This document shows, piece by piece, positions 1-64,000 of a stretch of DNA of 64,000 bases. The position numbers and the translations under genes are program-made. Within the stretch, counting starts at the first letter, position 1. The number at the start of each line of letters is the position of its first letter. The stretch comes from a virus (lineage: Duplodnaviria; Heunggongvirae; Uroviricota; Caudoviricetes). Below the pieces are notes generated by a model. That model was not told where the DNA came from and ran no database searches. It was given only the letters and a program-made list of their open reading frames with translations. The DNA lies in IMG/VR virus record IMGVR_UViG_3300021399_000096. One strand, written 5' to 3'.

Positions 1-858
1 GCTATTTATCCGGATTATTATAATATTATTGATAGAGAAGCAGCTTGGTATAAATTTGTTGAAAATAATATTTATAAAAATAATTCAGTAAAAAGATTTA
101 CTCCAATTATTTATAATATTGATACAGAAAATCATTCATTCACTATGGAATATCTTGAAGATTATATTCCTTTGCATGAATATCTTAGAACACATTCAAA
201 TTCAGATATTAAAGAAGTTTATAAGAATATTTTTTCTGCATTAAATGAATTTAGTAAAATATCTAAATCAATATATCAACCAGATTATGAAGAAGATTTA
301 GATAAAGAATTATATACTAAAGTAATTGATAGATGTGAAAAAATTAAACATTATTTAGTAAATTATAATAAATCAGAACTTGAAGATATTCTAGCTAAAA
401 TAATTAAAATTTTTATTAAATTAGAATATTCTAAAAATCGAGATACAGCAATAATGTCAAATATCAATTATACATTATGTCATGGAGATTTGAATGGGTC
501 TAATATAATGGTTAATCCAAAAACAAAAGAAATCAAATTTATAGATCCACGTGGATATTTTGGATTTACAAAAAATTATGGATTACAATCATATGAATAT
601 GCAAAACTATTATATGCATTATCTGGATATGATGATTTTAATTTGAATCCGAAAATTTATAAACATGATACAATTAATAAGTTTGATTATTTTGATGAGT
701 TTTTTGAAACATATTTAGATAAAAGACATATTATATTATTAGGTGTAATATGGATAGCATTAGCTGGATATATTTCACAAGATATTATCAAAGCTAATAT
801 GGCATATGAACATGGATTAAAAATATTAAAAGATTTTTTAAATGAATACAAAGGATAA
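1..858 (+). CDS. APH/choline-kinase-fold phosphotransferase (capsule/sugar-modification type), 5'-truncated by the window edge
   Basis: Frame 1 is open from base 1 (AIYPDYYNIIDREAAWY...). Brenner motif HGDLNGSN and DFG-equivalent FIDPRGYFG are present. Confidence 0.7.
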   Translation, partial: AIYPDYYNIIDREAAWYKFVENNIYKNNSVKRFTPIIYNIDTENHSFTMEYLEDYIPLHEYLRTHSNSDIKEVYKNIFSALNEFSKISKSIYQPDYEEDLDKELYTKVIDRCEKIKHYLVNYNKSELEDILAKIIKIFIKLEYSKNRDTAIMSNINYTLCHGDLNGSNIMVNPKTKEIKFIDPRGYFGFTKNYGLQSYEYAKLLYALSGYDDFNLNPKIYKHDTINKFDYFDEFFETYLDKRHIILLGVIWIALAGYISQDIIKANMAYEHGLKILKDFLNEYKG

Positions 859-1411
859 AATAGGAAAAGTTCTTGAATCTGAATATAAATCATATTTTGA
901 TAAAATAGCATCTAAAGATGAAAAATATCTAAATACAAAGAAGATAATTATTTCTGATGTAGATGGTATTTTAACTGAAAGTTCTTCATACTATACTGCA
1001 GATGGAAAAGTAATGAAGAAATTTGGTGCATATGATACCGAAATGATAAATTTTATGAAAACCCAAGGATGGGAATTTCTATTTGTCAGTAAAGATAAAA
1101 ATGGTTTAGAAATAACTAAAAAACGAATACTAGATTTAAAATGTGTATTTAGTGAAGCAGATGTAAATACAAGAATAGATATAATCAAAGATAAAAAATC
1201 TATATATGATTTTGTAGTTTATATTGGTGATTCATTATCTGATATTGCTTTATTTAGAGAAGCAGATTTTGGTGCAACAGTAAATAATGCTCCAGATATA
1301 GTTAAAGAATATGCTCAATATACTGCTAAGCATAATGGAGGCTTTGGAGGTTTTGCGGATATTTGTTTTTATTTGCACAATATTGAAGCTTCTATTTTTT
1401 AGTTTAATTAA
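842..1411 (+). CDS. kdsC: KdsC-like HAD phosphatase
   Basis: HAD motif I DVDGILT, YYTADGKVMKKFG, and motif IV YIGDSLSD. TAG at 1400-1402 is read through (Q-F-N) to TAA at 1409-1411. Confidence 0.75.
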
Positions 1412-1454
1412 GTTATAGTAATTTTGCACCAACAAATTAAAAATATTGAAAATT

Positions 1455-1721
1455 ATGGCAAAAACAGTAAAAGAAGAAACAAATCCAACTTATAAAAAGA
1501 TTGTAAGTAAGTTGAAAGAAATGAATGTAAGAATTTCACATCCTATTTGTGTTAATACATATAATACTGATCCAAATTATGCATGGATTAGTTGTAATTA
1601 CATGGGAACTGGTCTTAAAATGCCTATCTCTGAAATCGATTTTAATGATTTTAGAGATATTGACCCTGAAATTATGAAGCATTGTGCTACATGGACATGG
1701 ACAGATAAAAAGAAAAATTAA
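1455..1721 (+). CDS. hypothetical protein
   Basis: ATG at 1455, TAA stop, co-oriented with neighbours. Confidence 0.6.
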   Translation: MAKTVKEETNPTYKKIVSKLKEMNVRISHPICVNTYNTDPNYAWISCNYMGTGLKMPISEIDFNDFRDIDPEIMKHCATWTWTDKKKN

Positions 1722-1744
1722 TCACAATTTAAAAATTAATAATT

Positions 1745-2965
1745 ATGAGTAACAAATATTTAAACAGAATGATGGTACAACCAGATTATGTAGTTGTATA
1801 TGATGAAAATAAAGGTTTTTATTATGGTGACACATTGAATAGAGAAGATTATAAAAAACTTCAATTTGATATGTTTATTTATGATACTAAAGTTAAAATG
1901 CTGGTTGGATATGCAGCTAGTAAATCTCATCCAAGCAAGCCAGTAAAAGTTTATATATCATTGGATATGAGAAATTGTTCAGGAAACCGTCTTGAACATA
2001 GTTATATTCGTGTAAATAAAGTTGTAAATGAGCACTCTGAACGTTATGAAGGAAAGCATGATTTATTCATTTATTCTGATTATAATGTAGCTATTCTTGC
2101 TGGAAAAGAAATGGCGTTTATTGATAGTATAGATAAATATGCTGAAAATGTTAGTGAGTATGTTGGTGAGTATTTTCCAGATACTAAATTTAATTGTAAT
2201 TTCGATTTTAAATGGTTGCAAGATAAATTTAATACCTGTAAAGAACGCAAATATTTTGATAAAGATATTAGCCAATTAATTGATGCTTTTAAAAATACGG
2301 TAGACGATTCAAAAGAAACAGTTAAAAGCACAGTTAATAAATTAAAAGATTGCACAAAATCTGGATTTGAACGGCTTATTAAAGAATTGGATGATATTGA
2401 TATTCCTAAACAAAAACCTGAATATGTAAAAGATGAAAAAGATTTTGCGTTATATAAAGAACTTACTAATGAATATGCAGTTCTTTTGAAGCACCGCAAA
2501 AGAAATGGGAAATCTCGATATACTGTAAATATTATTAAATTGACACTTGATACAAATAAATCATTTGATATTACATTTGAACAATTTTGTGATATTTATG
2601 AGATTTTGAATGAGGAAGCTGAAGGACGATTGAAATTTAATTCAGTAATGGATATTCTTGGTAATCAGATTTTTGATGAGAAGCCTATTGAGACCATAAA
2701 AGAAGAACCAAAGAAAACAAATCCAATTCAGTTCTGCCAGTTTAGGACTAAAGATGAAACTCTGTGTGAACCACGGTCGGGCAAGGCTAAATTCAAAATA
2801 GGTGATTTAGTATATATTAAATCAATGGGTATTAATGGGCATGTTGTAGAGATTTTTAATACTAGATCTAATGATGGAAAAACCAGAAAACTTTATAAAG
2901 TTGAATTATCTGGAATTCGTAAGTATAAAGCTTTTTTCAGTTATGAACTTGAAAAGGCACAATAA
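1745..2965 (+). CDS. hypothetical protein (406 aa)
   Basis: Long TAG-free ORF followed by a terminator. Confidence 0.75.
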   Translation: MSNKYLNRMMVQPDYVVVYDENKGFYYGDTLNREDYKKLQFDMFIYDTKVKMLVGYAASKSHPSKPVKVYISLDMRNCSGNRLEHSYIRVNKVVNEHSERYEGKHDLFIYSDYNVAILAGKEMAFIDSIDKYAENVSEYVGEYFPDTKFNCNFDFKWLQDKFNTCKERKYFDKDISQLIDAFKNTVDDSKETVKSTVNKLKDCTKSGFERLIKELDDIDIPKQKPEYVKDEKDFALYKELTNEYAVLLKHRKRNGKSRYTVNIIKLTLDTNKSFDITFEQFCDIYEILNEEAEGRLKFNSVMDILGNQIFDEKPIETIKEEPKKTNPIQFCQFRTKDETLCEPRSGKAKFKIGDLVYIKSMGINGHVVEIFNTRSNDGKTRKLYKVELSGIRKYKAFFSYELEKAQ

Positions 2966-2990
2966 TTATAGAAGATATTAAATATTAGAA

Positions 2991-3023
2991 AATAGAGGTT
3001 AACAAAAAATTAACTTCTATTTT
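2991..3023 (+). terminator. intrinsic terminator
   Basis: AAATAGAGGTTAA / TTAACTTCTATTT stem followed by a T-run. Confidence 0.65.
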
Positions 3024-3081
3024 TTCTTTTAAATAAAAGGTATTAATTTTGTATATCAAATTAAAAATAGGAGGAACACCA

Positions 3082-4125
3082 ATGAAACGGCTCGTTATTA
3101 TTTTATCAATTATCGTCAATTCAGTTATAGTATTTGCAAATGCAAATTTTGACAAAACTATCAATTATCAAAGACACAATGCCGAAGCATATGTCGGCGA
3201 AACCTTGTATCTTCTTCCACTTACTGGTTCTTGGTATGGCGAAAAAATATCAGAACGTTATCATAATTTCAAATCTATTATATATCAAGATGGTTATGAT
3301 GTATATGCAGGACCAAACTCTGGTATGGAGTATCAATATAAATTTAATCCATATGATTGTCGAGACAATAAAACTGGCACACATAAACGTCATATAGAAG
3401 GCCATAGATTTTATGTAAGCAAAGTCGTCCAAGATCCAAATGATGATATGATTTGGACATTCCATTTGACAGATTTGAATACTGGTGAAAATCTTAAGTT
3501 TATTTATTATGCTGAAATTACAGATGGCAGTATATTTCAAGATTTTCCATTTATAACAGAAAAGCACTATAAATATTGTAAATCTCTTATTGGTTCAAAA
3601 CTTGTATTTGGGACCTCTTCAAAACATGCACCTGATTTAGGAACTACATATTATCCCACTTTTGAGAAAGATATTAATACTGGTGAAACTATCAATTATG
3701 ATAAAAGTTATGCAAAATGGACAATAAAGGATGTTGAGATTGATATATATCACTCATGTATAAGTTTTATTGTTACAAATGGTAAACAAACTACTAAAGT
3801 TCCATATAATATTCAATATTCAGATACATATAGTATGCATTATAATAATTGCACCAGAGTATTTACAGAAATACAATGGAATAATTTAGTAAAGAAATAT
3901 GGCGAGACTCATATGGAATCAATAATGGCTAATATGCCATTAGATGATATGAGTAAAGAAGAATTATATATGGCAGGTGGTAGATATGCAGCTAATGGAT
4001 TATATAAAGATGATAATAAAGGTGTAGGTGAAATAGCAATAGATGCATTTATAAAATCTACAAAGGAAACAGTAAAAACATATAAAGAAATATTTAAGTA
4101 TATTAAAAAGGCGGTATTTAATTAA
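3082..4125 (+). CDS. secreted/periplasmic hypothetical protein with signal peptide
   Basis: MKRLVIILSIIVNSVIVFA signal-like N-terminus. GGAGG lies at 3070-3074, upstream of ATG 3082. Confidence 0.7.
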   Translation: MKRLVIILSIIVNSVIVFANANFDKTINYQRHNAEAYVGETLYLLPLTGSWYGEKISERYHNFKSIIYQDGYDVYAGPNSGMEYQYKFNPYDCRDNKTGTHKRHIEGHRFYVSKVVQDPNDDMIWTFHLTDLNTGENLKFIYYAEITDGSIFQDFPFITEKHYKYCKSLIGSKLVFGTSSKHAPDLGTTYYPTFEKDINTGETINYDKSYAKWTIKDVEIDIYHSCISFIVTNGKQTTKVPYNIQYSDTYSMHYNNCTRVFTEIQWNNLVKKYGETHMESIMANMPLDDMSKEELYMAGGRYAANGLYKDDNKGVGEIAIDAFIKSTKETVKTYKEIFKYIKKAVFN

Positions 4126-4208
4126 ATCTGGAGTTAGTTAGAGGCCACCTGGTGAAATTAAAATAATAAAATATGTAAATCATTAAAATAAAAATAAAGT
4201 GTTCTAAA

Positions 4209-4982
4209 ATGAAAGTATTTGAAAAACTTCAAAAGAAATTCCAGCATATTTTTATGCTGAATCTTTCAACTCGAGGAGATAGACGATATAAAATGATTCA
4301 GCAATTATTTGATTTCGGATTGCCTACAAAATTTAGACAATCTGATCTTGATATTAGAACAACTGTTCCATTTAAGAAATATAATACTATAATGATGCAT
4401 GTTCTCAATCAAAATAAATTGGGACGATTAACAAAGCCTAATGAATATGATTGTACACATAATCATTATTCTATGGTAAAACAAGCATATGACCAAGGGT
4501 GGCAATATTGTTTAATAATAGAAGATGATATTCTTTTTATTGAAGATAAAAAACTGTGGGAAAAATATTTAGATAATATTCCTAGTGATTTTGATATTCT
4601 TCAATTTGGTGGTTTTACTGCAGATAAACAAGTAGTTGAAGAAGTTTTGAATCACAAAGATGAATATTGGGTAAAGCATCCAAATATTCCAATATGGAAT
4701 GCTTCCATGTATGCACTTTCCCGCAAAGGTATGGAATATTATCTCGAGTTTATTGATAAATTTTTCTGGGTTGCTGATGGCCCATTATATCGCGCGCCAA
4801 TTGACAGACCAGAACTAAATACATATATATGCACAATTCCTTTAGTTATTCAAGAAGACAAGGATGTTAACCCGTCTGATATTCGTGATAAACAAAATGA
4901 CAATATTGATTATAATACTCAAAATATGTATGAATTATTTAAGTCAAGTCATGAATATTGGCATGAAAAATTCAGTGAATAA
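4209..4982 (+). CDS. glycosyltransferase family 25-like
   Basis: FMLNLSTRGDRR N-terminal motif, H..MVKQA, CLIIEDD. Confidence 0.75.
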   Translation: MKVFEKLQKKFQHIFMLNLSTRGDRRYKMIQQLFDFGLPTKFRQSDLDIRTTVPFKKYNTIMMHVLNQNKLGRLTKPNEYDCTHNHYSMVKQAYDQGWQYCLIIEDDILFIEDKKLWEKYLDNIPSDFDILQFGGFTADKQVVEEVLNHKDEYWVKHPNIPIWNASMYALSRKGMEYYLEFIDKFFWVADGPLYRAPIDRPELNTYICTIPLVIQEDKDVNPSDIRDKQNDNIDYNTQNMYELFKSSHEYWHEKFSE

Positions 4983-5032
4983 TTTTTAAAAATATTTTTA
5001 ATAAATAGTAAAAAAAATTATATTAGAAAGAA

Positions 5033-5431
5033 ATGATAGTAGATGATATAACATACGATATTGATAATAGAGATATTGAACGAGAAATGTATATTCAAGA
5101 TTTAGAAGCAGAAGCACAAGAAGAACAAGATATTGCAGATGAAGCTGAAGAGCAAGAAGAAGAAAAAATTCAAGAAGAAACAGAAAAAACGTATTATCAA
5201 ACTAGAAGAACTATAAATACAAAAAATCTTGATTTGGATTTGGGTATTGAAGTAGAACAACTTCGTCCTATTTATTTATGGGAATCTCTAAAAGACGGCC
5301 AAACATATGAAGGTTGTGTAGTTCACAAATTTGATAATAATACTTATATATTCAATGCATCTGTTAAAGGAGCAAATGAATTCAAACTAAAGAAATTTAC
5401 TTTAGATAACATAAAACAAATAAAGAAATAA
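5033..5431 (+). CDS. hypothetical acidic protein
   Basis: 132-aa ORF with AATAAATAGTAAAA upstream. Confidence 0.65.
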   Translation: MIVDDITYDIDNRDIEREMYIQDLEAEAQEEQDIADEAEEQEEEKIQEETEKTYYQTRRTINTKNLDLDLGIEVEQLRPIYLWESLKDGQTYEGCVVHKFDNNTYIFNASVKGANEFKLKKFTLDNIKQIKK

Positions 5432-5596
5432 ATGAAATTATCTCCAAAAATAGCAACATTCTGTCCTGGGTGTGGACATAAAAATTTAGAATTGAAATCA
5501 GCACCATCATTAATTATAAAGACAGAACAAAAGGAACCAACAAAGAAAATCACAATTATTGGAACAAAACCTATATCTAAGAAAGGGTTATTTTGA
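5432..5596 (+). CDS. small CxxC protein (54 aa)
   Basis: MKLSPKIATFCPGCGHKN..., abuts the previous stop. Confidence 0.45.
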   Translation: MKLSPKIATFCPGCGHKNLELKSAPSLIIKTEQKEPTKKITIIGTKPISKKGLF

Positions 5597-5626
5597 AAAT
5601 AAATAATAAAAATAATATATTTTATT

Positions 5627-5956
5627 ATGATATAGCATTCATATGCAACTAATGAATTATTTGAAGGTGTTGATTTAACTAATGTTTCAACACAAGAAAT
5701 TCAAGCTAGCAAAAAATTATTTAACTATATAGTCGAGTCCGCTGCCATTGCAACTGAAGAAGGGAAATCGCTTGATGATGTAATGGATGAAGGACTATTT
5801 ACTGCTTTACTTGGCGGTGTTGCCGGTTCTACTATAGGCCCAGCAATTATGAAAGCTGTCTGCCGAGTACTTGGAATTTCCGAGCAAGGCAGTTTAGGCA
5901 AGTTACTTACTTCTTCATTGGTGCTAGGGGCATTAGGGGCTGAGTTATCACGATGA
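5627..5956 (+). CDS. hypothetical protein with Gly-rich hydrophobic C-terminus (109 aa, code 15)
   Basis: ATG-ATA-TAG-CAT... is open to TGA only if TAG is sense. Contains VMDEGLFTALLGGVAGSTIG. Confidence 0.6.
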
Positions 5957-5978
5957 TAATAAAATATATTAAAAAGGA

Positions 5979-6006
5979 AAAAGGATGTCTCAGGCGGCAT
6001 CTTTTT
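5979..6006. terminator. terminator between convergent genes
   Basis: AAGGATGTC / GGCATCTTT stem with A- and T-runs. Confidence 0.55.
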
Positions 6007-6023
6007 ATTGTTTCTGAAGATTC

Positions 6024-8156
6024 TTATACTTCAGGGTGAATTAAACTTCCTACTAAAGCTTGACTATGTGGCGCCCATGCATCCATTAACCCTAATAAGA
6101 ACCATAAATATCCAATATTTGGCATCGGAACTTCTCCAACTACAGGAAGTTTTTGAGATTTAATTGGTAAAAGATTTTCAAAATTTGGAATATAATCTGG
6201 ACCACCTTTTAATAAATCTTCTAATTGTTGTCTGACTTGTGAAACTAAATCGCTCTAATCGCTGAATAAAAATCTAATTTGGAATAATTCTGGAGGTAAA
6301 TAATAATCAGCCGGAGTCAATGGCGGAAACATTTCTTGAATAACTCCATCTATTGCCTAGAAATCTATGCTTTCAATTGCTGATGGAAGTGTTGGTTTAA
6401 TTGTTTCTAATGGAACACCAGAACCACCTGGCAAAACAACAAATATTTTTCCGGTATCTGGACTGGCATATGGCATAGGACTTATAAATGATCTAGGTGA
6501 TAATGCCCATGCAAATGATTCTGCAGGAATAACTAATCCTGGCGGTAAAGTTGGAATTTTAGATAATGAATCCAAAACAACTTTAACCGCATCAAATGCC
6601 AGCTAAAATGCTTCTTGAGCAATTTCTAAAGATTGTTGAACCGTTTGAATTGCACCCATTGCAGCAGCAACGGGTTTTGCTATTATTCCAAAATTAATAG
6701 GTTTTAATATTTTTCCTAATAATTCATTTTTATAAACCAATGCCTTTTGAATTAATTCCTATAATTCTGCAAAACCTTCTGCTATTTTATTCTATACATA
6801 TTGCTTATATTCATCTGGAAGTTTAGCTAAGACTTTAACAATGTCCGGAATCATTACAATTGCATTAATCATTAATGTTGTCTAATCTAATATTGCACAT
6901 AACTAAGCAATTAAATCCTGGAACCATTTATATTTGTCATTAGGAGACATTAAAAATGCAAGAGATTTGTCTTTAGCTGCTTTTAACATACACTCTGGAG
7001 AACAATATCCACCAGGTGGTAAAAATCTAGCTTTCTTTCCGCAAACAGGGCATATCATTCCTTCTCTATATGCATGCCCATACATATCAAAGGCAGCTTT
7101 CATATAAAGCATCGCATTAACAGAAACAGTTCCATCTTCATCAGTAGTTTCTTCAACTTTTGACTAGTTAATAAGATTTTGAAAATCTGTATTCTTGAGT
7201 CGTTGAACTAATTCCCACCACTATTGAACCATTGCTAATATTTCCTATATAGTTTTACTATGGCTAACTACATATGAACCATCTGCACTAAATGAAATTC
7301 CTTTAACTTGCTCAACTTCTTCAGATTCAATAGCTTCTAAATTTATTTCAATTGGTTCTGCTGGAATATCAGTAATATCAGTAATTTCATCTGATTCATT
7401 TTCTGCAGAACCTATTAAATAACTATCATCTGGAATATAATTACCATTGGCATCTGTTAATGGTTCACCATTATCATCTTTGGCAAAAACTGCATTATTT
7501 TTAATGTATTCAATATCAAAATCTTTATAATATACAGAATGTCCTTGAAGAATATTTTCAGTATTACCAGTCTATGTATTTCCACCGCCAGTTGTAAAAC
7601 CTGCACTATTTGCCTGTCCAGCCTATGTAGTTCCACCTGCATTTGTAGCTGAACTTCCTTTAATATCTTTTTCTCCACTTCCAGTATAAAGATTTGGATT
7701 TATTGATGTATATTGTTGTCCTTTAGGCAACCAACTTTTATATAATAGATATTGTTTTCGTTGTTGTCCACCTCCATTTCTAATAGCAACGTGTACCCAT
7801 GCACTATTAGGCTTATGTTCATCGATAAACTAATCAAACACAATATTGTTATCATGCAACCAATGCATTACAAATAAAGCAAATTCATTAGTACTTCTGC
7901 CAACTGGAACTAAATCCGCTGCATAAGCTTGAGAATGGGCAGATGTGCTAGAACCACCAACTGCTCTATTTAATGCATCACAACGATAACCAGATGTCAC
8001 AGTAATATCAGATCCCCATGCTTCTCGCAAAGGATCTAATATTTTTTCGACTAATTCTTTTACTCTAGGCTAAAAATTCGGAGGAACTGAATTATCTATT
8101 CCTTTCTATTTTGCTGTTGAAGAAACTGCCCACTATTCAAATTTAAAATATTTCAT
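6024..8156 (-). CDS. peptidase M15A (Zn) cell-wall hydrolase fused to a long C-terminal region with a CxxC...CxxxC cluster (710 aa, code 15)
   Basis: One frame from ATG 8156 to TAA 6024 with about 16 in-frame TAG. Motifs VTSGYRC, SAHSQAYAAD, WVHV; CPVCG and YCSPEC further downstream. Confidence 0.8.
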
Positions 8157-8623
8157 TAATCAGACAAATCGTTTTCATCCATATTTATGTTATCAATAAC
8201 ATTATTAGAGTTCTTTTCAAATCCACCAAATTCTACAATTTTATTTTTTCTAAATCTTTCATAGAAAATAACTTCATCGAAAATTTCCATTATATCTTGA
8301 TGTTTCGGAAACTAACCATTATCAATAAGAACTATTTTAACATCTTCTCCATGTTTTTTGAAAAAGTATTTAAATGACTAAAACAATTCTTTTGACAAAT
8401 GTTTATTAATATAAATAACACCTTTATACTTTTTGAGATTTAACTATTGTGTCATTAATGTCTAAATTTCATCATTGATAATAAAAATACTACTGGGTTT
8501 AGACATATCCAAATTCAAACTTTTTATAAAAGACTGCACATCTAATATATAATAATTTTTTAAATTTGAATATATTGACCGTAATTTAGTTTCACTATCA
8601 GATGTCATATATATTGTTCCCAT
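8156..8623 (-). CDS. hypothetical protein (155 aa, code 15)
   Basis: Open across several TAG. Its TAA overlaps the next ATG (TAATG). Confidence 0.65.
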
Positions 8624-8661
8624 CAATATTACTACAAATATGAATTTTATTATTTATATGA

Positions 8662-9777
8662 TTAATTATTTGCAGTCTTTTTTGTACGAGCTGCTTTTTT
8701 GAATGTTGATTTTGATTGATCTTCCTCAACTTCAGTATTGAAATCTTCAGCAATATCTTCATCATAAAATGCTAATAAACCTTCAGCAACAGATGTTTTA
8801 AGTTCTTTAACTTGCATTCTATTTGCTAAAATATTAATAAAGCCTTTAGACATTTCTTCTGGGTATGCTGTTTTGATTAATTTATAAATTGAAGATGGCG
8901 GAAGATTTAATGCAAATTCAATATCAATAGAATATTCAGTCTTATTAGACATATTAATCATGTTGTCAATAAGGCTTTTTTGATCATTATTTACTCCTAA
9001 TTCAATATCAGTATCTGATGTTTTAACTAATACTTCTTTTTCAACTACTTTTTCAATAATCTTTTCTTCTTTTGGCGTAATAGCATTTTCAATAAAATCT
9101 TCAGTAGATAATTCACAAATACTGCCATTAATATCAATTTGAACTGATTTAATATTTCTTAAAAATTCATCAGCATTAATATGCAATACTCCATTTTTAT
9201 CTAAACTATAAGCATATGAAATTGCATCTTCATCTTTTACAACTTCAAATTTGGATGCTGGTTTAGGTGCTTCTACTATAGTAGTACTATTATTAAAATC
9301 AAAGGCTTTACCTTCTTTTACATCTGTTGCTTTTTGTTTTTGTGCAACATATGCATCATAATCAAAGAAATATTCACTATCGTCCGGAGCTTTATAATTT
9401 TCCACTTTTTGTGGTTTACCCATTACATCAATTCTAGGTTTTCTAGTAGCTGTGCTATGTGTAAGCTCTTCCCAAGTAGGTGCTTCAACTAATTCTCCAT
9501 TTGCATTAGTCGCAGTCCTTACTTTTTCTACCTTAGGAACTATATATTTTAATTTCCAAATATTATATTGACTTGAAACCTCTGCAAATTCATATCCTTC
9601 AATAGAATTTGCATTTACTGGAGCAATATACTGTTTATTGCATCTTGAGCCATCTTTAAAATAATACATAGTAAAACCTTCTGAATTATCAATATAATCC
9701 AAAGTTGTTACTTTTTGAAAATTGTCATCTTGCTCATTTAAATGTTGAAAAAATCTAATTTGTCTAATTTGTGCCAT
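8662..9777 (-). CDS. hypothetical protein
   Basis: 371-aa ORF from the track. Confidence 0.75.
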   Translation of the reverse strand: MAQIRQIRFFQHLNEQDDNFQKVTTLDYIDNSEGFTMYYFKDGSRCNKQYIAPVNANSIEGYEFAEVSSQYNIWKLKYIVPKVEKVRTATNANGELVEAPTWEELTHSTATRKPRIDVMGKPQKVENYKAPDDSEYFFDYDAYVAQKQKATDVKEGKAFDFNNSTTIVEAPKPASKFEVVKDEDAISYAYSLDKNGVLHINADEFLRNIKSVQIDINGSICELSTEDFIENAITPKEEKIIEKVVEKEVLVKTSDTDIELGVNNDQKSLIDNMINMSNKTEYSIDIEFALNLPPSSIYKLIKTAYPEEMSKGFINILANRMQVKELKTSVAEGLLAFYDEDIAEDFNTEVEEDQSKSTFKKAARTKKTANN

Positions 9778-9783
9778 AATATA

Positions 9784-9972
9784 TTAGTTTTCATTTTTCT
9801 TCTTTATCTTAACATGCTTTACCTTGTATTTAATAATATGAATATCTTGGTCAACATTTTGATTATTTATTTTTGAATTTTTAGATGTCAACTTTTTAAA
9901 ATAATCAATTAACATACTATACCATAATATAATATGTTCTTTAATACTATTACATATTTTAAATAATTGCAT
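9784..9972 (-). CDS. hypothetical protein
   Basis: Short co-oriented ORF. Confidence 0.4.
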   Translation of the reverse strand: MQLFKICNSIKEHIILWYSMLIDYFKKLTSKNSKINNQNVDQDIHIIKYKVKHVKIKKKNEN

Positions 9973-10130
9973 TATTTTAATTAGTTTTCATTTTCAAATT
10001 ATTTATTACTAAAAAATCTATATATTAATTATTATAAAATAAATCTTGCTAATTGTTTATAATTAAAAGAGGAACGACTTTCACAAGCCATCCCTCCACA
10101 AAAATGAAAACTAATTGAAAAACGAGCAAA

Positions 10131-10150
10131 CACTGGACTGAAATCCAGTG
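10131..10150 (-). terminator. GC-rich hairpin downstream of the 689-aa gene
   Basis: CACTGGA-CTGAAA-TCCAGTG. Confidence 0.5.
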
Positions 10151-10171
10151 CGCTTATTAGTTTTTCATGTA

Positions 10172-12241
10172 TCATAGATTCTTAAATAAGTCTGATGGAT
10201 CGAGTTCATCCTCTTCATCGTCTTTCTTTTCTTCAGAATCTTCTTTAGATTCTTCACCTTTAGATTCTCCTGAATTTTCAGAACCTTCTTCATCTGAATT
10301 TTCTTCATCCTCCTTAGGTTCCTTTTCAACGATTTCTCCACCAATCATATCTTCAAATTCTTCTTTAGAAATTCCATATACATCTTCTAATACTTTGGCC
10401 AATTTGCTAGCATAATCAGTATTAGTTAAAATGAATTTAGGTTGTTTATCTTCTTCCTCTTCTTCAGAGTTTTCTTCGTCGCCTTCACCCTCTGCATTAT
10501 CTGCACCATTCTCTTCTTCACCACTTTCTTCACCGGCTGCATCTTCTGTAGGTTGTTCATCAGCAACTTCGCCTTCGCCTAACATTTTTACATATTTAGC
10601 AAATTCATAAGATTCATTAGTGCCTTCTTCTGAATTTTCTTCTTCAGGATTTTCTTCGTTTGATTCTTTAGAACCTTCTTCGGAATTTTCTTCAGATTCT
10701 TCACCTTCCTCTTTAAATGCATCTTCATCCTCAACGTTTTCTAATTCAAATGCATCTTCTGGAATATCTGCATCTAAACAAGCTTGCTTCAAATCATTAG
10801 CAGCTTCTACATCTTTTAATGTTATTTCAATGCGAGATAATTCAACCTCTTCACCTTCATTATTTTCATCTTCGTTGCCTTCTTTATTCTCTTTGTCTTC
10901 TTCATTTGAAGTCTCACCGTTGGCGTCACCACCTCCATTATCTGTAGGTGCTTCATCCTCTCCTTGAGCAGGACCAAATAAATTAGCAAGTTCTTCATCA
11001 GAAATCTCAGTACCGTCTTCATTAAGTTTGTGTAAACATTCCATTCTGGTAGTTCTATATGTGATTTCCTCATCTAAGAATTCAAGAAGTTGTTTTTTTC
11101 TATCGATAGTTTCTGTAGTTTTGGTATCAACTACACTTTCATTTAATACTCTTTCAGATAATGCATCTATGGAAGCCTTAACAGTTTCATAAATAGATTT
11201 TAATTCTTTAAGAGTCATTTTAGCAAATGATTTGCCATTATATCTTACATTTGCATGCAATGAGTGTTTATTCTTTGTTAATGCCTTAAGAGTTTTCTTT
11301 TCAAGTTCTTTTTGATTTTTCTTTTCTTCTTCTTTAGCTTCATTTAATATTTTAGCATCAAGATCAGCTAAAACCGTATCAATTGCCGACTCATTAATAG
11401 TTTTTGTTCCAGGGCAGCAATTATTCTTTTTCTTTTCATCAAGATGACGTCCTTTATGAATCTTTTCAAATCTTGGAAGTTCTTCATCTTCATCATCAAT
11501 TTCATCATAATCAGGATATGCAGCTTCATTATCTAATTCATCTTTAACAACATCACATAATGTAAAAATATCGTCAGCATCTGTTAAATCAAATGCATTA
11601 ATAATATCACCGTCTTCAGTTTCCATATCACCATTAGCTTCAATAGAAATAACTGTATAATTTTCTAATTCAACAACACTATCAAATGTGATATTATCAT
11701 TTTCTCCTAAATTAGATAATAAACTTCTAAGTTCTTCTTGAGCATCTTCAAGAATATCTTCTCCTTCATTTAAGAAGTCATCATTTAAAGCATCTTCTTC
11801 TGGATCTAAATCATTGACATCAACGTCTTCATATTCTGGATAATCTGGTTCATCTGCATCTAAATATGATTGTGTTTCTGAATCAATATCATCATAAGCT
11901 GGATAATCAATAGGTTCACCATCAATGTCATTAAGATAAGCATCTTCATCGGTAACTTCATATGCTTCGGCATCATCACATACATCTGAATTATTTAAGA
12001 AATCTTGAAGAATTTCTATTACTTTTTCTTCAGGTAATCCTTTAACTGTCATAATTGTTGCTGGTTTACCATCTTTTAAACCATGGCTGCCAAATACTTC
12101 AGCACCGGCTTCAACAAAAATATCTCTAAGTTCATTGCAGTCCATTTCAGAATCATCATTACGAATATCAGATACGCAAATTTTTACGCCATCCAATAAT
12201 TCTTCATTAAATTCCTCACTTTCATTTAATTTTCTTCTCAT
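10172..12241 (-). CDS. highly acidic protein, probable head scaffold/core protein
   Basis: E/D-rich, with recurring (L/I/T)NE motifs (KLNES, FLNEG, TINES, ILNEA, VLNES, KLNED, TNES). Confidence 0.6.
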   Translation of the reverse strand: MRRKLNESEEFNEELLDGVKICVSDIRNDDSEMDCNELRDIFVEAGAEVFGSHGLKDGKPATIMTVKGLPEEKVIEILQDFLNNSDVCDDAEAYEVTDEDAYLNDIDGEPIDYPAYDDIDSETQSYLDADEPDYPEYEDVDVNDLDPEEDALNDDFLNEGEDILEDAQEELRSLLSNLGENDNITFDSVVELENYTVISIEANGDMETEDGDIINAFDLTDADDIFTLCDVVKDELDNEAAYPDYDEIDDEDEELPRFEKIHKGRHLDEKKKNNCCPGTKTINESAIDTVLADLDAKILNEAKEEEKKNQKELEKKTLKALTKNKHSLHANVRYNGKSFAKMTLKELKSIYETVKASIDALSERVLNESVVDTKTTETIDRKKQLLEFLDEEITYRTTRMECLHKLNEDGTEISDEELANLFGPAQGEDEAPTDNGGGDANGETSNEEDKENKEGNEDENNEGEEVELSRIEITLKDVEAANDLKQACLDADIPEDAFELENVEDEDAFKEEGEESEENSEEGSKESNEENPEEENSEEGTNESYEFAKYVKMLGEGEVADEQPTEDAAGEESGEEENGADNAEGEGDEENSEEEEEDKQPKFILTNTDYASKLAKVLEDVYGISKEEFEDMIGGEIVEKEPKEDEENSDEEGSENSGESKGEESKEDSEEKKDDEEDELDPSDLFKNL

Positions 12242-12334
12242 TTTAAAATATTATATATTTTTATTATGTGTTATCTATTTTATTATTTATTTTAATAAAA
12301 ATAACTTAAAATATTAGTTTATTGATATTTTTAA

Positions 12335-14662
12335 TTATTTATTGTGCGCTTTTACCATATCTTCAGTACAACCCCATTCTCTATTAATATCTACAAATAA
12401 AATACGATCTTCTGGAACGCCTTGTGCCATTAATTCAGTTTTCTTAGAATTGAACCAATTTTCACCAGTAGCAGTTATAATCCAAATCATATGTTCTACT
12501 TGTTCATAGTCTTTACATATGTCTTTTAACCCATTGTAATTATCACCGCCGTCAGTAATAACAACTAAGAGTGTCCATGGGTCTTGTGTACTATATACAT
12601 CATCATATCGTTGAATAGACCTAATACCATCAATTGCAGATGTTCCACCACCAGCAACTGGAATTTTATTTTTAAGCTCATCCATTAAAGATGATTCATC
12701 ATTAGCATCATCTGATGTCCATTCAAAAATATCATCTCTATGTATTGCACCAGTATTAAATGTTGCAAATGCGGATGTTTCAATATTAACTGCTAATTCA
12801 ATTTGAATCATTTCTGACATAATATGTTCAAAAATATCTATGCCATCTGGGCATCTTACACCCATAGAACCAGATGCATCTACTAAGAAAAATACCTATG
12901 TCATTCCAACTGGTTTGTCAAAATGAGTAGTATTTGGATGCAAATAACGGCCTTTATATAATGGGTGATCTGAACTAAGACCCATACGGCGTTTTGCCCA
13001 GGTTCTTTTGCTTCCTTGCGGCAATTTTTCAGTTAAGAATTGTTCAAGAATAAATCGCCAATCAAATTTTGTTGAAAACAGTTTTTTCAATACGTCTAAA
13101 ACAAATGTAGGAGGATTTCCATCTTTACCTGGTTCTCCATGAGGACGCCAAGTTCTTAATGCATTTTGTGCTTCTTGGAATTTTTTAGTTGCATATTCAG
13201 CTGGAGATTGGTAATCATCTGCATCTAATGGTTGGCCAGCACGTTCTGCAATTTCTCTACATTTTTTTCTCATTTCTTCATCATTTCCAAAGAAGTCATT
13301 TCCATCAAAAGGCATATCTACACCAATTGGTGCTTCATGAGTAAATTCTCCATTAGGATCAAATTCTGTTCCTTGAGCTTTCTCTAATGTTGGATTAGTA
13401 TTACTATTAGATTGGCTTTGTTGACCAGCCTATTGCTATGCTTCATTTCTAGATTGTTGAGAGTTGTTTGCATTAGATACCGCATCTTTAGCAGCTTGCT
13501 GTGCACCTTGTGTATTTCCTTGAGATGCTGCTTGTTGAGCTGCATTAGCCGCATTTTGAGCTGCTTGAGCAGATTGTTGTGCAGCATTAGCTGCTTGTTG
13601 AGCTGCATCTGCAGCTGCTTGAGATTCTGCGGTTCCTTCATTATTTGCTTTTGTTTGTGCAGCATTAGCCGCAGCTTGTGCTTGTTGTGCAGCTTTTTTA
13701 GCTGCATTTGCAGCTTGTTGTGCTTGTTGAGCTGCATCTTTTCCATTCATTCCATCTATCTATTCTTCTGAGGCATTTTGTGAACTATCACCATAATTGC
13801 TAGTTTCTTTTGCAGATTGTATAGCAGATTTTGCATTTGCCTATGCAGCTCTAGTTTTATTAGCTGCCTCTTGTGTAGCATCATATGCTTCTTTTGCTTT
13901 TTGTGCAGCTGTTTCCATGTCTCCATTAGCAGCTGCTTCCTATGCTGCTTCTGCTGCATGCTATGCTGCTTCTGCTGCAGCCGATGCCTAATTAGCTAAA
14001 TCTTGCGCAGCATCAGCAGCTGCTTGAGATTTATCTGCATTCTCAATATCTGTATCATTTCCACTTGCATCAGCATTTGCAGCAGCCTAATTAGCTGCAT
14101 TTTGAGCTTGTTGTGCAGCATTTTGTGCAGCATCTGCAATTTTTCTAGCAGAATTAGCTATATCTGATGCATTATCGGCAGTTGATTGAGGGTTTTTAGA
14201 ATTAGATTGTTGAGAATTGCTGTTATTGGCATTTTTTTGAGCTTCTTGTGCTTCTTTTTCTGATTTTTCCATTTCTTGTTCAATATCAGGAAAAACCATA
14301 TTATCCTATTTATCTTGCCCATTAGGATCATCATTATCTGTTATTTTAACAGGTTTCCAATGATCTAAACCATCATCCGGTTGAGGCATTCCACCTCCTC
14401 CGCCTTTTTTCTTGCTATCTGGTTCTGGATGGTTTGCTGCATATTTTGCATTACGCCATTCATTAATATTAGCCGCGAAGCCATTTAAATATTCTCCTTT
14501 TTGAACTGGAGACAAATTATTATAATTATTTAATTCGTCTAAAGTCAATAATGGCTTTACTAATTTTTCTAATTCAGTTAATTGGTATTCTGTTAATGCA
14601 GACTATTCTGGTACTTCAATAACAGATGCCTCATACAATCTTTTAGTTAAATCGTTTTTCAT
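12335..14662 (-). CDS. vWA (MIDAS) domain protein with Ala/Gln-rich low-complexity spacer (775 aa, code 15)
   Basis: Five track fragments share one frame and join over TAG. C-terminal FLVDASGSMG, GGGTS and LVVITDG; central AQQAA repeats. Confidence 0.85.
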
Positions 14663-14692
14663 GTATTAATTATTTTAAATTATTTTTCTTTT

Positions 14693-15604
14693 TTAAAAGT
14701 TAAACGTTTCTGGATTTATACGTCCACTTTGGATCGCATCAATAGCCTTACGCCAACCATCAGCAAATGGGCTAACTTGTGCTTTAGATTCTTGAACTGG
14801 ATTAACATCCTCATTATTAAATTGATCACTGTCTCCAAAATCTTCTTGCTGTCCATTATCTGTCCAATCATCCCAAACTTCTTCCCATATTTCTTTTTTA
14901 AATATTCTGCCTTTAGAACTGTAAAATTTTGGATTTAAATACCAAATTCCTTCAATTGTTTCTGTCGCACCTCTAAGATCCGGAAAAGTAGATTCAATAT
15001 CTCTATTAATTTCAAGGTCCATTGCAATATTAGCACGACGATGTTCTTCTTGAGATGGATTTGAACCATATTTTAATGCTGCTCGTCTAACATGATTATA
15101 AAACATATGATATATTTCATGAACCACTACAAATCTCATATATTTTGTATATATGTCATAATATTTTGTTACTACATCTTTGTCTTTTAAGTGAGTATTT
15201 CCTAAGGTTTTTGCGACATCATCCATATAAGCATCTGCTTCTCCCAAACCACGTCTTTTTCCAATTAATGTAGATGCAAAAGCAGGAGACATATAAATAC
15301 GTATACCATCAGTAAATGCAGTTTTAGCTTCATATGTCCATATTATCGGTTTTGTAATAAATGGTCTAATAAAAGAATACTATGGATTTGAACGCATATT
15401 ATCTAGCATTCTTTTTGCCAAATTGGCAATTTGTCGTGGATGTATGACTTTTGTTCCACCATTTTCAAGAGGAATAACATCTCTATCAATTTTACTAATA
15501 TCTTTACCACGTATTTTATGCTATTGAGTTCCAGCTTCTTTATATGCTTTAAGCTTATCAGCTGATGTATTTTGACTTATAGACCCCTAATAAATATATG
15601 CCAT
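14693..15604 (-). CDS. DUF2201-type HExxH metallopeptidase domain protein (303 aa, code 15)
   Basis: Extends over 3 TAG to ATG 15604. Motifs TAFTDG, VHEIYH, ANIAMDLEIN. Confidence 0.8.
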
Positions 15605-15640
15605 ATTTTATTAATATTATTGTTTTTATATTTATTTTAC

Positions 15641-15688
15641 AAAAATGAAGGCAAAATACTTTATTAAATATATTTTGCCTTCATTTTT
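15641..15688. terminator. 18-bp perfect inverted repeat, terminator-like
   Basis: AAAAATGAAGGCAAAATA / TATTTTGCCTTCATTTTT. Confidence 0.7.
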
Positions 15689-15707
15689 TATTTTAATATT
15701 TTTTAAA

Positions 15708-18449
15708 TTATTTTGAATTTTCATCATCATAAAAGTCTTTAATAGTTTCAAGAATATTAAGAGCTGGTTTGAATAATCCGTATTTTCTTATAATTGTTGC
15801 CTCATTATATGCTTTAGCCAATTGTGGATTTTTATTAACCATTTGTGTAAATCTCCAAACAATAGTACCTTCTGCCATATAATCATCATCTATACCAAGT
15901 GCTGCAATTAATGGAGCATTAGTAGATGATTGTACAGTTATCTTAGCAATCCAGAATGCAAGATTTGCCATTTTTTGAGCAACTTTTGAATTTTTCAAAA
16001 CATGAACAATAGATTCTTCTAACCCTTCATCTAAAATAGAATCGTGTGCTAATAAAGTTTGAATTGTTCGTATTTCTTTACCATTGGCATCAGTCAAATG
16101 AATAGTATATTCATTTCTATATCTTTCAACTTCTGCTGGAGTTACTTCATATCTTTCTGCATTTTTTGTTATTGCTTCAATATCTGAAAGTATCTGATTT
16201 GGTTTAACATTATCATCAAATGCATCTAATACTTTCATTACAACCTTACTAATTCCACCTGCATTAGATTTCCAAGCAATATCCATATTAGACGTATAAT
16301 CAGATTGTTTTCCAAATAAAATATTGTCAGCTTTTCGCATTTTTGCATCTTTCATTGCACCTGTATTATAAATGGCCTTAATATCATCTCTACTAATAAT
16401 TGCATCGACATTATTATATGTTTCCCATGCTTTAGATGGTATACTATTAGGCCCGGTTTCAAAGCCAATAATTTCTTGAACCATTTTCATAAACATACCT
16501 AAACGGTCGTTCTTTCTAAAATTACCATTTGGATCTAATCGACTATATTTAGCAGTTATTTTATACCATTCTTCTGTTGGTAAAGAATTAAGTTGTTTTT
16601 CGATACTATTTTGATTTAATGTTAATGCCGTATATTCTTCAGTTCCAAATCCATCTTCAGATTTACGAGTTTGTACTATTGGAGAGAAACAAGCTTCATA
16701 TTTTTCAGGATGATTTATAAATATTACATTTTTTAATAATTTTCTAATTGCATTACCAATCTTTTTATGCCATGTACGACCATTCCATGTTAAACGTGAA
16801 CTTAAGAATAAAGCTTTACGTGGATTTGAAATGAATGAACCCATATCATTTATATCTTCTATTGGTAAATCTACCCCAGAGTTCCAATCACCAGCAATTC
16901 TTTTAATATTTGCATCTTTTATTTCTCCACGTGAACCATTTCCAAATGCATCATACCACACGGCATCACCTTCAGTACTTTCAATAAATTTACAAATAAT
17001 TTCGTCAACATGTTGTACACCACCTTCTTCATCAACTTCACGAGCCCAATCTAACCACTCCTTTTTAGTTGGAACATAATTAACCATTGTATAACGACTA
17101 TATTTAGGAATATCCCACATATTATAGAAATCTTTATTTGTATCTGACATGTTATTATCTGATAACCGGTTAGCAGCTGCAATTAATGACCATCTAGATG
17201 CAACTTTCATAGCTTTGTAAATTCTATCACCCATAAGGTTCATCATAATAGTTATAGTTTGTTCATCAGCAATACGAGCTAACTCATCAAAGAATAAAAT
17301 ACCCCCATCAAATGTTTCTCCTGGTAATGAGTCCCAATTAACAACAGGAGTAGATCCATCACTATTCGAAGTTACCCTATTGAATATACTGTTTTTATCT
17401 CCTGGTTTTTTCCTAATACGGAATTTACCACTATTATAGAATTCATTTTTCCATGCAATTTCTTCAGGAGTTAAACCTTCTCTATCAAATACTGGTAACC
17501 ATGTTTGTGGGGCGCCAATTGAAATCTTTTCATCTGCATAATTATATACTGTATCAGGTAAATCAAAGTCATCATTATGCAAACCACCACATGCAACAAC
17601 TACCATATCTAATGTATACCCTTTGCTCTTTTTTATTTCTTTAGCAGCACTCTTAATAATAGCAGTTTTACCAATACCTGGAGCACCCCAAATCAATAAT
17701 GAAAAGTCTTTTCCTTCTTCATCTTCTATCAATTGGTTATAAATATTGGTTTCAATCATACGCTAAAGCGTTTCAGTATCTACATTATCCCCATAAAGAT
17801 CAGTACTTCCACTATATAATGATACGGTTTCATTTAATACTTTACTACTAGCAGTTTCATGATAATATGTTTCATTAACCATTTTAACAGTTTCAGAAAG
17901 TGTCAAACTTTCATTTTCTGGTTTTGCATATTCTCTCATTACTCGAGTCCAATATGTTTCAATTTCCTCTTTTTCTCTAGCAATACTATCAGCAAATGCT
18001 TCATCAATAGTATAATCATTTATTACATCTCCTCCACATGCTGCACATAATTGAAGAGTTTTGTCAGAAGGAACAACTTTAATTGCTTCTGAAAAGTCCA
18101 TCAATGGGTAGTTAATCGGAGAATTAATAAATTCAGTTAATTCATTTCCATCTTCATCAACTGGAATAAGAAACCCACCAATTAAAGAAAGAACTCCTTT
18201 GATTTTTTCCCAAGCCTTTTTTGCTACATCTTTAATTTTCTTTCCAGTTTTCTTAATCATATCTTTAAGAGCACCTTCATTTAAGTATACTTCATTCAAT
18301 GGAATATTTGAATTAGTTTTATCACCAAATTGCATAGTAGCTAATTTAGTAGATTCATTAATAGACAATAATTTTCCATTTAAAGTATATTTCTTGCCGT
18401 TAACACTGTGCACAAGAGTTGCAGGCAAATTTAAGTTGTTATAAATCAT
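15708..18449 (-). CDS. MoxR-like AAA+ ATPase with N-terminal extension (913 aa, code 15)
   Basis: The 228-aa and 683-aa ORFs join via TAG at 17763-17765. Walker A GAPGIGKT, Walker B ILFFDE, sensor AAANR. Confidence 0.85.
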
Positions 18450-18582
18450 ACTTTATATATAAATTATTTTTTATTTTTATCATTTCGATTTTTATATTTA
18501 TTTTAATTAAAACATAATAAAAATAAAAAGAGACAATAACCGATACTGTCTCTATTCTATAGTTTAATTAAATTATAAAAAA

Positions 18583-19428
18583 TTATAAAAGAAAATTAAC
18601 ATGTTTCATTGTATCTTTATAAATTTTTTCATCAACATATTTTAGTTCTTCTATTATATTATTTAATTGTTGTTCTTTAAATCCACCTAAAATATGTTGA
18701 TAATTTAATTCAATTGCTTTATTATACATAGTTTCTGTATCACCTAATAAATTATTAACTTTATATGGTTTTGCAAGTTCATAAAGAAATTGTTGTTCTA
18801 ATATTAAATCAGGAATAGCATTTAAATTTTTATTTAATTCTAATAAACATGTTTTATTATTAATTATATTATTCAATGTTGTAAAATATTCAACTAAATA
18901 TTTTTGTTTTAATTCTTGATTAAAAAATCCAATAGTTCCACAATTATATGAAGGTAATTCATCTAAAGAACAAGAACAGGTTTTAATACCATTTCTTTTT
19001 AATATGTCACGAACATTAGAATAGTATTTTTTTAATGTAGTTTTATCATTTTCAATAGACTGGACAACCATATCATATGAATCATCTGCACATAATTCCA
19101 ATAATTTATTAGATTTGAGAAAAACATCACCATCAATATGAACATCACCTAATGGCATTTTTTCTAAAACCAAAAATTTTCCGCATGCCCATGTACAAGT
19201 CGGAATATGAATAGGAATTGTCAAATCATAAATATTATCATATGGAAGAAACTCTAGCATATCTCTTCCAAATCCATCTGTATATAAATTGATTTTGCCT
19301 CCAAGATGATTAATCCATGCTACAGAAGTTGCATTGCATAATATAGTAGTCAATAATGCAGTTTTGAATTCCACATTACGTCTATTAACTATTAGTGGTT
19401 TAGTCCATAAAGAGTGTACAAAATGCAT
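18583..19428 (-). CDS. DUF6734-like protein (Bacteroidota family, possible glycosyltransferase fold)
   Basis: MHFVHSLWTKP start, VHIDGDVFL, YNCGTIG, LEQQFL. Confidence 0.5.
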   Translation of the reverse strand: MHFVHSLWTKPLIVNRRNVEFKTALLTTILCNATSVAWINHLGGKINLYTDGFGRDMLEFLPYDNIYDLTIPIHIPTCTWACGKFLVLEKMPLGDVHIDGDVFLKSNKLLELCADDSYDMVVQSIENDKTTLKKYYSNVRDILKRNGIKTCSCSLDELPSYNCGTIGFFNQELKQKYLVEYFTTLNNIINNKTCLLELNKNLNAIPDLILEQQFLYELAKPYKVNNLLGDTETMYNKAIELNYQHILGGFKEQQLNNIIEELKYVDEKIYKDTMKHVNFLL

Positions 19429-19541
19429 ATATAAAATAAAATATATTTTTAATAATTTTAAAAAAATATATCATTTAGTTTATTTGTGAAACTATTTCGT
19501 ATTTTATTTTATAATTATTAGAAAAATAATAGTTAATATTA

Positions 19542-20102
19542 ATGAAATTTATAAAACTTAGCATAGAAGAATATCAAGAAAAAACTGAAGCTTTTTTGAA
19601 AAAATATGCAGAGTATATGGATAAACTTGCATCTATTAATATATCTGAGAAAAAAGATATTAAAGAATTATGCAATAATAATTGGGATGAATTTAAAGAA
19701 AAATATCCAGAAAAAGTAAAAGAATACAAAAATTGCCGTAAAACATTATACGATGAATATGGAATATATACAAGTTATTTTAAATGTCCATATTATTGTG
19801 TAATTACAACTAAAGAAGAACTAGATAAAATATGTGATGATGAAGAAGCAAAAAACAGTAAATCATCTTGGTATGTGCATGCATTAAATATTATTAATAA
19901 TGATATTGGTAAGAAATTCCAAGATGAACATGAAGTTGAAACATGCGGAATTTGTAAAGGTGTTGCGCATTTTATAGATGAAATATATTACCTATTAATT
20001 GATGAAAATAATAATTACCATTTTGCATTAAGTGTTAAACCATATAATAAATTGGATCATATGCCATACAAAATGGTAGAAAACGGAAAAGATTATATTT
20101 AA
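19542..20102 (+). CDS. hypothetical protein
   Basis: TAG-free ORF at the start of a small-gene block. Confidence 0.65.
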   Translation: MKFIKLSIEEYQEKTEAFLKKYAEYMDKLASINISEKKDIKELCNNNWDEFKEKYPEKVKEYKNCRKTLYDEYGIYTSYFKCPYYCVITTKEELDKICDDEEAKNSKSSWYVHALNIINNDIGKKFQDEHEVETCGICKGVAHFIDEIYYLLIDENNNYHFALSVKPYNKLDHMPYKMVENGKDYI

Positions 20103-20141
20103 TATAAAAATTAAATTATATTTAAAAATTATTTAAAAATT

Positions 20142-20501
20142 ATGGATAAAATAGAATATGAAAATTTAATAGTCAATAGATTAAAAGATTACATACATAA
20201 AACGTCTTTTAATTTAATGTCTATTATTCAAAAGAAAGTTAAGAAATATAATATTCATAATACAATGGCGGACAGAAATAAATTAGCCTATTATGTATTA
20301 CCAATTATTGAACATTATTTTCTTAGTGAGTATAAATATTGCAACGATGTCGCTGGAGTTGAAGTTATATGTGATGAAAGCATTAATTCTTCAGACCAAA
20401 TTGAAAATGGAATAATTAAAATGGAAGCAAGAGTATATGCTAAATATTGTGGATATGAAATTCCAGTACAAATATTTTTAGAAGAGTTTAAAGATAATTA
20501 A
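20142..20501 (+). CDS. hypothetical protein
   Basis: TAG-free ORF. Confidence 0.6.
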   Translation: MDKIEYENLIVNRLKDYIHKTSFNLMSIIQKKVKKYNIHNTMADRNKLAYYVLPIIEHYFLSEYKYCNDVAGVEVICDESINSSDQIENGIIKMEARVYAKYCGYEIPVQIFLEEFKDN

Positions 20502-20553
20502 TGAATAATTAAATATGAAAGATAATTAATGAATAATTAAATATGAATTGATT

Positions 20554-20826
20554 ATGGACAAAAGAGATTATTACAATTTAAAAGAAATGTTTTCAATCAT
20601 GCAAAATATTGCAAAAATGGTTGATAATGTTTCTGAAATTTTAGAAATATATCCTAATATCAAGGTTATGTCGTTAAAAGATGTTAAAGAATATTTAATG
20701 GATAGATATTCAAAATTTGATGAAGAAACATTTAATAAATTTAATGATTTGATGGCAAAAAATGCAGATTCTAATGAACGACAAGATGAATTTTTAAAAA
20801 TATATAATAAATTAAAAAACAAATAA
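20554..20826 (+). CDS. hypothetical protein
   Basis: ATG 20554, TAA stop. Confidence 0.55.
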   Translation: MDKRDYYNLKEMFSIMQNIAKMVDNVSEILEIYPNIKVMSLKDVKEYLMDRYSKFDEETFNKFNDLMAKNADSNERQDEFLKIYNKLKNK

Positions 20827-20861
20827 AAAATATTTAATAAAAATTAAAAATAAAAATAATT

Positions 20862-21080
20862 ATGAATTGGACACTTTTTTGGATTCTTTTAGGATTTGGT
20901 ATTGGAAACTTAATAGGTTTCGGATTATGGTTACATGAATATATTCATGAAAAGCATAGTATAAAATGGTATAAAGATGGAAAATTTTGGCTATGGTTTT
21001 TCTATACATTATTATTTGGCATTGCATATGCAGGTCTTAAATTAATTTTGTTTATTGTTAGTTTAATTAGAAAAAAATAA
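20862..21080 (+). CDS. small membrane protein
   Basis: Two hydrophobic segments. Confidence 0.6.
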   Translation: MNWTLFWILLGFGIGNLIGFGLWLHEYIHEKHSIKWYKDGKFWLWFFYTLLFGIAYAGLKLILFIVSLIRKK

Positions 21081-21082
21081 TT

Positions 21083-21625
21083 ATGAAAACATATACAATA
21101 CATAAAGGGTGCCATTACTCTAATTTCTTTCCAAGAATTCAATTGCTTTCTCGTGTTAATTATCTGTCTCAACATGGGTGTATTGTGTTTGATGAGAGTT
21201 GTAAATATGAAATTGATGAGGCATCATGTGTGAATAAATTGTTTGGATTTTGTTTTGGATTTGGCGTTCATAAAAATTCTATTAGATTTGGTTGGACATA
21301 CAATGCGCCAACAAATCAAATTTATATTTGGAAATATTTTTATATTAACGGAGAATTAGAAAAAGAAAAAATATTTGCAGGTGAGGTTGGTGAACCACAT
21401 TTCTATGAGATAATAATGGATAAAGCAAATAATGATAAAGATACATATTTCATTACATTAAGAATTGATAATAAACAAGTATATCCAACAGATAATTTTT
21501 ATGATACAATAAAATCAAATAAATGCTTTGTAACAACGCTTGGTCCATATTTTGGCGGAAATACAAGAGCACCTCATACAATGAAAATTGAGTATTATGG
21601 CCGTGAAATGACAAAAGCTTGTTAA
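21083..21625 (+). CDS. hypothetical protein
   Basis: 180-aa ORF. Confidence 0.65.
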   Translation: MKTYTIHKGCHYSNFFPRIQLLSRVNYLSQHGCIVFDESCKYEIDEASCVNKLFGFCFGFGVHKNSIRFGWTYNAPTNQIYIWKYFYINGELEKEKIFAGEVGEPHFYEIIMDKANNDKDTYFITLRIDNKQVYPTDNFYDTIKSNKCFVTTLGPYFGGNTRAPHTMKIEYYGREMTKAC

Positions 21626-21627
21626 TT

Positions 21628-21816
21628 ATGAAAAAGAAAAAAGAAAATACAATAGACATTGTTAACAAATTATTGAAACACCAATGTGATTATTGTTGTT
21701 GGTATTATGAACCTCGAGGGTGTGAATGCCCATTTAATATGAGAGATTGGGCATGTGAAGAAGCTAGGAAAGAACAAGAACGAGATAAAGAGTATTTAAT
21801 GAGAAAATTTAGTTAA
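21628..21816 (+). CDS. small Cys-rich protein
   Basis: CDYC...CEC...C. Confidence 0.5.
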   Translation: MKKKKENTIDIVNKLLKHQCDYCCWYYEPRGCECPFNMRDWACEEARKEQERDKEYLMRKFS

Positions 21817-21822
21817 TTAATT

Positions 21823-22056
21823 ATGATGGAAGAAAATAAAGAAAATGCATATTTAACATGTGGTTGCGCTTGGCAATGTTATTCAAATCGGCGTAGAGAA
21901 GAACTATATAAAAAAGCATTGCAAACAAATGATCCGGCAGATTGGGGAAAAGTTCCAATGATAGGCGCATTAATTGATTGTTTCAATATGGACTGTTTAA
22001 TGCGTAAAAATTATAAACAGGCAATGGAAAATTTAAAAAAAACAAAAATTAAATAA
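21823..22056 (+). CDS. small Cys-containing hypothetical protein
   Basis: 77-aa ORF in the tight gene train. Confidence 0.5.
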   Translation: MMEENKENAYLTCGCAWQCYSNRRREELYKKALQTNDPADWGKVPMIGALIDCFNMDCLMRKNYKQAMENLKKTKIK

Positions 22057-22210
22057 GTATTAAAAATGGAAGAACTTGTATGGACTATTAATATATTTGG
22101 TTTAGAAGTCAGTTGGACAAAATATAAATTACATAATTTTTATCGTGATCCAAATTATAGTTTATTCTATATTGGGCATTTACGTTTCTATAAAAAATAA
22201 TTAATAAAAA

Positions 22211-22519
22211 ATGGGATTATCTAGAAGATATACATTGACTCTTATCAGGGAAGATGTAACAGATGAAGGAGTAGTAGTAAAAGAACTACCGCAGATTATA
22301 TGTCAATTCAAGCAATCTGAAAATGAATTAAGAATGTCATATCTAAATGAAAACATTATGGCAGAAATGGTAGTAGACAAATTGTGTAACGGGATAAAAC
22401 AAGAATTAAGAAACCCTAATCAAGCAATGAAAAAAGATGATGGAAATGAAGAAATAGAACAAACTATTATTCCATTATGCAATCCAATTTTACCTACTGA
22501 TTTTTTCAATAAAAAATAA
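22211..22519 (+). CDS. hypothetical protein
   Basis: 102-aa ORF. Confidence 0.55.
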   Translation: MGLSRRYTLTLIREDVTDEGVVVKELPQIICQFKQSENELRMSYLNENIMAEMVVDKLCNGIKQELRNPNQAMKKDDGNEEIEQTIIPLCNPILPTDFFNKK

Positions 22520-22530
22520 ATATTTTGAAT

Positions 22531-22740
22531 ATGAAAAGATGTGAAACTAGATTAGTATTAGAAAGAACAATAATAGAAGATGACGATACAAAAATAAAAC
22601 TTCCAGATATTTATGTTGAGGGGATAATAACATAGAAAAATTATGAAGATGCAAAACAGATGAATATTGATTTAGATTCTGAAGTTTTTCATTATATGTA
22701 TGTTGGATTATGTAAAAAAATAATAAAAAATAAGAAATGA
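22531..22740 (+). CDS. hypothetical protein (69 aa, code 15)
   Basis: One in-frame TAG at 22633. Its TGA overlaps the ATG of the next gene (ATGA). Confidence 0.45.
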
Positions 22741-23561
22741 AAAAATTTTTAATAGGTTTATTATGTTTAATATGTTCCTTATCATCTTATGCATATGATT
22801 GGGAACATGTTTCTTTAAATGGTGGTGGTGATATTATTGCTAATTATACTTGGCGTGGTTTTGCGCAAGGCGGTGTAAGTTTCCAACCTTGGGTAGAATT
22901 TTCTGCTTATGGAGTAACCGTTGGAACTTGGGCATCTGTTGGTTCTGGAGTTTATTCAGATTTTTATAAATTAGTTCCGGAAATTGATATTTATTTGTCA
23001 TATACGACTCCGGGTGATTGGGTGACTGCAATGGTTACTCACTATTATTATTTTGGCGGTGAAAAATATTTTAATTTTGCATATGACAAATCACTTGCCG
23101 GAACAACTCAAGATGAAGTTGAATTAATAGTTCGTCCATTAATGTTTATGGAAGAAAATAATGGGTTAGAAATCGGCGCAGCTGTTATGATTGGCGGCGG
23201 TGATTATTTTTCCGGTAATGGTGAAGAAATAGAAAAAGATGCAAATACATATAAAAAGTTATATTCAACTTATGTTTATTTTAGATACACTCACGAGATT
23301 GAAAATTGGACTATAAAATCAGAATTAGGTTTTTCTCCAAATCCTTCAATGTATACATATTATGATCCAATAAAAAAGAAACATGAATGTTTTGCATTGA
23401 ATAATTTAGCATGTTCTGTTAATTATTCATTCTTTAATAATAATATTATAAACGCATATGTTTTAGCCGGAATCAGATTCAATTTATTTGATGTTGGTTG
23501 TGAAAAATTTGCATATGGGAAAAACTTTGGGTGGAATTTAGGTATTGGATTTGAATTATGA
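22737..23561 (+). CDS. outer-membrane beta-barrel, TorF/TIGR02001-like putative porin
   Basis: Signal peptide, ANYTWRGFAQ motif, alternating aromatic strands, terminal LGIGFEL beta-signal-like end. Confidence 0.6.
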   Translation: MKKFLIGLLCLICSLSSYAYDWEHVSLNGGGDIIANYTWRGFAQGGVSFQPWVEFSAYGVTVGTWASVGSGVYSDFYKLVPEIDIYLSYTTPGDWVTAMVTHYYYFGGEKYFNFAYDKSLAGTTQDEVELIVRPLMFMEENNGLEIGAAVMIGGGDYFSGNGEEIEKDANTYKKLYSTYVYFRYTHEIENWTIKSELGFSPNPSMYTYYDPIKKKHECFALNNLACSVNYSFFNNNIINAYVLAGIRFNLFDVGCEKFAYGKNFGWNLGIGFEL

Positions 23562-23755
23562 TGGAATATAAATTTTTACATGGATTAATTAGATTTAATT
23601 GGCATGCATTACCATTAAAAGATAATTGGAAACATTTAAAGTTTTCATTACGGGAATTCAAAAACTGAACATTATTTTAATTTGCATCTTGCTTATAGAT
23701 TTCAATTTCCATTTATTAAATTAGGTTTTGATAATATATGGAAATTTATAAAATA

Positions 23756-23792
23756 AAAAATGCAATTAGAAACCGATTCTAATTGCATTTTT
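23756..23792. terminator. intrinsic terminator
   Basis: AAAAATGCAATTAGAA-ACCGA-TTCTAATTGCATTTTT. Confidence 0.7.
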
Positions 23793-23902
23793 AAAACTAT
23801 TTTTATTTTTTATTCTATAATATTTAAGTTTAGGCTTATATGAAATACCGTAAAGTAATGTAAGTTTAAAAATTTGTTTAATAAAAAATAAATTTTAAAA
23901 TT

Positions 23903-24547
23903 ATGAAAAAAGAACTAGACTTAAAAACAATTGATTCAAAAGAAAAAGCATTTCTTATTGGCACAGCATCCTCACATCTTATTAAGTATTGGAAAGATTC
24001 TAAAGAATTATTAGCTAAAAACATTTTACGTGTTGAATGGTGTTTAGCATCATTTAATGATAATTTATCTAAAGGAGAAAATCAAAAAGAAATTATTAAA
24101 AATTGGTTTATAAGAAATTTTGGTGATTATATTGATAAAATAGAAATTACACCAAATATATTTGGAAATGAAAACTGGTGGCTTATTATATATTTTAGAA
24201 TAACAGAAGATTCTAAAAATAATATTGAAAAATATATTCCAGTTAAAAAAGATTTATATGATTATTATATACGTGGGATGTTTGGAAGTTATTCATTTAG
24301 ATCAAAATCACCAGTTTCATATACTTCATCAAAGTATTACCCATTTTGTATATTAGGAAATAATAATTTTTTAAAAACACTCTCTAAAAAATTAAAAGAT
24401 TACTATAATTTAACTGAATATCATCTTCATATTGATAATTCACCAAAAAAATTTGGTTATTTAAGTTATTCAAAAAATAAAGAAAATACTGAATATTTTA
24501 ATTCAGTTTTTGAAAAAACTCAAGATTTATTTGATTTTGAATTTTAA
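23903..24547 (+). CDS. degenerate free-standing LAGLIDADG-like homing endonuclease
   Basis: IDSKEKAFLIG and YYIRGMFG resemble the two LAGLIDADG helices, but the catalytic acidic residues appear replaced. Confidence 0.5.
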   Translation: MKKELDLKTIDSKEKAFLIGTASSHLIKYWKDSKELLAKNILRVEWCLASFNDNLSKGENQKEIIKNWFIRNFGDYIDKIEITPNIFGNENWWLIIYFRITEDSKNNIEKYIPVKKDLYDYYIRGMFGSYSFRSKSPVSYTSSKYYPFCILGNNNFLKTLSKKLKDYYNLTEYHLHIDNSPKKFGYLSYSKNKENTEYFNSVFEKTQDLFDFEF

Positions 24548-24556
24548 ATAATAACA

Positions 24557-24588
24557 AATGCTATTAGAAAATCAATTCTAATAGCATT
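24557..24588. terminator. intrinsic terminator, near-twin of 23756-23792
   Basis: AATGCTATTAGAA-AATCAA-TTCTAATAGCATT. Confidence 0.65.
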
Positions 24589-24599
24589 CTTTTTAATTC

Positions 24600-26134
24600 T
24601 AGGACACTTTAATTGCTTAATAATTAAAATCTATATTAATCTTTTTATATGTTATTAAAATTAAAAATAATAAATTTATAATATTTAAAAAATAAACTTA
24701 AATAAATATAAAAAGATATTATTTAATATTATTATAAATGCAAACTATAAAATTGAAATATTCAATTTCTTCTCAAGAAGATTAGTTATTACTTAATGAA
24801 TATATTAGGCAATATAATTCAGTTTATAGAGTTGCATTTAATTGTCTTCAAAATAAAACTAAATTAAATATATAGAATTTAAATAATATAGAAAAACTAG
24901 ATTCTTGGTTTATATAGTCAGCTAATTATGATGCTAAATTTTTATATTCATTAAATGAAACTAACAAAGTTATATTTGGAGGAAAGAAAAACTTCTTTAA
25001 TAGATTAAAAGGCTTAATAACTAAAGAACAATATAAACAAAATAGATTAGTTCCACTAACTAGTTTTGGAGAAAAATCTAGTGGAACAAAACATGTTCAT
25101 GGAAATAGAAAATTTAAACTAAATGAAACATTATAGTTTATCATTTTAAAACTTAAAGAAAGAAAAATCTAGATTGAACTTCCTAGACAATTACACTAGA
25201 ATTATAAAAAATTATTAATTGAAGTTTATAAACATCAAGTTCAAGATGATATTGCAATAACTTATAAAATTGATTTGAATTATGTTTATATTTAGTTTGA
25301 TGAAACTATAGTTCTATAGAATAAATAGTTTTATAAACAAATAAACAATAGAGTTCTTGGTATAGATATGAATCCAAATTATATTGGTTGGTCTATAGTT
25401 GATTGGAAATCAGAAGCAGAATTTAAAATTATTAAATCTGGAATTTATTCTATTAAAGAACTTAATAATAAAGATTTTAGTCTTAAAGGAAAAGGATTTT
25501 CTAGTAACTCTAAAGAAAGACAATATATAACTAATAAAAGATAGTTTGAAACTATCTAGATAGTTAAGAACATAATTAATAAAGCAATTTATTATAAATG
25601 TTAGATAGTTAGTATTGAAGATTTAAATATGAAGTCTTCAGATAAAGAATTAGGAAAACATTATAATAAATTAGTTAATAATTCCTGGAATAGAAACTAG
25701 TTTGTTAATAATCTCTAGAAGAGATGCAATATATTTAATATTAAACTATTAAAAGTTAAACCAGAATATAGTTCTTTTATAGGGAATTTCCTTTATAGAA
25801 GTCTTTAGAAACCAGATATGGTTCTTGCATCTATAGAACTAGGAAGAAGAGGCTATGAATTTTATAACTAGTATATATTAAAAACTAAAGAAATAAAAAA
25901 GAATATAGTTAGACCAAATCTAACTAGTTTTAAAAAGCTATATCTTAAGTCATTGGAAGAATTTAATTTATAGCCAAACTATAAAGACTTGATAGAACTA
26001 TATGCTTATTTCAAAAAGTCTAAAATTATGTATAGACTTTCTATAGATTAGTTTAATTTATAGTTTTCTAGTTTGTTTTCAACTAAATCCTACGTAGGTT
26101 AGTTTATAAATAATTTTCATAAATTATTATAAAA
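24600..26134 (+). mobile_element. candidate non-autonomous IS200/IS605-like (IS1341-type) element; ends approximate
   Basis: tnpB without tnpA. Hairpins at the 3' end (CCTACGTAGG palindrome in AACTAA/TTAGTT; TTTATAAATAATTT-TCAT-AAATTATTATAAA). A 12-bp IR (ATCTTTTTATAT/ATATAAAAAGAT) lies upstream. Confidence 0.45.
24738..26132 (+). CDS. tnpB: TnpB-related (IS200/IS605 family) RuvC nuclease, 464 aa, code 15
   Basis: One frame ATG 24738 to TAA 26130 with about 20 TAG and no TAA/TGA. RuvC-I VLGID(210)MN, RuvC-II SIE(294)DL, RuvC-III KPD(360)MVLASIELGRRG, plus VIFGGKK. Confidence 0.85.
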
Positions 26135-26196
26135 CAAATACATTATCATCTTCAAAATTAAAAATCTTCAAATACATTATCTTCTTCAAAATTAAA
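26135..26196. repeat. 28-bp direct repeat (1 mismatch) separated by 6 bp
   Basis: CAAATACATTATCATCTTCAAAATTAAA (26135-26162) and CAAATACATTATCTTCTTCAAAATTAAA (26169-26196). Confidence 0.9.
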
Positions 26197-26817
26197 CCTG
26201 GAGTGTTTTCTGCGAATAATATGATTATCTTCAATATCATTCAATTCAACATAATAATCCTTAGATTCTTTCACAACATCATCAAGATTTTCTAGCATAT
26301 CTGCTATAATTCCTTTAAGTCTGACTTTAAATGCAGGATCAATTCCTCTGTCATTTATAAGTTCTTCCATTTTTGCTTTTAGTTTATATGCAGAAACTGC
26401 AGTATTAACCTGAGCAATATTGACACGATATGCAAATTCTTGTCCGATTTTAGATTGGCGTTTGTCTTCGCCGTATCTTTTCTTTTTCAGATTATTGACA
26501 TTATCTATTTTAGATGATGAAGACAAATGATAGATATTTTCTGTGAGAATTTTTCTGATAGCGATATCTGTCCCTTCTTTATAGGGAAAAACAAACCATT
26601 GAAGCAAATAATTATATTCCTCAAATGATGTAGACTATTGGTTTATTCGCTTCATTGACGCCTCCATGCATGTTTGGTAATCATCTGCATCTGCATATGT
26701 TTCACCGATTTTGACACGCGGAATAGATTTTCCGGCCATATAATCGGCTTTATATTGTTCAGGTGCATAGACATAAACAACAGTAAATGGATGTTCTATT
26801 TTCTTTTTCTTAGCCAT
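26158..26817 (-). CDS. GIY-YIG / T5orf172-like nuclease-domain protein (219 aa, code 15)
   Basis: Two fragments join at TAG 26635. Motifs VVYVY...VKIGET...KRINQQST...GQEF. Confidence 0.6.
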
Positions 26818-26821
26818 TTAA

Positions 26822-27217
26822 TTATGCTTTAGTTTCTTCTTTGTTTTCTTCAGATGATTCTTCTGGTTTTTCTTCTGACGTTTCTTCTTCAGATGGCAAT
26901 TCTAAATCTGCTGCAATATCAGATTCTTCTGACTTAGTTTCTTCAGATCCAATTTGATGGTCACGAATAAAACCAGAAACTTTGTCTGCAATAGTAATAA
27001 TATCATCCGTAGTTACATCAGACATTAACTTTGCAATATTGGTTGCAATTTTCAAAGACTCGATTTTGAGTTCTTCTTCTGTCATCTTTTTGTCTTCAGC
27101 AGATTCATTGACGTCATCTTCAAATAATTCATCTTCTGTAAGAAGATCTTCACCTTCATTCAAAGGTTTTTGCGGAAGCATTTGTTTTTCGATAAATTTC
27201 TTTAAATTAATATTCAT
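26822..27217 (-). CDS. acidic hypothetical protein, paralog of 28489-28839
   Basis: MTEEELKIESLKIATNIAKLMSDVTTDDII; also PLNEG and VNES motifs. Confidence 0.7.
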   Translation of the reverse strand: MNINLKKFIEKQMLPQKPLNEGEDLLTEDELFEDDVNESAEDKKMTEEELKIESLKIATNIAKLMSDVTTDDIITIADKVSGFIRDHQIGSEETKSEESDIAADLELPSEEETSEEKPEESSEENKEETKA

Positions 27218-27240
27218 AATTTTATATATTATATTTTTAA

Positions 27241-27624
27241 TTATCTGATATTTTTAATTTTCCCATTGTGTAAATAATTGAAATTTTTCAATTGTATACC
27301 ACTCATTATTTTATCTAATGTTATATGCAATTTGTCGCCAATCCCATAAGAAATTTTATAAAAACCTAAATTATTATCAAATTCGTAACATTTACATCCC
27401 CTCTTTTTAGAATTAGCGAGACGTATATTAATTTTTTCTTTACATTCATCTAATGTTCCACTAAATTCACATATAGCATTTTCAATATTTAAAGATTCAG
27501 GGTCAGTCCAAATTGTAACAACATAAAAAATATTATCTTCACCTTCATTTAAAGCTTTCTTAACTTCTTTAGCTACAGAAGTCATGATGCTTTCATACAA
27601 AGCCTTTTTGTTATCATTTTTCAT
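27241..27624 (-). CDS. leader-bearing hypothetical protein (candidate internal head protein)
   Basis: Starts MKNDNKKALYESIMTSVAKEVKKALNEG. Confidence 0.65.
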   Translation of the reverse strand: MKNDNKKALYESIMTSVAKEVKKALNEGEDNIFYVVTIWTDPESLNIENAICEFSGTLDECKEKINIRLANSKKRGCKCYEFDNNLGFYKISYGIGDKLHITLDKIMSGIQLKNFNYLHNGKIKNIR

Positions 27625-28509
27625 ATCTTTATCCTTTAATAAATTTTGCAAGTTTATTTCAAATATTTCCACAATACTTTTTTAATTTTTTGAATTTTCT
27701 CATTTTCTTTATTTTTATCCATATATTCCTTTAATTTGTCTTTCCACTAATCTCCATATTTTTGTTTAAAATACTTTACAAGACTTTGTGCAGAACGATC
27801 AACATTATAATCAGCTTTTTGTACCATTGCAACATTATTAGTATTATCTTCATTTCCAAAATAATATGTTGATTTACATAAATTACTATTTTTATCTATT
27901 AAATATTTTTTGCAAAGATTTGCTATATATTCAGCCGCTTCTTTATTATCTACAATAGGTATAACTAATTTTTGAGTGCTATTTAAATCATGCCATGAAA
28001 GTGTCTAATATGGACGATTAGTTGTTATATCAATATCAAAACCTAATTGTTTAATCAACTGACGTGTATTATCTTTATATGAAACATATTTTACTATAAG
28101 ACGTAATATATTATCTCCATAATAAAAATTTGAAATTTCATATTTAATATTTTTATTATTTAATGATTGAAAAGCTTTAGTATGTCTTTTTGCTGCATCA
28201 TCTATATTATCATGAAGATCCGGCATTGCATTTATTTTATTACTAAGTTCTTGCATCTGCTTAATAATTTTATTAGTTTCAACCCAATCATCTTTTGCAT
28301 CTTCTAACTAATTTTTAAGTTCATTAAATTTTTTAATTAATTCTTCTCTTTTACTAAATTCTTTTTGATCCTATCTATCTTTAATAGTAAGATCATCTAT
28401 ATCCTCATTCAATGCTTTCTTAACTTCTTTGGCGACAGCCATCATAATGTTTTCATACAAAGCTTTTTTGTTATCTCTTTTCATATCTTTATCCTTTAAT
28501 AAATTTTGC
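27546..28509. repeat. about 104-bp dispersed direct repeat (27546-27649 vs 28406-28509, offset 860)
   Basis: Ungapped alignment covering the upstream gene tail, AAAGGATAAAGAT, ATG and the leader codons. Confidence 0.9.
27654..28484 (-). CDS. leader-bearing hypothetical protein (276 aa, code 15)
   Basis: Starts MKRDNKKALYENIMMAVAKEVKKALNED and is open over 4 TAG to TAA 27654. Confidence 0.75.
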
Positions 28510-28839
28510 GAGTTTTTTAGCGATTTCAATAACATCATCAACGCCAACATTTGACATTAACTTTGCTACGTTGACAGCCTGACCAAGGGCTTTAACTTTA
28601 ATTTCCTCATCTGTCATTTTTTCAACTTCTTTCTTTTCATTTTCGATATCTTCTGTAGATGGTGCTTCGTCATCATCAAATTGCAAACCACCACCTTCAA
28701 AATAAGAATCTTCATCATTATTATCACTATCCAAATTAAATTCTTGACCAATTGCATTGCTATCATCATCGACTGATGCTACACTGACTTTTGGACCATT
28801 TGGATATGCACTTCTTTCTTTTCTTTCTCTTGGTTCCAT
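28489..28839 (-). CDS. acidic hypothetical protein, paralog of 26822-27217
   Basis: MTDEEIKVKALGQAVNVAKLMSNVGVDDVI. Confidence 0.7.
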   Translation of the reverse strand: MEPRERKERSAYPNGPKVSVASVDDDSNAIGQEFNLDSDNNDEDSYFEGGGLQFDDDEAPSTEDIENEKKEVEKMTDEEIKVKALGQAVNVAKLMSNVGVDDVIEIAKKLAKFIKG

Positions 28840-28969
28840 TATGTTTAAAAATATAATTTTATTATTTATTTTATATTAAAAACACTCAAAAAAACTTTTT
28901 TCTCAACCTGCCATAAAATAATTAATGTTAGTTATTCCGGTTAATAAATTTATTTTAATTATTAATTTA

Positions 28970-30793
28970 TTAAATACCTTTCTTGGTAGCTAAAGGAAAA
29001 TAGATTACTTCTGAATCTTTAGATTTCTTTTTCTTAGATTTTTTCTGAGATTTAGGAATGGTAAGATCTCCAGAACCATTAAACATATCAGAAGCCTATT
29101 GAGCACCTGTCATTGCTGCCCCTTGTGCTGGAACTACATTACCAATACCAACAGTATTCATTGGGGTATTGTAAGATCCTCCGACACCTCCACATTCTCC
29201 ACCACATTCGCCTTCAAACATAAATCCTTCAGTTACGGCTACATCGCCCGTTAAATCTTCGGATTGTTTTGCATCATTTTTCTTTCTTAATTTTTCAAGG
29301 CGTTTTTCATTATCTTCATATTGCTTTTGAATTTTTAAATATTTGTCTAAAATTTTATGACGTTTTTTAATGGATTTTTCCATTTTTTCTGGTTCTCTCC
29401 AATCATTAATCCATTTTTTGTCATTTTCACAAATATCTAATGCCTCTTTATACAATTCTAATATATCTTTTTTCTTTCTACTTTTTAATTTCCACCAAAA
29501 ATCATATTTTTCAAAATTTTTATCAGGTTCATCTGCTAAATTATCTAATGAAGTAACTCTATCAAAGAAATATTCAATTTGGCCAATAACATCCCATGCC
29601 CAACTTGATTCACGTTGTCTTTTAGCATCATTAAGAGTTTTTTTACATAAATCATATATTTGTTCAACCGTAGCTAAATTAATATCATATCTCATATCGA
29701 GTGGACCGTCACCGTCATTAGGATCATATCCCCAAGAACCTTCATTTAAAACAGAATTAAAGTCAAATGATTCATTAACTTTATCTTTAGTTAATAATTT
29801 GTACATTTCATCTTTATATTCTTGAAATGTTTTTATAAAATGAATTTTAGTTTTGGGTGCTTGATCAAAAATCTATTCTGTTTTTAAATTCAATAATAGT
29901 ATTGCTCTGCTAGAATCACCTGCACAAACAGATTTTTTAACTTGATCTTTCATATATGATTTAAATGTTTCATATGAAGATAGTATTTGTTGTTTTTCTT
30001 TTATTCTTTTTATTAAATCCTTTTCGCCTTTATTATATCGTTCTAATAAGTCTTTATACCCATCAAAGAAATTTTCAATAAATGACAAACGTATACCAAT
30101 ACCAGAATCATAATGATCACGTTTATTTAATATGTTTTGATCAATCATATTTAAAACATATTTTAATCTATCTAATAATTTTGAACTATCTGCCCACTAA
30201 TCTTTATCTAAATATAATTTGTATACAAATTTATAAAGTTCTTCATCACTTTTTAAATTAAAACTGCATAAATTAATATTTTCATCATCATATTCTATAC
30301 TAGTCAACCCGTCTAAATTAATATTATAAAACTCCCATTGTATCATATTGGCAACCAAACGATCTTTTTTATCATCTGTATCTTTTTTATGCCAATAATA
30401 TCTATTACAAAAAGCTCTAATTTTTTCAATATCTTCTATACTGGGATTTTTAATAATAAAGAAATTTTTTTGTTCCTCATGATCATATAAACAAACTACA
30501 TTTGCTCTCAGACATTCTTCTTCAGACATAAGACCATTCGATTCATTTAATGCATTTTTAATTCCTTTAGAAATTGCAGATACAATAGATTCATGAAATG
30601 GTTTTTTCCAATCAGGCGTAATTTGGTTTCCCCATGTATCAGAAGAAAACGGATCTTTGTTTCCGGCATCTTGCATTGCCATAAAGAATTTAATATTTTC
30701 TTTAGGTAAATGTACTGGGCAATTTGACACTCTATAATTTTCAGTGCCAATTTTGCCCAATAATTTACTTTTATTTGTATACTTAGATGCCAT
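28970..30793 (-). CDS. multi-segment hypothetical protein (607 aa, code 15), probable virion protein
   Basis: Three track ORFs join via TAG 30197, 29873 and 29096. Contains KPFHESIVSAISKGIKNALNES, VNES, VLNEG. Confidence 0.75.
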
Positions 30794-30812
30794 AATAATT
30801 TGAAATATATTT

Positions 30813-32360
30813 TTAATTATTTATTAAATTAAATAAACTATTTTCTAAATCTTTACTCCACCCCTCCACGCTATTACAAATAAATTTTATGTTCGGATCA
30901 TTTAAAGCTTTTTGAAAATCATTTTTAAATATAGAATAGTTCCATATTCCTAAACGAATATTAGAATCTAATATTGGTTCTTCATGCTCATAATAATTGA
31001 AGTAAATATCCTCAAGGACATAGCTTTCATTCATTAAGTTGAACTTTTCAATTATTGCTAATAGCTTGTCCATTTCATACCAATATGGAAAATGCGTAGT
31101 ATAGTTTATATGTGGCATACCATCTTTGTCAAATAACTGGCGTGTTTTCCATTTATCATAATTCCAATAACTTTTTGGAGCTTTAGAATTGCCAGTAAAA
31201 GATTGTGAATGATAATGTGTTTGTAAAATATCAAATAACGTAAATGGTTTGATTGCATATTCATCATCACACATTGCAATAAAACCAGTATATTGTTCTT
31301 TGTATTTGTTTATTACAGTTACAAATTTATTTAGAATATCAAGATGTGGATTATATTGCCCATCTATTTTTGGTTTTGTTGGACACTCAATAAATTCAAC
31401 CCACGGAAACTTTTCTTCAAAAGATTTGTCATATTCTCCAATCACTACAAAATGATAATTAAATGTACAGTTTTTTCTCCATAATGATAATGTAAGTTCA
31501 AGTTCGGTTCCTTGTGCACTACTTTGTTTATAAGGTAAAATCACTAGTGTTTCTTCTTTAAGTGCTTCCATAAGTTCAGTTTTTACACATTTTAATTCTG
31601 GATTAAGATTGAAGAAAAACTCAAAGTTTCGTCTTTTACCCCACATAAAACCACGTTTTTTTAATCGCCAAACATATTCCTCCCAAGATTTTGTTATGTA
31701 ATGTTTCAAATATATTTTATCATATACTTTTGCTGAACGATTTTTAGAAAAATCTGTTCTACACCAATTGCATTTATCACTTGGCTAATGAGGATTCCAA
31801 AAAACAGAATCGTTATATTTTTTCAAATTAAAGCAAGTTTTGCTAAGTGCATATGGTTGTTCGACTAAATAACCAGTAGATTCATATTTATATGCTTCAA
31901 GAACTTTTTGATTTGGTTTTTGAATATAATTGCAAGCTCCATAACATTTCCATTGTAAAACTATAGCATCATAATCTTTATATAGTGATACAATATCATA
32001 TAGTTTGGAACTATTATTTTCAAGTGTAATAAATTCATCAGCATCTATCACAAAACACCAATCAAATTCTAAATAATTATTTGAAAGATATCGAAGGCAT
32101 CGTTTTATATAAAAATGATGTGGACTTTTTGTTTTAGTTTGTTTTAATTCTAATAAATATGTTTTTTCTTCTATATTAAATAATTCTGAAATGTTTAATA
32201 ATGAAACACAACTATATTTGTCTGTAATGTCTTTATGGGAATCACTATCAAAATCTTCAAAAATAAAAACACAATCAATACCTAAATTAAGATGGTATTG
32301 AATCCACTCATCTAGGTATTGATGCTCATTTTTTATTACTGTACAAATACAGGTTTTCAT
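30813..32360 (-). CDS. GT2/GT92-like glycosyltransferase fused to a Stealth-like sugar-phosphotransferase domain (515 aa, code 15)
   Basis: Joined via TAG 31785. N-terminal ICTVIKNE..YLDEWIQYH, IDADEF, LKHYITKSWEEY; C-terminal ELELTLSLWRKN, MCDD, THFP. Confidence 0.7.
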
Positions 32361-32370
32361 AAATTACTTA

Positions 32371-33291
32371 TTAAATATTTACATCACCATCTGTGCAATG
32401 AACTACAGTTGCTTTGACATTATCATGCCAATAATAACCTTTAGTAATAACATTCCATTGAGACATTGTTCCTGTATACGAAATAGAGGTCAAACTACAG
32501 CAATAATAGAAAGCACCCTCTCCAATAACAGTGACACTATTAGGAATAGTTATAGAGGCCAAACCGTCGCAACCAGCGAAAGCATACTTTCCAATGCTTG
32601 TGACGCTATTGGGAATCGTCACAGAGGACAAACCACTGCAATTCTGGAAAGCAAAACCCTCGATGCCGGTGACGCTATTGGGAATGGTTACAGAGGTCAA
32701 ACTGCTGCAACCCTGAAAAGCACCCTCTCCAATAACAGTGACACTATTAGGAATAGTTATAGAGGCCAATCCGCTACAGCTGGCGAAAGCAAACTCTCCA
32801 ATGCTAGTGACGCTATTAGGAAGTATTATAGTTTCTAAATTTGTAATATTTTCGAAACCATTACTCGGTATTTCAGTTAAATTTTCAGTAAATTTAATTA
32901 CACCTTTACCATCTTCATATGGAAGAATTTCATATTCAGGCCAATCTGTACCAGATCCACTGCCTGAACCTGAACCAGAACCACTTCCTGAACCAGAACC
33001 TCCACCACTAAGGTCAATAGGTTCTCCATCTGTAGTAGTATACCAGATTTCATCATTTGGAATTACATCACCACTACCAGAACCACTTCCTGAACCAGAA
33101 CCACTACCAGAGCCAGAACTAGATCCATCATCTATAATTAATAAATTTCCTTCTTGTCTACAATGTTTATTGGGTAAATTGCATACGAGATTCTGAAGTG
33201 TTGAATCTACAAAACCCATCCATGGAATATCAGCTATTTTGTACTGATCACCGTCTTCTGGTGTTAAAAATGTTTTAATATATTCTTTCAT
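32371..33291 (-). CDS. BspA-type (LRR_5) leucine-rich repeat protein with Gly-Ser linkers
   Basis: Five IPNSVTSIGxxAFxxCxxLxSxT units and two GSGSGS tracts. Confidence 0.85.
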   Translation of the reverse strand: MKEYIKTFLTPEDGDQYKIADIPWMGFVDSTLQNLVCNLPNKHCRQEGNLLIIDDGSSSGSGSGSGSGSGSGSGDVIPNDEIWYTTTDGEPIDLSGGGSGSGSGSGSGSGSGSGTDWPEYEILPYEDGKGVIKFTENLTEIPSNGFENITNLETIILPNSVTSIGEFAFASCSGLASITIPNSVTVIGEGAFQGCSSLTSVTIPNSVTGIEGFAFQNCSGLSSVTIPNSVTSIGKYAFAGCDGLASITIPNSVTVIGEGAFYYCCSLTSISYTGTMSQWNVITKGYYWHDNVKATVVHCTDGDVNI

Positions 33292-33313
33292 ACTTAAAAA
33301 TCATACATTTATT

Positions 33314-33691
33314 TTACTTATTTTCAAGTGCTTCAACCCTGACAATTAATTCATTTATATGGCTAGATATGTTTCTGAATATGCCTTCTAAATATTCTTC
33401 TAAAGACTGTGATGAACTAGAATTTGTTCCATCAAAACCGCCGATGCCTTCGATATATACTTTTTTACTAGTAGGATCTTGATAAACCCCAATATTTTTT
33501 ATAGATGCATCTAATGCTTTTATAGATGCATCTAATGCATTTACAGACGCGTCTAGTGCATTCAAAGAAGCATTAATAGAATTCAAACTCCCATCTATAT
33601 TAGGCTTATTGCTAACAGCATCCCAGTGTGTTACAGGAACAAATGGCTGTCCAGTAACAGCATCTTTTAACTATCTTAATTCTACTGACAT
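33314..33691 (-). CDS. fibre-associated coiled-coil protein (125 aa, code 15)
   Basis: MSVELR(Q)LKD...PVTHWDAV, LDAS repeats. Confidence 0.6.
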
Positions 33692-33708
33692 ATATTAATT
33701 ATATAAAT

Positions 33709-34056
33709 TTAATTTTCTATTTCTCTATGTGGCTGTTGTTTAGCCCATGTTATGCATTCTTCTACAAAATTGTAATATTCTGTAAAAGCTTCTGTTTCAA
33801 CATCACGTTTTCTTTGAACTTCAAATTCCTGATTTATAGAATAACATTCTCGAATCTTTTGTTCGACTAGTTCTTCTAATGTTGGAAGATAAGGTTCTGG
33901 TTCCGGCTCTATATATTCTTCCCAACCAGTGGATAAAAATTGTTCTAAAGTTGGATTTGTGATATGAAAATTCCCTAAAGTTATTGTTGTAAAGACTTTA
34001 TTATCTTTTACTCTAAAAGAACGTAGTATGTCCTATTTTTTAAATATTTTAATCAT
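33709..34056 (-). CDS. hypothetical tail-associated protein (115 aa, code 15)
   Basis: Open with TAG=Q: ...FLSTGWEEYIEPEPEPYLPTLEELVEQKIRE... Confidence 0.6.
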
Positions 34057-34085
34057 ATTAATCTTTTTAAATATTTTTAATTATG

Positions 34086-34838
34086 TTAATCAAAATGTTC
34101 TAAGAAATATCCAGTTGAATTGGCATTTCCGAAAAATACGCCAGATATTTCATCATACATACCGAATTCACCGGCAGAATGAGCTTTATTGTCAGATGCT
34201 AAATTAGCTGGTATATTAGAAGTAAGCTAACAAGCTTTAAATATATGAACCATATTAGAATTGTATTTAATTCCTAATTCATATAAAGCTATATCGGTGG
34301 CGGGTTCTCTAGCGGGAATACCCTCACTGCTTTTGTCAAATATTAATAAAGAATATGAACATACATTTGCAAATGAACCATCTTCAGCAGAATATCCAAA
34401 ATATACTTTATTTCCTAAATTTCCATTATTATAAATCTATATATAACTATTATTTCCACTAATGTTTGGAACCTAAGTAAATCTTACTTTTTTATTTAAA
34501 AATGGCTATAAAGATTTCATTGGAGATGTCCAAGAAGTTGAATTTCTAACACGGGCTCCCATATATATATTGCTATAAGCTTCATTACTTTTAAGCCAAT
34601 AATTAATAATAGTATAATGATAATATGACATAGATGCTCCACATATACGTCTAACTTTAGAATAATTATCTACTAATACTTTACTATCTACATATATTTC
34701 TAATACATTATTATTAAAATTCTTAAACAACGTATCTATATAAGCACTATTAGTAGTATATATCCCTCCTGGGCATAATCTATACCAACTTGCTTCAGTA
34801 TTTGTATTTGTTAATAATTTTCTTCTAATCTCACTCAT
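34086..34838 (-). CDS. fibre/receptor-binding-like protein (250 aa, code 15)
   Basis: Extends over TAG. C-terminal GMYDEISGVFFGNANSTGYF motif. Confidence 0.6.
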
Positions 34839-35397
34839 TACTCCACTCTCCTATAATACCAAGATTATTTTCTATACTTACTAAATATTTCTTTCCAGTT
34901 TGAATATCTGGATCTTTTAACCAAGTTACACTAGACGGAACATTTAATGTTGTAGCAACAGATCCGCTAGTGAACTAAAACATATATTCATTTACGATAT
35001 CCGAATTTCCGGGATTTAATGTAACTGTCAAACTAGTTTTTGTTCCAAACATATACATTTTATTTGGATCTAGTGCAAATATACTAGAAGAATCATCGGT
35101 TTTGTCAACAACTGGTGTAGATGCAATAGCAAATAATGATACGTCTGGAACTGATTCTACAACATCGCTGTCAATTGTAGGATCATTTGTTGGATATAAT
35201 TCATTATGAGTCCAAATATATTTTGAACCCTTATTATAACCATACGGCTCATCTTCAAATGTTGCAGTTAAAAAAACTATAGAATCTTGATTAACTTTAG
35301 ACTGCACACTTGGTTTTATAGAAGTTATATCAAGTGTAGAACCAGAAACATTAAAAACATTATGAAGGCCAGTAGCTTTAACAAATTTTTTTGCCAT
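34831..35397 (-). CDS. fibre-associated protein (188 aa, code 15)
   Basis: EYMF(TAG)FTSGSVATTLNVPSSVTW matches the common EYMFQFTSG motif. Its stop overlaps the next start. Confidence 0.7.
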
Positions 35398-35542
35398 AGT
35401 TATAAATTTATTGCATTAAATTTTTATATTTATTTATAAAATAAATTAATAAAAATAAATAGAGTTTTGCATATTAATATATATTTAAATGTATATTTAA
35501 TACTATAAATATATGCATAATAAATGATATGGAAAATTTAAA

Positions 35543-36382
35543 TTATTCAATAATTTCCCATGATAATAAATCCTAAACATATGCATCAGTAGTAAGACCT
35601 GTAGCAGGTGTAGATCCATAATCATTAGCTGCAAGAACAACTCCAGACGTTAATGAAACTGAACCACTAGTAGGATTAGAAGCAACATATACAAATGTTG
35701 TATCTGCATCAGTAATAGCAGTTTCACCAGTTACTGTATTGACAACGTTACCGACTTGATCATGCAATTCTTCAATAACTTCACGATATGTTGATGCTTC
35801 ATTAATGCCGCTTCCTTGTGACCAATTTGGATTAAGAGATTCACCTAAACCAAGACTATCAGACATTGTGGTAATTGATGCAGCAGTTACTTCTTCAACA
35901 TCAGATAGTTCTTTATAAACATCTTGTGCTATTGCTAGGCCAGTTAAACCATTAGATGCATCTGCTAAAGTAATAATATTGCTATTTAGTAATAGTTTAT
36001 TATCACTTGCAGATAATTGTATATAACTTGTATCACTATTAACTAATATACTGCTATCATTAACAATTATGCTATTGTTTAATGCATTAATACTGATATT
36101 TTGGATGCTTGCATCAACTTCATCCTTAGTATAATAATTGTCTAAATCAATTGCAGTGCTTCCAATTATTTCCCATTTTTCATCTACCCACAAATATTCA
36201 TCACGAACATTTTTCTCCAATTCTGTTTTAGATGGAATTAAATATAATATATGTTCTACACCGGCGTCTGGAAGTTCATCTAGAACAGACACATCAAAAC
36301 TAACAAGTTCAGATATTTTCTTTTTTATTAACTCGTTATATGTTACTAAACCGTGATCATTTAAATAATACTTTTTTGCCAT
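35543..36382 (-). CDS. fibre-associated protein
   Basis: NVRDEYLWVDEKWEIIGSTAIDLDNYYTKDEVD motif. TAG near the C-terminus is read through to TAA 35543. Confidence 0.7.
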
Positions 36383-36397
36383 AAATAATTAATAAAT

Positions 36398-36775
36398 TTA
36401 TTTTTCTTCAGTATCCAAATTATTAATAAATTCATCTGGAATAGGAACCATATCACTAGTTCCACCACCTTCACCATTAAAAAAATTTGTGGCTGGATAT
36501 AAATTGTTATCTACATAATATTGAAACATATCAGTAAAATATGTAGGAGAACCACTACTTTCTAAATATAAATGGGTATGACGTATTTTAACTATATCTT
36601 CTTTAGAAACGCTAGTATCTACTGGAATTTCAGTTTTGTCATAATCATAATATGCACTTGCATCAATAGAAACATCCCCCCACTATTCGGTCATTGTAGT
36701 CATATGATCTAATTCTACATGAGCATTTGTAGTAGCTAATGTTTGATTTATAACTTGCCTTGTTGAACTATTCAT
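36398..36775 (-). CDS. hypothetical protein (125 aa, code 15)
   Basis: One in-frame TAG; upstream TAAATA-type motif. Confidence 0.6.
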
Positions 36776-36797
36776 TTTATTTAAAAATAAATTTTTA

Positions 36798-36856
36798 TTT
36801 TTATATTTATTTTGAGAAACTTTTTATTGTTTTCATATATATAATAAATAATAAAA
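36798..36856. promoter_or_regulatory. back-to-back AATAAATA(T/AT)AAAA motifs (candidate late promoters) for 36775(-) and tmRNA(+)
   Basis: The same motif recurs 20-55 nt upstream of starts at 8623, 12241, 15604, 18449, 28839, 35397, 37681, 52535, 5627 and 60442. Confidence 0.45.
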
Positions 36857-36861
36857 TCAAT

Positions 36862-37261
36862 GGGCTCATTTGGCTTTGACTGCATTGATTTTGATTTGTA
36901 AGCATGTGACGCATTGAAGATACGCGTCTAATAAATGTTCTTTGAGAATAATTTAAATGGCGAAGAAAATTACGCTATGGCAGCTTGATCCGAAGTATAG
37001 TAAGACGGCTTAAGATTTTGCAAGGCAGAATCGACATACATCGCTCAATCCCATAATCCAAGGGTGAATTGATATAGTGGTGCAGGAATATTGGATATTA
37101 GAATTTGCGATGCTATTAAACAAATTCGAAACTATAATAGCTTAAGATATTGTTGGCTAGTTTGAGGTTTAGCAATATACAAAAATTAAATCAAACTAAA
37201 CATGTAGAAAGCAGATTGGAACATATGCAACACGTGGGTTCGATCCCCACTGAGTCCACCC
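36862..37261 (+). ncRNA. ssrA: tmRNA
   Basis: Acceptor stem GGGCTCA/TGAGTCC with the G3:U alanyl determinant, T-arm GTGGGTTCGATCCCCAC, discriminator A. Tag ORF 36959-36988 encodes (A)GEENYAMAA-TGA. Confidence 0.93.
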
Positions 37262-37267
37262 CAAAAC

Positions 37268-37296
37268 AAAGGAACCTAAAATAAAGGTTCCTTTTT
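37268..37296. terminator. terminator after tmRNA and the convergent holin-like gene
   Basis: AAAGGAACCT / AGGTTCCTTT stem. Confidence 0.75.
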
Positions 37297-37297
37297 C

Positions 37298-37681
37298 TTA
37301 TGCATCTAATTCAGATTCTTCATCATCTGAATCATTTTCATCTTCAAGTTCTTCTTTTATTTCTTTTTCCAATTTATGTGCAATTTCTTCTGGAGATTTT
37401 TTATTGAATCTGTAATTTGTATAATTTGTCCAGCCTTTCAGAATTCCGCCTGATGCAAATATTCCACAAACAGCTGCAATATATTCTGCCATTCCTGAAA
37501 TATCAGATGCAATAGTGTGATTAAAATAAACTTCAATTAACATTGCAATTGCAGGAACTAATAGAAGAAACAATGCAATAAGTGATGTTAAAAATAAAAA
37601 GACTGTTGAAGCTGATACAGTCTAGTCATCCATATCAAATAAACGAGATAACCATCCTTTTCTTTTCTTTTTCTTTGCCAT
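37298..37681 (-). CDS. holin-like two-TM membrane protein (127 aa, code 15)
   Basis: Basic N-terminus MAKKKKRKGW, TAG at codon 20, two hydrophobic helices, charged C-tail. Confidence 0.55.
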
Positions 37682-37907
37682 AATTAAAACAATAATTTTT
37701 ATATTATTGCTCGTTTTTATCAATTATTGTTTTCATTATATTTATTAAAAACCTTTTATAATATAAATATAGAATATAATTTAAAAATAAAGAAAGTTGC
37801 GGATTTATATGGGTGAGCAATATACATTAACTGATAAAAAGCGAGATAAAGATAATCCAAATTAAAAAGTTGATTAATAAACAAAATATCAGTTAAAGAC
37901 AGATTAG

Positions 37908-37941
37908 AAAAATGCCACTAATTAATTTTAGTGGCATTTTT
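37908..37941. terminator. bidirectional terminator
   Basis: AAAAATGCCACTAA / TTAGTGGCATTTTT. Confidence 0.7.
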
Positions 37942-38091
37942 AATTAATTACTTTTCTTTAACAGAATTATTTTTTCTCTTTCATTTCTTTTATTCTTCTT
38001 AACATATCTTGATAAGGAGACTTTTCTTTCAATTTTTCTAAAAATGTTTTTTCTTTTTCCATATCTTTATTTGTTTATTTAATTATAATTA

Positions 38092-40494
38092 TTACTGTGC
38101 ATCTTCTACTGTCCAATTAGTAGGTATACCATGACCGCCAGTTTTCCAACTTGTTGCATCTAGATGCTTAACAAATGTACCAGCACTTGCGACACCATGT
38201 ACCCACTCGTATGTGCAAGCGGTTGCCGATATATTAGACGCAAGGCATTTAATGTAATTTAAACTTGTACAATCATAGAACATACAAAAATAACACTGAT
38301 TTGTTAATGTAGCCGCATGTAACTCTGGCGCAGTTTCTAAATTACTACAATTACGGAACATATTACTATAACAACCAGTTGCTAATTCAGTAGCAGGTAA
38401 TTCTGGCGCAGTAATTAAACTTGTACAACGATTAAACATACTAGCATAGCAATCATATGCTAATGTAGTAGCAGGCAATTCTGGTGCTGTTGTTAAACTA
38501 CTACAACCATCGAACATGCCTTGATAACAACCATATGATAATGTAGTTGCAGGTAACTCAGGTGCTGTTATTAAACTAGTACAACCAGCGAACATACCTT
38601 GATAACAATACTGTGCTAATGTAGTAGCAGGCAATTCAGGTGCAGTTGTTAAACTTGTACAATTGTAGAACATATTATTATAACAACCAGTTGCTAATTC
38701 AGTAGCAGGTAATTCTGGCGCAGTTGTTAAACAAGTACAACCATTGAACATTCCATCATAGCAATAACTTGTTAATGTAGTAGCAGGCAAACAATAATGC
38801 CCTGAATTTTGATTTATTGGTAAAATGTTCATTAAATCATTGTCATTAACTTTTGTTCCAGCAAATAAGCCATGCAATCCACCGTCAGCAAAAGTTTCAT
38901 CGCCTGAAAAGTCAATATTTGTACAGTCTGGTAATAAATTTGTATTACTAAACATACCATAATAGCAACTATATGCTAATGTAGTTGCTGGTAATTCAGG
39001 CGCAGTTGTTAAACTAGTACAACCATCGAACATCCTATTATAACAACTCTCTGCTAATGTAGTTGCTGGTAATTCAGGCGCAGTTGTTAAACTAGTACAA
39101 TTAAGAAACATATAATACCCACAATATCGTTTTAATGGCGTATCTTGGTTTTCATAATTCCACAAATAGTTACAATTACCATCAGCTGCAATCTTACCAG
39201 TCATTTTAAATTGTGTATAGTTACTAGTAGTATTATTTGAACTAAGAATACCCCTAATATACACGGTATCACCACTATTTGCTAATGTAATTGTTGTTGT
39301 AGTTGTCATAGAAGACCAATTACTCAAGTCTCTACTATACTCTAAAGTTTGGTAACTACTTTTTCGTGCTAAACCGATTGTACTATTCGCTTCTTGTGCG
39401 GTGAATTTAACTGGTAAATAATCTTTAACTACCCATCCAGTAGGTATGCCATCAACACTATCTGTAAGCCAATTTGCAGCCTCAGTATGTTTTACAAATG
39501 TACCACTACTTGCTACGCCTGATACCCAATTAGTAGTACTATTATTCTGATTTATTCCATTTATTGCAAGACATTTAATGTAATTTAAACGACTGCAACC
39601 TCTGAACATACTATTATAACAATAATTTGCTAATGTAATTGCAGGTAATTCTGGCGCTGTTGTTAAACTAGTACAATCTCGGAACATAGCATAATAACAA
39701 TTACTTGTTAATGCAGTAGCATGTAATTCTGGTGCAGTTGTTAAACTTGTACACCCATAGAACATGTATTGATAACAATAATCTGATAATATAGTGGCAG
39801 GTAATTCTGGTGCTGTTGTTAAACTAGTACAATTTCTGAACATATAAAAGTAACAATAATTTGCTAAAGTGGTAGCAGGTAACTCGGGGGCCGATGTTAA
39901 ACTCGTACACCCATAGAACATAGCATAATAACAATTACTTGCTAATGTAGTAGCAGGCAAACCAGGTGATGTTGTTAAACTAGTACAACCAAAGAACATA
40001 TCTTGATAACAATTACTTGCTAACGCAGTTGCTGGTAATTCAGGCGCAGTAATTAAACTAGTACAATTATAGAACATATAATATCCACAATATTTCTTCA
40101 AAGGCGCGGCCAAATTATTATAGTCCCATAAAGCATTACAATTACCACTTACAGCAATTTTACCTGTCATTTTAAATTGTGTGTGGTCGGAACCTGTATT
40201 ATCTCCATTTAATATACCAGCGATATAGCAATTATCCCCACTATTGGTTAAAGTAATAGTGGTGTCAGTCGCCATCTTTTTCCACTGTTTCCCATTCGTA
40301 CTATACCATAGTTTTTGATTGGTACTCAATTTCTCCAAGCCAATAGTACTATTTGCTTGCTGAGCGGTAAATGTGACATAGTTTGTAATAGGAATTGATG
40401 CTGTATATATCAGTTCATCACCATGATATATACTAACAACCTCATTATCTCCTAAATATATAGATCCTATTTGATTATTTCCAAATAATAACAT
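38092..40494 (-). CDS. LRR-like solenoid protein with 26-aa TTAPELPATTLAxxCYxxMFxxCTSL repeats (internally duplicated)
   Basis: Two halves each start FTAQ(Q/E)ANSTIGL, followed by repeat arrays. Confidence 0.8.
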   Translation of the reverse strand: MLLFGNNQIGSIYLGDNEVVSIYHGDELIYTASIPITNYVTFTAQQANSTIGLEKLSTNQKLWYSTNGKQWKKMATDTTITLTNSGDNCYIAGILNGDNTGSDHTQFKMTGKIAVSGNCNALWDYNNLAAPLKKYCGYYMFYNCTSLITAPELPATALASNCYQDMFFGCTSLTTSPGLPATTLASNCYYAMFYGCTSLTSAPELPATTLANYCYFYMFRNCTSLTTAPELPATILSDYCYQYMFYGCTSLTTAPELHATALTSNCYYAMFRDCTSLTTAPELPAITLANYCYNSMFRGCSRLNYIKCLAINGINQNNSTTNWVSGVASSGTFVKHTEAANWLTDSVDGIPTGWVVKDYLPVKFTAQEANSTIGLARKSSYQTLEYSRDLSNWSSMTTTTTITLANSGDTVYIRGILSSNNTTSNYTQFKMTGKIAADGNCNYLWNYENQDTPLKRYCGYYMFLNCTSLTTAPELPATTLAESCYNRMFDGCTSLTTAPELPATTLAYSCYYGMFSNTNLLPDCTNIDFSGDETFADGGLHGLFAGTKVNDNDLMNILPINQNSGHYCLPATTLTSYCYDGMFNGCTCLTTAPELPATELATGCYNNMFYNCTSLTTAPELPATTLAQYCYQGMFAGCTSLITAPELPATTLSYGCYQGMFDGCSSLTTAPELPATTLAYDCYASMFNRCTSLITAPELPATELATGCYSNMFRNCSNLETAPELHAATLTNQCYFCMFYDCTSLNYIKCLASNISATACTYEWVHGVASAGTFVKHLDATSWKTGGHGIPTNWTVEDAQ

Positions 40495-40513
40495 ATGCGT
40501 ATAATATTCATTT

Positions 40514-42799
40514 TTATGACTATTCCTCGGTTATTATATATAAAGTATTAGAATCATGCGAACTAATTGCATCATACTCCTCTTGAGTTCCTTTCCAGAA
40601 ATTAGTGAATATATTGGTTGATGGTGGTAATATATTTTGTGTGTCATTCCCGTAATATCGTTCTTCATCCGCACTAAATGCTTTAACATTATTCATCGCA
40701 TTATTGCCAAATATAAACCCGCTTCCATTTATTTTATTACCAGCCGCATTTGCGCCAAATGTTCCGAATGACGCTTCCGCGCCTTCTATAGTATTATTAA
40801 AACAGTAACATCCCAAATCTTTATCACTTACTGTTGATACATTTGATAAGTCCTCAAACACATTAAAGAAAACGTCACCATTTAAACACTGAACATTTAA
40901 TGACATCCCTTCTAATAAGCATGTTGGTTTTATTTTATTATTCTTGCATATCACCATCGAACTAATTCCTTCTTTTAATCCAATGCTAGCAGCGACTGTT
41001 GCATCATGCCAATCCCCTGTTGCTAAATCTTTTAGTGCAAATGTATAGAAATAAGCTGCATATCGGCCATTAGGTCTTCCATCGTATAAGAAATTAAATC
41101 TGTTATTTTCATCATCATAACATAAATCTGGATAATTTGAGTTGTTAAATTCATTTCGTCCGAATTTTATATTTTTAAAATCATAAGGACACTCATTATT
41201 CCATTCATCTTTCATGTAGTATACAACGCCTTTATAGCTTGAAGCATCTTTAACTTCAGAAATCGGGAATTGATATGGTATAAATTCTACTGTATCTTTA
41301 CGAGTCTGGAATAAGTTGCATAATTCACCAACTTGTGGTAGTTCTTCAGTTAGTGCACCAATCGTTTGACCCTACATAGTAACTGTCCATGCAGTATTTT
41401 TTGTTGATAGCATATCTTGTGTAAAAGTAAATGGTTGTTGTAATGAATCGTCACTCATAACAAAATATCCAGTGTCACCGACTACAGGAAATTCCGTTGT
41501 AAATTTAATAACTCCGGCATATCCTTCTGGAAATTCGCCAAGTAAATTATAATGATAATATGTTACTCCGCTTTCTTCTTCACCACCTTGTCCATCATAT
41601 GCAAACCGATAAGTTGTGCCTTCAATAGGAACATTTACAACCCATTTGCCATATGTATCATATGTTTCATCTCTTGATAGAGTAATACGTTGTCCTTCTG
41701 CCGATATGACAATACCTGTTTTTGTTGAAATCCATTCAAAGCGATGATCATTCAGATCCAACGAATATTTTAATTCCCATGCATTAAGATTACAATTTTT
41801 AAAGTAATCTCCGCCTTCAGTATGCGTCTCTTCTAGTGTATCTAAAATGTTAAATTCAATAATACCTGGGCCACCCATTGCGGCTGCATCCATATATGCA
41901 GTTTCTCCTGCCTTAATATCAGAATTTAATGTAAATATTTTTGCCGTATCTGGCATATAAGGGTCCCAAGATGTAACATCACCAAAAGATGAGTCGACAT
42001 CAAATTGTCTTTGAAGACATTCTATTATTATTGACCATCCAACTTGGCAATCTGTCATTCTTTCATCTTCAGAAGTATTAGTGTCGTCTATTGATTTATT
42101 TCTAATCATGAAGCCATATATATCTGCCTCGCCACCTGCACCCATGTCAGAGAAAAATTTAAATTTAGTTATTTCTGTAACCTCATGCTCCGGTTCTTCA
42201 GGAACGTGATTCATTGGTTTGGCATCTTGGGATAATGTATGTTCATCAATGGCCTCGATAACAATATCATATTTATTGTTTACACTTTTAGCATACATTG
42301 CTGACATCATACCCTCAACTTTACATTCATAATCAGTGATTCGATATTTGCATCCTGGAGTTAATTCTCCATTATCACACATATTTCGAAGTTCAGATAC
42401 TGTTGTTTCAACAAACTGAGGTGCATTGACACTCTGTTCAATAGCAGTTTTATAATCTGTTCCTGCAGGAATTCCAGATTCTTCACTCCATTCAACATTA
42501 AGACTGCTATTTAATCCTAAAGTGTTTGCCATTGTTGTTATAGCAGTTGCTATTACTTCTTCATCTTCTTTGATAATTTCATCATAACTATTAGTCGGAT
42601 ACAAAGTATTCATTGTCCAGATATATTTAGTTCCATCTGGATAACCATATAGTGTATCTTCACTCGCAGTTAAAAACAATATGCTGTTTTGATTGATTTC
42701 TGATTGCATCTCTTCCTTTATAGAAGTTATATCAAGATCAGAATCTGACACATTAAAAACATTATGCAACCCTGTGATTTTGACAAATTTTTTAATCAT
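40514..42799 (-). CDS. tail fibre-like protein (code 15)
   Basis: The 475-aa and 231-aa ORFs join via TAG 41372. Motifs PGCKYRITDY, KGVVYYMKDEWNNECPYDFKNI, C-terminal WKGTQEEYDAI...LYII. Confidence 0.75.
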
Positions 42800-42832
42800 A
42801 TAATTAATAAAAATATTAGTTTTTATTGTTTA

Positions 42833-43879
42833 TTAAGACGCTAACGCGTCTCCAAAGTGTAGGCAAACAAAAGCACGACACTCACCATCCTTACCGCCAT
42901 TGTACATGGTGCCACTGCCTCCTAAGTCGAACGCTTCATCGTGGCTACCACACTAAGAGCTAGACCAATAATCGTAGCTATTCGAATACAACAATGCACA
43001 ACATAATTTACTTCTAAAATTAATACCAGTATGGTCGCTGTCATAATCTTCATTTAGTGAACTACCTTTATAGTGATCAGGATCGACGGTTTGTAAATTA
43101 AACCAAATTTCTCTGTTTTGTACAATAGATGGAACAAAACAACGACCAGCTACTCCAGGAACATTTATTCCACCTGGGGAATTAAAGTTTTTAACAGCGG
43201 TGAATAATGGAGATTCACTAAGATATGCATGTTGATATATAGCTTTACTTGCTTTAGCACCATCGTTTGTTCTAAATGCGCCAATAATAAAATCATTATA
43301 TAAATGATCTACTCTGGTATCGTTTGTTGCCCATTTAAGATTTTTAAATGTAACCGAACCTGTTTCAGAATTACGTTCTTGCCAATTTAAAACATGCCAT
43401 AAGCCTTTACCAACACAAACTGCAATTGGTATACCATGAGTAGTAGGAATATCTGCACGTAAAATAACATTATTACTATTAACATCCTTTCCGATCCAAT
43501 TTTCATCATTGATAAAGAGCATTCCATTACTATCTGAACAATTATCATCACCATTTGGATATCTGAAATATGCTGATGTATCTGTAGCACCTACACACAA
43601 TCCATTTGGGAATTCTTTATAATTCCATTCTAAATTATCAGGATCTCCATTCCATGCTTTGAATACGCCATTATCATATGACAATACTGCACCTACAGTA
43701 TTATAGTGATTTAATTCTTCTGCATCAAATAAACTTGCAAATTCTTTAACACCTTTAAAACTAGTAATAACATTATTAACTTTTAAAGTTTCATTAGTGC
43801 CGTTCATAACAATTGCATTTGGCAATAAATCATTTATTGTATCTGTTTCAGATTTAATAAGTTGAATATGTTCTGTCAT
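42833..43879 (-). CDS. C-type-lectin-fold (DUF1566/Lcl-like) receptor-binding protein with DGR-like variable C-terminus (348 aa, code 15)
   Basis: FVPSIVQN...YWSSS(TAG)CGSHDEAFDLGGSGTMYNGGKDGECRAFVCLHF. The GC-rich tail is visible only with TAG read-through. Confidence 0.7.
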
Positions 43880-43894
43880 AATTTTTATTTTTAT

Positions 43895-43955
43895 TTTTTA
43901 TTATTTTTAGTAATCTATTCAGAAACCAATCTGAATAGACTTTAGATTAAATTGG
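43895..43955. repeat. about 60-bp block identical to 49474-49534, containing a 10-bp hairpin
   Basis: TCTATTCAGA-AACCAA-TCTGAATAGA just downstream of both LRR gene stops. Confidence 0.85.
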
Positions 43956-45149
43956 AGTATCACCATCTGCACAATGAACTACTGTTGCTGGAACATTACG
44001 ATTCCACTCATTTCCTTTAGATATAGAATTATATTGAGCTTTTGTTCCTGTATATGAGATAGAAATCAAACTATTGCAACCAAAGAAAGCATACATTCCA
44101 ATGCTTGCGATGCTATCGGGAATCTCGATAGAGGTCAGATTGGTGCACCAACTAAAAGCCTAAAATTCAATGATTGTAACGCTATTAGGAATCTCGATAG
44201 AGGTCAAACTGGGGCAATAATTGAAAGCGTTCGCTCCAATACTTGTGACACTATTGGGAATTGTTACGGCAGTTAAACCATGACAATAAGCAAAAGCACT
44301 ATCTCCAATGCGTATAATATTATTAGGAATAATTGTGTTTTGACACCCTACGATAAGCATGTTGGATACAGTTTCTATAATTGCGTTACAATTATTACGG
44401 CTATCATATATTGAATTCCCATTTTCAACAATAATAGAGGCCAAACTGCTACAATATGCAAAAGCCTTATCTCCGATGCTTGTGACACTATTGGGAATGG
44501 TTACCGAGGTCAGACTGCTGCACCAACTAAAAGCACCATTCCTAATGCTCGTGACACGATTGGTGATAATTAAGTCGTTGGTCAAACTGCTGCAATTCTC
44601 GAAAGCATACTTTCCAATGCTTGTGACGCTATTAGGAATCGTCACTGAGGTCAAACCGCTGCAGCGTTGGAATGCATATTCTCCGATGCTTTCGACATCT
44701 GTTTCAAATTTAATAACACCTTTCCCAGTATTTGGATCAAAATCATTAGAAATAATAGTTGGCAAAGAGCTTGGCCTATATGGTTCAACTTTACTTGTTG
44801 CTGTATATTTGATTATATCATTTATTTCTTTAATAATAGCAACACCATTCTCAGCAACTATTTTGCAATTCTCCTAATTGCATTCTAAGAACTAATAATT
44901 TTCTTTAATATAGCAAATAAATGGAATGGTTTCAATAATATATCCATCTGCATCATTTAATGTTTCAAACACTATATTAACAGCCTCATGAATAATAATC
45001 TAACCATCCTCAATAATTAGCATTTTATTAGGTTTATTATTAAATAAAACCTATCCATTTTCTTTAATATAACTGGTGAATGGAATATCATTGATTATAT
45101 ACCCATTAGCGTCATTTAATGTTTCAAAATATTTTATATTTTCTTTCAT
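43947..45149 (-). CDS. BspA-type LRR protein A (400 aa, code 15)
   Basis: IPNSVTSIG repeats and YDSRNNCNAIIET insert. The N-terminal half is TAG-rich. Confidence 0.85.
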
Positions 45150-45168
45150 TATTTTTATTTAACATTTT

Positions 45169-45882
45169 TTAGTATATTATAATAGAATCATTTCTTTCTT
45201 TATACATCATTTGTCCAAATGTTTGAAAAATATCACAATCTAAATCCAATTTAACTAAATTATAGTCAGACGAATATTTGCAATATTTAGAATAAACATT
45301 TCTAACTATTAACTATTCACTGTTCCATTTATTGGTAGGATGTTTTTCATAGTAATCTGCAACTTCATTATAAAAATCAATCAATTTGTCTGTATACCCA
45401 ATACAGCATCCAGCATTTAAATATTTGAATTTAGAAATATTTCCAGTATCAACAACATCACCAAAATATGGTGGATAATTATTTTTTGATGTATTAAATA
45501 CTACACCAGCTTTATATTTTAAAAACTTTTCAATAATATGATCCCAAGAATTAATTACAACATCATAACCATCTAAAATTATTGTATATTTGGTTTTTAT
45601 ATTTTTTAATGCTTCTAAAATGCAAGTGATTTTATATGGATTTGACCATTTTTCTTCTCTTGGAATATATCCATTTACAATTTCAATATTATTATTTTTT
45701 AATTGCTAGTAAAGAATGCATTTTTCATCAGTTGTCCAAATAGACAAAAGCGTTATATCTTCAGGAAGCACATCTAAATTTCTAGATTTTATATCATCTA
45801 GAAATTTAGTGAATACTTCAGAAGATGTGCCTTGAAAATGGGCTATATTAAATTCTCTGTGATTATGGTTCAGGTATTTCAT
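45169..45882 (-). CDS. PLOD-type glycosyltransferase domain protein (code 15)
   Basis: ILDGYDVV, KYLNAGCCIG, SE(TAG)L at the DDQ position, KLDLDCDIFQ. Confidence 0.65.
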
Positions 45883-48800
45883 AAGTAGTTTCTAAATTTT
45901 GAAGTCTGTTTTCATGATTAACTAAAGTAGCTGAAACAACAGTATCTAATGCAATTAATTTGTCATTTAAATTATTCAGTGCAGCAGAAATTGTTTCAAA
46001 TAAAGGACTTAAATTAGATGGATCCGCATTTTTAAGTACCTATTGTAGTGTTTGTGCTTCACTAATATTGTCTCCATTAAAATTACCAGCTCCTCTAACA
46101 TAAATGTCGCCATTTTGCATTATTTCTAATGCATTTGTGCGATCTTCACCGCCAGTGTAAATAAATTCAGTTTCATCAGATTTTTCAACTCTCCAGCAAG
46201 AAAATGCATCACCCGGATCAGTGGCAATATTTTTGTCTAATGCCAAATAAATTCTTGCAGACACTTTGTCAGGATCAGTCTAATCATATCTTGCAGCTGC
46301 AATAACAGTTCCGAGATAATGTTTTTTCTCATCATCTGAGAAAAGTTGACTACCAACTAAATTTTCAATATCTGCTATATCTGGTGTAGGCATTTCACGC
46401 CTTTCAGTAATTAAACAATATTTTAATGATGTCGTTGTATCACTTCCTGAATAATATTGCCAATTTACTTGATCTTGCCAATCATTAGTACCTTTAAAAT
46501 ATCCAATAAATTCTGGCTCACCTTTATAAACTTCTACTATATTTCCTCCAGCACCAACTGAAAATAATGTGTTTCCTTTGTTTCCATATTCATTAGATGC
46601 TTTATGTGAAACATTTCTAAATCCTTGTGCATGTTCTGCATAATTTTTAGTTTCAGTTTTGTATCCTTCTGCATGTGAATAAGTTCCTTCAGTATATGTT
46701 TCACCGCCTTCTGCATGTGCGCCATATCCAAAATATTCATTACGTCCAACTTGGAATATAGCATTTGGATAATAAGTTATGTTGTAACTAATGTCACCTT
46801 TTATTCCACTTTGATCTTCTTTTTCACCTGATCCCCAAGTATTATAACGTGGTGCTAACTCTATAGTAGCATTATTGTAAGAATATACAATAAAATTGTG
46901 GAGTTTAATCTTTTGACCTTCATCTGCGATTGGTTTCAACTATACACGTGATTGTGGTCTTTCATCAAATGCATGACGTAAAGAATTTAAATTGCCTTCA
47001 GTTAATTTAAGTACAATATGGTGAGTTGTTGAATTGTATGATAGTATTTTTACTTTTGCATTTCTATTTATAAATTCTTCTTTACTTTGTACAAATGTTT
47101 TCCAACCTTCAGCATGTGAATAATTTGAATTTATTTGTGTTTCATAACCTTCAGTATGAGAGCCTTCTGAATGTTCATTTATAAATGTATTTACACCTTC
47201 TGCATGTGCATATTTGCTTAATGCTTTTGAATCAATACCTTCTGTGTGTGTAGCATCCCCATCAGCTCTAGTATTTATACCTTCAGAGTGTGATGCAGTT
47301 TGAACTGCTACTGTATCTTTTCCTTCTGCATGGGCAGCAACAGTGGTAACCTCTTTATACACATTATATGTTGCACCTATTGTATATCTATTATACTTAA
47401 TAACTGACGCACCTTGCCTAATATCAGGATTTATTTTTAAATAGATATATTCATCAGATATGTGATCTACTATGCAATTTATTAAATAAATTTTTTCATC
47501 TCTATTATTTGGATTTATTAACTATATAGTTCTTAATGTATAAAAATAAGCTGCAAACTTACTCTAATTACTATCGCCAACATATTTAAGCACTATCGAT
47601 TGGTCAGTTATTGAGTTTAAAATTACTTTATGTTTTGTTTCTTTATATGTTGTATTTCCATCTGTAGTACAATTATATCCTTCTGCATGTGAGCCTTCGC
47701 CTTGTGCAGATGAATGAATGCCTTCAGAATGTGCATATAAACCAGATGCTTTAGTATCATATCCTTCAACATGTGTATATTCACCTTCTGCATGTGTATA
47801 TTTTCCTTCAGAGTGCGAGCCAAATGCAAGTGCCTGTGTCTGTTCACCTTCAGCGTGTGAATATGCTCCATATGCTTGAGTTTTTGTTCCTTCACCGTGC
47901 GCAGCAGTTCCAGTAACGCGAGTTCTTTCACCTTCTGCATGACTATATTTACCAGCTGCATCTGACAAATAACCTTCTGAGTGAGAAGATTCACCAGCTG
48001 CGCCAGTTTTTATATAAGCAGAAACTGAAGTATTTGAAGGTATTTGTGCAGCTCTATCTATAATAAACCAGCTGCCACTTTCACCTTGAGACTTGTCTGG
48101 GAATCTTGTAATTACACCTAAAATGGAACCATCTGCATTATATAATGTTCTTCCAATCCATCCAGCAAATTTATTATTTTTCTCTATTCTATATTTTTCA
48201 GTAATATCTGAAGCTGAATTCCATGCATCAGAAGCAAAATCAGAACCTGCTAAGAAATTGAAAGCAGAGTCAGATGCAGATCCTTCAAATCTAATACTAT
48301 CATAATATAATCTAGTATTACCATATCGTGACTCCCAATATACCTTAAATAATGTAACATTACCACCGGTTCCTTCAGCATGTGATGACTGGCCTAATGC
48401 AGTTGTAGTATTTCCTTCTGCATGTGATGACTATCCAGAAGCAGTAGTATAATATCCTTCTGCATGCGCATAAGAATTGGTTGCATCGGATTCAAATCCT
48501 TCAGCATGTGATGACTACCCAGATGCAGAGGTGTATTCACCTTCTGTGTGCGCATATGTTCCCTCAGTATATGTTTCACCACCCTCTGCATGTGCACCAA
48601 AGCCTGATGTTATATGTGTTACCGTACGTCTCCATACAGAAGAAGTCCTATCATATATCTATGAAGTGTCTAATGAGAAATAAATACGTTTACCATAAGC
48701 ATAACTTTTATCTCTAGCAGCATTAACAATTTTTCCTAAATATTCCTATCCCTCGTCATCTTTAAATAATAAGCTGCCAACTAAATTAGGAATATTACTT

Positions 48801-49450
48801 ATTGGGTCTATTTCAGGAACTTCACCGTTTTCAATTTGTAATTTATACTAAAAACTACATTCTTGTGAACTTCCTTCAAAAAATTCAAGATCTTCTCTAT
48901 TAAATTCATATGAGTTAGTATCATTAGGCGTACCCATATATCCAATAAATTCAAGAGGTGATGTTATTGTCTCATTTATAAATTTTGTAATAGATTTATG
49001 GCCTTCTGCATGTGAATAAGCCGCCTGAGTTTCTGTTTCTAATCCTTCTGCATGTGATGCCTCGCCCATTGCATTAGTATATTCTCCAATAGACTATGAA
49101 TAATCTCCAGATGCAACAGTTCCTTTTCCTTCTGCATGACTTCTAATTCCAGATGCAGTATTTAAATCTCCAAGTTCTTCATTAGTCCCTTCAGCCAATG
49201 AATCAAGTTCTTTATTATATATATGGCCTTTATTGCCTCCTGCAGTATTATAAATATATCCGCCAGTCCATATATAATTGCCATATGATGCATCATTAAC
49301 AAATATGATTGAAAACTCACTAGCAATAGAACTATCTGGAATAAGTTCTAGTTGTTTAATATCACCATCTGCAACTGCTTCCCAACCTGCTTCAGGTTCT
49401 ATAAACAAAGCAGCTAGTGAATTTGATCTAATAAACTGTTTATAATTCAT
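45863..49450 (-). CDS. long fibre/adhesin with (Y/S)SHAEG repeats (YadA-head-like), 1195 aa, code 15
   Basis: Six track fragments share one frame; the gaps were hand-checked and contain TAG only. Confidence 0.8.
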
Positions 49451-49525
49451 AATTTTTTATTAAAAATTTTTATTTTTTATTATTTTTAGTAATCTATTCA
49501 GAAACCAATCTGAATAGACTTTAGA

Positions 49526-50362
49526 TTAAATTGGTGTATAAGCTGGTGGATTTTCTCCTAAACAGTAAATTTGTGTTGCCGGTACATTAAGATGCCAACC
49601 ATATCCTTTAGTTATAGAATTATATTGAGATATTGTTCCTGTATATGAGATTGAGGTCAACCTACTGCAACCACGGAAAGCATACTAACCAATGACTATG
49701 ACATTATTACCGATGGTCACAGATATCAAACCGCTGCAATTACGGAAAGCACCATCTACAATATGTGAGATGCTGTTAGGAATTGTTATGGAGGCCAAAC
49801 TAGTGCAATTGAGAAAAGCCTCATTTCCAATGGCAGTAACGCTATTGGGAATCATTACAGAAGTCAAACTAGTACAACTCCGGAAAGCCCAATCTCTAAT
49901 AATTGTTACGTCTGTTTCAAATTTAATAACACCTTTCCCAGTATTTGGATCAAAATCATTAGAAATAATAGTTGGCAAAGAACTAGGTCTATATGGCGTA
50001 ACTTTACTTGTTGCTGTATATCTAATTATGTCATTCATTTCTTTAATTATTGCGACTCCATTCTCAACAACTATTTTGCAATTCTCCTAATTGCATTCTA
50101 AGAACTATTGACTTTCTTTAATATAGCAACTAAATGGAATAGTTTCAATGATATATCCATCAGCATCATTTAATGTTTCAAAAATAACATCAACTATATT
50201 ATGAACAATAACCTACCCATTCTAAATAATTAACATTTTATTTGGATCATTATTAAATATAACCTATTCATTTTCTTTGATATAACAAGTGAATGGGATA
50301 TCATTGATTACATATCCATTTGCATCATTTAATGTTTCAAAATATTTTATATTTTCTTTCAT
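49526..50362 (-). CDS. BspA-type LRR protein B (278 aa, code 15), paralog of 43947-45149
   Basis: Same MKENIKYFETLNDANGY N-terminus and PTIISNDFDPNTGKGVIKFETDV segment, with fewer LRRs. Confidence 0.85.
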
Positions 50363-50377
50363 ATTTCAAATTTATTT

Positions 50378-50773
50378 TTAGACATTTACTATTTCCCATT
50401 TGAAAACAGCCTCAATGTAATCTTTAACATATCCGTCACTGGCCAATCCTGTTGATTCTGCATGAATATATCCATCTGGAAGAGATGCATCCTCAACTTT
50501 CTCAGCAAGTTGAACTTCAGATTTAAGATTTACATTTTCCATTTCTTTTGTCACACTAACAGAAACAAATTCATCATTTGGCCGTTCATTAATTGGTTTT
50601 TCGCCATTAACTTTTATTGGTTCTAATAATGCCAATTTTTCTTCAACATGTCCAATTCTTGCATGAACTTTTCTAAAGAGTTTCCAAATCCACTCTTTGA
50701 ATTCTTTTGTATATAATTCAGTATTTCCCCAATCAAAAATTGTTTTATTGTTTTCCATAAATTTATTATTCAT
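50378..50773 (-). CDS. hypothetical protein
   Basis: 131-aa ORF that overlaps the upstream stop. Confidence 0.6.
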   Translation of the reverse strand: MNNKFMENNKTIFDWGNTELYTKEFKEWIWKLFRKVHARIGHVEEKLALLEPIKVNGEKPINERPNDEFVSVSVTKEMENVNLKSEVQLAEKVEDASLPDGYIHAESTGLASDGYVKDYIEAVFKWEIVNV

Positions 50774-52535
50774 TTATTTTAGTTATTTTGATACTATGCA
50801 ATCTTATTGAATCTACATCAACACCGACAAATAACGATCCTTCAATATCTTCTTCAAACACGTATGTATATGTAGCAATTTCTTCTTCTGTAACATCATC
50901 AGTATTTCTATGATGTTCAAATGTCATATCATCCTTAAATGTCCAATTAATTGATTTGAATTTTAATTTTTTGGTAAGTGGATCAGAACCTCCAGATTTT
51001 ATCCATGCTTTGATTTCTAATATACAACCTGCAGTAATTGTCTCAGTTGGAATAGCTTCAATATAATTTTTATTGAAGTCAGATGGAGTGCTTGAACCAA
51101 ATTTAATGCCACCGAAATTATCATTACCAACAATACTACCATTATTCAAATTATACTCATTATCAGTAACAATACCTTCATCTACATTAGGAACATTTAA
51201 TTCAAATATATTAACTTCTGGGTCTGGAATTCTTTCAAATTCTGCAACTAAATATTTGACACTGTTTTCATCAATAAGAACATTGATTTGTTGATCTAAT
51301 GAATAAATTTCACCAGCATGTTCCTCTTCAACACCATATCGCCAACAATTGAATTTATATTTTTCTTTTGGACTGGCATTTAATTTGGCATTCACACCAG
51401 TAATAACAGTATTTGCTTTAGGTGCATATGGTTTGCCATCTAATGTATATGTAACTTCTATATTTCCATATTCTGCAATATTTGGTTCAGCAAAGAATTT
51501 ATATCTTTCTTCTTCAAAATATCCAATAATAGTATGATTTTCTGTGAAATTTTCAATAGTGTATGGATTAGTTTCAGATACAATAGAAGAATCTACTACA
51601 AAATATTTGAAATGATGTTTATTTGCAGGTTCTGCTGTTATTATTGCATTTTCTCCTTTGCCAATATATGCAACTCCATCAAAGATTTCATAAATGTCTC
51701 CAGAAATATCTAATTTATCATCAAAACTATCTGCGATATCAGAATTCAAAACAGATGTATCAAATTTTAATTCCATTAATTTGCTAAATATTGCAGTATA
51801 GCCGTTTTTAATTGGTGCTTGTTCCATACCATCATTTAATGTTCCAATCACGTTAATATCTCCTCGGTCTTCATTAAATATATAATTAACTGATGCATTA
51901 TAAATTGGTTCATCATAATTTGCATCTAAAAGCCAATAATTTAATTTGTATCCTCTATTTGGAATTGCAGTTAAAATTGCTTCATCGCCGGCAACATATG
52001 TTTTATATTCATTATGCGGTGTGCATTCTGCTACTCTTGTTTCATCATAAACATCTTTAATTTGTATATATCCACCTTTTGTATAACAACATAAATTAAT
52101 AGTGTATATATCATTATGAAACAAAGATTCTATAGAAGCATCTGGAATTGGCTCTGCATTTATATATTGAAATAGTAAATTAATAGAAACATCTTGAATT
52201 TCATTTGTATTAAACAATTCTTCAAATTGTTCAATAGCTGATTTATTTCCAGTATCTGACAAATATAAATGTTTCCTATTTTGATAAATATTTCCAATTG
52301 CTATTACGCAATGAATTTCATTTCCATCTTTATAATATTCAGTATGAGTTTTTCCTGGTTTTAAAAAGAATAATTCACATGCAGCTAATGCTTCGTCAAA
52401 TGAATTATAGACTGTTGGTTTTGGACATTGTTCACAATGCATTGGTATTGGAGCTGAACTGTAATCAGGATTTGGTTCAGGAATATTGCATAAATTAACT
52501 GGTTTATTTTGAATTATATTTTTATTAATTGCCAT
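50766..52535 (-). CDS. protein with InlB-B-repeat/bacterial-repeat-like beta domains
   Basis: Three TA.P..GY/H.F..W units. Confidence 0.55.
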   Translation of the reverse strand: MAINKNIIQNKPVNLCNIPEPNPDYSSAPIPMHCEQCPKPTVYNSFDEALAACELFFLKPGKTHTEYYKDGNEIHCVIAIGNIYQNRKHLYLSDTGNKSAIEQFEELFNTNEIQDVSINLLFQYINAEPIPDASIESLFHNDIYTINLCCYTKGGYIQIKDVYDETRVAECTPHNEYKTYVAGDEAILTAIPNRGYKLNYWLLDANYDEPIYNASVNYIFNEDRGDINVIGTLNDGMEQAPIKNGYTAIFSKLMELKFDTSVLNSDIADSFDDKLDISGDIYEIFDGVAYIGKGENAIITAEPANKHHFKYFVVDSSIVSETNPYTIENFTENHTIIGYFEEERYKFFAEPNIAEYGNIEVTYTLDGKPYAPKANTVITGVNAKLNASPKEKYKFNCWRYGVEEEHAGEIYSLDQQINVLIDENSVKYLVAEFERIPDPEVNIFELNVPNVDEGIVTDNEYNLNNGSIVGNDNFGGIKFGSSTPSDFNKNYIEAIPTETITAGCILEIKAWIKSGGSDPLTKKLKFKSINWTFKDDMTFEHHRNTDDVTEEEIATYTYVFEEDIEGSLFVGVDVDSIRLHSIKITKINE

Positions 52536-52619
52536 AAAAATTTAGTTAATATTTTATTTTTTATATTTATTTTCAGAAAATACTAAAACTTTTATATAAA
52601 CAAAAATATAATAATTAGA

Positions 52620-53069
52620 ATGAAAGAATCAAAATTTAGATATATTGAGAATAGAAAAGCTAAGCATAACTATTATTTTATAGATGAATATACAGCTGGC
52701 ATTTCATTAATTGGGTCTGAAGTTAAATCTATTAGAGCCAGTTGGGTTGATTTATCTGAATCATATTGTATATTCAATAAATCTGGTGAATTAATTCTTA
52801 AAAATTGCTATATATACAAATACAACAATATTGTATATACTCGTGAAGAAAATGTTGACAGAAAGTTATTATTAACCAAAAAGGAATTAAAGAAACTTAA
52901 AAAAGACAGTGAACAAACAGGATATACTATTATTCCTATTGCTATTATTGTTAATGATCCTGGATTTATTAAATTCAAAATTGCTTTATGTAAAGGTAAA
53001 CATGAATATGATAAACGGGAAGTTATAAAGAAAAGAGATTTAGAAAGAGAACATAAAAATTTTAAATAA
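52620..53069 (+). CDS. smpB: SsrA-binding protein
   Basis: ENRKAKHNY, AGISLIGSEVKSIR, RKLLL.KKE, GKHEYDKR. No TAG codon. Confidence 0.93.
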   Translation: MKESKFRYIENRKAKHNYYFIDEYTAGISLIGSEVKSIRASWVDLSESYCIFNKSGELILKNCYIYKYNNIVYTREENVDRKLLLTKKELKKLKKDSEQTGYTIIPIAIIVNDPGFIKFKIALCKGKHEYDKREVIKKRDLEREHKNFK

Positions 53070-53070
53070 T

Positions 53071-53325
53071 ATGAAATTACCATTTTTATACGAGCATTTA
53101 CAAAAAAGCTCAATTGATAATAAAGAACAAATTTTGGAAGCATTAACAACGCATGATTGGAAAATTACTGATATTAGCTCATTTTCTAGTGTAAATTGTG
53201 GAGATCCTGTTATTAATTTGGAATCTGACAAAGGATATTGGCTAATTCATATTCCACTTGATTTATTTTCAAAAGCAGTTTTGGCAGAAGAATTAATTAC
53301 AATTAACAAAAACAATAAACAATAA
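53071..53325 (+). CDS. hypothetical protein
   Basis: Coupled to smpB. Confidence 0.55.
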   Translation: MKLPFLYEHLQKSSIDNKEQILEALTTHDWKITDISSFSSVNCGDPVINLESDKGYWLIHIPLDLFSKAVLAEELITINKNNKQ

Positions 53326-53346
53326 AAATTAAAAACGATTATTTTT

Positions 53347-53757
53347 ATGGAAACAAAAGTAAAAACAACAAAGAAAGAGATTAACGGGGCAGTATATACC
53401 GTTAATGAAGAGAAAAAAGCAGTAACATGCATGATTGTATCTAAAGGTGAAAAAATTTATGGTTACTCAAAGTGTGGTCCGCGTGATATATTTGATGTAG
53501 AGCGTGGAAAAGAGATTGCAGCATATCGTTGTGAAATTGCACAGCGTAAACGTGATTTGAGAAATACGGATGCAGTTATTGAACAACTTCGTGCAATTAT
53601 TGAAGGTAATGAATATCGAATATACCATCGTTTTCTAAAGCGTTCTGAAGTTTCTAAGCATTGGGATAATTTCCTTAAACAAGCATGTGATGAGCGTAAA
53701 AGTCAACTTGAAAATATTGCATTCTGTGAAAAAGAACTTGAAAAACTGACAAAGTAA
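53347..53757 (+). CDS. hypothetical phage protein
   Basis: GYSKCGPRDIFDVERGKEIA, a small phage-protein motif. Confidence 0.65.
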   Translation: METKVKTTKKEINGAVYTVNEEKKAVTCMIVSKGEKIYGYSKCGPRDIFDVERGKEIAAYRCEIAQRKRDLRNTDAVIEQLRAIIEGNEYRIYHRFLKRSEVSKHWDNFLKQACDERKSQLENIAFCEKELEKLTK

Positions 53758-53759
53758 TT

Positions 53760-54143
53760 ATGAGCAAACAAAAAGCTGCAGTAAAAAATGAAAATGCAAC
53801 ATGTAAATATTGCGGAACTCCATTTAATGAAATTCCTGAAAGCAAATCAGAATCTGGTGCATGTGAATATTGTGAAGAAAAGCGGGTAATGATTTCTGAA
53901 ATTAATATTAAAAAATCCGCTAGTGTTGATTTGCGTGAGTTTTCAAATTTTGGACAAGAAGGAGATTGGCTTGAAGTAACAGAATGGGCTAATGGTGAAG
54001 GTGTTGATATTATTATTGAATATGCTAAAAGCCAATCTAAAAATATTTCATTGACATATGATGAATTGGAGGCTATTATTAATATTGTAAACAAATTTGG
54101 TACGCTTCCACCTATTTATACAAAAATTGAAATTGAAAAATAA
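53760..54143 (+). CDS. hypothetical protein with CxxC...CxxC
   Basis: CKYC, CEYC, LEVTEWANGEGVDI. Confidence 0.65.
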   Translation: MSKQKAAVKNENATCKYCGTPFNEIPESKSESGACEYCEEKRVMISEINIKKSASVDLREFSNFGQEGDWLEVTEWANGEGVDIIIEYAKSQSKNISLTYDELEAIINIVNKFGTLPPIYTKIEIEK

Positions 54144-54145
54144 TT

Positions 54146-55306
54146 ATGGATAAAAAACTAACTGGCGTACAAAGTATTGGTATTAAATTGCCAATTATTC
54201 GCGAAGGCGATGATCTAGTAAATATAGTAGTTAATTCTGTATTAAATACGGTTGTTAATTATGACGAATATTTTGACAAATGTGTATATGATATTGATGG
54301 TAAATATGTTTATGATATTGATGATAAAGATGTTATAGGTATTACTGAATCTGTAGTTGCACGTTCTCAAGGTAATTATGTAACTATTGATGATATTGTA
54401 CAATTCTTAAATGAGCTGCATATTTCAAAGAATTTGATTCTTTATTCACCTATTATGTCTAGAAATCGTTTCTCAATGATTTTAAAGGCATTTGCAAGAT
54501 ATGCAGATTTTATTAGTATTGTATTGGATGGTGATCATGATGAACAAGGTAATCCGAATTTTGGAATTAACCGATTTACCGGAGTAGATATTCAGAAATA
54601 TTATAAAGAATTAGCAGCAAAAGAAAATTGCGGATTAGAATTTATAACAAATGCATTATATCCTCTTATTGATAAACAATGGAAAGGTATTGAACCCGGA
54701 GAAACATTTATTGATTGCAGATGTCATCCGGAGGAAGCAGACCAATTGACATTGAAAGATATTATGTGTGCAGCCGTAACGCGTGAAGATGGTTCTATGT
54801 CAGGTTTTAATACCGAATACGGATTACTTGGATCTAATAAAGCTACTGAGGAGAAATTGAAACTATTTCCAGAACCAACAACTGCACAAAAATTTGTAGA
54901 GGATGTTCAACAAAGAATTTTTGAAAAAACTGGAAAACATGTGGAGGTAATGGTTTACGGTGATGGTTGTTTCAAAGATCCTGTTGGTGGAATTTGGGAA
55001 TGGGCGGATCCTGTAGTTTCTCCGGCATATACTAAAGGTTTGGAAGGAACACCTAATGAGATTAAGATTAAAGCATTTGCTGATGACAAATATAAAGATT
55101 TATCTGGAGAAGAATTAACAAATGCAGTTAAATCTGAAATCACATCTAAAGATAAAAATCTTGTTGGAAATATGGCATCGCAAGGTACAACACCTCGTAG
55201 ATATGTTGATTTACTTGGAAGTTTAATGGATTTGACTTCTGGTTCTGGTGACAAAGGATGTCCTGTAGTATTGGTGAAAAATTATTTCAAATCTTATGCA
55301 GATTAA
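54146..55306 (+). CDS. CofE-family (F420:gamma-glutamyl ligase-like) protein
   Basis: LPIIREGDDL, GITESVVARSQGN, VYGDGCFKDP, DLTSGSGDKGCPVVLV. Confidence 0.75.
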   Translation: MDKKLTGVQSIGIKLPIIREGDDLVNIVVNSVLNTVVNYDEYFDKCVYDIDGKYVYDIDDKDVIGITESVVARSQGNYVTIDDIVQFLNELHISKNLILYSPIMSRNRFSMILKAFARYADFISIVLDGDHDEQGNPNFGINRFTGVDIQKYYKELAAKENCGLEFITNALYPLIDKQWKGIEPGETFIDCRCHPEEADQLTLKDIMCAAVTREDGSMSGFNTEYGLLGSNKATEEKLKLFPEPTTAQKFVEDVQQRIFEKTGKHVEVMVYGDGCFKDPVGGIWEWADPVVSPAYTKGLEGTPNEIKIKAFADDKYKDLSGEELTNAVKSEITSKDKNLVGNMASQGTTPRRYVDLLGSLMDLTSGSGDKGCPVVLVKNYFKSYAD

Positions 55307-55362
55307 TTTGAAACAATTTAAATAAACCAATTATAATTAGTATAATCAAATTTTTATAATTT

Positions 55363-55755
55363 ATGGAAGAAACACTAACATTTGAGCGACAATTAGAACC
55401 ATGGTATTTAAAATTACGTTCTCAAAATAGTAATCTTTTATCAAAAAAGATGCTTCATCAAGCACTTGAAGAGCAAGTTACAAAAATTAATAAATTGCTC
55501 GGTGAAGAACGTGAAAATTATTATTTGGATGATATTTATAATATCTTACCGAATAAGATTACATGGAATAACAGAACTGGTTATTTAAAGATTTCTAAAT
55601 ATGATATTGTTTATTCATCTTTGGAAACTGAAAAGGATGGTAAAGTTGTTGCATTATTTTCATTTATGATTGGATATTTAAATGTTTTTGATGCATTTAT
55701 TGAAGCTCTTGAATTTTTTAAAAAATATGAAGATACTATAACAATATTAGAATAA
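55363..55755 (+). CDS. hypothetical protein
   Basis: 130-aa ORF before the terminator. Confidence 0.6.
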   Translation: MEETLTFERQLEPWYLKLRSQNSNLLSKKMLHQALEEQVTKINKLLGEERENYYLDDIYNILPNKITWNNRTGYLKISKYDIVYSSLETEKDGKVVALFSFMIGYLNVFDAFIEALEFFKKYEDTITILE

Positions 55756-55756
55756 T

Positions 55757-55785
55757 AAAGGTTGGAATTAAATTTTCCAACCTTT
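55757..55785. terminator. bidirectional terminator
   Basis: AAAGGTTGGAA / TTCCAACCTTT between convergent genes. Confidence 0.75.
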
Positions 55786-55797
55786 AATTTTTGGTTT

Positions 55798-57213
55798 TTA
55801 CCAATCTTCATCTTCCCAATCATCTCTATCAACATCAACATCAGGATCTTTATAATCATACATATCTTCGTGATTAGGAACTTCCCATAATCTATTTTGA
55901 ATAATATAAAGAACTGTTTGTCTTAATAAACGCATTACTAATTCTTCATATTGCTTATCATCTAAATCACAGTATGCTCTATCAACAAATGAAAATATTT
56001 TTTTAACTGTTATCCATAATGGATTATTCATTGTAGTTGGAGTAATATTTGCATACATAAATCTAACAGCAGGATTAACGGTTTCACGGCCATATCCTTC
56101 ACCGGCTTTATCACCATCATTATAATAACGATATGCAATACGTTCAGCTGCTCTTAATAATTCACCACCTAATGAATCTGCATGTCCAGAACCTGGAACT
56201 AATGCATCAAATAAAATTTCAGAATCTTTTTCAGTATTAATTTCTCTAGCACCATCATCCACATCTCCTACTAAATCTGCAAATTCATCACCATATTTTT
56301 CTCTAATATCTGGTTCTTCACCTTCAAATAATTGTGATTCATTTATACCTCGAGAATCTAATTCATCTTGAATTTGCTGAGCTTCTGAATCATATCCTTT
56401 TCTTTTGCAAATTCCAAGATTCATTATTAATTTATCTGTAGAGCATGCTTTGACATTTTGTTTTCTTTTTCCTTCATGCCATTTGTCCATTTTACTTTCA
56501 GCATCTTCTTTGTCAGCTTTTGTTAAATCTTCGGTAACAGATTTTTTATTTGTTTTGATTTTAACTGATTCATCTAAATCTTCATCATCGAAGTCTTTAT
56601 AAATTTCATCCTTATGTGCAAAGAACCAATTTATAGTTTTTGTAATTTCAGGTGCATTAATTATAATTGTGTCAATGAACACACTAACAACACCATAATA
56701 ATCTTTAATTTCAATATCACGGAATTCCATTGGATCATCTAAATCAATATGAACCCAACCTCTGCCATACATTGTTTCAATTGAGAACTCATCATCTAAA
56801 TGATATTGTATATAATCGATTACACCATCTTTGGTTACAATATTTTCATCTAAATAATCTTTAACATCCGATACATATACATGGCCTTCAATTATTCCAC
56901 CATTTACGGTTTTTTGTTCATCATCAAATTCATCAATAACATCACCATTATAATATATACCATCAGATGTTACACCATCATAATAATCTTCAGCCTTCCA
57001 TTCTACTAATGAATCACTTAAAGATGCTTTAAATCTAAAAATAGGTTCACCATTTGAATCTTTGCTTCTACGTATTGAATTTATATCTATTTCATCAATG
57101 GCAAGTCCACTAATAGATACTGTATATCCAGCGCCTGCTCCTTCATTTAATGTTTTTCCAAGAGCTTTTGATACTGATTCCATTATTGATTTATGTAAAA
57201 GTTTTTTATTCAT
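55798..57213 (-). CDS. leader-bearing acidic protein (candidate internal head protein)
   Basis: MNKKLLHKSIMESVSKALGKTLNEG; internal LDES and GINESQLFEG. Confidence 0.7.
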   Translation of the reverse strand: MNKKLLHKSIMESVSKALGKTLNEGAGAGYTVSISGLAIDEIDINSIRRSKDSNGEPIFRFKASLSDSLVEWKAEDYYDGVTSDGIYYNGDVIDEFDDEQKTVNGGIIEGHVYVSDVKDYLDENIVTKDGVIDYIQYHLDDEFSIETMYGRGWVHIDLDDPMEFRDIEIKDYYGVVSVFIDTIIINAPEITKTINWFFAHKDEIYKDFDDEDLDESVKIKTNKKSVTEDLTKADKEDAESKMDKWHEGKRKQNVKACSTDKLIMNLGICKRKGYDSEAQQIQDELDSRGINESQLFEGEEPDIREKYGDEFADLVGDVDDGAREINTEKDSEILFDALVPGSGHADSLGGELLRAAERIAYRYYNDGDKAGEGYGRETVNPAVRFMYANITPTTMNNPLWITVKKIFSFVDRAYCDLDDKQYEELVMRLLRQTVLYIIQNRLWEVPNHEDMYDYKDPDVDVDRDDWEDEDW

Positions 57214-57236
57214 TTTTAAAATTACATTTATTTTAA

Positions 57237-58283
57237 TTAAATATCATATGCATCAATTTTATTTTCACTGACAACATCTGCCATCCAATCATCTATTATT
57301 CCATTATCAAATAATTCTGCTGTAACTGGATCAATAAATACTTCATCAAATGGTGGAAGTTCTTCATCACCATATTTTTCAACATATAGCATAATAGATT
57401 CAGCTAAACCTCTTTGCTCTTCTTGATGCAATTGACTCCATCCTTCAACTGTTGCAAACAATGGAAGTGTATGTTCAGAACTAATATTATCATTTAAAAA
57501 ATATTTAATTCCATCAATCCATGCTCCAGTATCAGCTTGAACATCTAACCCTTCATCTTCATAATCTTCTCGTGAAGAATAATCATTGCGGTATTCGCCT
57601 TCATTAATAGCTTTTTTAACTTGTTTTGCAACTGAAAACATTATAGATTCATATAATTTCTTTGTATCTTTCATATTTTCAAATAAATTCTTTTTATATT
57701 TATTTTTTAATTTTTCTGTAACTTCATAATAATTCATGTCATTGACAAGCATTGCCATTGGGAAATTATATTTCATTGTACTTGGCAAATTATCAAAAAG
57801 ATCATAAAAACCCGCCATGTTATATAATCTTTTAACGATTCTATCTTTAGCTACGCATAAAATCATATTAAAAGTATGGTTTGAAGACAAATTTTTAAAT
57901 GGGTATTTGTCTGGATGTTCACAATACTGTTTAATAAAATTAAATATAACTTTAATAGTATTAAATGACCGGTATTCTTTAAATATTTCTAATACATCTA
58001 TACATAATGGATTATGGTTATTAAAACTATCTGCCCACTATTTAGATATTTTGTAGAAAAAATTATATAATGTGCAGTTATCACTATAATTATTTAAAAA
58101 TATATAACCAATTGGTATATCATTTTTAAAAATTATAATTTTTATATCTGTTTCATAATTTTTAATTTTATTATTTTCAAACTATAAATATTGAGTCAAT
58201 TCAGAATGATTATCAGATAATAATTGCTATATTTCATTATCTAAACACACTCGAAAATCATATGTTTTTGGAACTCCTATCAC
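57237..58283 (-). CDS. hypothetical protein with internal leader motif; start uncertain (GTG 58283 or ATG 57674)
   Basis: Frame is open over 3 TAG. MKDTKKLYESIMFSVAKQVKKAINEG begins at 57674. Confidence 0.5.
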
Positions 58284-58302
58284 TATTATATTATTTGTAT
58301 TT

Positions 58303-59064
58303 TTACCATTGAATCAAATCATATGTTATAGCAATGCCTATAGACCCACCTGCATTTACACCAACACCATTGTTAATTAAATCATATCCAACGTTTAATC
58401 CAGCACCCAAATAAAGGCTGAGACCCCAGCGTTTCTGTTTATAATAATTTTTCAATGTTGGAGAATTCATTGGATCTATAACAACACTTTGTTTAACACC
58501 TAAATTCATATATGGGTTATCAGATTTAGCAATAACCGCAAGTTGTTCTCCGTTATCAATAACGTCTAATGTCAAATTTGCATTTACTTGCATATTTTCA
58601 ATAAAGGTTTTTGACGAATCTGGATCATTAAAATTTGCAGTTGATTCACCACTTATTTTATAATAATCTTTATCTGATGCATCCCAACACCATGCAAGCA
58701 ATGAATCATTAGACATTGCATTATGAGTATTAGTATTAACAGAATCAATATTAGTTACTACTTCAGTTTTTGTAATAACTATTGGATTGTCTTTCAATGA
58801 TTTATATTCTTTATACAATTCATCATTATATGCCTATAATTGTTCAGCTTTTAGAATATATGTATTTTTAGCTGAATATTCTTCATTATATTTGTTTTTG
58901 TAAATATATGTAGAATCATTCCAAATAACCACTTGGCCTTCAGCTTTTTGATATTTGTGATAATATATTCCGCAACCGATTCCAAGCAAAAGAATTATAA
59001 TTCCAAGTGCAATTATAATCCAGTCTTTTGCATCTAGTTTATGTTCTTTATTAGTTTCATACAT
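58303..59064 (-). CDS. membrane-anchored coiled-coil protein, spanin/Rz-like as in Bacteroidota phages (253 aa, code 15)
   Basis: Joined via TAG 58834. N-terminal TM helix; C-terminal KRWGLSLYLGAG...ITYDLIQW. Confidence 0.55.
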
Positions 59065-59081
59065 AATATGTTAATTATTAA

Positions 59082-60338
59082 TTATTTTTTAACTTTTCTT
59101 GGACTATATCCACTAGATAAAGAGGTTTGCATACTTCCTAATGTTTGAGATGGTCTGGCAGAAGACTATTGTTCAGCTACAGATGCAACAGTTTTAATAG
59201 TTGAATATTGACCAATATTAGCAGCAGTTTTTGTAATAGATTCTTTCTATTCCACCATCGCAGTATTTTTAATGAGAACCTTACTTAATTTAGATTTATC
59301 TAATGTATAAAGTGATTTAGCAGTTTGTTTCCCATAATTAATTTTTAATGTTAAAATATCTGTATTATCATCTGCAATATTATTAAAATTCAATGAAGAA
59401 TTTAATGAGAAATAAATTTTGATATCTCCTGAAATTTTAGTAGCATTGTCTGTTTTGAATGTGAGAATTGTTCCAGTTTCAGAACCAGAGAAGCTGGCAA
59501 ATGGAAGACAGATAGAATTTGTAGTATTAGATGTAGATTCATTATTAGTTTGAAGAGAAGTAATTATTTCCTAAACTGCTTCAGTATCATTTAAAGTTGT
59601 TGTAACTTCAGCTATATTTTCTTCATTAGTTATCTAATCAGTTTTAACTACTACATCTATTCCATTATCTGTTTCATAAAACTCAAGGACTGTTCCATCA
59701 TCTAATTCAGTGGTACCATCCGGAGTTGTGCTTCCACCACTAGTTGTAGATCCTGCACCCTATTCATTTAATGGTGTAATAGTCCAGTCGCCAAGTTCGG
59801 AAAGAGCATCCCTGCCATATTTTTCTACATATGCCTATACAACATTTCTAACAAATGCATTAGTAAGCGTTGTTGTATCATCTGTGTGTGGCGGTCTTAT
59901 AGTAGGTGCTTGATTTGGACCATTAACGTTGTCAGTATTATTAGTATTAGATGTAGTTTCTGGACTTTCAATATATTTAACCGGAATTCCATTCAAATAT
60001 AATCCGCTAATAGTTTTATTAGAATATACATAAAATATATTAGCACCGTCCTACACATTAGAAAATACTCCGCAAGGACGAGAATATGTAGATTTGTCCG
60101 ATGATGGAATTTGCAATTCAGAATTTTGCAATTTAACATAATTATTATCATTATCAATTCTGAATTTTAATGCTTCAATTGCAGATTCTGCCATATCTAA
60201 TCTTTCTGTTAAATTAGATATTACATCATTAAACTATTCAACGACATAATTGATAGAAACTGACCAATCTTGCCAACGTTTAAGATTATTGTCATCTTGT
60301 CTTTTTCTCAATTCATAAATGGAACTATTTCCTGCCAT
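59082..60338 (-). CDS. hypothetical structural protein (418 aa, code 15)
   Basis: Absent from the code-11 track. Open with about 8 TAG from ATG 60338 to TAA 59082. Confidence 0.7.
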
Positions 60339-60441
60339 AAATCATTAAATTTATTATTTTTATATGTTATTTATTTATGCATTGTAAAAACTGTAGCTAG
60401 AACTTTTGTTATAATAAATAATAAAACAATAATTGTAATTT

Positions 60442-63400
60442 ATGGGTAATATAAATGGCATAATAAAAATGTCAAATAATTAGAAAGATTTAATTATTAA
60501 ACTTGAAGATATAATAGATAATATTTCAAGCAATATTGATGTTTCTATTGATTATGGAAATATTAGTGAATGTCAGAATATTAGAATGAATGGTATTAAG
60601 TTATCAAAATCTAATGAATGCCATTATAATAATGTTTCATCTGCAATTATAACATTATCTTTAGATGATTTCATTTTAGATGACAATACAGATTATATTA
60701 CTATTAATTTATGTGTTTCTGCTGAAGAAGACCACTATATATTCCCAATTTATATTACCAATAATACATTAGATTAGTATAAATTTTATAATAAATCCGC
60801 ATCAATGATTGCATCTAATATGGAATCATTTATGTTACTTAGAACAAATCCTAAATTGACAGGTAATGTTAAATTAGTTGTAACTGAAGATTATAATTTA
60901 TACTTAGATACTTTCAAAATTTCTGAAAATTCTATTTTAAATAAACAAGAATATCGCCATCAAGCTATTGGAGCCAATGGCGACTATCCACATGACGTTT
61001 ACCATGTATTCAAATTTTTGCCAGCAACTGAAATGTATGGTATCTATCCAGATAGTTATGATCCGCATATCAGTTATCATAAGATGGATGATCAAATTAG
61101 AAACATATATGAATATGGTGCTGAATATAATTCTGACAAGCTTTATTCAGAAAATATGAAAATTCTTGCACCATTATATATTGGCAAACATCTTCCAACT
61201 TTCTTTGCTATTTGGAGAACTGATAGATTAATAACTCCAGATAATACTATTTCTAATAGTGATGTATTTAAGGACATGTTGAATACTGGAAAATGCGTCA
61301 AGATTTTTGATTTACGTCGTTCAACATCTATTGGAAAATATTTGAATAATTATCAAGAAATGATAACTAAATATTTTGCAGGTTCATGTGCATTACAATT
61401 TATTGAGTAGGATAATGATCCATATTCAGCTGACCATAGACAAGGACAAAATACATGGAAAGGTGTTGCGTATGATAGAGGAATTTTAACAGATAGAAAT
61501 GAAACTACATATTTTGCAACATAGACCTTAGAAGGTGAGCACCCACAAGAAAATTATGATATGTTCTTAGTTAATGGATTTTCTCGCAATAAACTATTAT
61601 TCCCTAATATTATTAACTTGGAATTTATGTTTAATGATCCAACAGCTGAAGATTTTTCAATGTATAATTATTTTGGATTATATTTAACTGAAAATGATTT
61701 TATATCATTCAACCAAGTTATTAAAAACGGGAATGATATTAATTATACTTTAGATTATTATGATACATCAGATAATATTATCAAATTAGATTCTACGACT
61801 ATCGATATTATTGAAAATGATGATTATTTAGATAGAATTTTCTTTGCAACCACAAATATTGCTGCAGTAGATTTGAAAACAATGGATGATTTCAATTTAT
61901 TTGCTAAAAATGAAGCTGCAAATAAACCATATGAAAATCTAATTCAAATTGGCGGTTCAGAATTAAATGTTCCTATAGAAGATAAAGCATTCTTGTCAAT
62001 GGACTTTACAAAACAAATCAGATATGGAGAGCATTTTAAATTTATAATTCCAAAATATGAAATATCTGAAAATGAAACACAACAAGTTGTTTTTGAAGTT
62101 ATTGCATCAAATGACATTAGATTAGTAGATACAAACAATAATATTAGCCCATACGTATAGACAAATACTACTAGACGGCCAATAGATAAACAAGATGATA
62201 ATACTAAAATTTATAGAGTTACATTTTATACTTAGGATTTGAATGATGCAACCTCATAGGCGACATTAGCTGAACAAATTCAACGACTCGGTGCAGCAAT
62301 TGGAAAATTTGATAATGTTTTAAGAGTTGGTTCTGACGGCGAAGAATCTATATCTATTATTTCAACTGTTAAAGATGTTTATTTTCAACATATAATGGCT
62401 GACGAGTATTTTGAAGATGAAGTTGTTAATGATACTTTAAGATACTATAATTACAATAATGTTCAACCATGCGAATATATTGAATATAATAATGATTTTT
62501 ATAAATTGAATCATATGCCATTAGCAAATAATGGATTAGAAGAAACATTAAATAGATATGCAAATATTGTTAAATTTATTAACTTTGAAGATTTTAAAAA
62601 CAAATATATTTATGAAATTGACAAAGATATTTATGAAGAAACAAATAAAGTTGCACACCCATTAGTTTATACTGTTAATGGTTACTATCCAATGATCCAC
62701 TTTAATAATAATGATGGTGATTTAGTTTTTGTAGATACAGTAGATACTTCAACTGCAGAAAATACCAAATTTTCACTTGAAGGAGATAATTGGATTTCTA
62801 TTATTTCTCCATATGGTGTTGAAAAATCTATTATTTGTGCACCATTTAAAGTTGAATTTATTAATAGATAGATTAATATATGTTCTCCAATGCCATTAAA
62901 TGTGGCATTAATGGGTATCAATAACATTAAAGATATTGATGTTTATACAAATAATGCATATACAGAAAATCATTATACATCAGCTTCTGCAACATTTAGT
63001 AAAGGCGAAGTAGTTAAACTAGACAATAGTGATGCACGACTTAGAAAATTTGTTCCATATTCAATAATTTATGGTTCAATATAGGGAATTGATACTGCGT
63101 CCATTAATAGCTTTGTGATTTTGCCAAATAAAATTATATATACTAGTGCAGATTCTGGAGAATAGGTAGAAATACCATTAGATGTAAATGAATTAGTATT
63201 TGAAGAAGATACTGAATTGATGCTTACATCAACTAATACATTAGATTTATACAATTATACTGTTGATTATCCAGCATTGAATGAAGACTATTATTATATT
63301 AACAATGTAGACAAACCAAATTCTAATTTGTTAATTCCATTAGTTCCATCTATTAATTGCCAATGGAAATCAAGTGGAACATATTTTGATACTTAGTCAG

Positions 63401-64000
63401 TTTTAAATGTCGATTATTTAATTAATGATTATGATATTGTTGGAAACTTTGTTGAATGTCAATATACTCCTGGTGCAAGTAACCAATATATTATAGATTC
63501 TCTTCATGACATTATTAATATAGGTGGAAAAGATGAATCAATTTATGAATATATTCTTAAAACTGGAAATATTAAGAAATATCTGTGCAACAATGATAAG
63601 ATTCAAACCGCTATAGGTTATTATAATCCATATGTTCAGACACTTGAATTTATTTTCTATGGAATCAAATTTATATTCAAATTGACATCAAATGAATACA
63701 GTAATGAAATCAAGCTTAATGAATATAATAATTATGAAGTATTTATAATTAATGATTATAATGGTACAAATACTAATGAAATAATTATATCAAAGAAAGA
63801 AGAATTTATTTTAATTATCAATCACGTTTATAAACCTGGTTATTATTATGGCAATTCAAATGTAATAATGTATAAAAACAATATTATGCAAGACGTTACA
63901 TATGATTGGTATAAAACTCCATTTAACTATGAATTGCAATATATTTCTAATATTAATAACAATATCTATATTAACAAATCAACATCATATTTATTAAATG
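60442..64000 (+). CDS. giant virion structural protein (>1186 aa, runs off the window, code 15), possibly baseplate
   Basis: Five track ORFs share one frame, joined only by TAG, and the frame stays open to base 64000. Contains LLRTNPKLTGNVKLVV. Confidence 0.75.

Follow-up and report, generated by a model that had tools for sequence, protein, structure and literature searches.

At positions 24738-26132 of the window, by which we mean the whole stretch of 64,000 nucleotides that was analysed, a frame for a TnpB-like protein of 464 aa runs without interruption on the plus strand, and it does so only when its 20 in-frame TAG codons are read as glutamine. Under code 11, no open reading frame longer than 58 aa was found in the same region, and the reverse strand is full of stops. 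The frame lies within 1,541 bp of inserted DNA (24639-26179, plus strand), the right end of which reaches into a convergent 219-aa gene on the minus strand (26158-26817) that gave no family match. An earlier note had described the frame as an intact TAG-recoded protein with about 20 TAG, about 11 CAA and no CAG codons and with the highest TAG load in the window, and this description was accurate: the counts were 20, 11 and 0, and the TAG density of 4.31 per 100 aa was the window maximum, followed by 2.56. That note had also considered the frame hidden, which is correct for code-11 gene callers and incorrect for public archives, where the ORF is already called and the identical protein is present, without a name, in NCBI and ENA records on contigs of up to 484.5 kb. 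The GC content of the region is 0.20, the lowest in the window, which has about 0.29 overall.

As a whole, the window has the character of a TAG-recoded phage: most of its long genes require read-through of TAG, and 0 of 56 genes end in TAG. The assignment of TAG to glutamine is independently supported because, at residues 25, 289 and 378, where glutamine is conserved in the standard-code homologs, the recoded copies alternate CAA or CAG with TAG in the alignment. No tRNA was found in the window. The host of the element is a giant rumen phage in which TAG is read as glutamine.

The three RuvC acidic residues that the earlier note had assigned, D210 (RuvC-I, codon 25365-25367), E294 (RuvC-II, 25617-25619) and D360 (RuvC-III, 25815-25817; all on the plus strand), were invariant in an alignment of 57 members with 32-75% identity. 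The AF2 model of the protein (pLDDT 91.3, pTM 0.85) matched Cas12f, Cas12k, ISDra2 TnpB, ISFba1 TnpB and Fanzor2 over its full length in Foldseek with a probability of 1.00. In VIA, the model gave Z scores of 17.1 with AsCas12f, 14.5 with ISFba1 TnpB and 14.3 with ISDra2 TnpB, where the aligned span ran from residue 1 to about 378-396 and covered the N-terminal WED/REC part followed by RuvC, and residues 204-381 compared with Thermus thermophilus RuvC gave a VIA Z of 12.1. When a profile of the 57-member alignment was searched against the PDB, Cas12f chains were matched with an E value of 8.5e-4 from E294 to the YSS motif, and E294 itself is part of the RuvC-II motif, ...EDL..., in the alignment with Cas12f. 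Judged by the modelled fold and the triad, the protein is a genuine TnpB/Cas12f-type nuclease that is presumably active.

In accordance with what had been claimed, the protein has no zinc finger. The C4 zinc finger (TNB) is absent throughout the family, the gap between YSS346 and D360 comprising 13 residues with no Cys or His in the 57-member alignment, and the 464-aa protein contains three Cys in total. Because this zinc finger of most TnpBs is missing, activity cannot be assumed from that of ISDra2. The C-terminal tail of about 90 residues past RuvC-III, also mentioned in the earlier note, was modelled confidently by AF2 as helices and a strand. The dN/dS values, for which a figure near 1 had been named as an argument against a functional nuclease, were 0.08-0.21 among close homolog pairs (residues 1-370) and 0.15-0.16 against the closest relatives, L001 and L004; the protein is therefore under purifying selection. 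Family databases contributed little: the 464-aa protein had no match in Pfam and only noise in PHROGs, a single-sequence search of the PDB gave no match, and NCBIfam returned only sub-threshold hints of TnpB and Cas12b, with its TnpB models below their cutoffs (TIGR01766, 17.8 bits against 32; TIGR01765, 15 against 47).

The C-terminal codons of the gene, together with the short right end, contain a conserved covarying RNA of about 210 nt (25937-26145), the kind of associated RNA whose absence the earlier note would have counted against a guided nuclease. Among 63 copies, residues that were identical also had the same codon in a fraction of about 0.50, which increased to 0.62-0.71 within residues 375-450, and synonymous-site identity was 1.22 times the expectation over residues 375-455, with a peak of 1.44 times, after a per-pair correction for amino-acid-specific codon bias. 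The dS also fell at this region in almost every homolog pair. In nucleotide alignments, near-invariant blocks were accompanied by hairpins, whose differences were compensatory and often synonymous, and RNAalifold predicted three helices. In 35 sequences with 27 pairs, 89.8% of cells were paired compared with 30-46% with slid partners, and both sides had changed in a compensatory manner in 22 of the 27 pairs. The covariation score was 0.418 against at most 0.095 for slid and 0.156 for shuffled alignments, the score of 0.418 being reached by 0 of 500 shuffles, with the qualification that the structure was derived from sequences that were also used for testing. The RNA lies on the sense strand, since G-U pairs are frequent.

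Helix A (25937-25974, plus strand, as are all the RNA features) is a long hairpin with an invariant loop within UCAUUGGAAGAAUUU, and all nine of its outer pairs were compensatory; one of these pairs, for example, was GC in 12 sequences, CG in 7, UA in 4 and UG in 3. Helix B (26015-26040) pairs 26015-26022 with 26033-26040 and was formed in 94-97% of cells, and some of its compensatory changes left both encoded amino acids unchanged (Ser TCT>TCG together with Arg AGA>CGA). Helix C (26041-26063) pairs 26041-26048 with 26056-26063, with 90% of cells paired and changes on both sides in six of eight pairs. Near the stop codon, a variable hairpin, H3 (26081-26104), was recognized by eye and without a formal count: CCTACGTAGG of the window corresponds to CTTATATAAG of L004, and the outer arms of L005 also differ in a compensatory manner. 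A covariance model constructed from the aligned sequences found one site in the window and matched every held-out copy at the 3' end of tnpB on the sense strand, including the most distant members; it had no match in the empty-site loci described below. A search of Rfam over 24300-26500 gave no family even at E<=10, and none of 20 family loci had a match at the gathering score. This search presumably covered RAGATH-18 as well, if that family is present in Rfam 15. The omega-RNAs of TnpB elements such as ISDra2 and ISFba1 overlap the 3' end of tnpB, run to the right end of the element and are of similar size.

Contigs from RNA libraries of two independent studies covered only the part 25665-26088 of the element, with zero differences, which is weakly compatible with expression, given that such contigs cannot show transcription, strand or ends and may stem from DNA carry-over. 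Both contigs end at 26088, beside a 10-nt palindrome that may break assembly. A third RNA-library run contained an L004-type copy spanning the right-end boundary.

The extent of the inserted DNA was defined by three related giant-phage contigs (L084, L085 and L086), in which the flanking genes are 80-96% identical to those of the window and window position 24638 is joined directly to 26180. The empty site reads ...AAAATCTATATTA^TC(T/A)TCTTCAAAATTAAA..., the caret marking the place of the 1,541 bp. The junction is ambiguous by about 4 bp, as ATTA is common to both sides, and apart from this shared ATTA no duplication of flanking DNA was observed in comparison with the empty site. The picture is complicated by two copies, 96% identical and 34 nt apart, of a 28-nt unit of right-end tip plus target (26135-26162 and 26169-26196), an arrangement that occurs only in the lineage of the window and L001. 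It may have arisen as a junction duplication with filler or be left over from a second event.

The left end of the element (24639-24737, plus strand) comprises 99 bp, among which a motif conserved in the family, TAAATAAATA, occupies 24699-24708. The left end must also hold tnpB's own promoter, given that a strong terminator hairpin (24557-24588) is located immediately beyond it. The left-end motif, searched as TARATAAATA, was not enriched in the window (5 found, 4.45 expected), and a scan for sigma-70-type promoters was at chance level (20 found, 17.3 expected). The left boundary is fuzzy, considering that the left flank of L004 resembles that of the window for about 13 nt. On the right side, the tip CAAATACATTA (26135-26145, plus strand), 13 nt after the stop codon, is the last element sequence common to copies at other sites, and its ...TACATTA core is conserved family-wide. 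One copy, 75% identical and located on a 104-kb contig with no relation to the window, is similar in nucleotide sequence solely between a point 41 nt upstream of the ATG and another 21 nt downstream of the stop. Just the sequence from 41 or 134 nt before the ATG to 14 or 24 nt past the stop is common to copies in unrelated contexts, and for paralog pairs elsewhere the left ends were 60-190 nt upstream of the ATG and the right ends 14-65 nt past the stop.

Directly 3' of the right-end tip, at the position of a guide, there is a 17-mer (26146-26162, plus strand) that is identical to the empty allele of L085 at 17 of 17 positions and to those of L084 and L086 at 16 of 17. As far as can be judged from sequence, the match with L085 is what one would expect of a TnpB guide and the target to which it homes. 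The candidate TAM side, ...TATATTA in the left flank, is one base apart from the ...TACATTA of the right-end tip, a closeness that leaves no evident way for the element to escape its own cleavage. No clear TAM motif emerged from the left flanks of paralogous copies.

The insertion interrupts the last six codons of the convergent gene and replaces them with codons of the insert. The displaced original 3' end, NIDFNY-stop, remains in the left flank (24617-24638, minus strand), where its last bases are the ...TATATTA mentioned above. The genes of the empty sites (L084, L085 and L086) end in ...FNFEEDNIDFNY and a stop, that is, NIDFNY-stop, and those of the window and L001 in ...FNFEEDNVFEDF and a stop, with the new tail encoded inside the insert. 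In the window, a 6-nt spacer and the second copy of the right-end tip (26163-26179, plus strand) together with 26158-26162 encode this tail, which reads NVFEDF-stop on the minus strand. The host gene thus stays intact, because the insert in its last codons brings a substitute gene end.

Copies of the element in other phages, which like empty sites had been suggested as a further check, were found in large numbers. More than 2,809 relatives are present in metagenomes, and 979 clusters were counted at 50% identity. Among GenBank phages searched with tblastn, Prevotella Lak megaphages carry 2-5 copies each at 60-70% identity, and the ISCaje4 TnpB of Campylobacter phage CP220 is 46% identical over 97% of the length. 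The protein family is therefore one already catalogued as ISCaje4 TnpB, and it belongs with IS607-type elements: in 13 of 79 IMG/VR loci, an ORF of about 200 aa lies directly upstream of tnpB on the same strand and encodes a serine transposase of the IS607 family (NF033518, 172-177 bits; cutoff 110), in which Resolvase and MerR-HTH domains are present. One of these 13 loci, L007, is a TAG-recoded Lak-like copy. An IS607 TnpA was not found within the window, consistent with the earlier statement that no tnpA is adjacent. A neighbouring 214-aa ORF (23903-24547) was considered as a degenerate TnpA and rejected, as its BLASTP match to an IS607 TnpA had an E value of 0.013 with 22% gaps and no catalytic-Ser motif, and the ORF had no family match. 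From sequence, the copy in the window appears to be a tnpA-less derivative of an IS607-type element. Some copies of the family are visibly broken, such as L006, in which the ORF is cut to 226 aa. In a set of 185,579 prokaryote species with one genome each, 22 loci were detected, all in metagenome bins and 0 in isolates, and the lineage is therefore essentially phage-borne. No array-like repeat family of the CRISPR type was found in 21000-30000 of the window, and no array within 4 kb.

In a maximum-likelihood tree, the TAG-bearing copies formed a clade of 15 members (support 99/98), including the window and Lak copies, and a separate trio, both nested among standard-code copies; the 15-member clade showed zero reversions. 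Each recoded copy has 6-19 CAA and CAG codons, about equal to its standard-code relatives, to which 7-20 TAG codons are added (9-20 in the window's own clade). At the 20 TAG columns of the window, the standard-code copies have Gln in only 12%, the remainder being mainly Lys, Glu or Asn; for the most part, TAG therefore contributes additional glutamines and does not replace Gln codons. With 20 TAG codons in the frame, synthesis of the protein requires a setting in which TAG is decoded, which ties the lineage to TAG-recoded phages. One tentative idea, which we regard as possible but rather doubtful, is that the extreme TAG load is adaptive: a late code switch would serve as a translational lock, so that the nuclease would be made only late and would act as gene drive and inter-phage weapon, in a lineage with a new class of omega-RNA and no zinc finger that is confined to TAG-recoded megaphages. 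If so, the nuclease would be expressed when replicated and co-infecting genomes are present. The TAG excess may be due either to mutation pressure or to selection for such a lock.

We propose that the element is a tnpA-less, code-locked, RNA-guided homing element derived from a phage-dwelling IS607-type insertion sequence, and we assign this reading a probability of roughly 0.8. In such a mechanism, the tnpB transcript would be processed to a scaffold (omega-RNA, about 25937-26145, corresponding to the last ~65 codons and the right end) followed by about 17 nt past the tip. The ribonucleoprotein would then cut this locus where it is still uninterrupted, in a sibling phage infecting the same cell, and recombinational repair from the element-bearing genome would copy the element in. 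The ORF, its fold and catalytic triad, the purifying selection, the RNA structure, the insertion polymorphism, the match of guide and empty site and the replaced gene end are observations, from which we infer RNA processing, cleavage, the TAM, homing and the timing of expression. The homing logic is reportedly the same as that of ISDra2-type elements in the work of Meers et al. 2023.

The earlier note had left the choice between a code-locked selfish element and a domesticated guided nuclease. The former is supported by the empty sites, the unrelated contexts, the IS607 transposase in relatives and the nested TAG clade. In the latter case, the gene would be immobile and would serve the phage against competitors or the host, either as a weapon that can be programmed or as an enzyme that processes DNA, as might be suggested by a window without a transposase and by purifying selection on the gene; the match of the guide-position sequence to sibling phages would also serve the exclusion of competitors. 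We consider domestication improbable and found the claim unsupported, because presence and absence alternate at the exact site between phage regions that are 80-96% identical, several paralogous copies per genome occupy different contexts, the guide corresponds to the element's own empty site and to no other locus, and the IS607 TnpA is still present in relatives. Homing and competitor exclusion are not mutually exclusive and can coexist.

Considering that tnpA is missing and that broken copies such as L006 exist, the element might also be an inactive relic, that is, a stranded, functionless IS fragment whose conserved 3' RNA structure is inherited baggage. This is very unlikely, as the frame of 464 aa is unbroken and its catalytic residues are invariant, the dN/dS of 0.15-0.16 against L001 and L004 is low, and compensatory changes maintain the RNA helices within the recoded clade itself. 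It is harder still to credit that the 3' structure is a cis-acting mRNA element for stability, translation control or termination and that the nuclease is not RNA-guided. While the lack of an Rfam family and of the zinc finger would agree with a cis-acting role, known TnpB omega-RNAs have the same position and a size of ~210 nt, the WED/REC part at the N-terminus, with which TnpB holds its RNA, is structurally present, being aligned from residue 1, and the 17 nt past the scaffold match the empty site.

Taken together, what is new here is the covarying RNA outside Rfam, the empty sites, the match between guide and empty allele, the substitute gene end and the TAG clade with its Lak copies. A literature search found no paper on TnpB in TAG-recoded phages, and for archaea with the Pyl code a preprint describes an analogous blind spot. 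TAG-recoded megaphages, among them the Lak phages from the guts of animals and humans, harbour a large branch of TnpB that is restricted to phages, and this branch is missed by code-11 gene calling and by current Pfam and NCBIfam models. The natural pair of alleles before and after insertion, with its guide match, makes RNA-guided homing in phages directly testable. The compact enzymes of about 460 aa, with no zinc finger and with a covarying scaffold, are candidate miniature genome editors, and the excess of TAG at non-ancestral positions offers a handle on recoding as a means of timing or confining expression.

Compared with known systems, the closest relative is the ISCaje4 TnpB of Campylobacter phage CP220 (NC_027997; Timms et al. 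2010, PMC2853527), which belongs to the same protein family, has 465 aa, is phage-borne and carries the same 3' RNA module (L039). It differs in its standard code with 0 TAG and in an 80-aa remnant of a resolvase-type TnpA upstream, which the window copy does not have; ISCaje4 has been listed under IS200/IS605, but the transposases of intact relatives are of the IS607 family. ISFba1 (IS607, PDB 8IAZ; Ren et al. 2024, PMC11061315) resembles the element in fold (Z 14.5), in an RNA encoded at the 3' end and in transposon type, as relatives of the window element have a serine-recombinase TnpA. In contrast with ISFba1, the window element has no zinc finger, an extra C-terminal part of about 90 aa, an essentially phage-confined distribution and an RNA outside Rfam. 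The TnpB-omegaRNA complex of ISDra2 (PDB 8H1J, 8EXA; Karvelis et al. 2021, PMC8612924) shares the architecture (Z 14.3, residues 1-378), the D-E-D triad, an omega-RNA that overlaps the ORF end and a guide taken from DNA beside the right end, but its identity is only about 10-12%, and it has a C4 zinc finger, a Y1 transposase partner, a bacterial chromosomal location and the standard code.

AsCas12f (PDB 8DZJ/8J12) was the best structural match (Z 17.1, Foldseek E 1e-9) and the best profile match across RuvC-II; unlike Cas12f, the window element has no CRISPR array, is mobile and would have a single guide fixed by the insertion site. Loss of the zinc finger in some large virus-enriched TnpB branches has been reported (Altae-Tran et al. 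2023, PMC10691335), so that this feature is typical of TnpBs and does not strictly define them. One of these, RIIIr-4 (PMC10691335), is likewise virus-enriched and without the C4 zinc finger, and it is described with His at RuvC-III, in contrast with the invariant Asp, D360, of the present family. Lastly, although the homing endonuclease genes of T-even phages have no sequence or fold relationship with the element and recognize their targets by protein and not by RNA, they probably resemble it in their way of life, with presence/absence polymorphism among siblings, cleavage of the empty allele and copying by recombination.

The tnpB element (24639-26179) is inserted between a terminator-like hairpin at 24557-24588 and the stop codon of the convergent 219-aa gene on the minus strand (26158-26817). 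The hairpin has a stem of 13-14 bp and is bidirectional, with T-runs following it on both strands, and it is retained in the sibling giant-phage loci that carry the empty site. At the right end of the element, a 28-nt unit occurs twice within 26135-26196, where the two copies lie 34 nt apart and differ by one mismatch. The unit consists of the right-end tip together with 17 nt of the target, and is confined to the lineage of the window and L001, a locus with a copy of the same TnpB family. Comparing the two copies with the empty-site contigs, copy 1 corresponds to the L085-type allele and copy 2 to the L084/L086-type allele.

Immediately adjoining the element, a 979-bp segment (23571-24549) is present in the window and in L086 and missing in L001, L002, L084 and L085, and is a second, independent presence/absence polymorphism. 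The segment holds an ORF of 214 aa (23903-24547) that is devoid of TAG and has a GC content of 0.21; a family search with this ORF returned no match. On the other side of the element, a 1,244-bp segment of the window (27245-28488) is missing in L001 and L002, and its alignment with L084 is limited to short repeated pieces at 27544-27658 and from 28405 onward. Further along the window, ARAGORN called a tmRNA gene on the plus strand (36862-37260), within a gene block of the minus strand.

Among the family copies elsewhere, the covariance model of the candidate guide RNA gave additional, weaker matches at L027:2505-2612 (43 bits) and L070:6298-6430 (41 bits), each falling outside the tnpB copy that recruited its locus. 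These may be orphan guide-RNA modules or leftovers of adjacent copies. The Lak-like paralog at L006:3001-3681 is broken, with an open frame of just 226 aa when TAG is read as Gln, and its DNA similarity to L005, another locus with a family copy, runs on past the frame interruption; it looks like a decaying copy alongside intact ones. Phage tRNA gene clusters adjoin several copies (L005, L031, L040 and L072), lying at most 3 kb from the element, and seven tRNA matches were located upstream of the element in L005. Two further copies (L087 and L088) share one 360-kb contig, JBGVNW010000068.1, in a metagenome bin labelled as a Bacilli MAG. Since the family is distributed in phages, the contig could represent a jumbo phage that was assigned to the wrong bin.

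Follow-up and report, generated by a model that had tools for sequence, protein, structure and literature searches.

A short leader on unrelated proteins of a Lak-type Prevotella megaphage is a probable capsid-targeting propeptide

Five proteins encoded in a 64,000-nucleotide stretch of viral DNA (the window) share a Lys-rich helix of 24-27 residues, with the consensus KK-x-LYESIM-x-SVAK-x-VKK-x-LNE, and have no detectable similarity in the sequences that follow it. As far as can be judged from sequence, this leader probably loads unrelated proteins into the capsid, as happens in phage T4. The window is DNA of a Lak-type Prevotella megaphage. Lak phages rank among the largest phages known and occur commonly in the guts of humans and animals; they have never been cultured, and most of their genes are functionally unassigned. 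The reading that we favour, and hold to be reasonably probable, makes the leader a cleavable propeptide for capsid targeting. It would be an analogue of the capsid targeting sequence (CTS) of T4, but longer and greatly expanded. No earlier description of it was found in the literature on Lak or megaphages.

Leader copies in the window

The initial annotation had placed the shared peptide at 27624, 28484, 57213 and 57674 and inside 28970-30793, and all five copies are present there, every one on the minus strand (Table 1). A leader HMM made from these copies and run on the six-frame translation of the window matched them alone (E 6e-19 to 2e-13), the next match having an E of 0.65. The sequences following N-E have no detectable similarity to one another, as had been proposed; the best pairwise blastp E is 0.31. 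The helix was also said to be amphipathic, and it is, but only moderately so, with an Eisenberg moment of 0.22-0.40 and a net charge of +2 to +3.

Table 1. Leader copies, carrier genes, cargos and associated features of the window
Feature	Position	Strand	Description
Acidic 131-aa protein	26822..27217	-	paralog of 28489-28839
Gene of leader copy 1	27624-27241	-	127 aa, TAG-free
Cargo 1	27241..27543	-	100 aa; no family match
Leader copy 1	27544..27624	-	27 aa, Met to L-N-E; P1' = Gly; HMM 62.9 bits
Duplicated 'start plus leader' DNA block	27546..27659	-	paired with 28406-28519
Gene of leader copy 2	28484-27654	-	276 aa with four TAG as Gln
Cargo 2	27654..28403	-	249 aa, helical; no family above cut-off
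Leader copy 2	28404..28484	-	27 aa, from Met; P1' = Asp
Acidic 116-aa protein	28489..28839	-	paralog of 26822-27217
Exact ATAAATA	28863..28869	-	30 nt upstream of acidic gene 28839
Mosaic gene of leader copy 3	28970..30793	-	607 aa, three TAGs
Leader copy 3	30542..30613	-	internal, residues about 61-84 of 607; no Met; P1' = Ser; HMM 51.2 bits
Exact ATAAATA	30818..30824	-	31 nt upstream of ATG 30793
Gene of leader copy 4	57213-55798	-	471 aa, TAG-free
Cargo 4	55798..57141	-	447 aa
Leader copy 4	57142..57213	-	24 aa, from Met; P1' = Gly; HMM 45.1 bits
ORF of leader copy 5	57237..58283	-	348 aa = N-domain + leader + 119-aa acidic cargo
Leader copy 5	57600..57674	-	25 aa, Met first; internal, residues 204-228 of 348; P1' = Gly; HMM 54.9 bits
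Exact ATAAATA	57697..57703	-	29 nt upstream of internal Met 57674

In the window phage, TAG is read as a sense codon for Gln. Because of this, the gene starting at 28484 grows to its 276 aa and that starting at 30793 to its 607 aa. The former has an ortholog (P0017) with 82% identity across the full length.

Met 57674 had been taken for the start of a protein. However, the open frame reaches 203 codons further upstream, and this part has homology both to P0160 and to a family of N-domains in P0002, P0010, P0019 and P0035, metagenomic proteins in which this domain stands before the leader and differing cargos stand behind it. The copy is therefore internal, and two of the five window copies (30542-30613 and 57600-57674) are in-frame fusions rather than N-terminal tags. 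That the same N-domain-leader unit precedes differing cargos points to exchange at the leader. All three TAGs of the 348-aa ORF lie in its N-domain (codons 19, 34 and 82). Its AF2 model, made from a 12-row alignment, is poor (mean pLDDT 45.6) and draws the leader as a helix at 207-228.

The other internal copy lies in a mosaic protein, whose N-terminal 56 aa correspond to a free-standing gene of about 60 aa in Lak-A/B. The leader is followed by a helical middle, which holds V-N-E 341 and L-N-E 351, by a Gly-rich stretch in the C-terminal part (536-576), similar to the N-arm of the Lak capsid protein just past its K-L-N-E 64 (E = 2e-6), and by a tail rich in Lys. The stretch resembling the capsid N-arm counts for a capsid link. 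In the 471-aa protein, residues about 223-316, which end in I-N-E 292, are similar to the domain of P0040 between its two leaders, and the C-terminal 334-451 is similar to a leader-less ORF of a 595-kb uncultured phage.

The neighbours of the window leader genes encode acidic proteins and a glycosyltransferase. The last codons of the 116-aa gene fall within the duplicated block upstream of leader 2. The 131-aa protein has its own N-terminal stretch, closing with P-L-N-E at residue 21 before a Gly.

The five window carriers have no family above cut-off in Pfam or PHROGs, and ESM Atlas look-ups of the 471-aa and 127-aa proteins returned nothing usable. A candidate Pfam family, DUF5759, was rejected. 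A window protein reaches 16.4 bits against a curated cut-off of 25 bits, Lak-B8 reaches 15.4 bits, the best E among 125 leader carriers is 1.6e-4, and six control genomes give equally weak sub-threshold matches; the resemblance was judged a chance helix similarity. The single DUF5759 paper found is about an algal virus.

A conserved peptide with a sharp boundary

Among the window copies, synonymous differences are near saturation (pS 0.34-0.89) as against a pN of 0.08-0.31. The leader is thus kept as a peptide, on this substitution pattern. It could instead be proposed that what matters is a cassette at the nucleic-acid level, be it a promoter, a start, a well-translated opening or a recombination joint, and that the peptide has no role. 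The two tandem copies speak for such a cassette, as they share only 35 nt upstream of the ATG (91% identity) and the leader coding part (85%), with similarity absent farther upstream and past the leader; so does the fusion of one N-domain plus leader to different cargos. Nevertheless, the peptide has been kept while synonymous sites are nearly saturated, the upstream regions of the other copies are unlike except for ATAAATA, and the internal copies retain the peptide without a start function. Recombination at the leader fits the propeptide reading too, as its by-product. We therefore give a pure DNA cassette a very slight chance.

The leader is found far beyond the window. There are 677 cluster representatives (E <= 1e-3) in a library of 1.84 billion proteins, and the copies per genome are 13-16 in Lak-B8, 11 in Lak-A1 and 10 in Lak-C1, those of Lak-B8 standing mostly directly after the start Met. 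Across 152 non-redundant carriers, each position from -22 to 0 holds 2.7-4.3 bits of information; at +1 (Ser, Asn, Asp or Gly) the content drops to 1.3 bits and beyond it to at most 0.7. The leader had been said to end in an L/I-X-E site; the motif at its end is a nearly invariant (L or I)-N-E, a putative site of cleavage, and conservation stops exactly past the Glu. The cargos are diverse, as had been expected: 147 of them fall into at least 96 unrelated groups, with almost no matches in Pfam.

In 165 of the 181 fetched carriers (91%), the leader starts within the first six residues. What counts against the propeptide reading is that the T4 CTS is N-terminal, while the remaining 16 carriers and two of the window's five have the leader internally, and that a Lak-B8 copy lies at the C-terminus and lacks N-E.

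Such positions would be tolerated if the leader were a retained docking or oligomerisation module, which is never cut and brings varied proteins to a common partner (for example an organiser protein of the phage, a chaperone, a hub of the host, or a compartment or membrane) or lets them co-assemble by helix-helix contacts. The hydrophobic residues do form the broad stripe typical of helix-helix packing, the helix is basic while neighbouring genes encode very acidic proteins, and AF2, with low confidence, places the leader helix between two domains. A binding helix alone, however, needs neither an invariant terminal N-E nor a cliff in information after one residue. Furthermore, the capsid protein and the protease have the same motif where their maturation cuts are expected (below), and an extreme N-terminal tag in 91% of the carriers is a better fit to a propeptide. 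A retained module is, on balance, unlikely.

Head protease and capsid protein in Lak relatives

The evidence on the protease, the capsid and the promoter statistics is drawn from Lak-A/B/C relatives bearing the same leader. Lak-B8 encodes a gp21-type head protease (Peptidase_S77, PF03420, 56 bits, above cut-off) and a gp23-type capsid protein (PF07068, 67.8 bits). The sole N-terminal (L/I/V)-N-E of this capsid protein is K-L-N-E at residue 64, the T4 propeptide being of 65 residues, and YES motifs are also present at 13-15 and 30-32. In the protease, L-N-E occurs at 21, T4 gp21 having L-I-E at 9. In all, it contains six [LIV]NE sites against 1.4 expected (P = 0.003), four of which lie directly past the catalytic domain, where gp21-type enzymes self-cleave. 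A 417-aa protein encoded 3.5 kb from the protease has a variant of the leader at its start. T4 gp21 is known to cleave after L/I-X-E, and its phiKZ and SPN3US homologues likewise cleave after Glu (PMC9026906, PMC5694885).

The N-terminal 140 residues of the capsid protein are 99% identical in 120 listed relatives and 98% identical in Lak-A1 and Lak-C1; with such identity in all the Lak sequences found, variation cannot probe its L-N-E. The capsid protein gave no match to PDB sequences. A predicted complex of the leader alignment and the capsid protein of Lak (P0248), run without controls, scored 0.00, which speaks neither for nor against binding. Beyond the leader family, L-N-E at protein starts in the window is not significantly enriched (6 genes including the family, 2.7 expected).

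In Lak-B8, one of the cargos is a sigma-70 factor (Sigma70_r2 1.3e-11; phrog_351 2e-42). In Bacillus, pro-sigma-E and pro-sigma-K have N-terminal pro-sequences that keep the protein inactive or tethered until they are removed. The leader could similarly be a timing pro-sequence, with the protein held inactive or tethered until a phage protease cuts it and the cargo acting in the producing cell; the sigma factor, the look of the leader end as a cut site and the protease gene in the Lak-B8 genome all suit this. Yet gp21-type proteases act inside proheads (PMC9026906). It is also hard to see one inhibitory peptide silencing about a hundred unrelated folds, and parts of the propeptide of the capsid protein itself look like the leader. 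Such a timing role is thus quite improbable.

The initial annotation had suggested anti-defence or takeover proteins as cargo. The sigma factor agrees with this; no window cargo can be assigned a function, so the suggestion rests on the cargo of one relative.

An upstream motif and the use of TAG

The motif ATAAATA occurs 27-67 nt upstream of all nine Lak-B8 leader genes compared, in contrast to 9 among 46 neighbouring genes (Fisher P = 7.6e-6), and is also found upstream of the Lak capsid and protease genes. The T4 late promoter is TATAAATA. By analogy, ATAAATA is late promoter-like and may provide a putative late co-expression of leader and head genes. In the window, all leader copies are downstream of an exact ATAAATA, which heads each leader gene cluster: genes 28484, 27624 and 27217 follow 28839 head to tail and are without an exact motif of their own. 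The motif before the internal Met 57674 could give this leader and its cargo a transcript of their own; gene 57213 lies downstream.

ATAAATA in the window precedes mostly TAG-bearing genes, and TAG use is a marker of structural regions in Lak phages (PMC6784885). As a marker of late expression for the leader genes it was rejected, since these have 0.26 TAG per 100 codons as against 0.67 in their neighbours; the argument from TAG was accordingly dropped, and the lack of enrichment counts against the propeptide reading. The 127-aa and 471-aa carriers of the window are wholly free of TAG.

Comparison with known systems

The closest parallel is the T4 CTS, carried by IPI, IPII, IPIII and Alt and removed by gp21. 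Both are short, shared N-terminal sequences on unrelated, fast-changing proteins, that of Lak being a probable propeptide, and both end in (L/I)-x-E, the motif of an S77 protease (PMC9026906, PMC5694885). Both phages have genes for a gp21-type protease and a gp23-type capsid protein with a propeptide, predicted in Lak, of about 64-65 residues, and both proteases have the motif near their own N-terminus. However, the CTS has 10 residues (PMC9026906), whereas the Lak leader is a full amphipathic helix of 24-27 residues with an unvarying Asn in the middle of its putative cut motif. No alignable similarity between the two was found, which makes the leader an analogue and not a homologue. T4 has a handful of carriers, in contrast to 10-16 per Lak genome and hundreds of cargo clusters in the lineage; the Lak carriers are scattered through a genome of more than 500 kb, some with the copy internal behind a conserved N-domain. 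The role of the Lak leader, unlike that of the CTS, is read from sequence.

The giant myophages phiKZ, 201phi2-1 and SPN3US have a gp21-related protease cleaving after Glu, as is the candidate activity for Lak (PMC5694885). Their propeptides are considered to direct proteins to the inside of the prohead, and paralogs have identical N-termini while the rest has diverged (PMC5694885). The large N-terminal parts that can be removed in these phages would fit the internal Lak copies. In contrast to Lak, the motif there is (S/A/G)-x-E or A-x-E, the propeptides are often of more than 100 residues and specific to a paralog group, unlike a single mobile tag shared by about a hundred unrelated cargos, and these cases are backed by mass spectrometry.

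Polymorphic toxins and CDI systems also join a conserved N-part at a sharp motif to many alternative C-terminal modules, and the Lak joint has similar signs of module exchange. No toxin or immunity pairs are seen with the leader, though; its cargo is encoded by the phage, with the virion as the probable vehicle of delivery, and its joint looks like a protease site and not merely a recombination marker. Leaders of RiPP precursors (Nif11-type prochlorosin) resemble it in being one conserved stretch of about 25 residues before diverse sequences, with a fixed removal site (putative in Lak). This identity was rejected: the window cargos are proteins of 100-522 aa and not short core peptides, no modification enzyme, maturase or (C39-type) exporter adjoins the window leader genes, and the Gly-Gly site is absent.

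Proposed mechanism and significance

The original idea of an address label with a cut site led to indirect, testable predictions on selection, boundary, position, cargo, the S77 protease, L-N-E in the head proteins and the promoter motif, all of which came out as expected, and the idea has partial support. In the propeptide reading, we infer docking, cleavage, packaging and ejection as the successive steps. The helix body KK-x-LYESIM-x-SVAK-x-VKK would dock the protein that bears it to the core of the prohead during assembly, and the invariant (L/I)-N-E end would be cut by the gp21-type (S77) head protease once the shell closes. The mature cargo would then remain in the capsid and exit with the DNA at infection. 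The leader itself may spread from gene to gene, both as a cassette ('start plus leader') and via in-frame fusion, and through such mobility each Lak lineage could keep re-equipping its set of packaged proteins.

A wider reading, conceivable and somewhat doubtful, is that the leader marks the whole capsid-loaded, injected protein set, with hundreds of swappable cargos, and is at the same time the joint at which cargos are swapped; the sigma factor could then redirect the host RNA polymerase at DNA entry. The packaged internal proteins of T4 are first-strike takeover and anti-restriction proteins.

The tag, the protease and the putative cut site would together provide a testable handle, open to reconstitution without phage culture. 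As the T4 CTS has already been used for loading foreign proteins into capsids, the leader could serve as a similar tool for large capsids. If the reading is true, one short profile of 27 residues would identify which proteins accompany the DNA into the host, reading the 'ejected proteome' of uncultivated megaphages directly from metagenomes and showing how this set turns over between lineages.

Leader copies and gene models

All five copies of the leader, a Lys-rich helix of 24-27 residues ending in L-N-E, lie where the initial annotation had placed them, and all are on the minus strand. A profile built from these copies recovered them alone from the six-frame translation of the window (E = 6e-19 to 2e-13), the next match being at E = 0.65. 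The parts that follow the leader (the cargos) are unrelated, as was also claimed, with no similarity detected among the five (best pairwise E = 0.31). The copy at 57674 had been taken for a protein start; it is instead internal, with 203 open codons preceding it, and these are homologous to the N-domains that precede the leader in other proteins.

The window is AT-rich (G+C 24-33% per 4-kb stretch), and the Prevotella Lak megaphages are its only DNA-level match in the phage collection searched. Use of code 15 is established for the Lak phages, with TAG concentrated in structural regions (PMC6784885). Translation of the window with table 11 gives short, broken ORFs, whereas reading TAG as Gln gives long, joined genes. 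By these gene models, two of the five leader copies are internal.

Features of the window, with the lengths of the leader-bearing genes (carriers) counted with TAG read as Gln
Feature	Position	Strand	Remark
Carrier	27624-27241	-	127 aa; leader N-terminal
Carrier	28484-27654	-	276 aa; leader N-terminal
Carrier	30793-28970	-	607 aa; leader at residues about 61-84
Carrier	57213-55798	-	471 aa; leader N-terminal
Carrier	58283-57237	-	348 aa; leader at residues 204-228
Exact ATAAATA	28863-28869	-	before acidic gene 28839, head of the 28484/27624 cluster
Exact ATAAATA	30818-30824	-	before gene 30793
Exact ATAAATA	57697-57703	-	before internal Met at 57674
Very acidic paralogs	26822-27217 and 28489-28839	-	flank leader genes
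689-aa protein	10172-12241	-	opens M-R-R-K-L-N-E, then Ser; six (L/I)-N-E sites
371-aa protein	8662-9777	-	L-N-E at residue 15
913-aa AAA ATPase and adjoining 775-aa protein	12335-14662 and 15708-18449	-	ATPase: phrog_1297, PF00004
710-aa protein	6024-8156	-	16 TAG; N-terminal endolysin-like domain (phrog_894, 2e-33)
464-aa ORF	24738-26132	+	20 in-frame TAG, densest in window
3' end of 464-aa ORF	26010-26140		74-82% DNA identity to Lak-A/B/C
tmRNA gene	36862-37261	+	Rfam RF00023, full model, 75 bits (gathering score 47)
F420-0:gamma-glutamyl ligase	54146-55306	+	full-length match (PF01996, 6.8e-45)
515-aa glycosyltransferase	30813-32360	-	Glyco_tranf_2_4, 7e-14; immediately 5' of 607-aa carrier
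Large TAG-bearing genes	33300-50400	-	paralog pairs present

Spread of the leader and diversity of the cargo

When the 127-aa protein was compared with the Lak genomes by tblastn, the match was confined to residues 1-32. By profile search, 13-16 leader copies were detected in Lak-B8, 11 in Lak-A1 and 10 in Lak-C1, and none in an unrelated 595-kb phage. The Lak-B8 copies mostly come directly after the start Met and are followed by unrelated sequence. Among 1.84 billion cluster representatives, the profile gave 677 matches at E <= 1e-3 (123 at E <= 1e-10), an upper estimate of distinct genes, as gene calling that took TAG for a stop has probably truncated many short matches. The leader starts within the first six residues in 165 of 181 fetched carriers, and 147 cargos of at least 40 residues fall into 96 unrelated groups. 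Pfam recognises almost no cargo, and no family was found for those of the window; one Lak-B8 carrier is a sigma-70 factor (Sigma70_r2 1.3e-11, phrog_351 2e-42), and one of the 125 metagenomic carriers scanned is a methyltransferase.

The boundary of conservation was examined in 152 non-redundant carriers aligned on the terminal N-E, which fixes positions -1 and 0 and leaves the remaining ones free. Positions -22 to 0 hold 2.7-4.3 bits each; the first cargo residue, +1, holds 1.3 bits (Ser, Asn, Asp, Gly), and further on there are at most 0.7 bits. The main rival explanation takes this helix to be retained for docking or oligomerisation; with conservation that falls away at the terminal N-E, we regard it as unlikely.

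Selection, duplication and exchange

Compared with one another, the window copies are near saturation at synonymous sites (pS 0.34-0.89) but differ little at non-synonymous ones (pN 0.08-0.31); thus, selection acts on the leader peptide. The tandem copies at 27624 and 28484 have in common a DNA block of 35 nt 5' of the ATG (91% identical) and the leader (85% identical), with no DNA likeness found beyond these, which shows that a 'start plus leader' cassette was recently duplicated. It could be argued from such a block that it is a nucleic-acid cassette; beside selection on the peptide, this is highly improbable and ranks below the docking helix.

At least six different C-terminal parts occur behind a conserved N-domain (about 120-250 residues) that carries the leader at its end. 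In Lak-A and Lak-B, a small gene standing by itself corresponds to the first 56 residues of the 607-aa protein, and two leaders also occur within one protein. Judged by these comparisons, the internal copies reflect fusion and exchange at the leader. Should the leader be cut, such proteins would release two pieces; in phiKZ-type phages, long propeptides are likewise released as a separate piece (PMC5694885).

Expression signal

ATAAATA lies 27-67 nt 5' of 9 of 9 Lak-B8 leader genes; among neighbouring genes the proportion is 9 of 46 (Fisher P = 7.6e-6). It also precedes the Lak-B8 capsid and protease genes. By analogy with the T4 late promoter, TATAAATA, which it resembles, it is a candidate late promoter of the Lak phages. 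Of the 65 genes in the window, 18 have it in front, usually at 28-40 nt before the ATG, and 14 of these 18 contain TAG. Leader genes are not singled out by TAG use.

Relation to head maturation

The T4 prohead protease gp21 cuts after L/I-X-E, removing the 10-20-residue propeptides of the capsid targeting sequence (CTS) and a 65-residue capsid propeptide; within gp21 itself, L-I-E occurs at residue 9. In giant phages, too, the homologues of gp21 cleave after Glu, and they shorten themselves at the C-terminus (PMC9026906, PMC5694885). Among the Lak-B8 gene products are a Peptidase_S77 protein (56 bits) and a capsid protein of the gp23 type. The sole N-terminal (L/I/V)-N-E of the latter ends at residue 64, and two YES motifs reminiscent of the leader core precede it. 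In the protease (582 aa), L-N-E occurs at residue 21, and there are six (L/I/V)-N-E sites altogether against 1.4 expected (P = 0.003), four of them right behind the catalytic domain, before a long acidic tail. At 3.5 kb from this protease, a helical protein of 417 residues opens with a leader variant (41.9 bits). Furthermore, a C-terminal stretch of the 607-aa carrier resembles the capsid protein N-arm directly after its L-N-E (E = 2e-6). The leader might also be a pro-sequence for timing, which would equally be cut; this we hold to be improbable, again less likely than the docking helix.

The acidic paralogs have in common a helical domain at the C-terminus, with 53% identity across about 50 residues, and the paralog at 26822-27217 has a distinct 21-residue N-terminus, likewise ending in L-N-E, then Gly. 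The 689-aa and 371-aa proteins, for which no family match was found, are possible further protease substrates by their motifs. The 775-aa protein begins MKND-LTKRLYEAS, resembling the leader start, though its HMM match is not significant (E = 1.3).

Other genes of the window

In the 464-aa ORF, RuvC-like motifs such as those of TnpB/Cas12 were seen, by eye only; neither Pfam nor PHROG gave a family for it. At its 3' end lies the sole such Lak-A/B/C DNA match within the tested 26000-33900; this stretch recurs at several places per genome, which suggests a mobile element. The tmRNA was also called by ARAGORN, with an odd tag peptide. The 710-aa protein may be a virion-associated lysin. The F420-0:gamma-glutamyl ligase is unexpected in a phage whose host belongs to the gut Bacteroidota, and the glycosyltransferase recalls a Lak-specific Glyco_tranf_2_4-containing family (PMC8346664). 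In the block of large TAG-bearing genes, the pairs 34831/40514 and 43947/49526 have identical first ~20 residues, and PHROG matches are exclusively to families without a known function; the block probably encodes tail fibres or receptor-binding proteins.

Role of the leader

No earlier description of the tag was found in the searchable literature. On balance, we favour, with moderate confidence, the capsid-targeting role first proposed, that of a cleavable propeptide. It would work like the T4 CTS without being homologous to it; the leader is longer and helical, and it is carried by far more genes, which are also more scattered.

Follow-up and report, generated by a model that had tools for sequence, protein, structure and literature searches.

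The question raised by this locus is whether the 3′ tip of one tail-region gene is the variable repeat (VR) of a diversity-generating retroelement (DGR) and, if so, whether that repeat is still rewritten. The gene (42833..43879, minus strand) lies within the 64,000-nucleotide stretch of phage DNA analyzed here (the window) and encodes P0001, a 348-aa lectin-like tail-region protein. Its reading frame, which ends in the tandem stop TAATAA, is open only when TAG is read as Gln, as are many other long frames in the window. A protein identical to P0001 was found on contigs of 320 kb (ENA ERZ28612948 scaffold_8) and 484 kb, and the source is a putative Lak-type, TAG=Gln megaphage with a genome of roughly 0.3-0.5 Mb. 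A sequence-only reading had drawn attention to the GC-rich tip of this gene, to its C-terminal peptide with an in-frame TAG and to a GC hairpin at its end. All three were present as described: the peptide is YWSSSQCGSHDEAF to RAFVCLHFGDALAS, the GC count of 62/120 over positions 42841-42960 was exact, and no 120-nt stretch of the window exceeds this value (0.03% of such stretches reach it).

A 140-nt VR was delimited at 42855..42994 (minus strand). It is homologous from end to end to the template repeats (TRs) of related phages, and aligns without gaps to three TRs of the same clade. Where all three of these TRs have A, the window VR was changed at 18 of 44 sites, and where they agree on another base it was changed at 2 of 75 (Fisher p = 1e-7). 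Measured against single clade TRs, the window VR differed at 22-24 of the 49-52 adenine sites of the TR and at 8-10 of the 88-91 remaining sites, and differences between VRs and TRs spared third codon positions. Most adenine changes in the window VR (18-20 of 22-24) are A-to-G, which accounts for the rise in GC content from the 31-34% of the clade TRs to 46% (window mean, 29%) and thereby fully explains the GC bump. The bias toward G is strong; by comparison, VRs of relatives with a cassette were T-rich or mixed, with 11 T, 1 G, and 1 C at changed adenines in L037 and 10 T, 6 G, and 3 C in L012. Selection in favor of Gly, Asp, Ser, or Cys, or a lineage-specific cause, might account for the bias.

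The invariant 3′ end of the VR/TR homology, CGTGCTTTTGTTTGCCTACACTT (42855..42877, minus strand), occupies the position of an IMH-like homing signal and carries no A-to-N change in the window. It is nearly unchanged across all VRs and TRs, which diverge directly after ...CACTT. The hairpin AGACGC-GTTA-GCGTCT (42836..42851, minus strand) starts 3 nt past the end of the homology, with arms at 42851-42846 (AGACGC) and 42841-42836 (GCGTCT) around a GTTA loop. Folded as DNA, it has a free energy of -7.7 kcal/mol (z -2.6 versus shuffles), and compensatory stem changes were found in its counterpart in L029/L030 (GGTGC-GTAA-GCACC), members of a sister clade. The hairpin follows every VR but no TR, the TR copies running on into different sequence, so that the element placed at the VR 3′ end by the sequence-only reading proved to be both conserved and specific to VRs. 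A homing end and a GC inverted repeat are features of the VRs of characterized DGRs (Wu et al., 2018, PMC5758913). Both elements of the window would act in homing, as their counterparts do in phage BPP-1.

An ordinary receptor-binding loop made hypervariable by positive selection, with a GC bump due to chance and a hairpin acting as terminator, would be a very improbable account of these features. It could appeal to the lack of any Pfam, PHROG, or NCBIfam match for P0001 and to the location of the hairpin at the gene end, a possible terminator position. However, the changes fall on TR-adenine positions (p = 1e-7) and spare third codon positions, the hairpin is not followed by a T-run and occurs after VRs but not after TRs, and orthologs are accompanied by a TR, a reverse transcriptase (RT), and Avd, with strictly adenine-only VR/TR mismatches. 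Alignment to these relatives confirmed 42855-42994 as a genuine DGR VR, in line with what had been proposed for it.

A scan of the window revealed no second YWSSS-type target. A second rise in GC content (43-47%) was observed at about 44440-44740, just upstream of the target, within a BspA-type LRR gene (43947-45149, minus strand). By the tests used it is not a DGR target, since it coincides with LRR_5 repeats and contains no YWSSS-type motif.

In protein searches, orthologs of P0001 (62-90% identical) were found on contigs of up to 498 kb. Among orthologs that are 80-88% identical overall, only the approximately 30 residues between WSSSQ and R-FVCLHF are hypervariable; this stretch is scrambled in every ortholog aligned and is Asn-rich in P0005. 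In a sister clade (47% identity) the pattern is the same, with variation confined to the tip. Searches of P0001 against Pfam (none at E ≤ 1), PHROGs, and NCBIfam gave no match, nor did megablast and tblastn searches for the target among GenBank phages.

The protein had been described as the product of a C-type-lectin fiber gene. An exhaustive profile search supplied the 33 aligned sequences for an AlphaFold model, which reached a pLDDT of 84 (a model from 15 sequences, with a pLDDT of 40, was set aside) and was compared with 48,161 chains by VIA-align. The highest-ranking structures were BACOVA_04982 (4eps; Z 11.4 over 181 residues) and the C-terminal domain of Legionella Lcl (8q4e; Z 8.7 over 121 of 131 residues). 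Among DGR variable proteins, TvpA (2y3c; Z 6.2), Mtd (1yu0; Z 5.0), and TaqVP (5vf4; Z 4.3) were matched, and further matches included FGE-like enzymes and dozens of animal CTLDs. Foldseek against the PDB gave weak matches (best E = 0.2), and the only match of a PDB sequence-profile search was judged to be due to chance. Pfam Lcl_C/DUF1566 (PF07603) was detected in 14 of the 33 aligned relatives at E ≤ 0.1 (best 1.8e-5), and the P-S-x-x-E and YWSSS motifs of the family alignment are presumably shared with Lcl_C. Unlike Lcl and BACOVA_04982, its best structural matches, P0001 itself lies below Pfam detection, and sequence identity to the two is 14-16%; to our knowledge, no DGR is known for Lcl. 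The predicted structure supported a C-type-lectin fold for P0001. The lectin part of the original description therefore stood, but P0001 is small, a lectin-like protein of the tail region and not a long fiber, probably with a receptor-binding role.

The in-frame TAG (42953..42955, minus strand; codon 309) lies inside the VR. The sequence-only reading had regarded such codons as outcomes of A-to-N mutagenesis that, under code 15, yield Gln instead of a stop and so widen the usable sequence space; neither idea held. TAG309 is already present in all three clade TRs (L012, L010, and L037) and in every clade VR seen, its counterpart in the sister clade is CAG in VR and TR alike, and 90% or more of 33 family members have Gln in its alignment column. 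These alignments identify TAG309 as a templated and selected Gln codon, not a product of mutagenesis. Its adenine is mutable in principle and was changed in none of the VRs seen. Adenine changes could produce TAG at just one further TR codon, AAG (Lys330), which is likewise invariant, and the gain in sequence space from code 15 is therefore marginal. The occurrence of TAG in this clade and CAG in the sister clade, within a templated repeat, provides what we consider good positional evidence for TAG=Gln. The further suggestion that the VR is invisible under code 11 was borne out. Translation of 42833-43879 (minus strand) with that code stops at codon 309 and yields 308 aa, and the database proteins P0003, P0004, and P0007 terminate at ...YWSSS, directly before the VR. 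Standard-code gene calling thus hides the VR by cutting the protein directly before it.

Cassettes in related phages showed what accompanies such a target when the system is complete. There, the target with its VR and hairpin is followed by a spacer of approximately 270 nt, a TR on the same strand, and then convergent RT and Avd genes. In L012, a 140-nt block occurs twice, once at the gene 3′ end and again, on the same strand, as an A-rich copy approximately 410 nt further on. VR/TR mismatches in this pair affect 19 of 52 A sites and none of 88 other sites. The A-rich copy is followed by a hairpin with a 15-bp stem (z = -8.6), a strong terminator hairpin, then by the 3′ end of the convergent RT gene and an Avd-like gene. 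The cassette is intact in L036-L038 (contigs of 37, 107, and 204 kb), with an RT of 468 aa whose gene contains one TAG, an Avd of 133 aa encoded with five TAG, and mismatches, counted in L037, at 13 of 49 A sites and at none of 91 elsewhere. The sister clade (L029/L030) has the same layout and an intact RT of 476 aa, with mismatches in L030 at 18 of 45 A sites and at none of 87 others. The intact cassette proteins of the clade are P0068 and P0069. The relatives' RT carries the motifs GNLSSQ-FAN and YGRYVDD and matches Pfam RVT_1 and a PHROG RT family at 1e-63; their Avd matches NCBIfam DivGenRetAVD (6e-5) and, weakly, the PHROG family 'Avd protein of DGR' (2e-5).

Except in layout, the relatives' system is a textbook DGR. 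As in the BPP-1 DGR (mtd VR, avd, TR, brt), the VR in the window lies at the 3′ end of the gene for a tail protein with a predicted C-type-lectin fold, and a short GC hairpin with a 4-nt loop comes after its invariant 3′ end. The relatives likewise have an AAY-rich TR, adenine-only VR/TR differences, an Avd, and an RT with GxxxSQ and YxDD motifs. Unlike the avd-TR-brt order of BPP-1, their TR lies downstream of the target, on the strand of the target, and converges on RT-Avd, and their Avd and RT genes overlap with no TR in between. Two further differences are that genes here use TAG=Gln, with one such codon within TR and VR, and that the window itself lacks TR, RT, and Avd.

This last absence, claimed from the beginning, was confirmed for TR and RT in the 64-kb window. 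Neither blastn (word size 7) nor an adenine-masked ungapped scan of both strands found a TR, and tblastn with the cognate RTs of L010 and L029 found nothing below E = 3. Comparison by blastn at the DNA level also revealed no counterpart in the window of L010 10950-12798, the cassette segment that includes avd. A template copy differing only at adenines beside an RT, which had been put forward as the check on the VR, was therefore not found in the window but does occur in the relatives L012, L030, and L037. The relative L001/L008, which shares the junction of the window, lies within a syntenic 380-kb IMG/VR record (G001), and this record contained no TR-like copy and no RT; G001 is 76% complete, and the search covered all but approximately 118 kb of its 498-kb parent contig. 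In a peptide-pattern scan of metagenome contigs, RTs reached 39% identity at most and none lay on Ga0310694_10000001, the 498-kb contig that carries the L008 ortholog, and RT-based scans of IMG/VR and metagenome contigs found only RTs that were 34-39% identical. A scan of IMG/VR for the exact TR 3′ junction gave 0 matches with a pattern one T shorter than L037 and maybe too strict.

By blastn, the window ceases to match cassette-bearing relatives where the VR region ends, and homology begins again at 37924. The intervening segment (37925..42832, minus strand) contains two tail genes at the site where relatives have the spacer, TR, RT, and Avd together with a GT_PLOD/epimerase gene. These are a 761-aa gene with a Phage_tail_C tip (40514-42799, minus strand) and an 800-aa gene (38092-40494, minus strand). 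Beyond them, the GT_PLOD/epimerase gene persists as a 140-nt remnant of its 3′ end (37785..37924, minus strand), approximately 76% identical to L010 12798-12954, L008 12549-12705, and L012 4866-5026. The window thus holds the target half of a DGR only and is not a complete DGR. The first approximately 95 codons of the 761-aa tail gene (42540-42826, minus strand) recur at 35186-35404 (minus strand), at the start of another gene of the window, and also start the gene upstream of the target in L012 (79-80% nucleotide identity). Their recurrence suggests an N-terminal 'front end' module that tail-region proteins share.

The sequence-only reading had left two possibilities, a remotely targeted VR or a relic. 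The evidence favors the relic, since the cassette that lies directly downstream of the target in relatives is here replaced; remote targeting is retained at a lower probability. In relatives, TR RNA would presumably be reverse-transcribed with random misincorporation opposite adenines, and the cDNA would then replace the VR, with the invariant VR 3′ end and the adjoining GC hairpin serving as target signals, a mechanism modeled on that of BPP-1. In the lineage of the window, the TR-RT-Avd cassette and the neighboring glycosyltransferase/epimerase gene would have been swapped for two tail genes, leaving VR, homing end, and hairpin behind as an orphan. The VR would then be a frozen, heavily A-to-G-substituted allele that may still encode the ligand-binding face of the lectin domain and would be translated only when TAG is decoded as Gln. 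Because its cassette was replaced by tail genes, the VR is probably a fossil that no longer diversifies, and DGR activity has apparently been lost in this lineage.

Changes outside template adenines are consistent with such a loss. Invariant non-A sites were changed in 19 of 300 cases in cassette-less VRs and in 0 of 150 in VRs with a cassette (p = 7e-4); the window's own contribution (2 of 75) is not significant alone (p = 0.11). Four other assemblies, which derive from two or more sheep-rumen biosamples, carry the window locus, including the VR, either unchanged or with a single mismatch. This constancy is weak evidence for a relic, since L036-L038, with an intact cassette, also show a single VR in three assemblies, which possibly share data.

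These observations also bear on the alternative of a live remote target, rewritten in trans by a cassette elsewhere in the approximately 0.5-Mb genome or in a co-infecting relative, which we consider unlikely though by no means negligible. VR, homing end, and hairpin are all intact in the window, so that a trans-acting cassette could still use them. DGR components act in trans, and non-adjacent targets have been documented (Wu et al., 2018, PMC5758913). The search for TR and RT in the phage of the window covered 64 kb of a genome of roughly 0.3-0.5 Mb, and RT genes approximately 40% identical to the clade RT occur on several 300-410-kb contigs. The cassette-less genomes with the same junction (window, L001, and L016) have VRs that differ from one another at 21-25 of 45 TR-A sites and at 6-13 of 83 others, and such mainly TR-A differences require independent losses, recombination, or continued diversification. 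Against these points, no TR or RT was found within the 64-kb window or in the syntenic 380-kb record, the VR was identical across four assemblies, and cassette-less VRs carry non-A changes, which fresh homing would erase. In every relative that has a cassette, moreover, it is immediately adjacent to the target, and phage-borne targets were hardly ever found more than 50 kb from the RT (Wu et al., 2018, PMC5758913). The specific proposition that the VR is rewritten in trans, from a cassette hundreds of kb off in a genome of approximately 0.5 Mb or from cassette-bearing relatives during co-infection, is held to be less probable still. If true, it would represent the first remote (>100 kb) phage-borne DGR target, or diversification shared between phages, and would explain why same-junction cassette-less genomes differ mainly at template adenines.

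The remote targets known from other systems illustrate both sides of this comparison. Like the TvpA paralogs of Treponema denticola, the window has a VR with homing signals and no adjoining cassette, and TvpA itself (2y3c) was among the structures matched by P0001. For the remote targets known so far, a TR can be demonstrated at another place in the genome that carries them, and such targets belong to non-phage DGRs (PMC5758913). In contrast, no TR was found in the window, and the adjacent cassette of its relatives has been replaced.

The RT genes approximately 40% identical to the clade RT are represented by P0097, P0100, P0112, P0115, P0137, P0159, and P0186, on contigs of 308-413 kb. Other DGR lineages may accordingly be common in megaphage-sized genomes.

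A relic is in keeping with the condition of other cassettes in the family. In L010/L011, the target gene is fused directly to the TR. An interpretation of this copy as a normal VR beside an RT was rejected, because it has TR composition and the TR 3′ flank; given 33x coverage and two assemblers, the fusion represents a real deletion or, less likely, an assembly collapse. The L010 RT gene (L010 11014-12426, minus strand) contains two in-frame TGA codons where L012 has Gly (GGA) and Arg. L012 (3098-4700, minus strand) has a frameshift in RT just before YGRYVDD and a deletion with frameshift in Avd. The RT and Avd lesions of L010 and L012 indicate either decaying cassettes or contig errors. L013 retains approximately 210 nt of the spacer and has no TR at the expected place, and L035 shows a clean deletion of all sequence that would separate the hairpin from the counterpart of window position 37748. 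The different lesions of L010/L011, L012, L013, and L035 indicated that decay was independent in these relatives and that cassette loss is recurrent in the family.

Complete cassettes, degraded ones with additional non-A changes, and DGR genes with amber codons have been reported for zeta crAss-like phages (PMC12386605, with citations of earlier crAss studies). Like these recoded crAss-like phages, those studied here are of Bacteroidota type, come from gut or rumen, have reassigned a stop codon, carry amber codons inside DGR genes, and have lectin-type tail-fiber targets, with cassettes that are complete in some and degraded in others. They differ from them in belonging to a putative Lak-type megaphage group (contigs of 320-498 kb), in the clade of their RT, and in the position of a recoded codon inside TR and VR themselves.

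Two further observations concern the surroundings of the locus. The window encodes a trans-translation pair, conserved in L008 and L010, that consists of a tmRNA gene (36862-37261, plus strand; 75 bits against Rfam RF00023, also found by ARAGORN) and SmpB (52620-53069, plus strand; 149 aa, Pfam 7.5e-45). On the 73-kb contig of L010, a TnpB/Cas12f-like gene (OrfB_IS605, Cas12f1-like_TNB; L010 1-996, minus strand) lies approximately 9 kb upstream of the target.

The locus reveals no new mechanism; it is of value for the series of decaying cassettes, for the recoded codon in TR and VR, and for the blind spot it exposes in annotation. In the literature searched, nothing was found on DGRs in Lak-type megaphages or on a DGR-diversified lectin-type tail protein in TAG-recoded rumen or gut megaphages. 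The relatives of the window indicate that DGR diversification of a lectin-type tail protein occurs in TAG-recoded rumen and gut megaphages. The family as a whole forms a natural series of intact, fused, frameshifted, partly deleted, and fully replaced cassettes, which is useful for studying how and why phages lose a DGR yet keep a 'frozen' receptor-binding allele.
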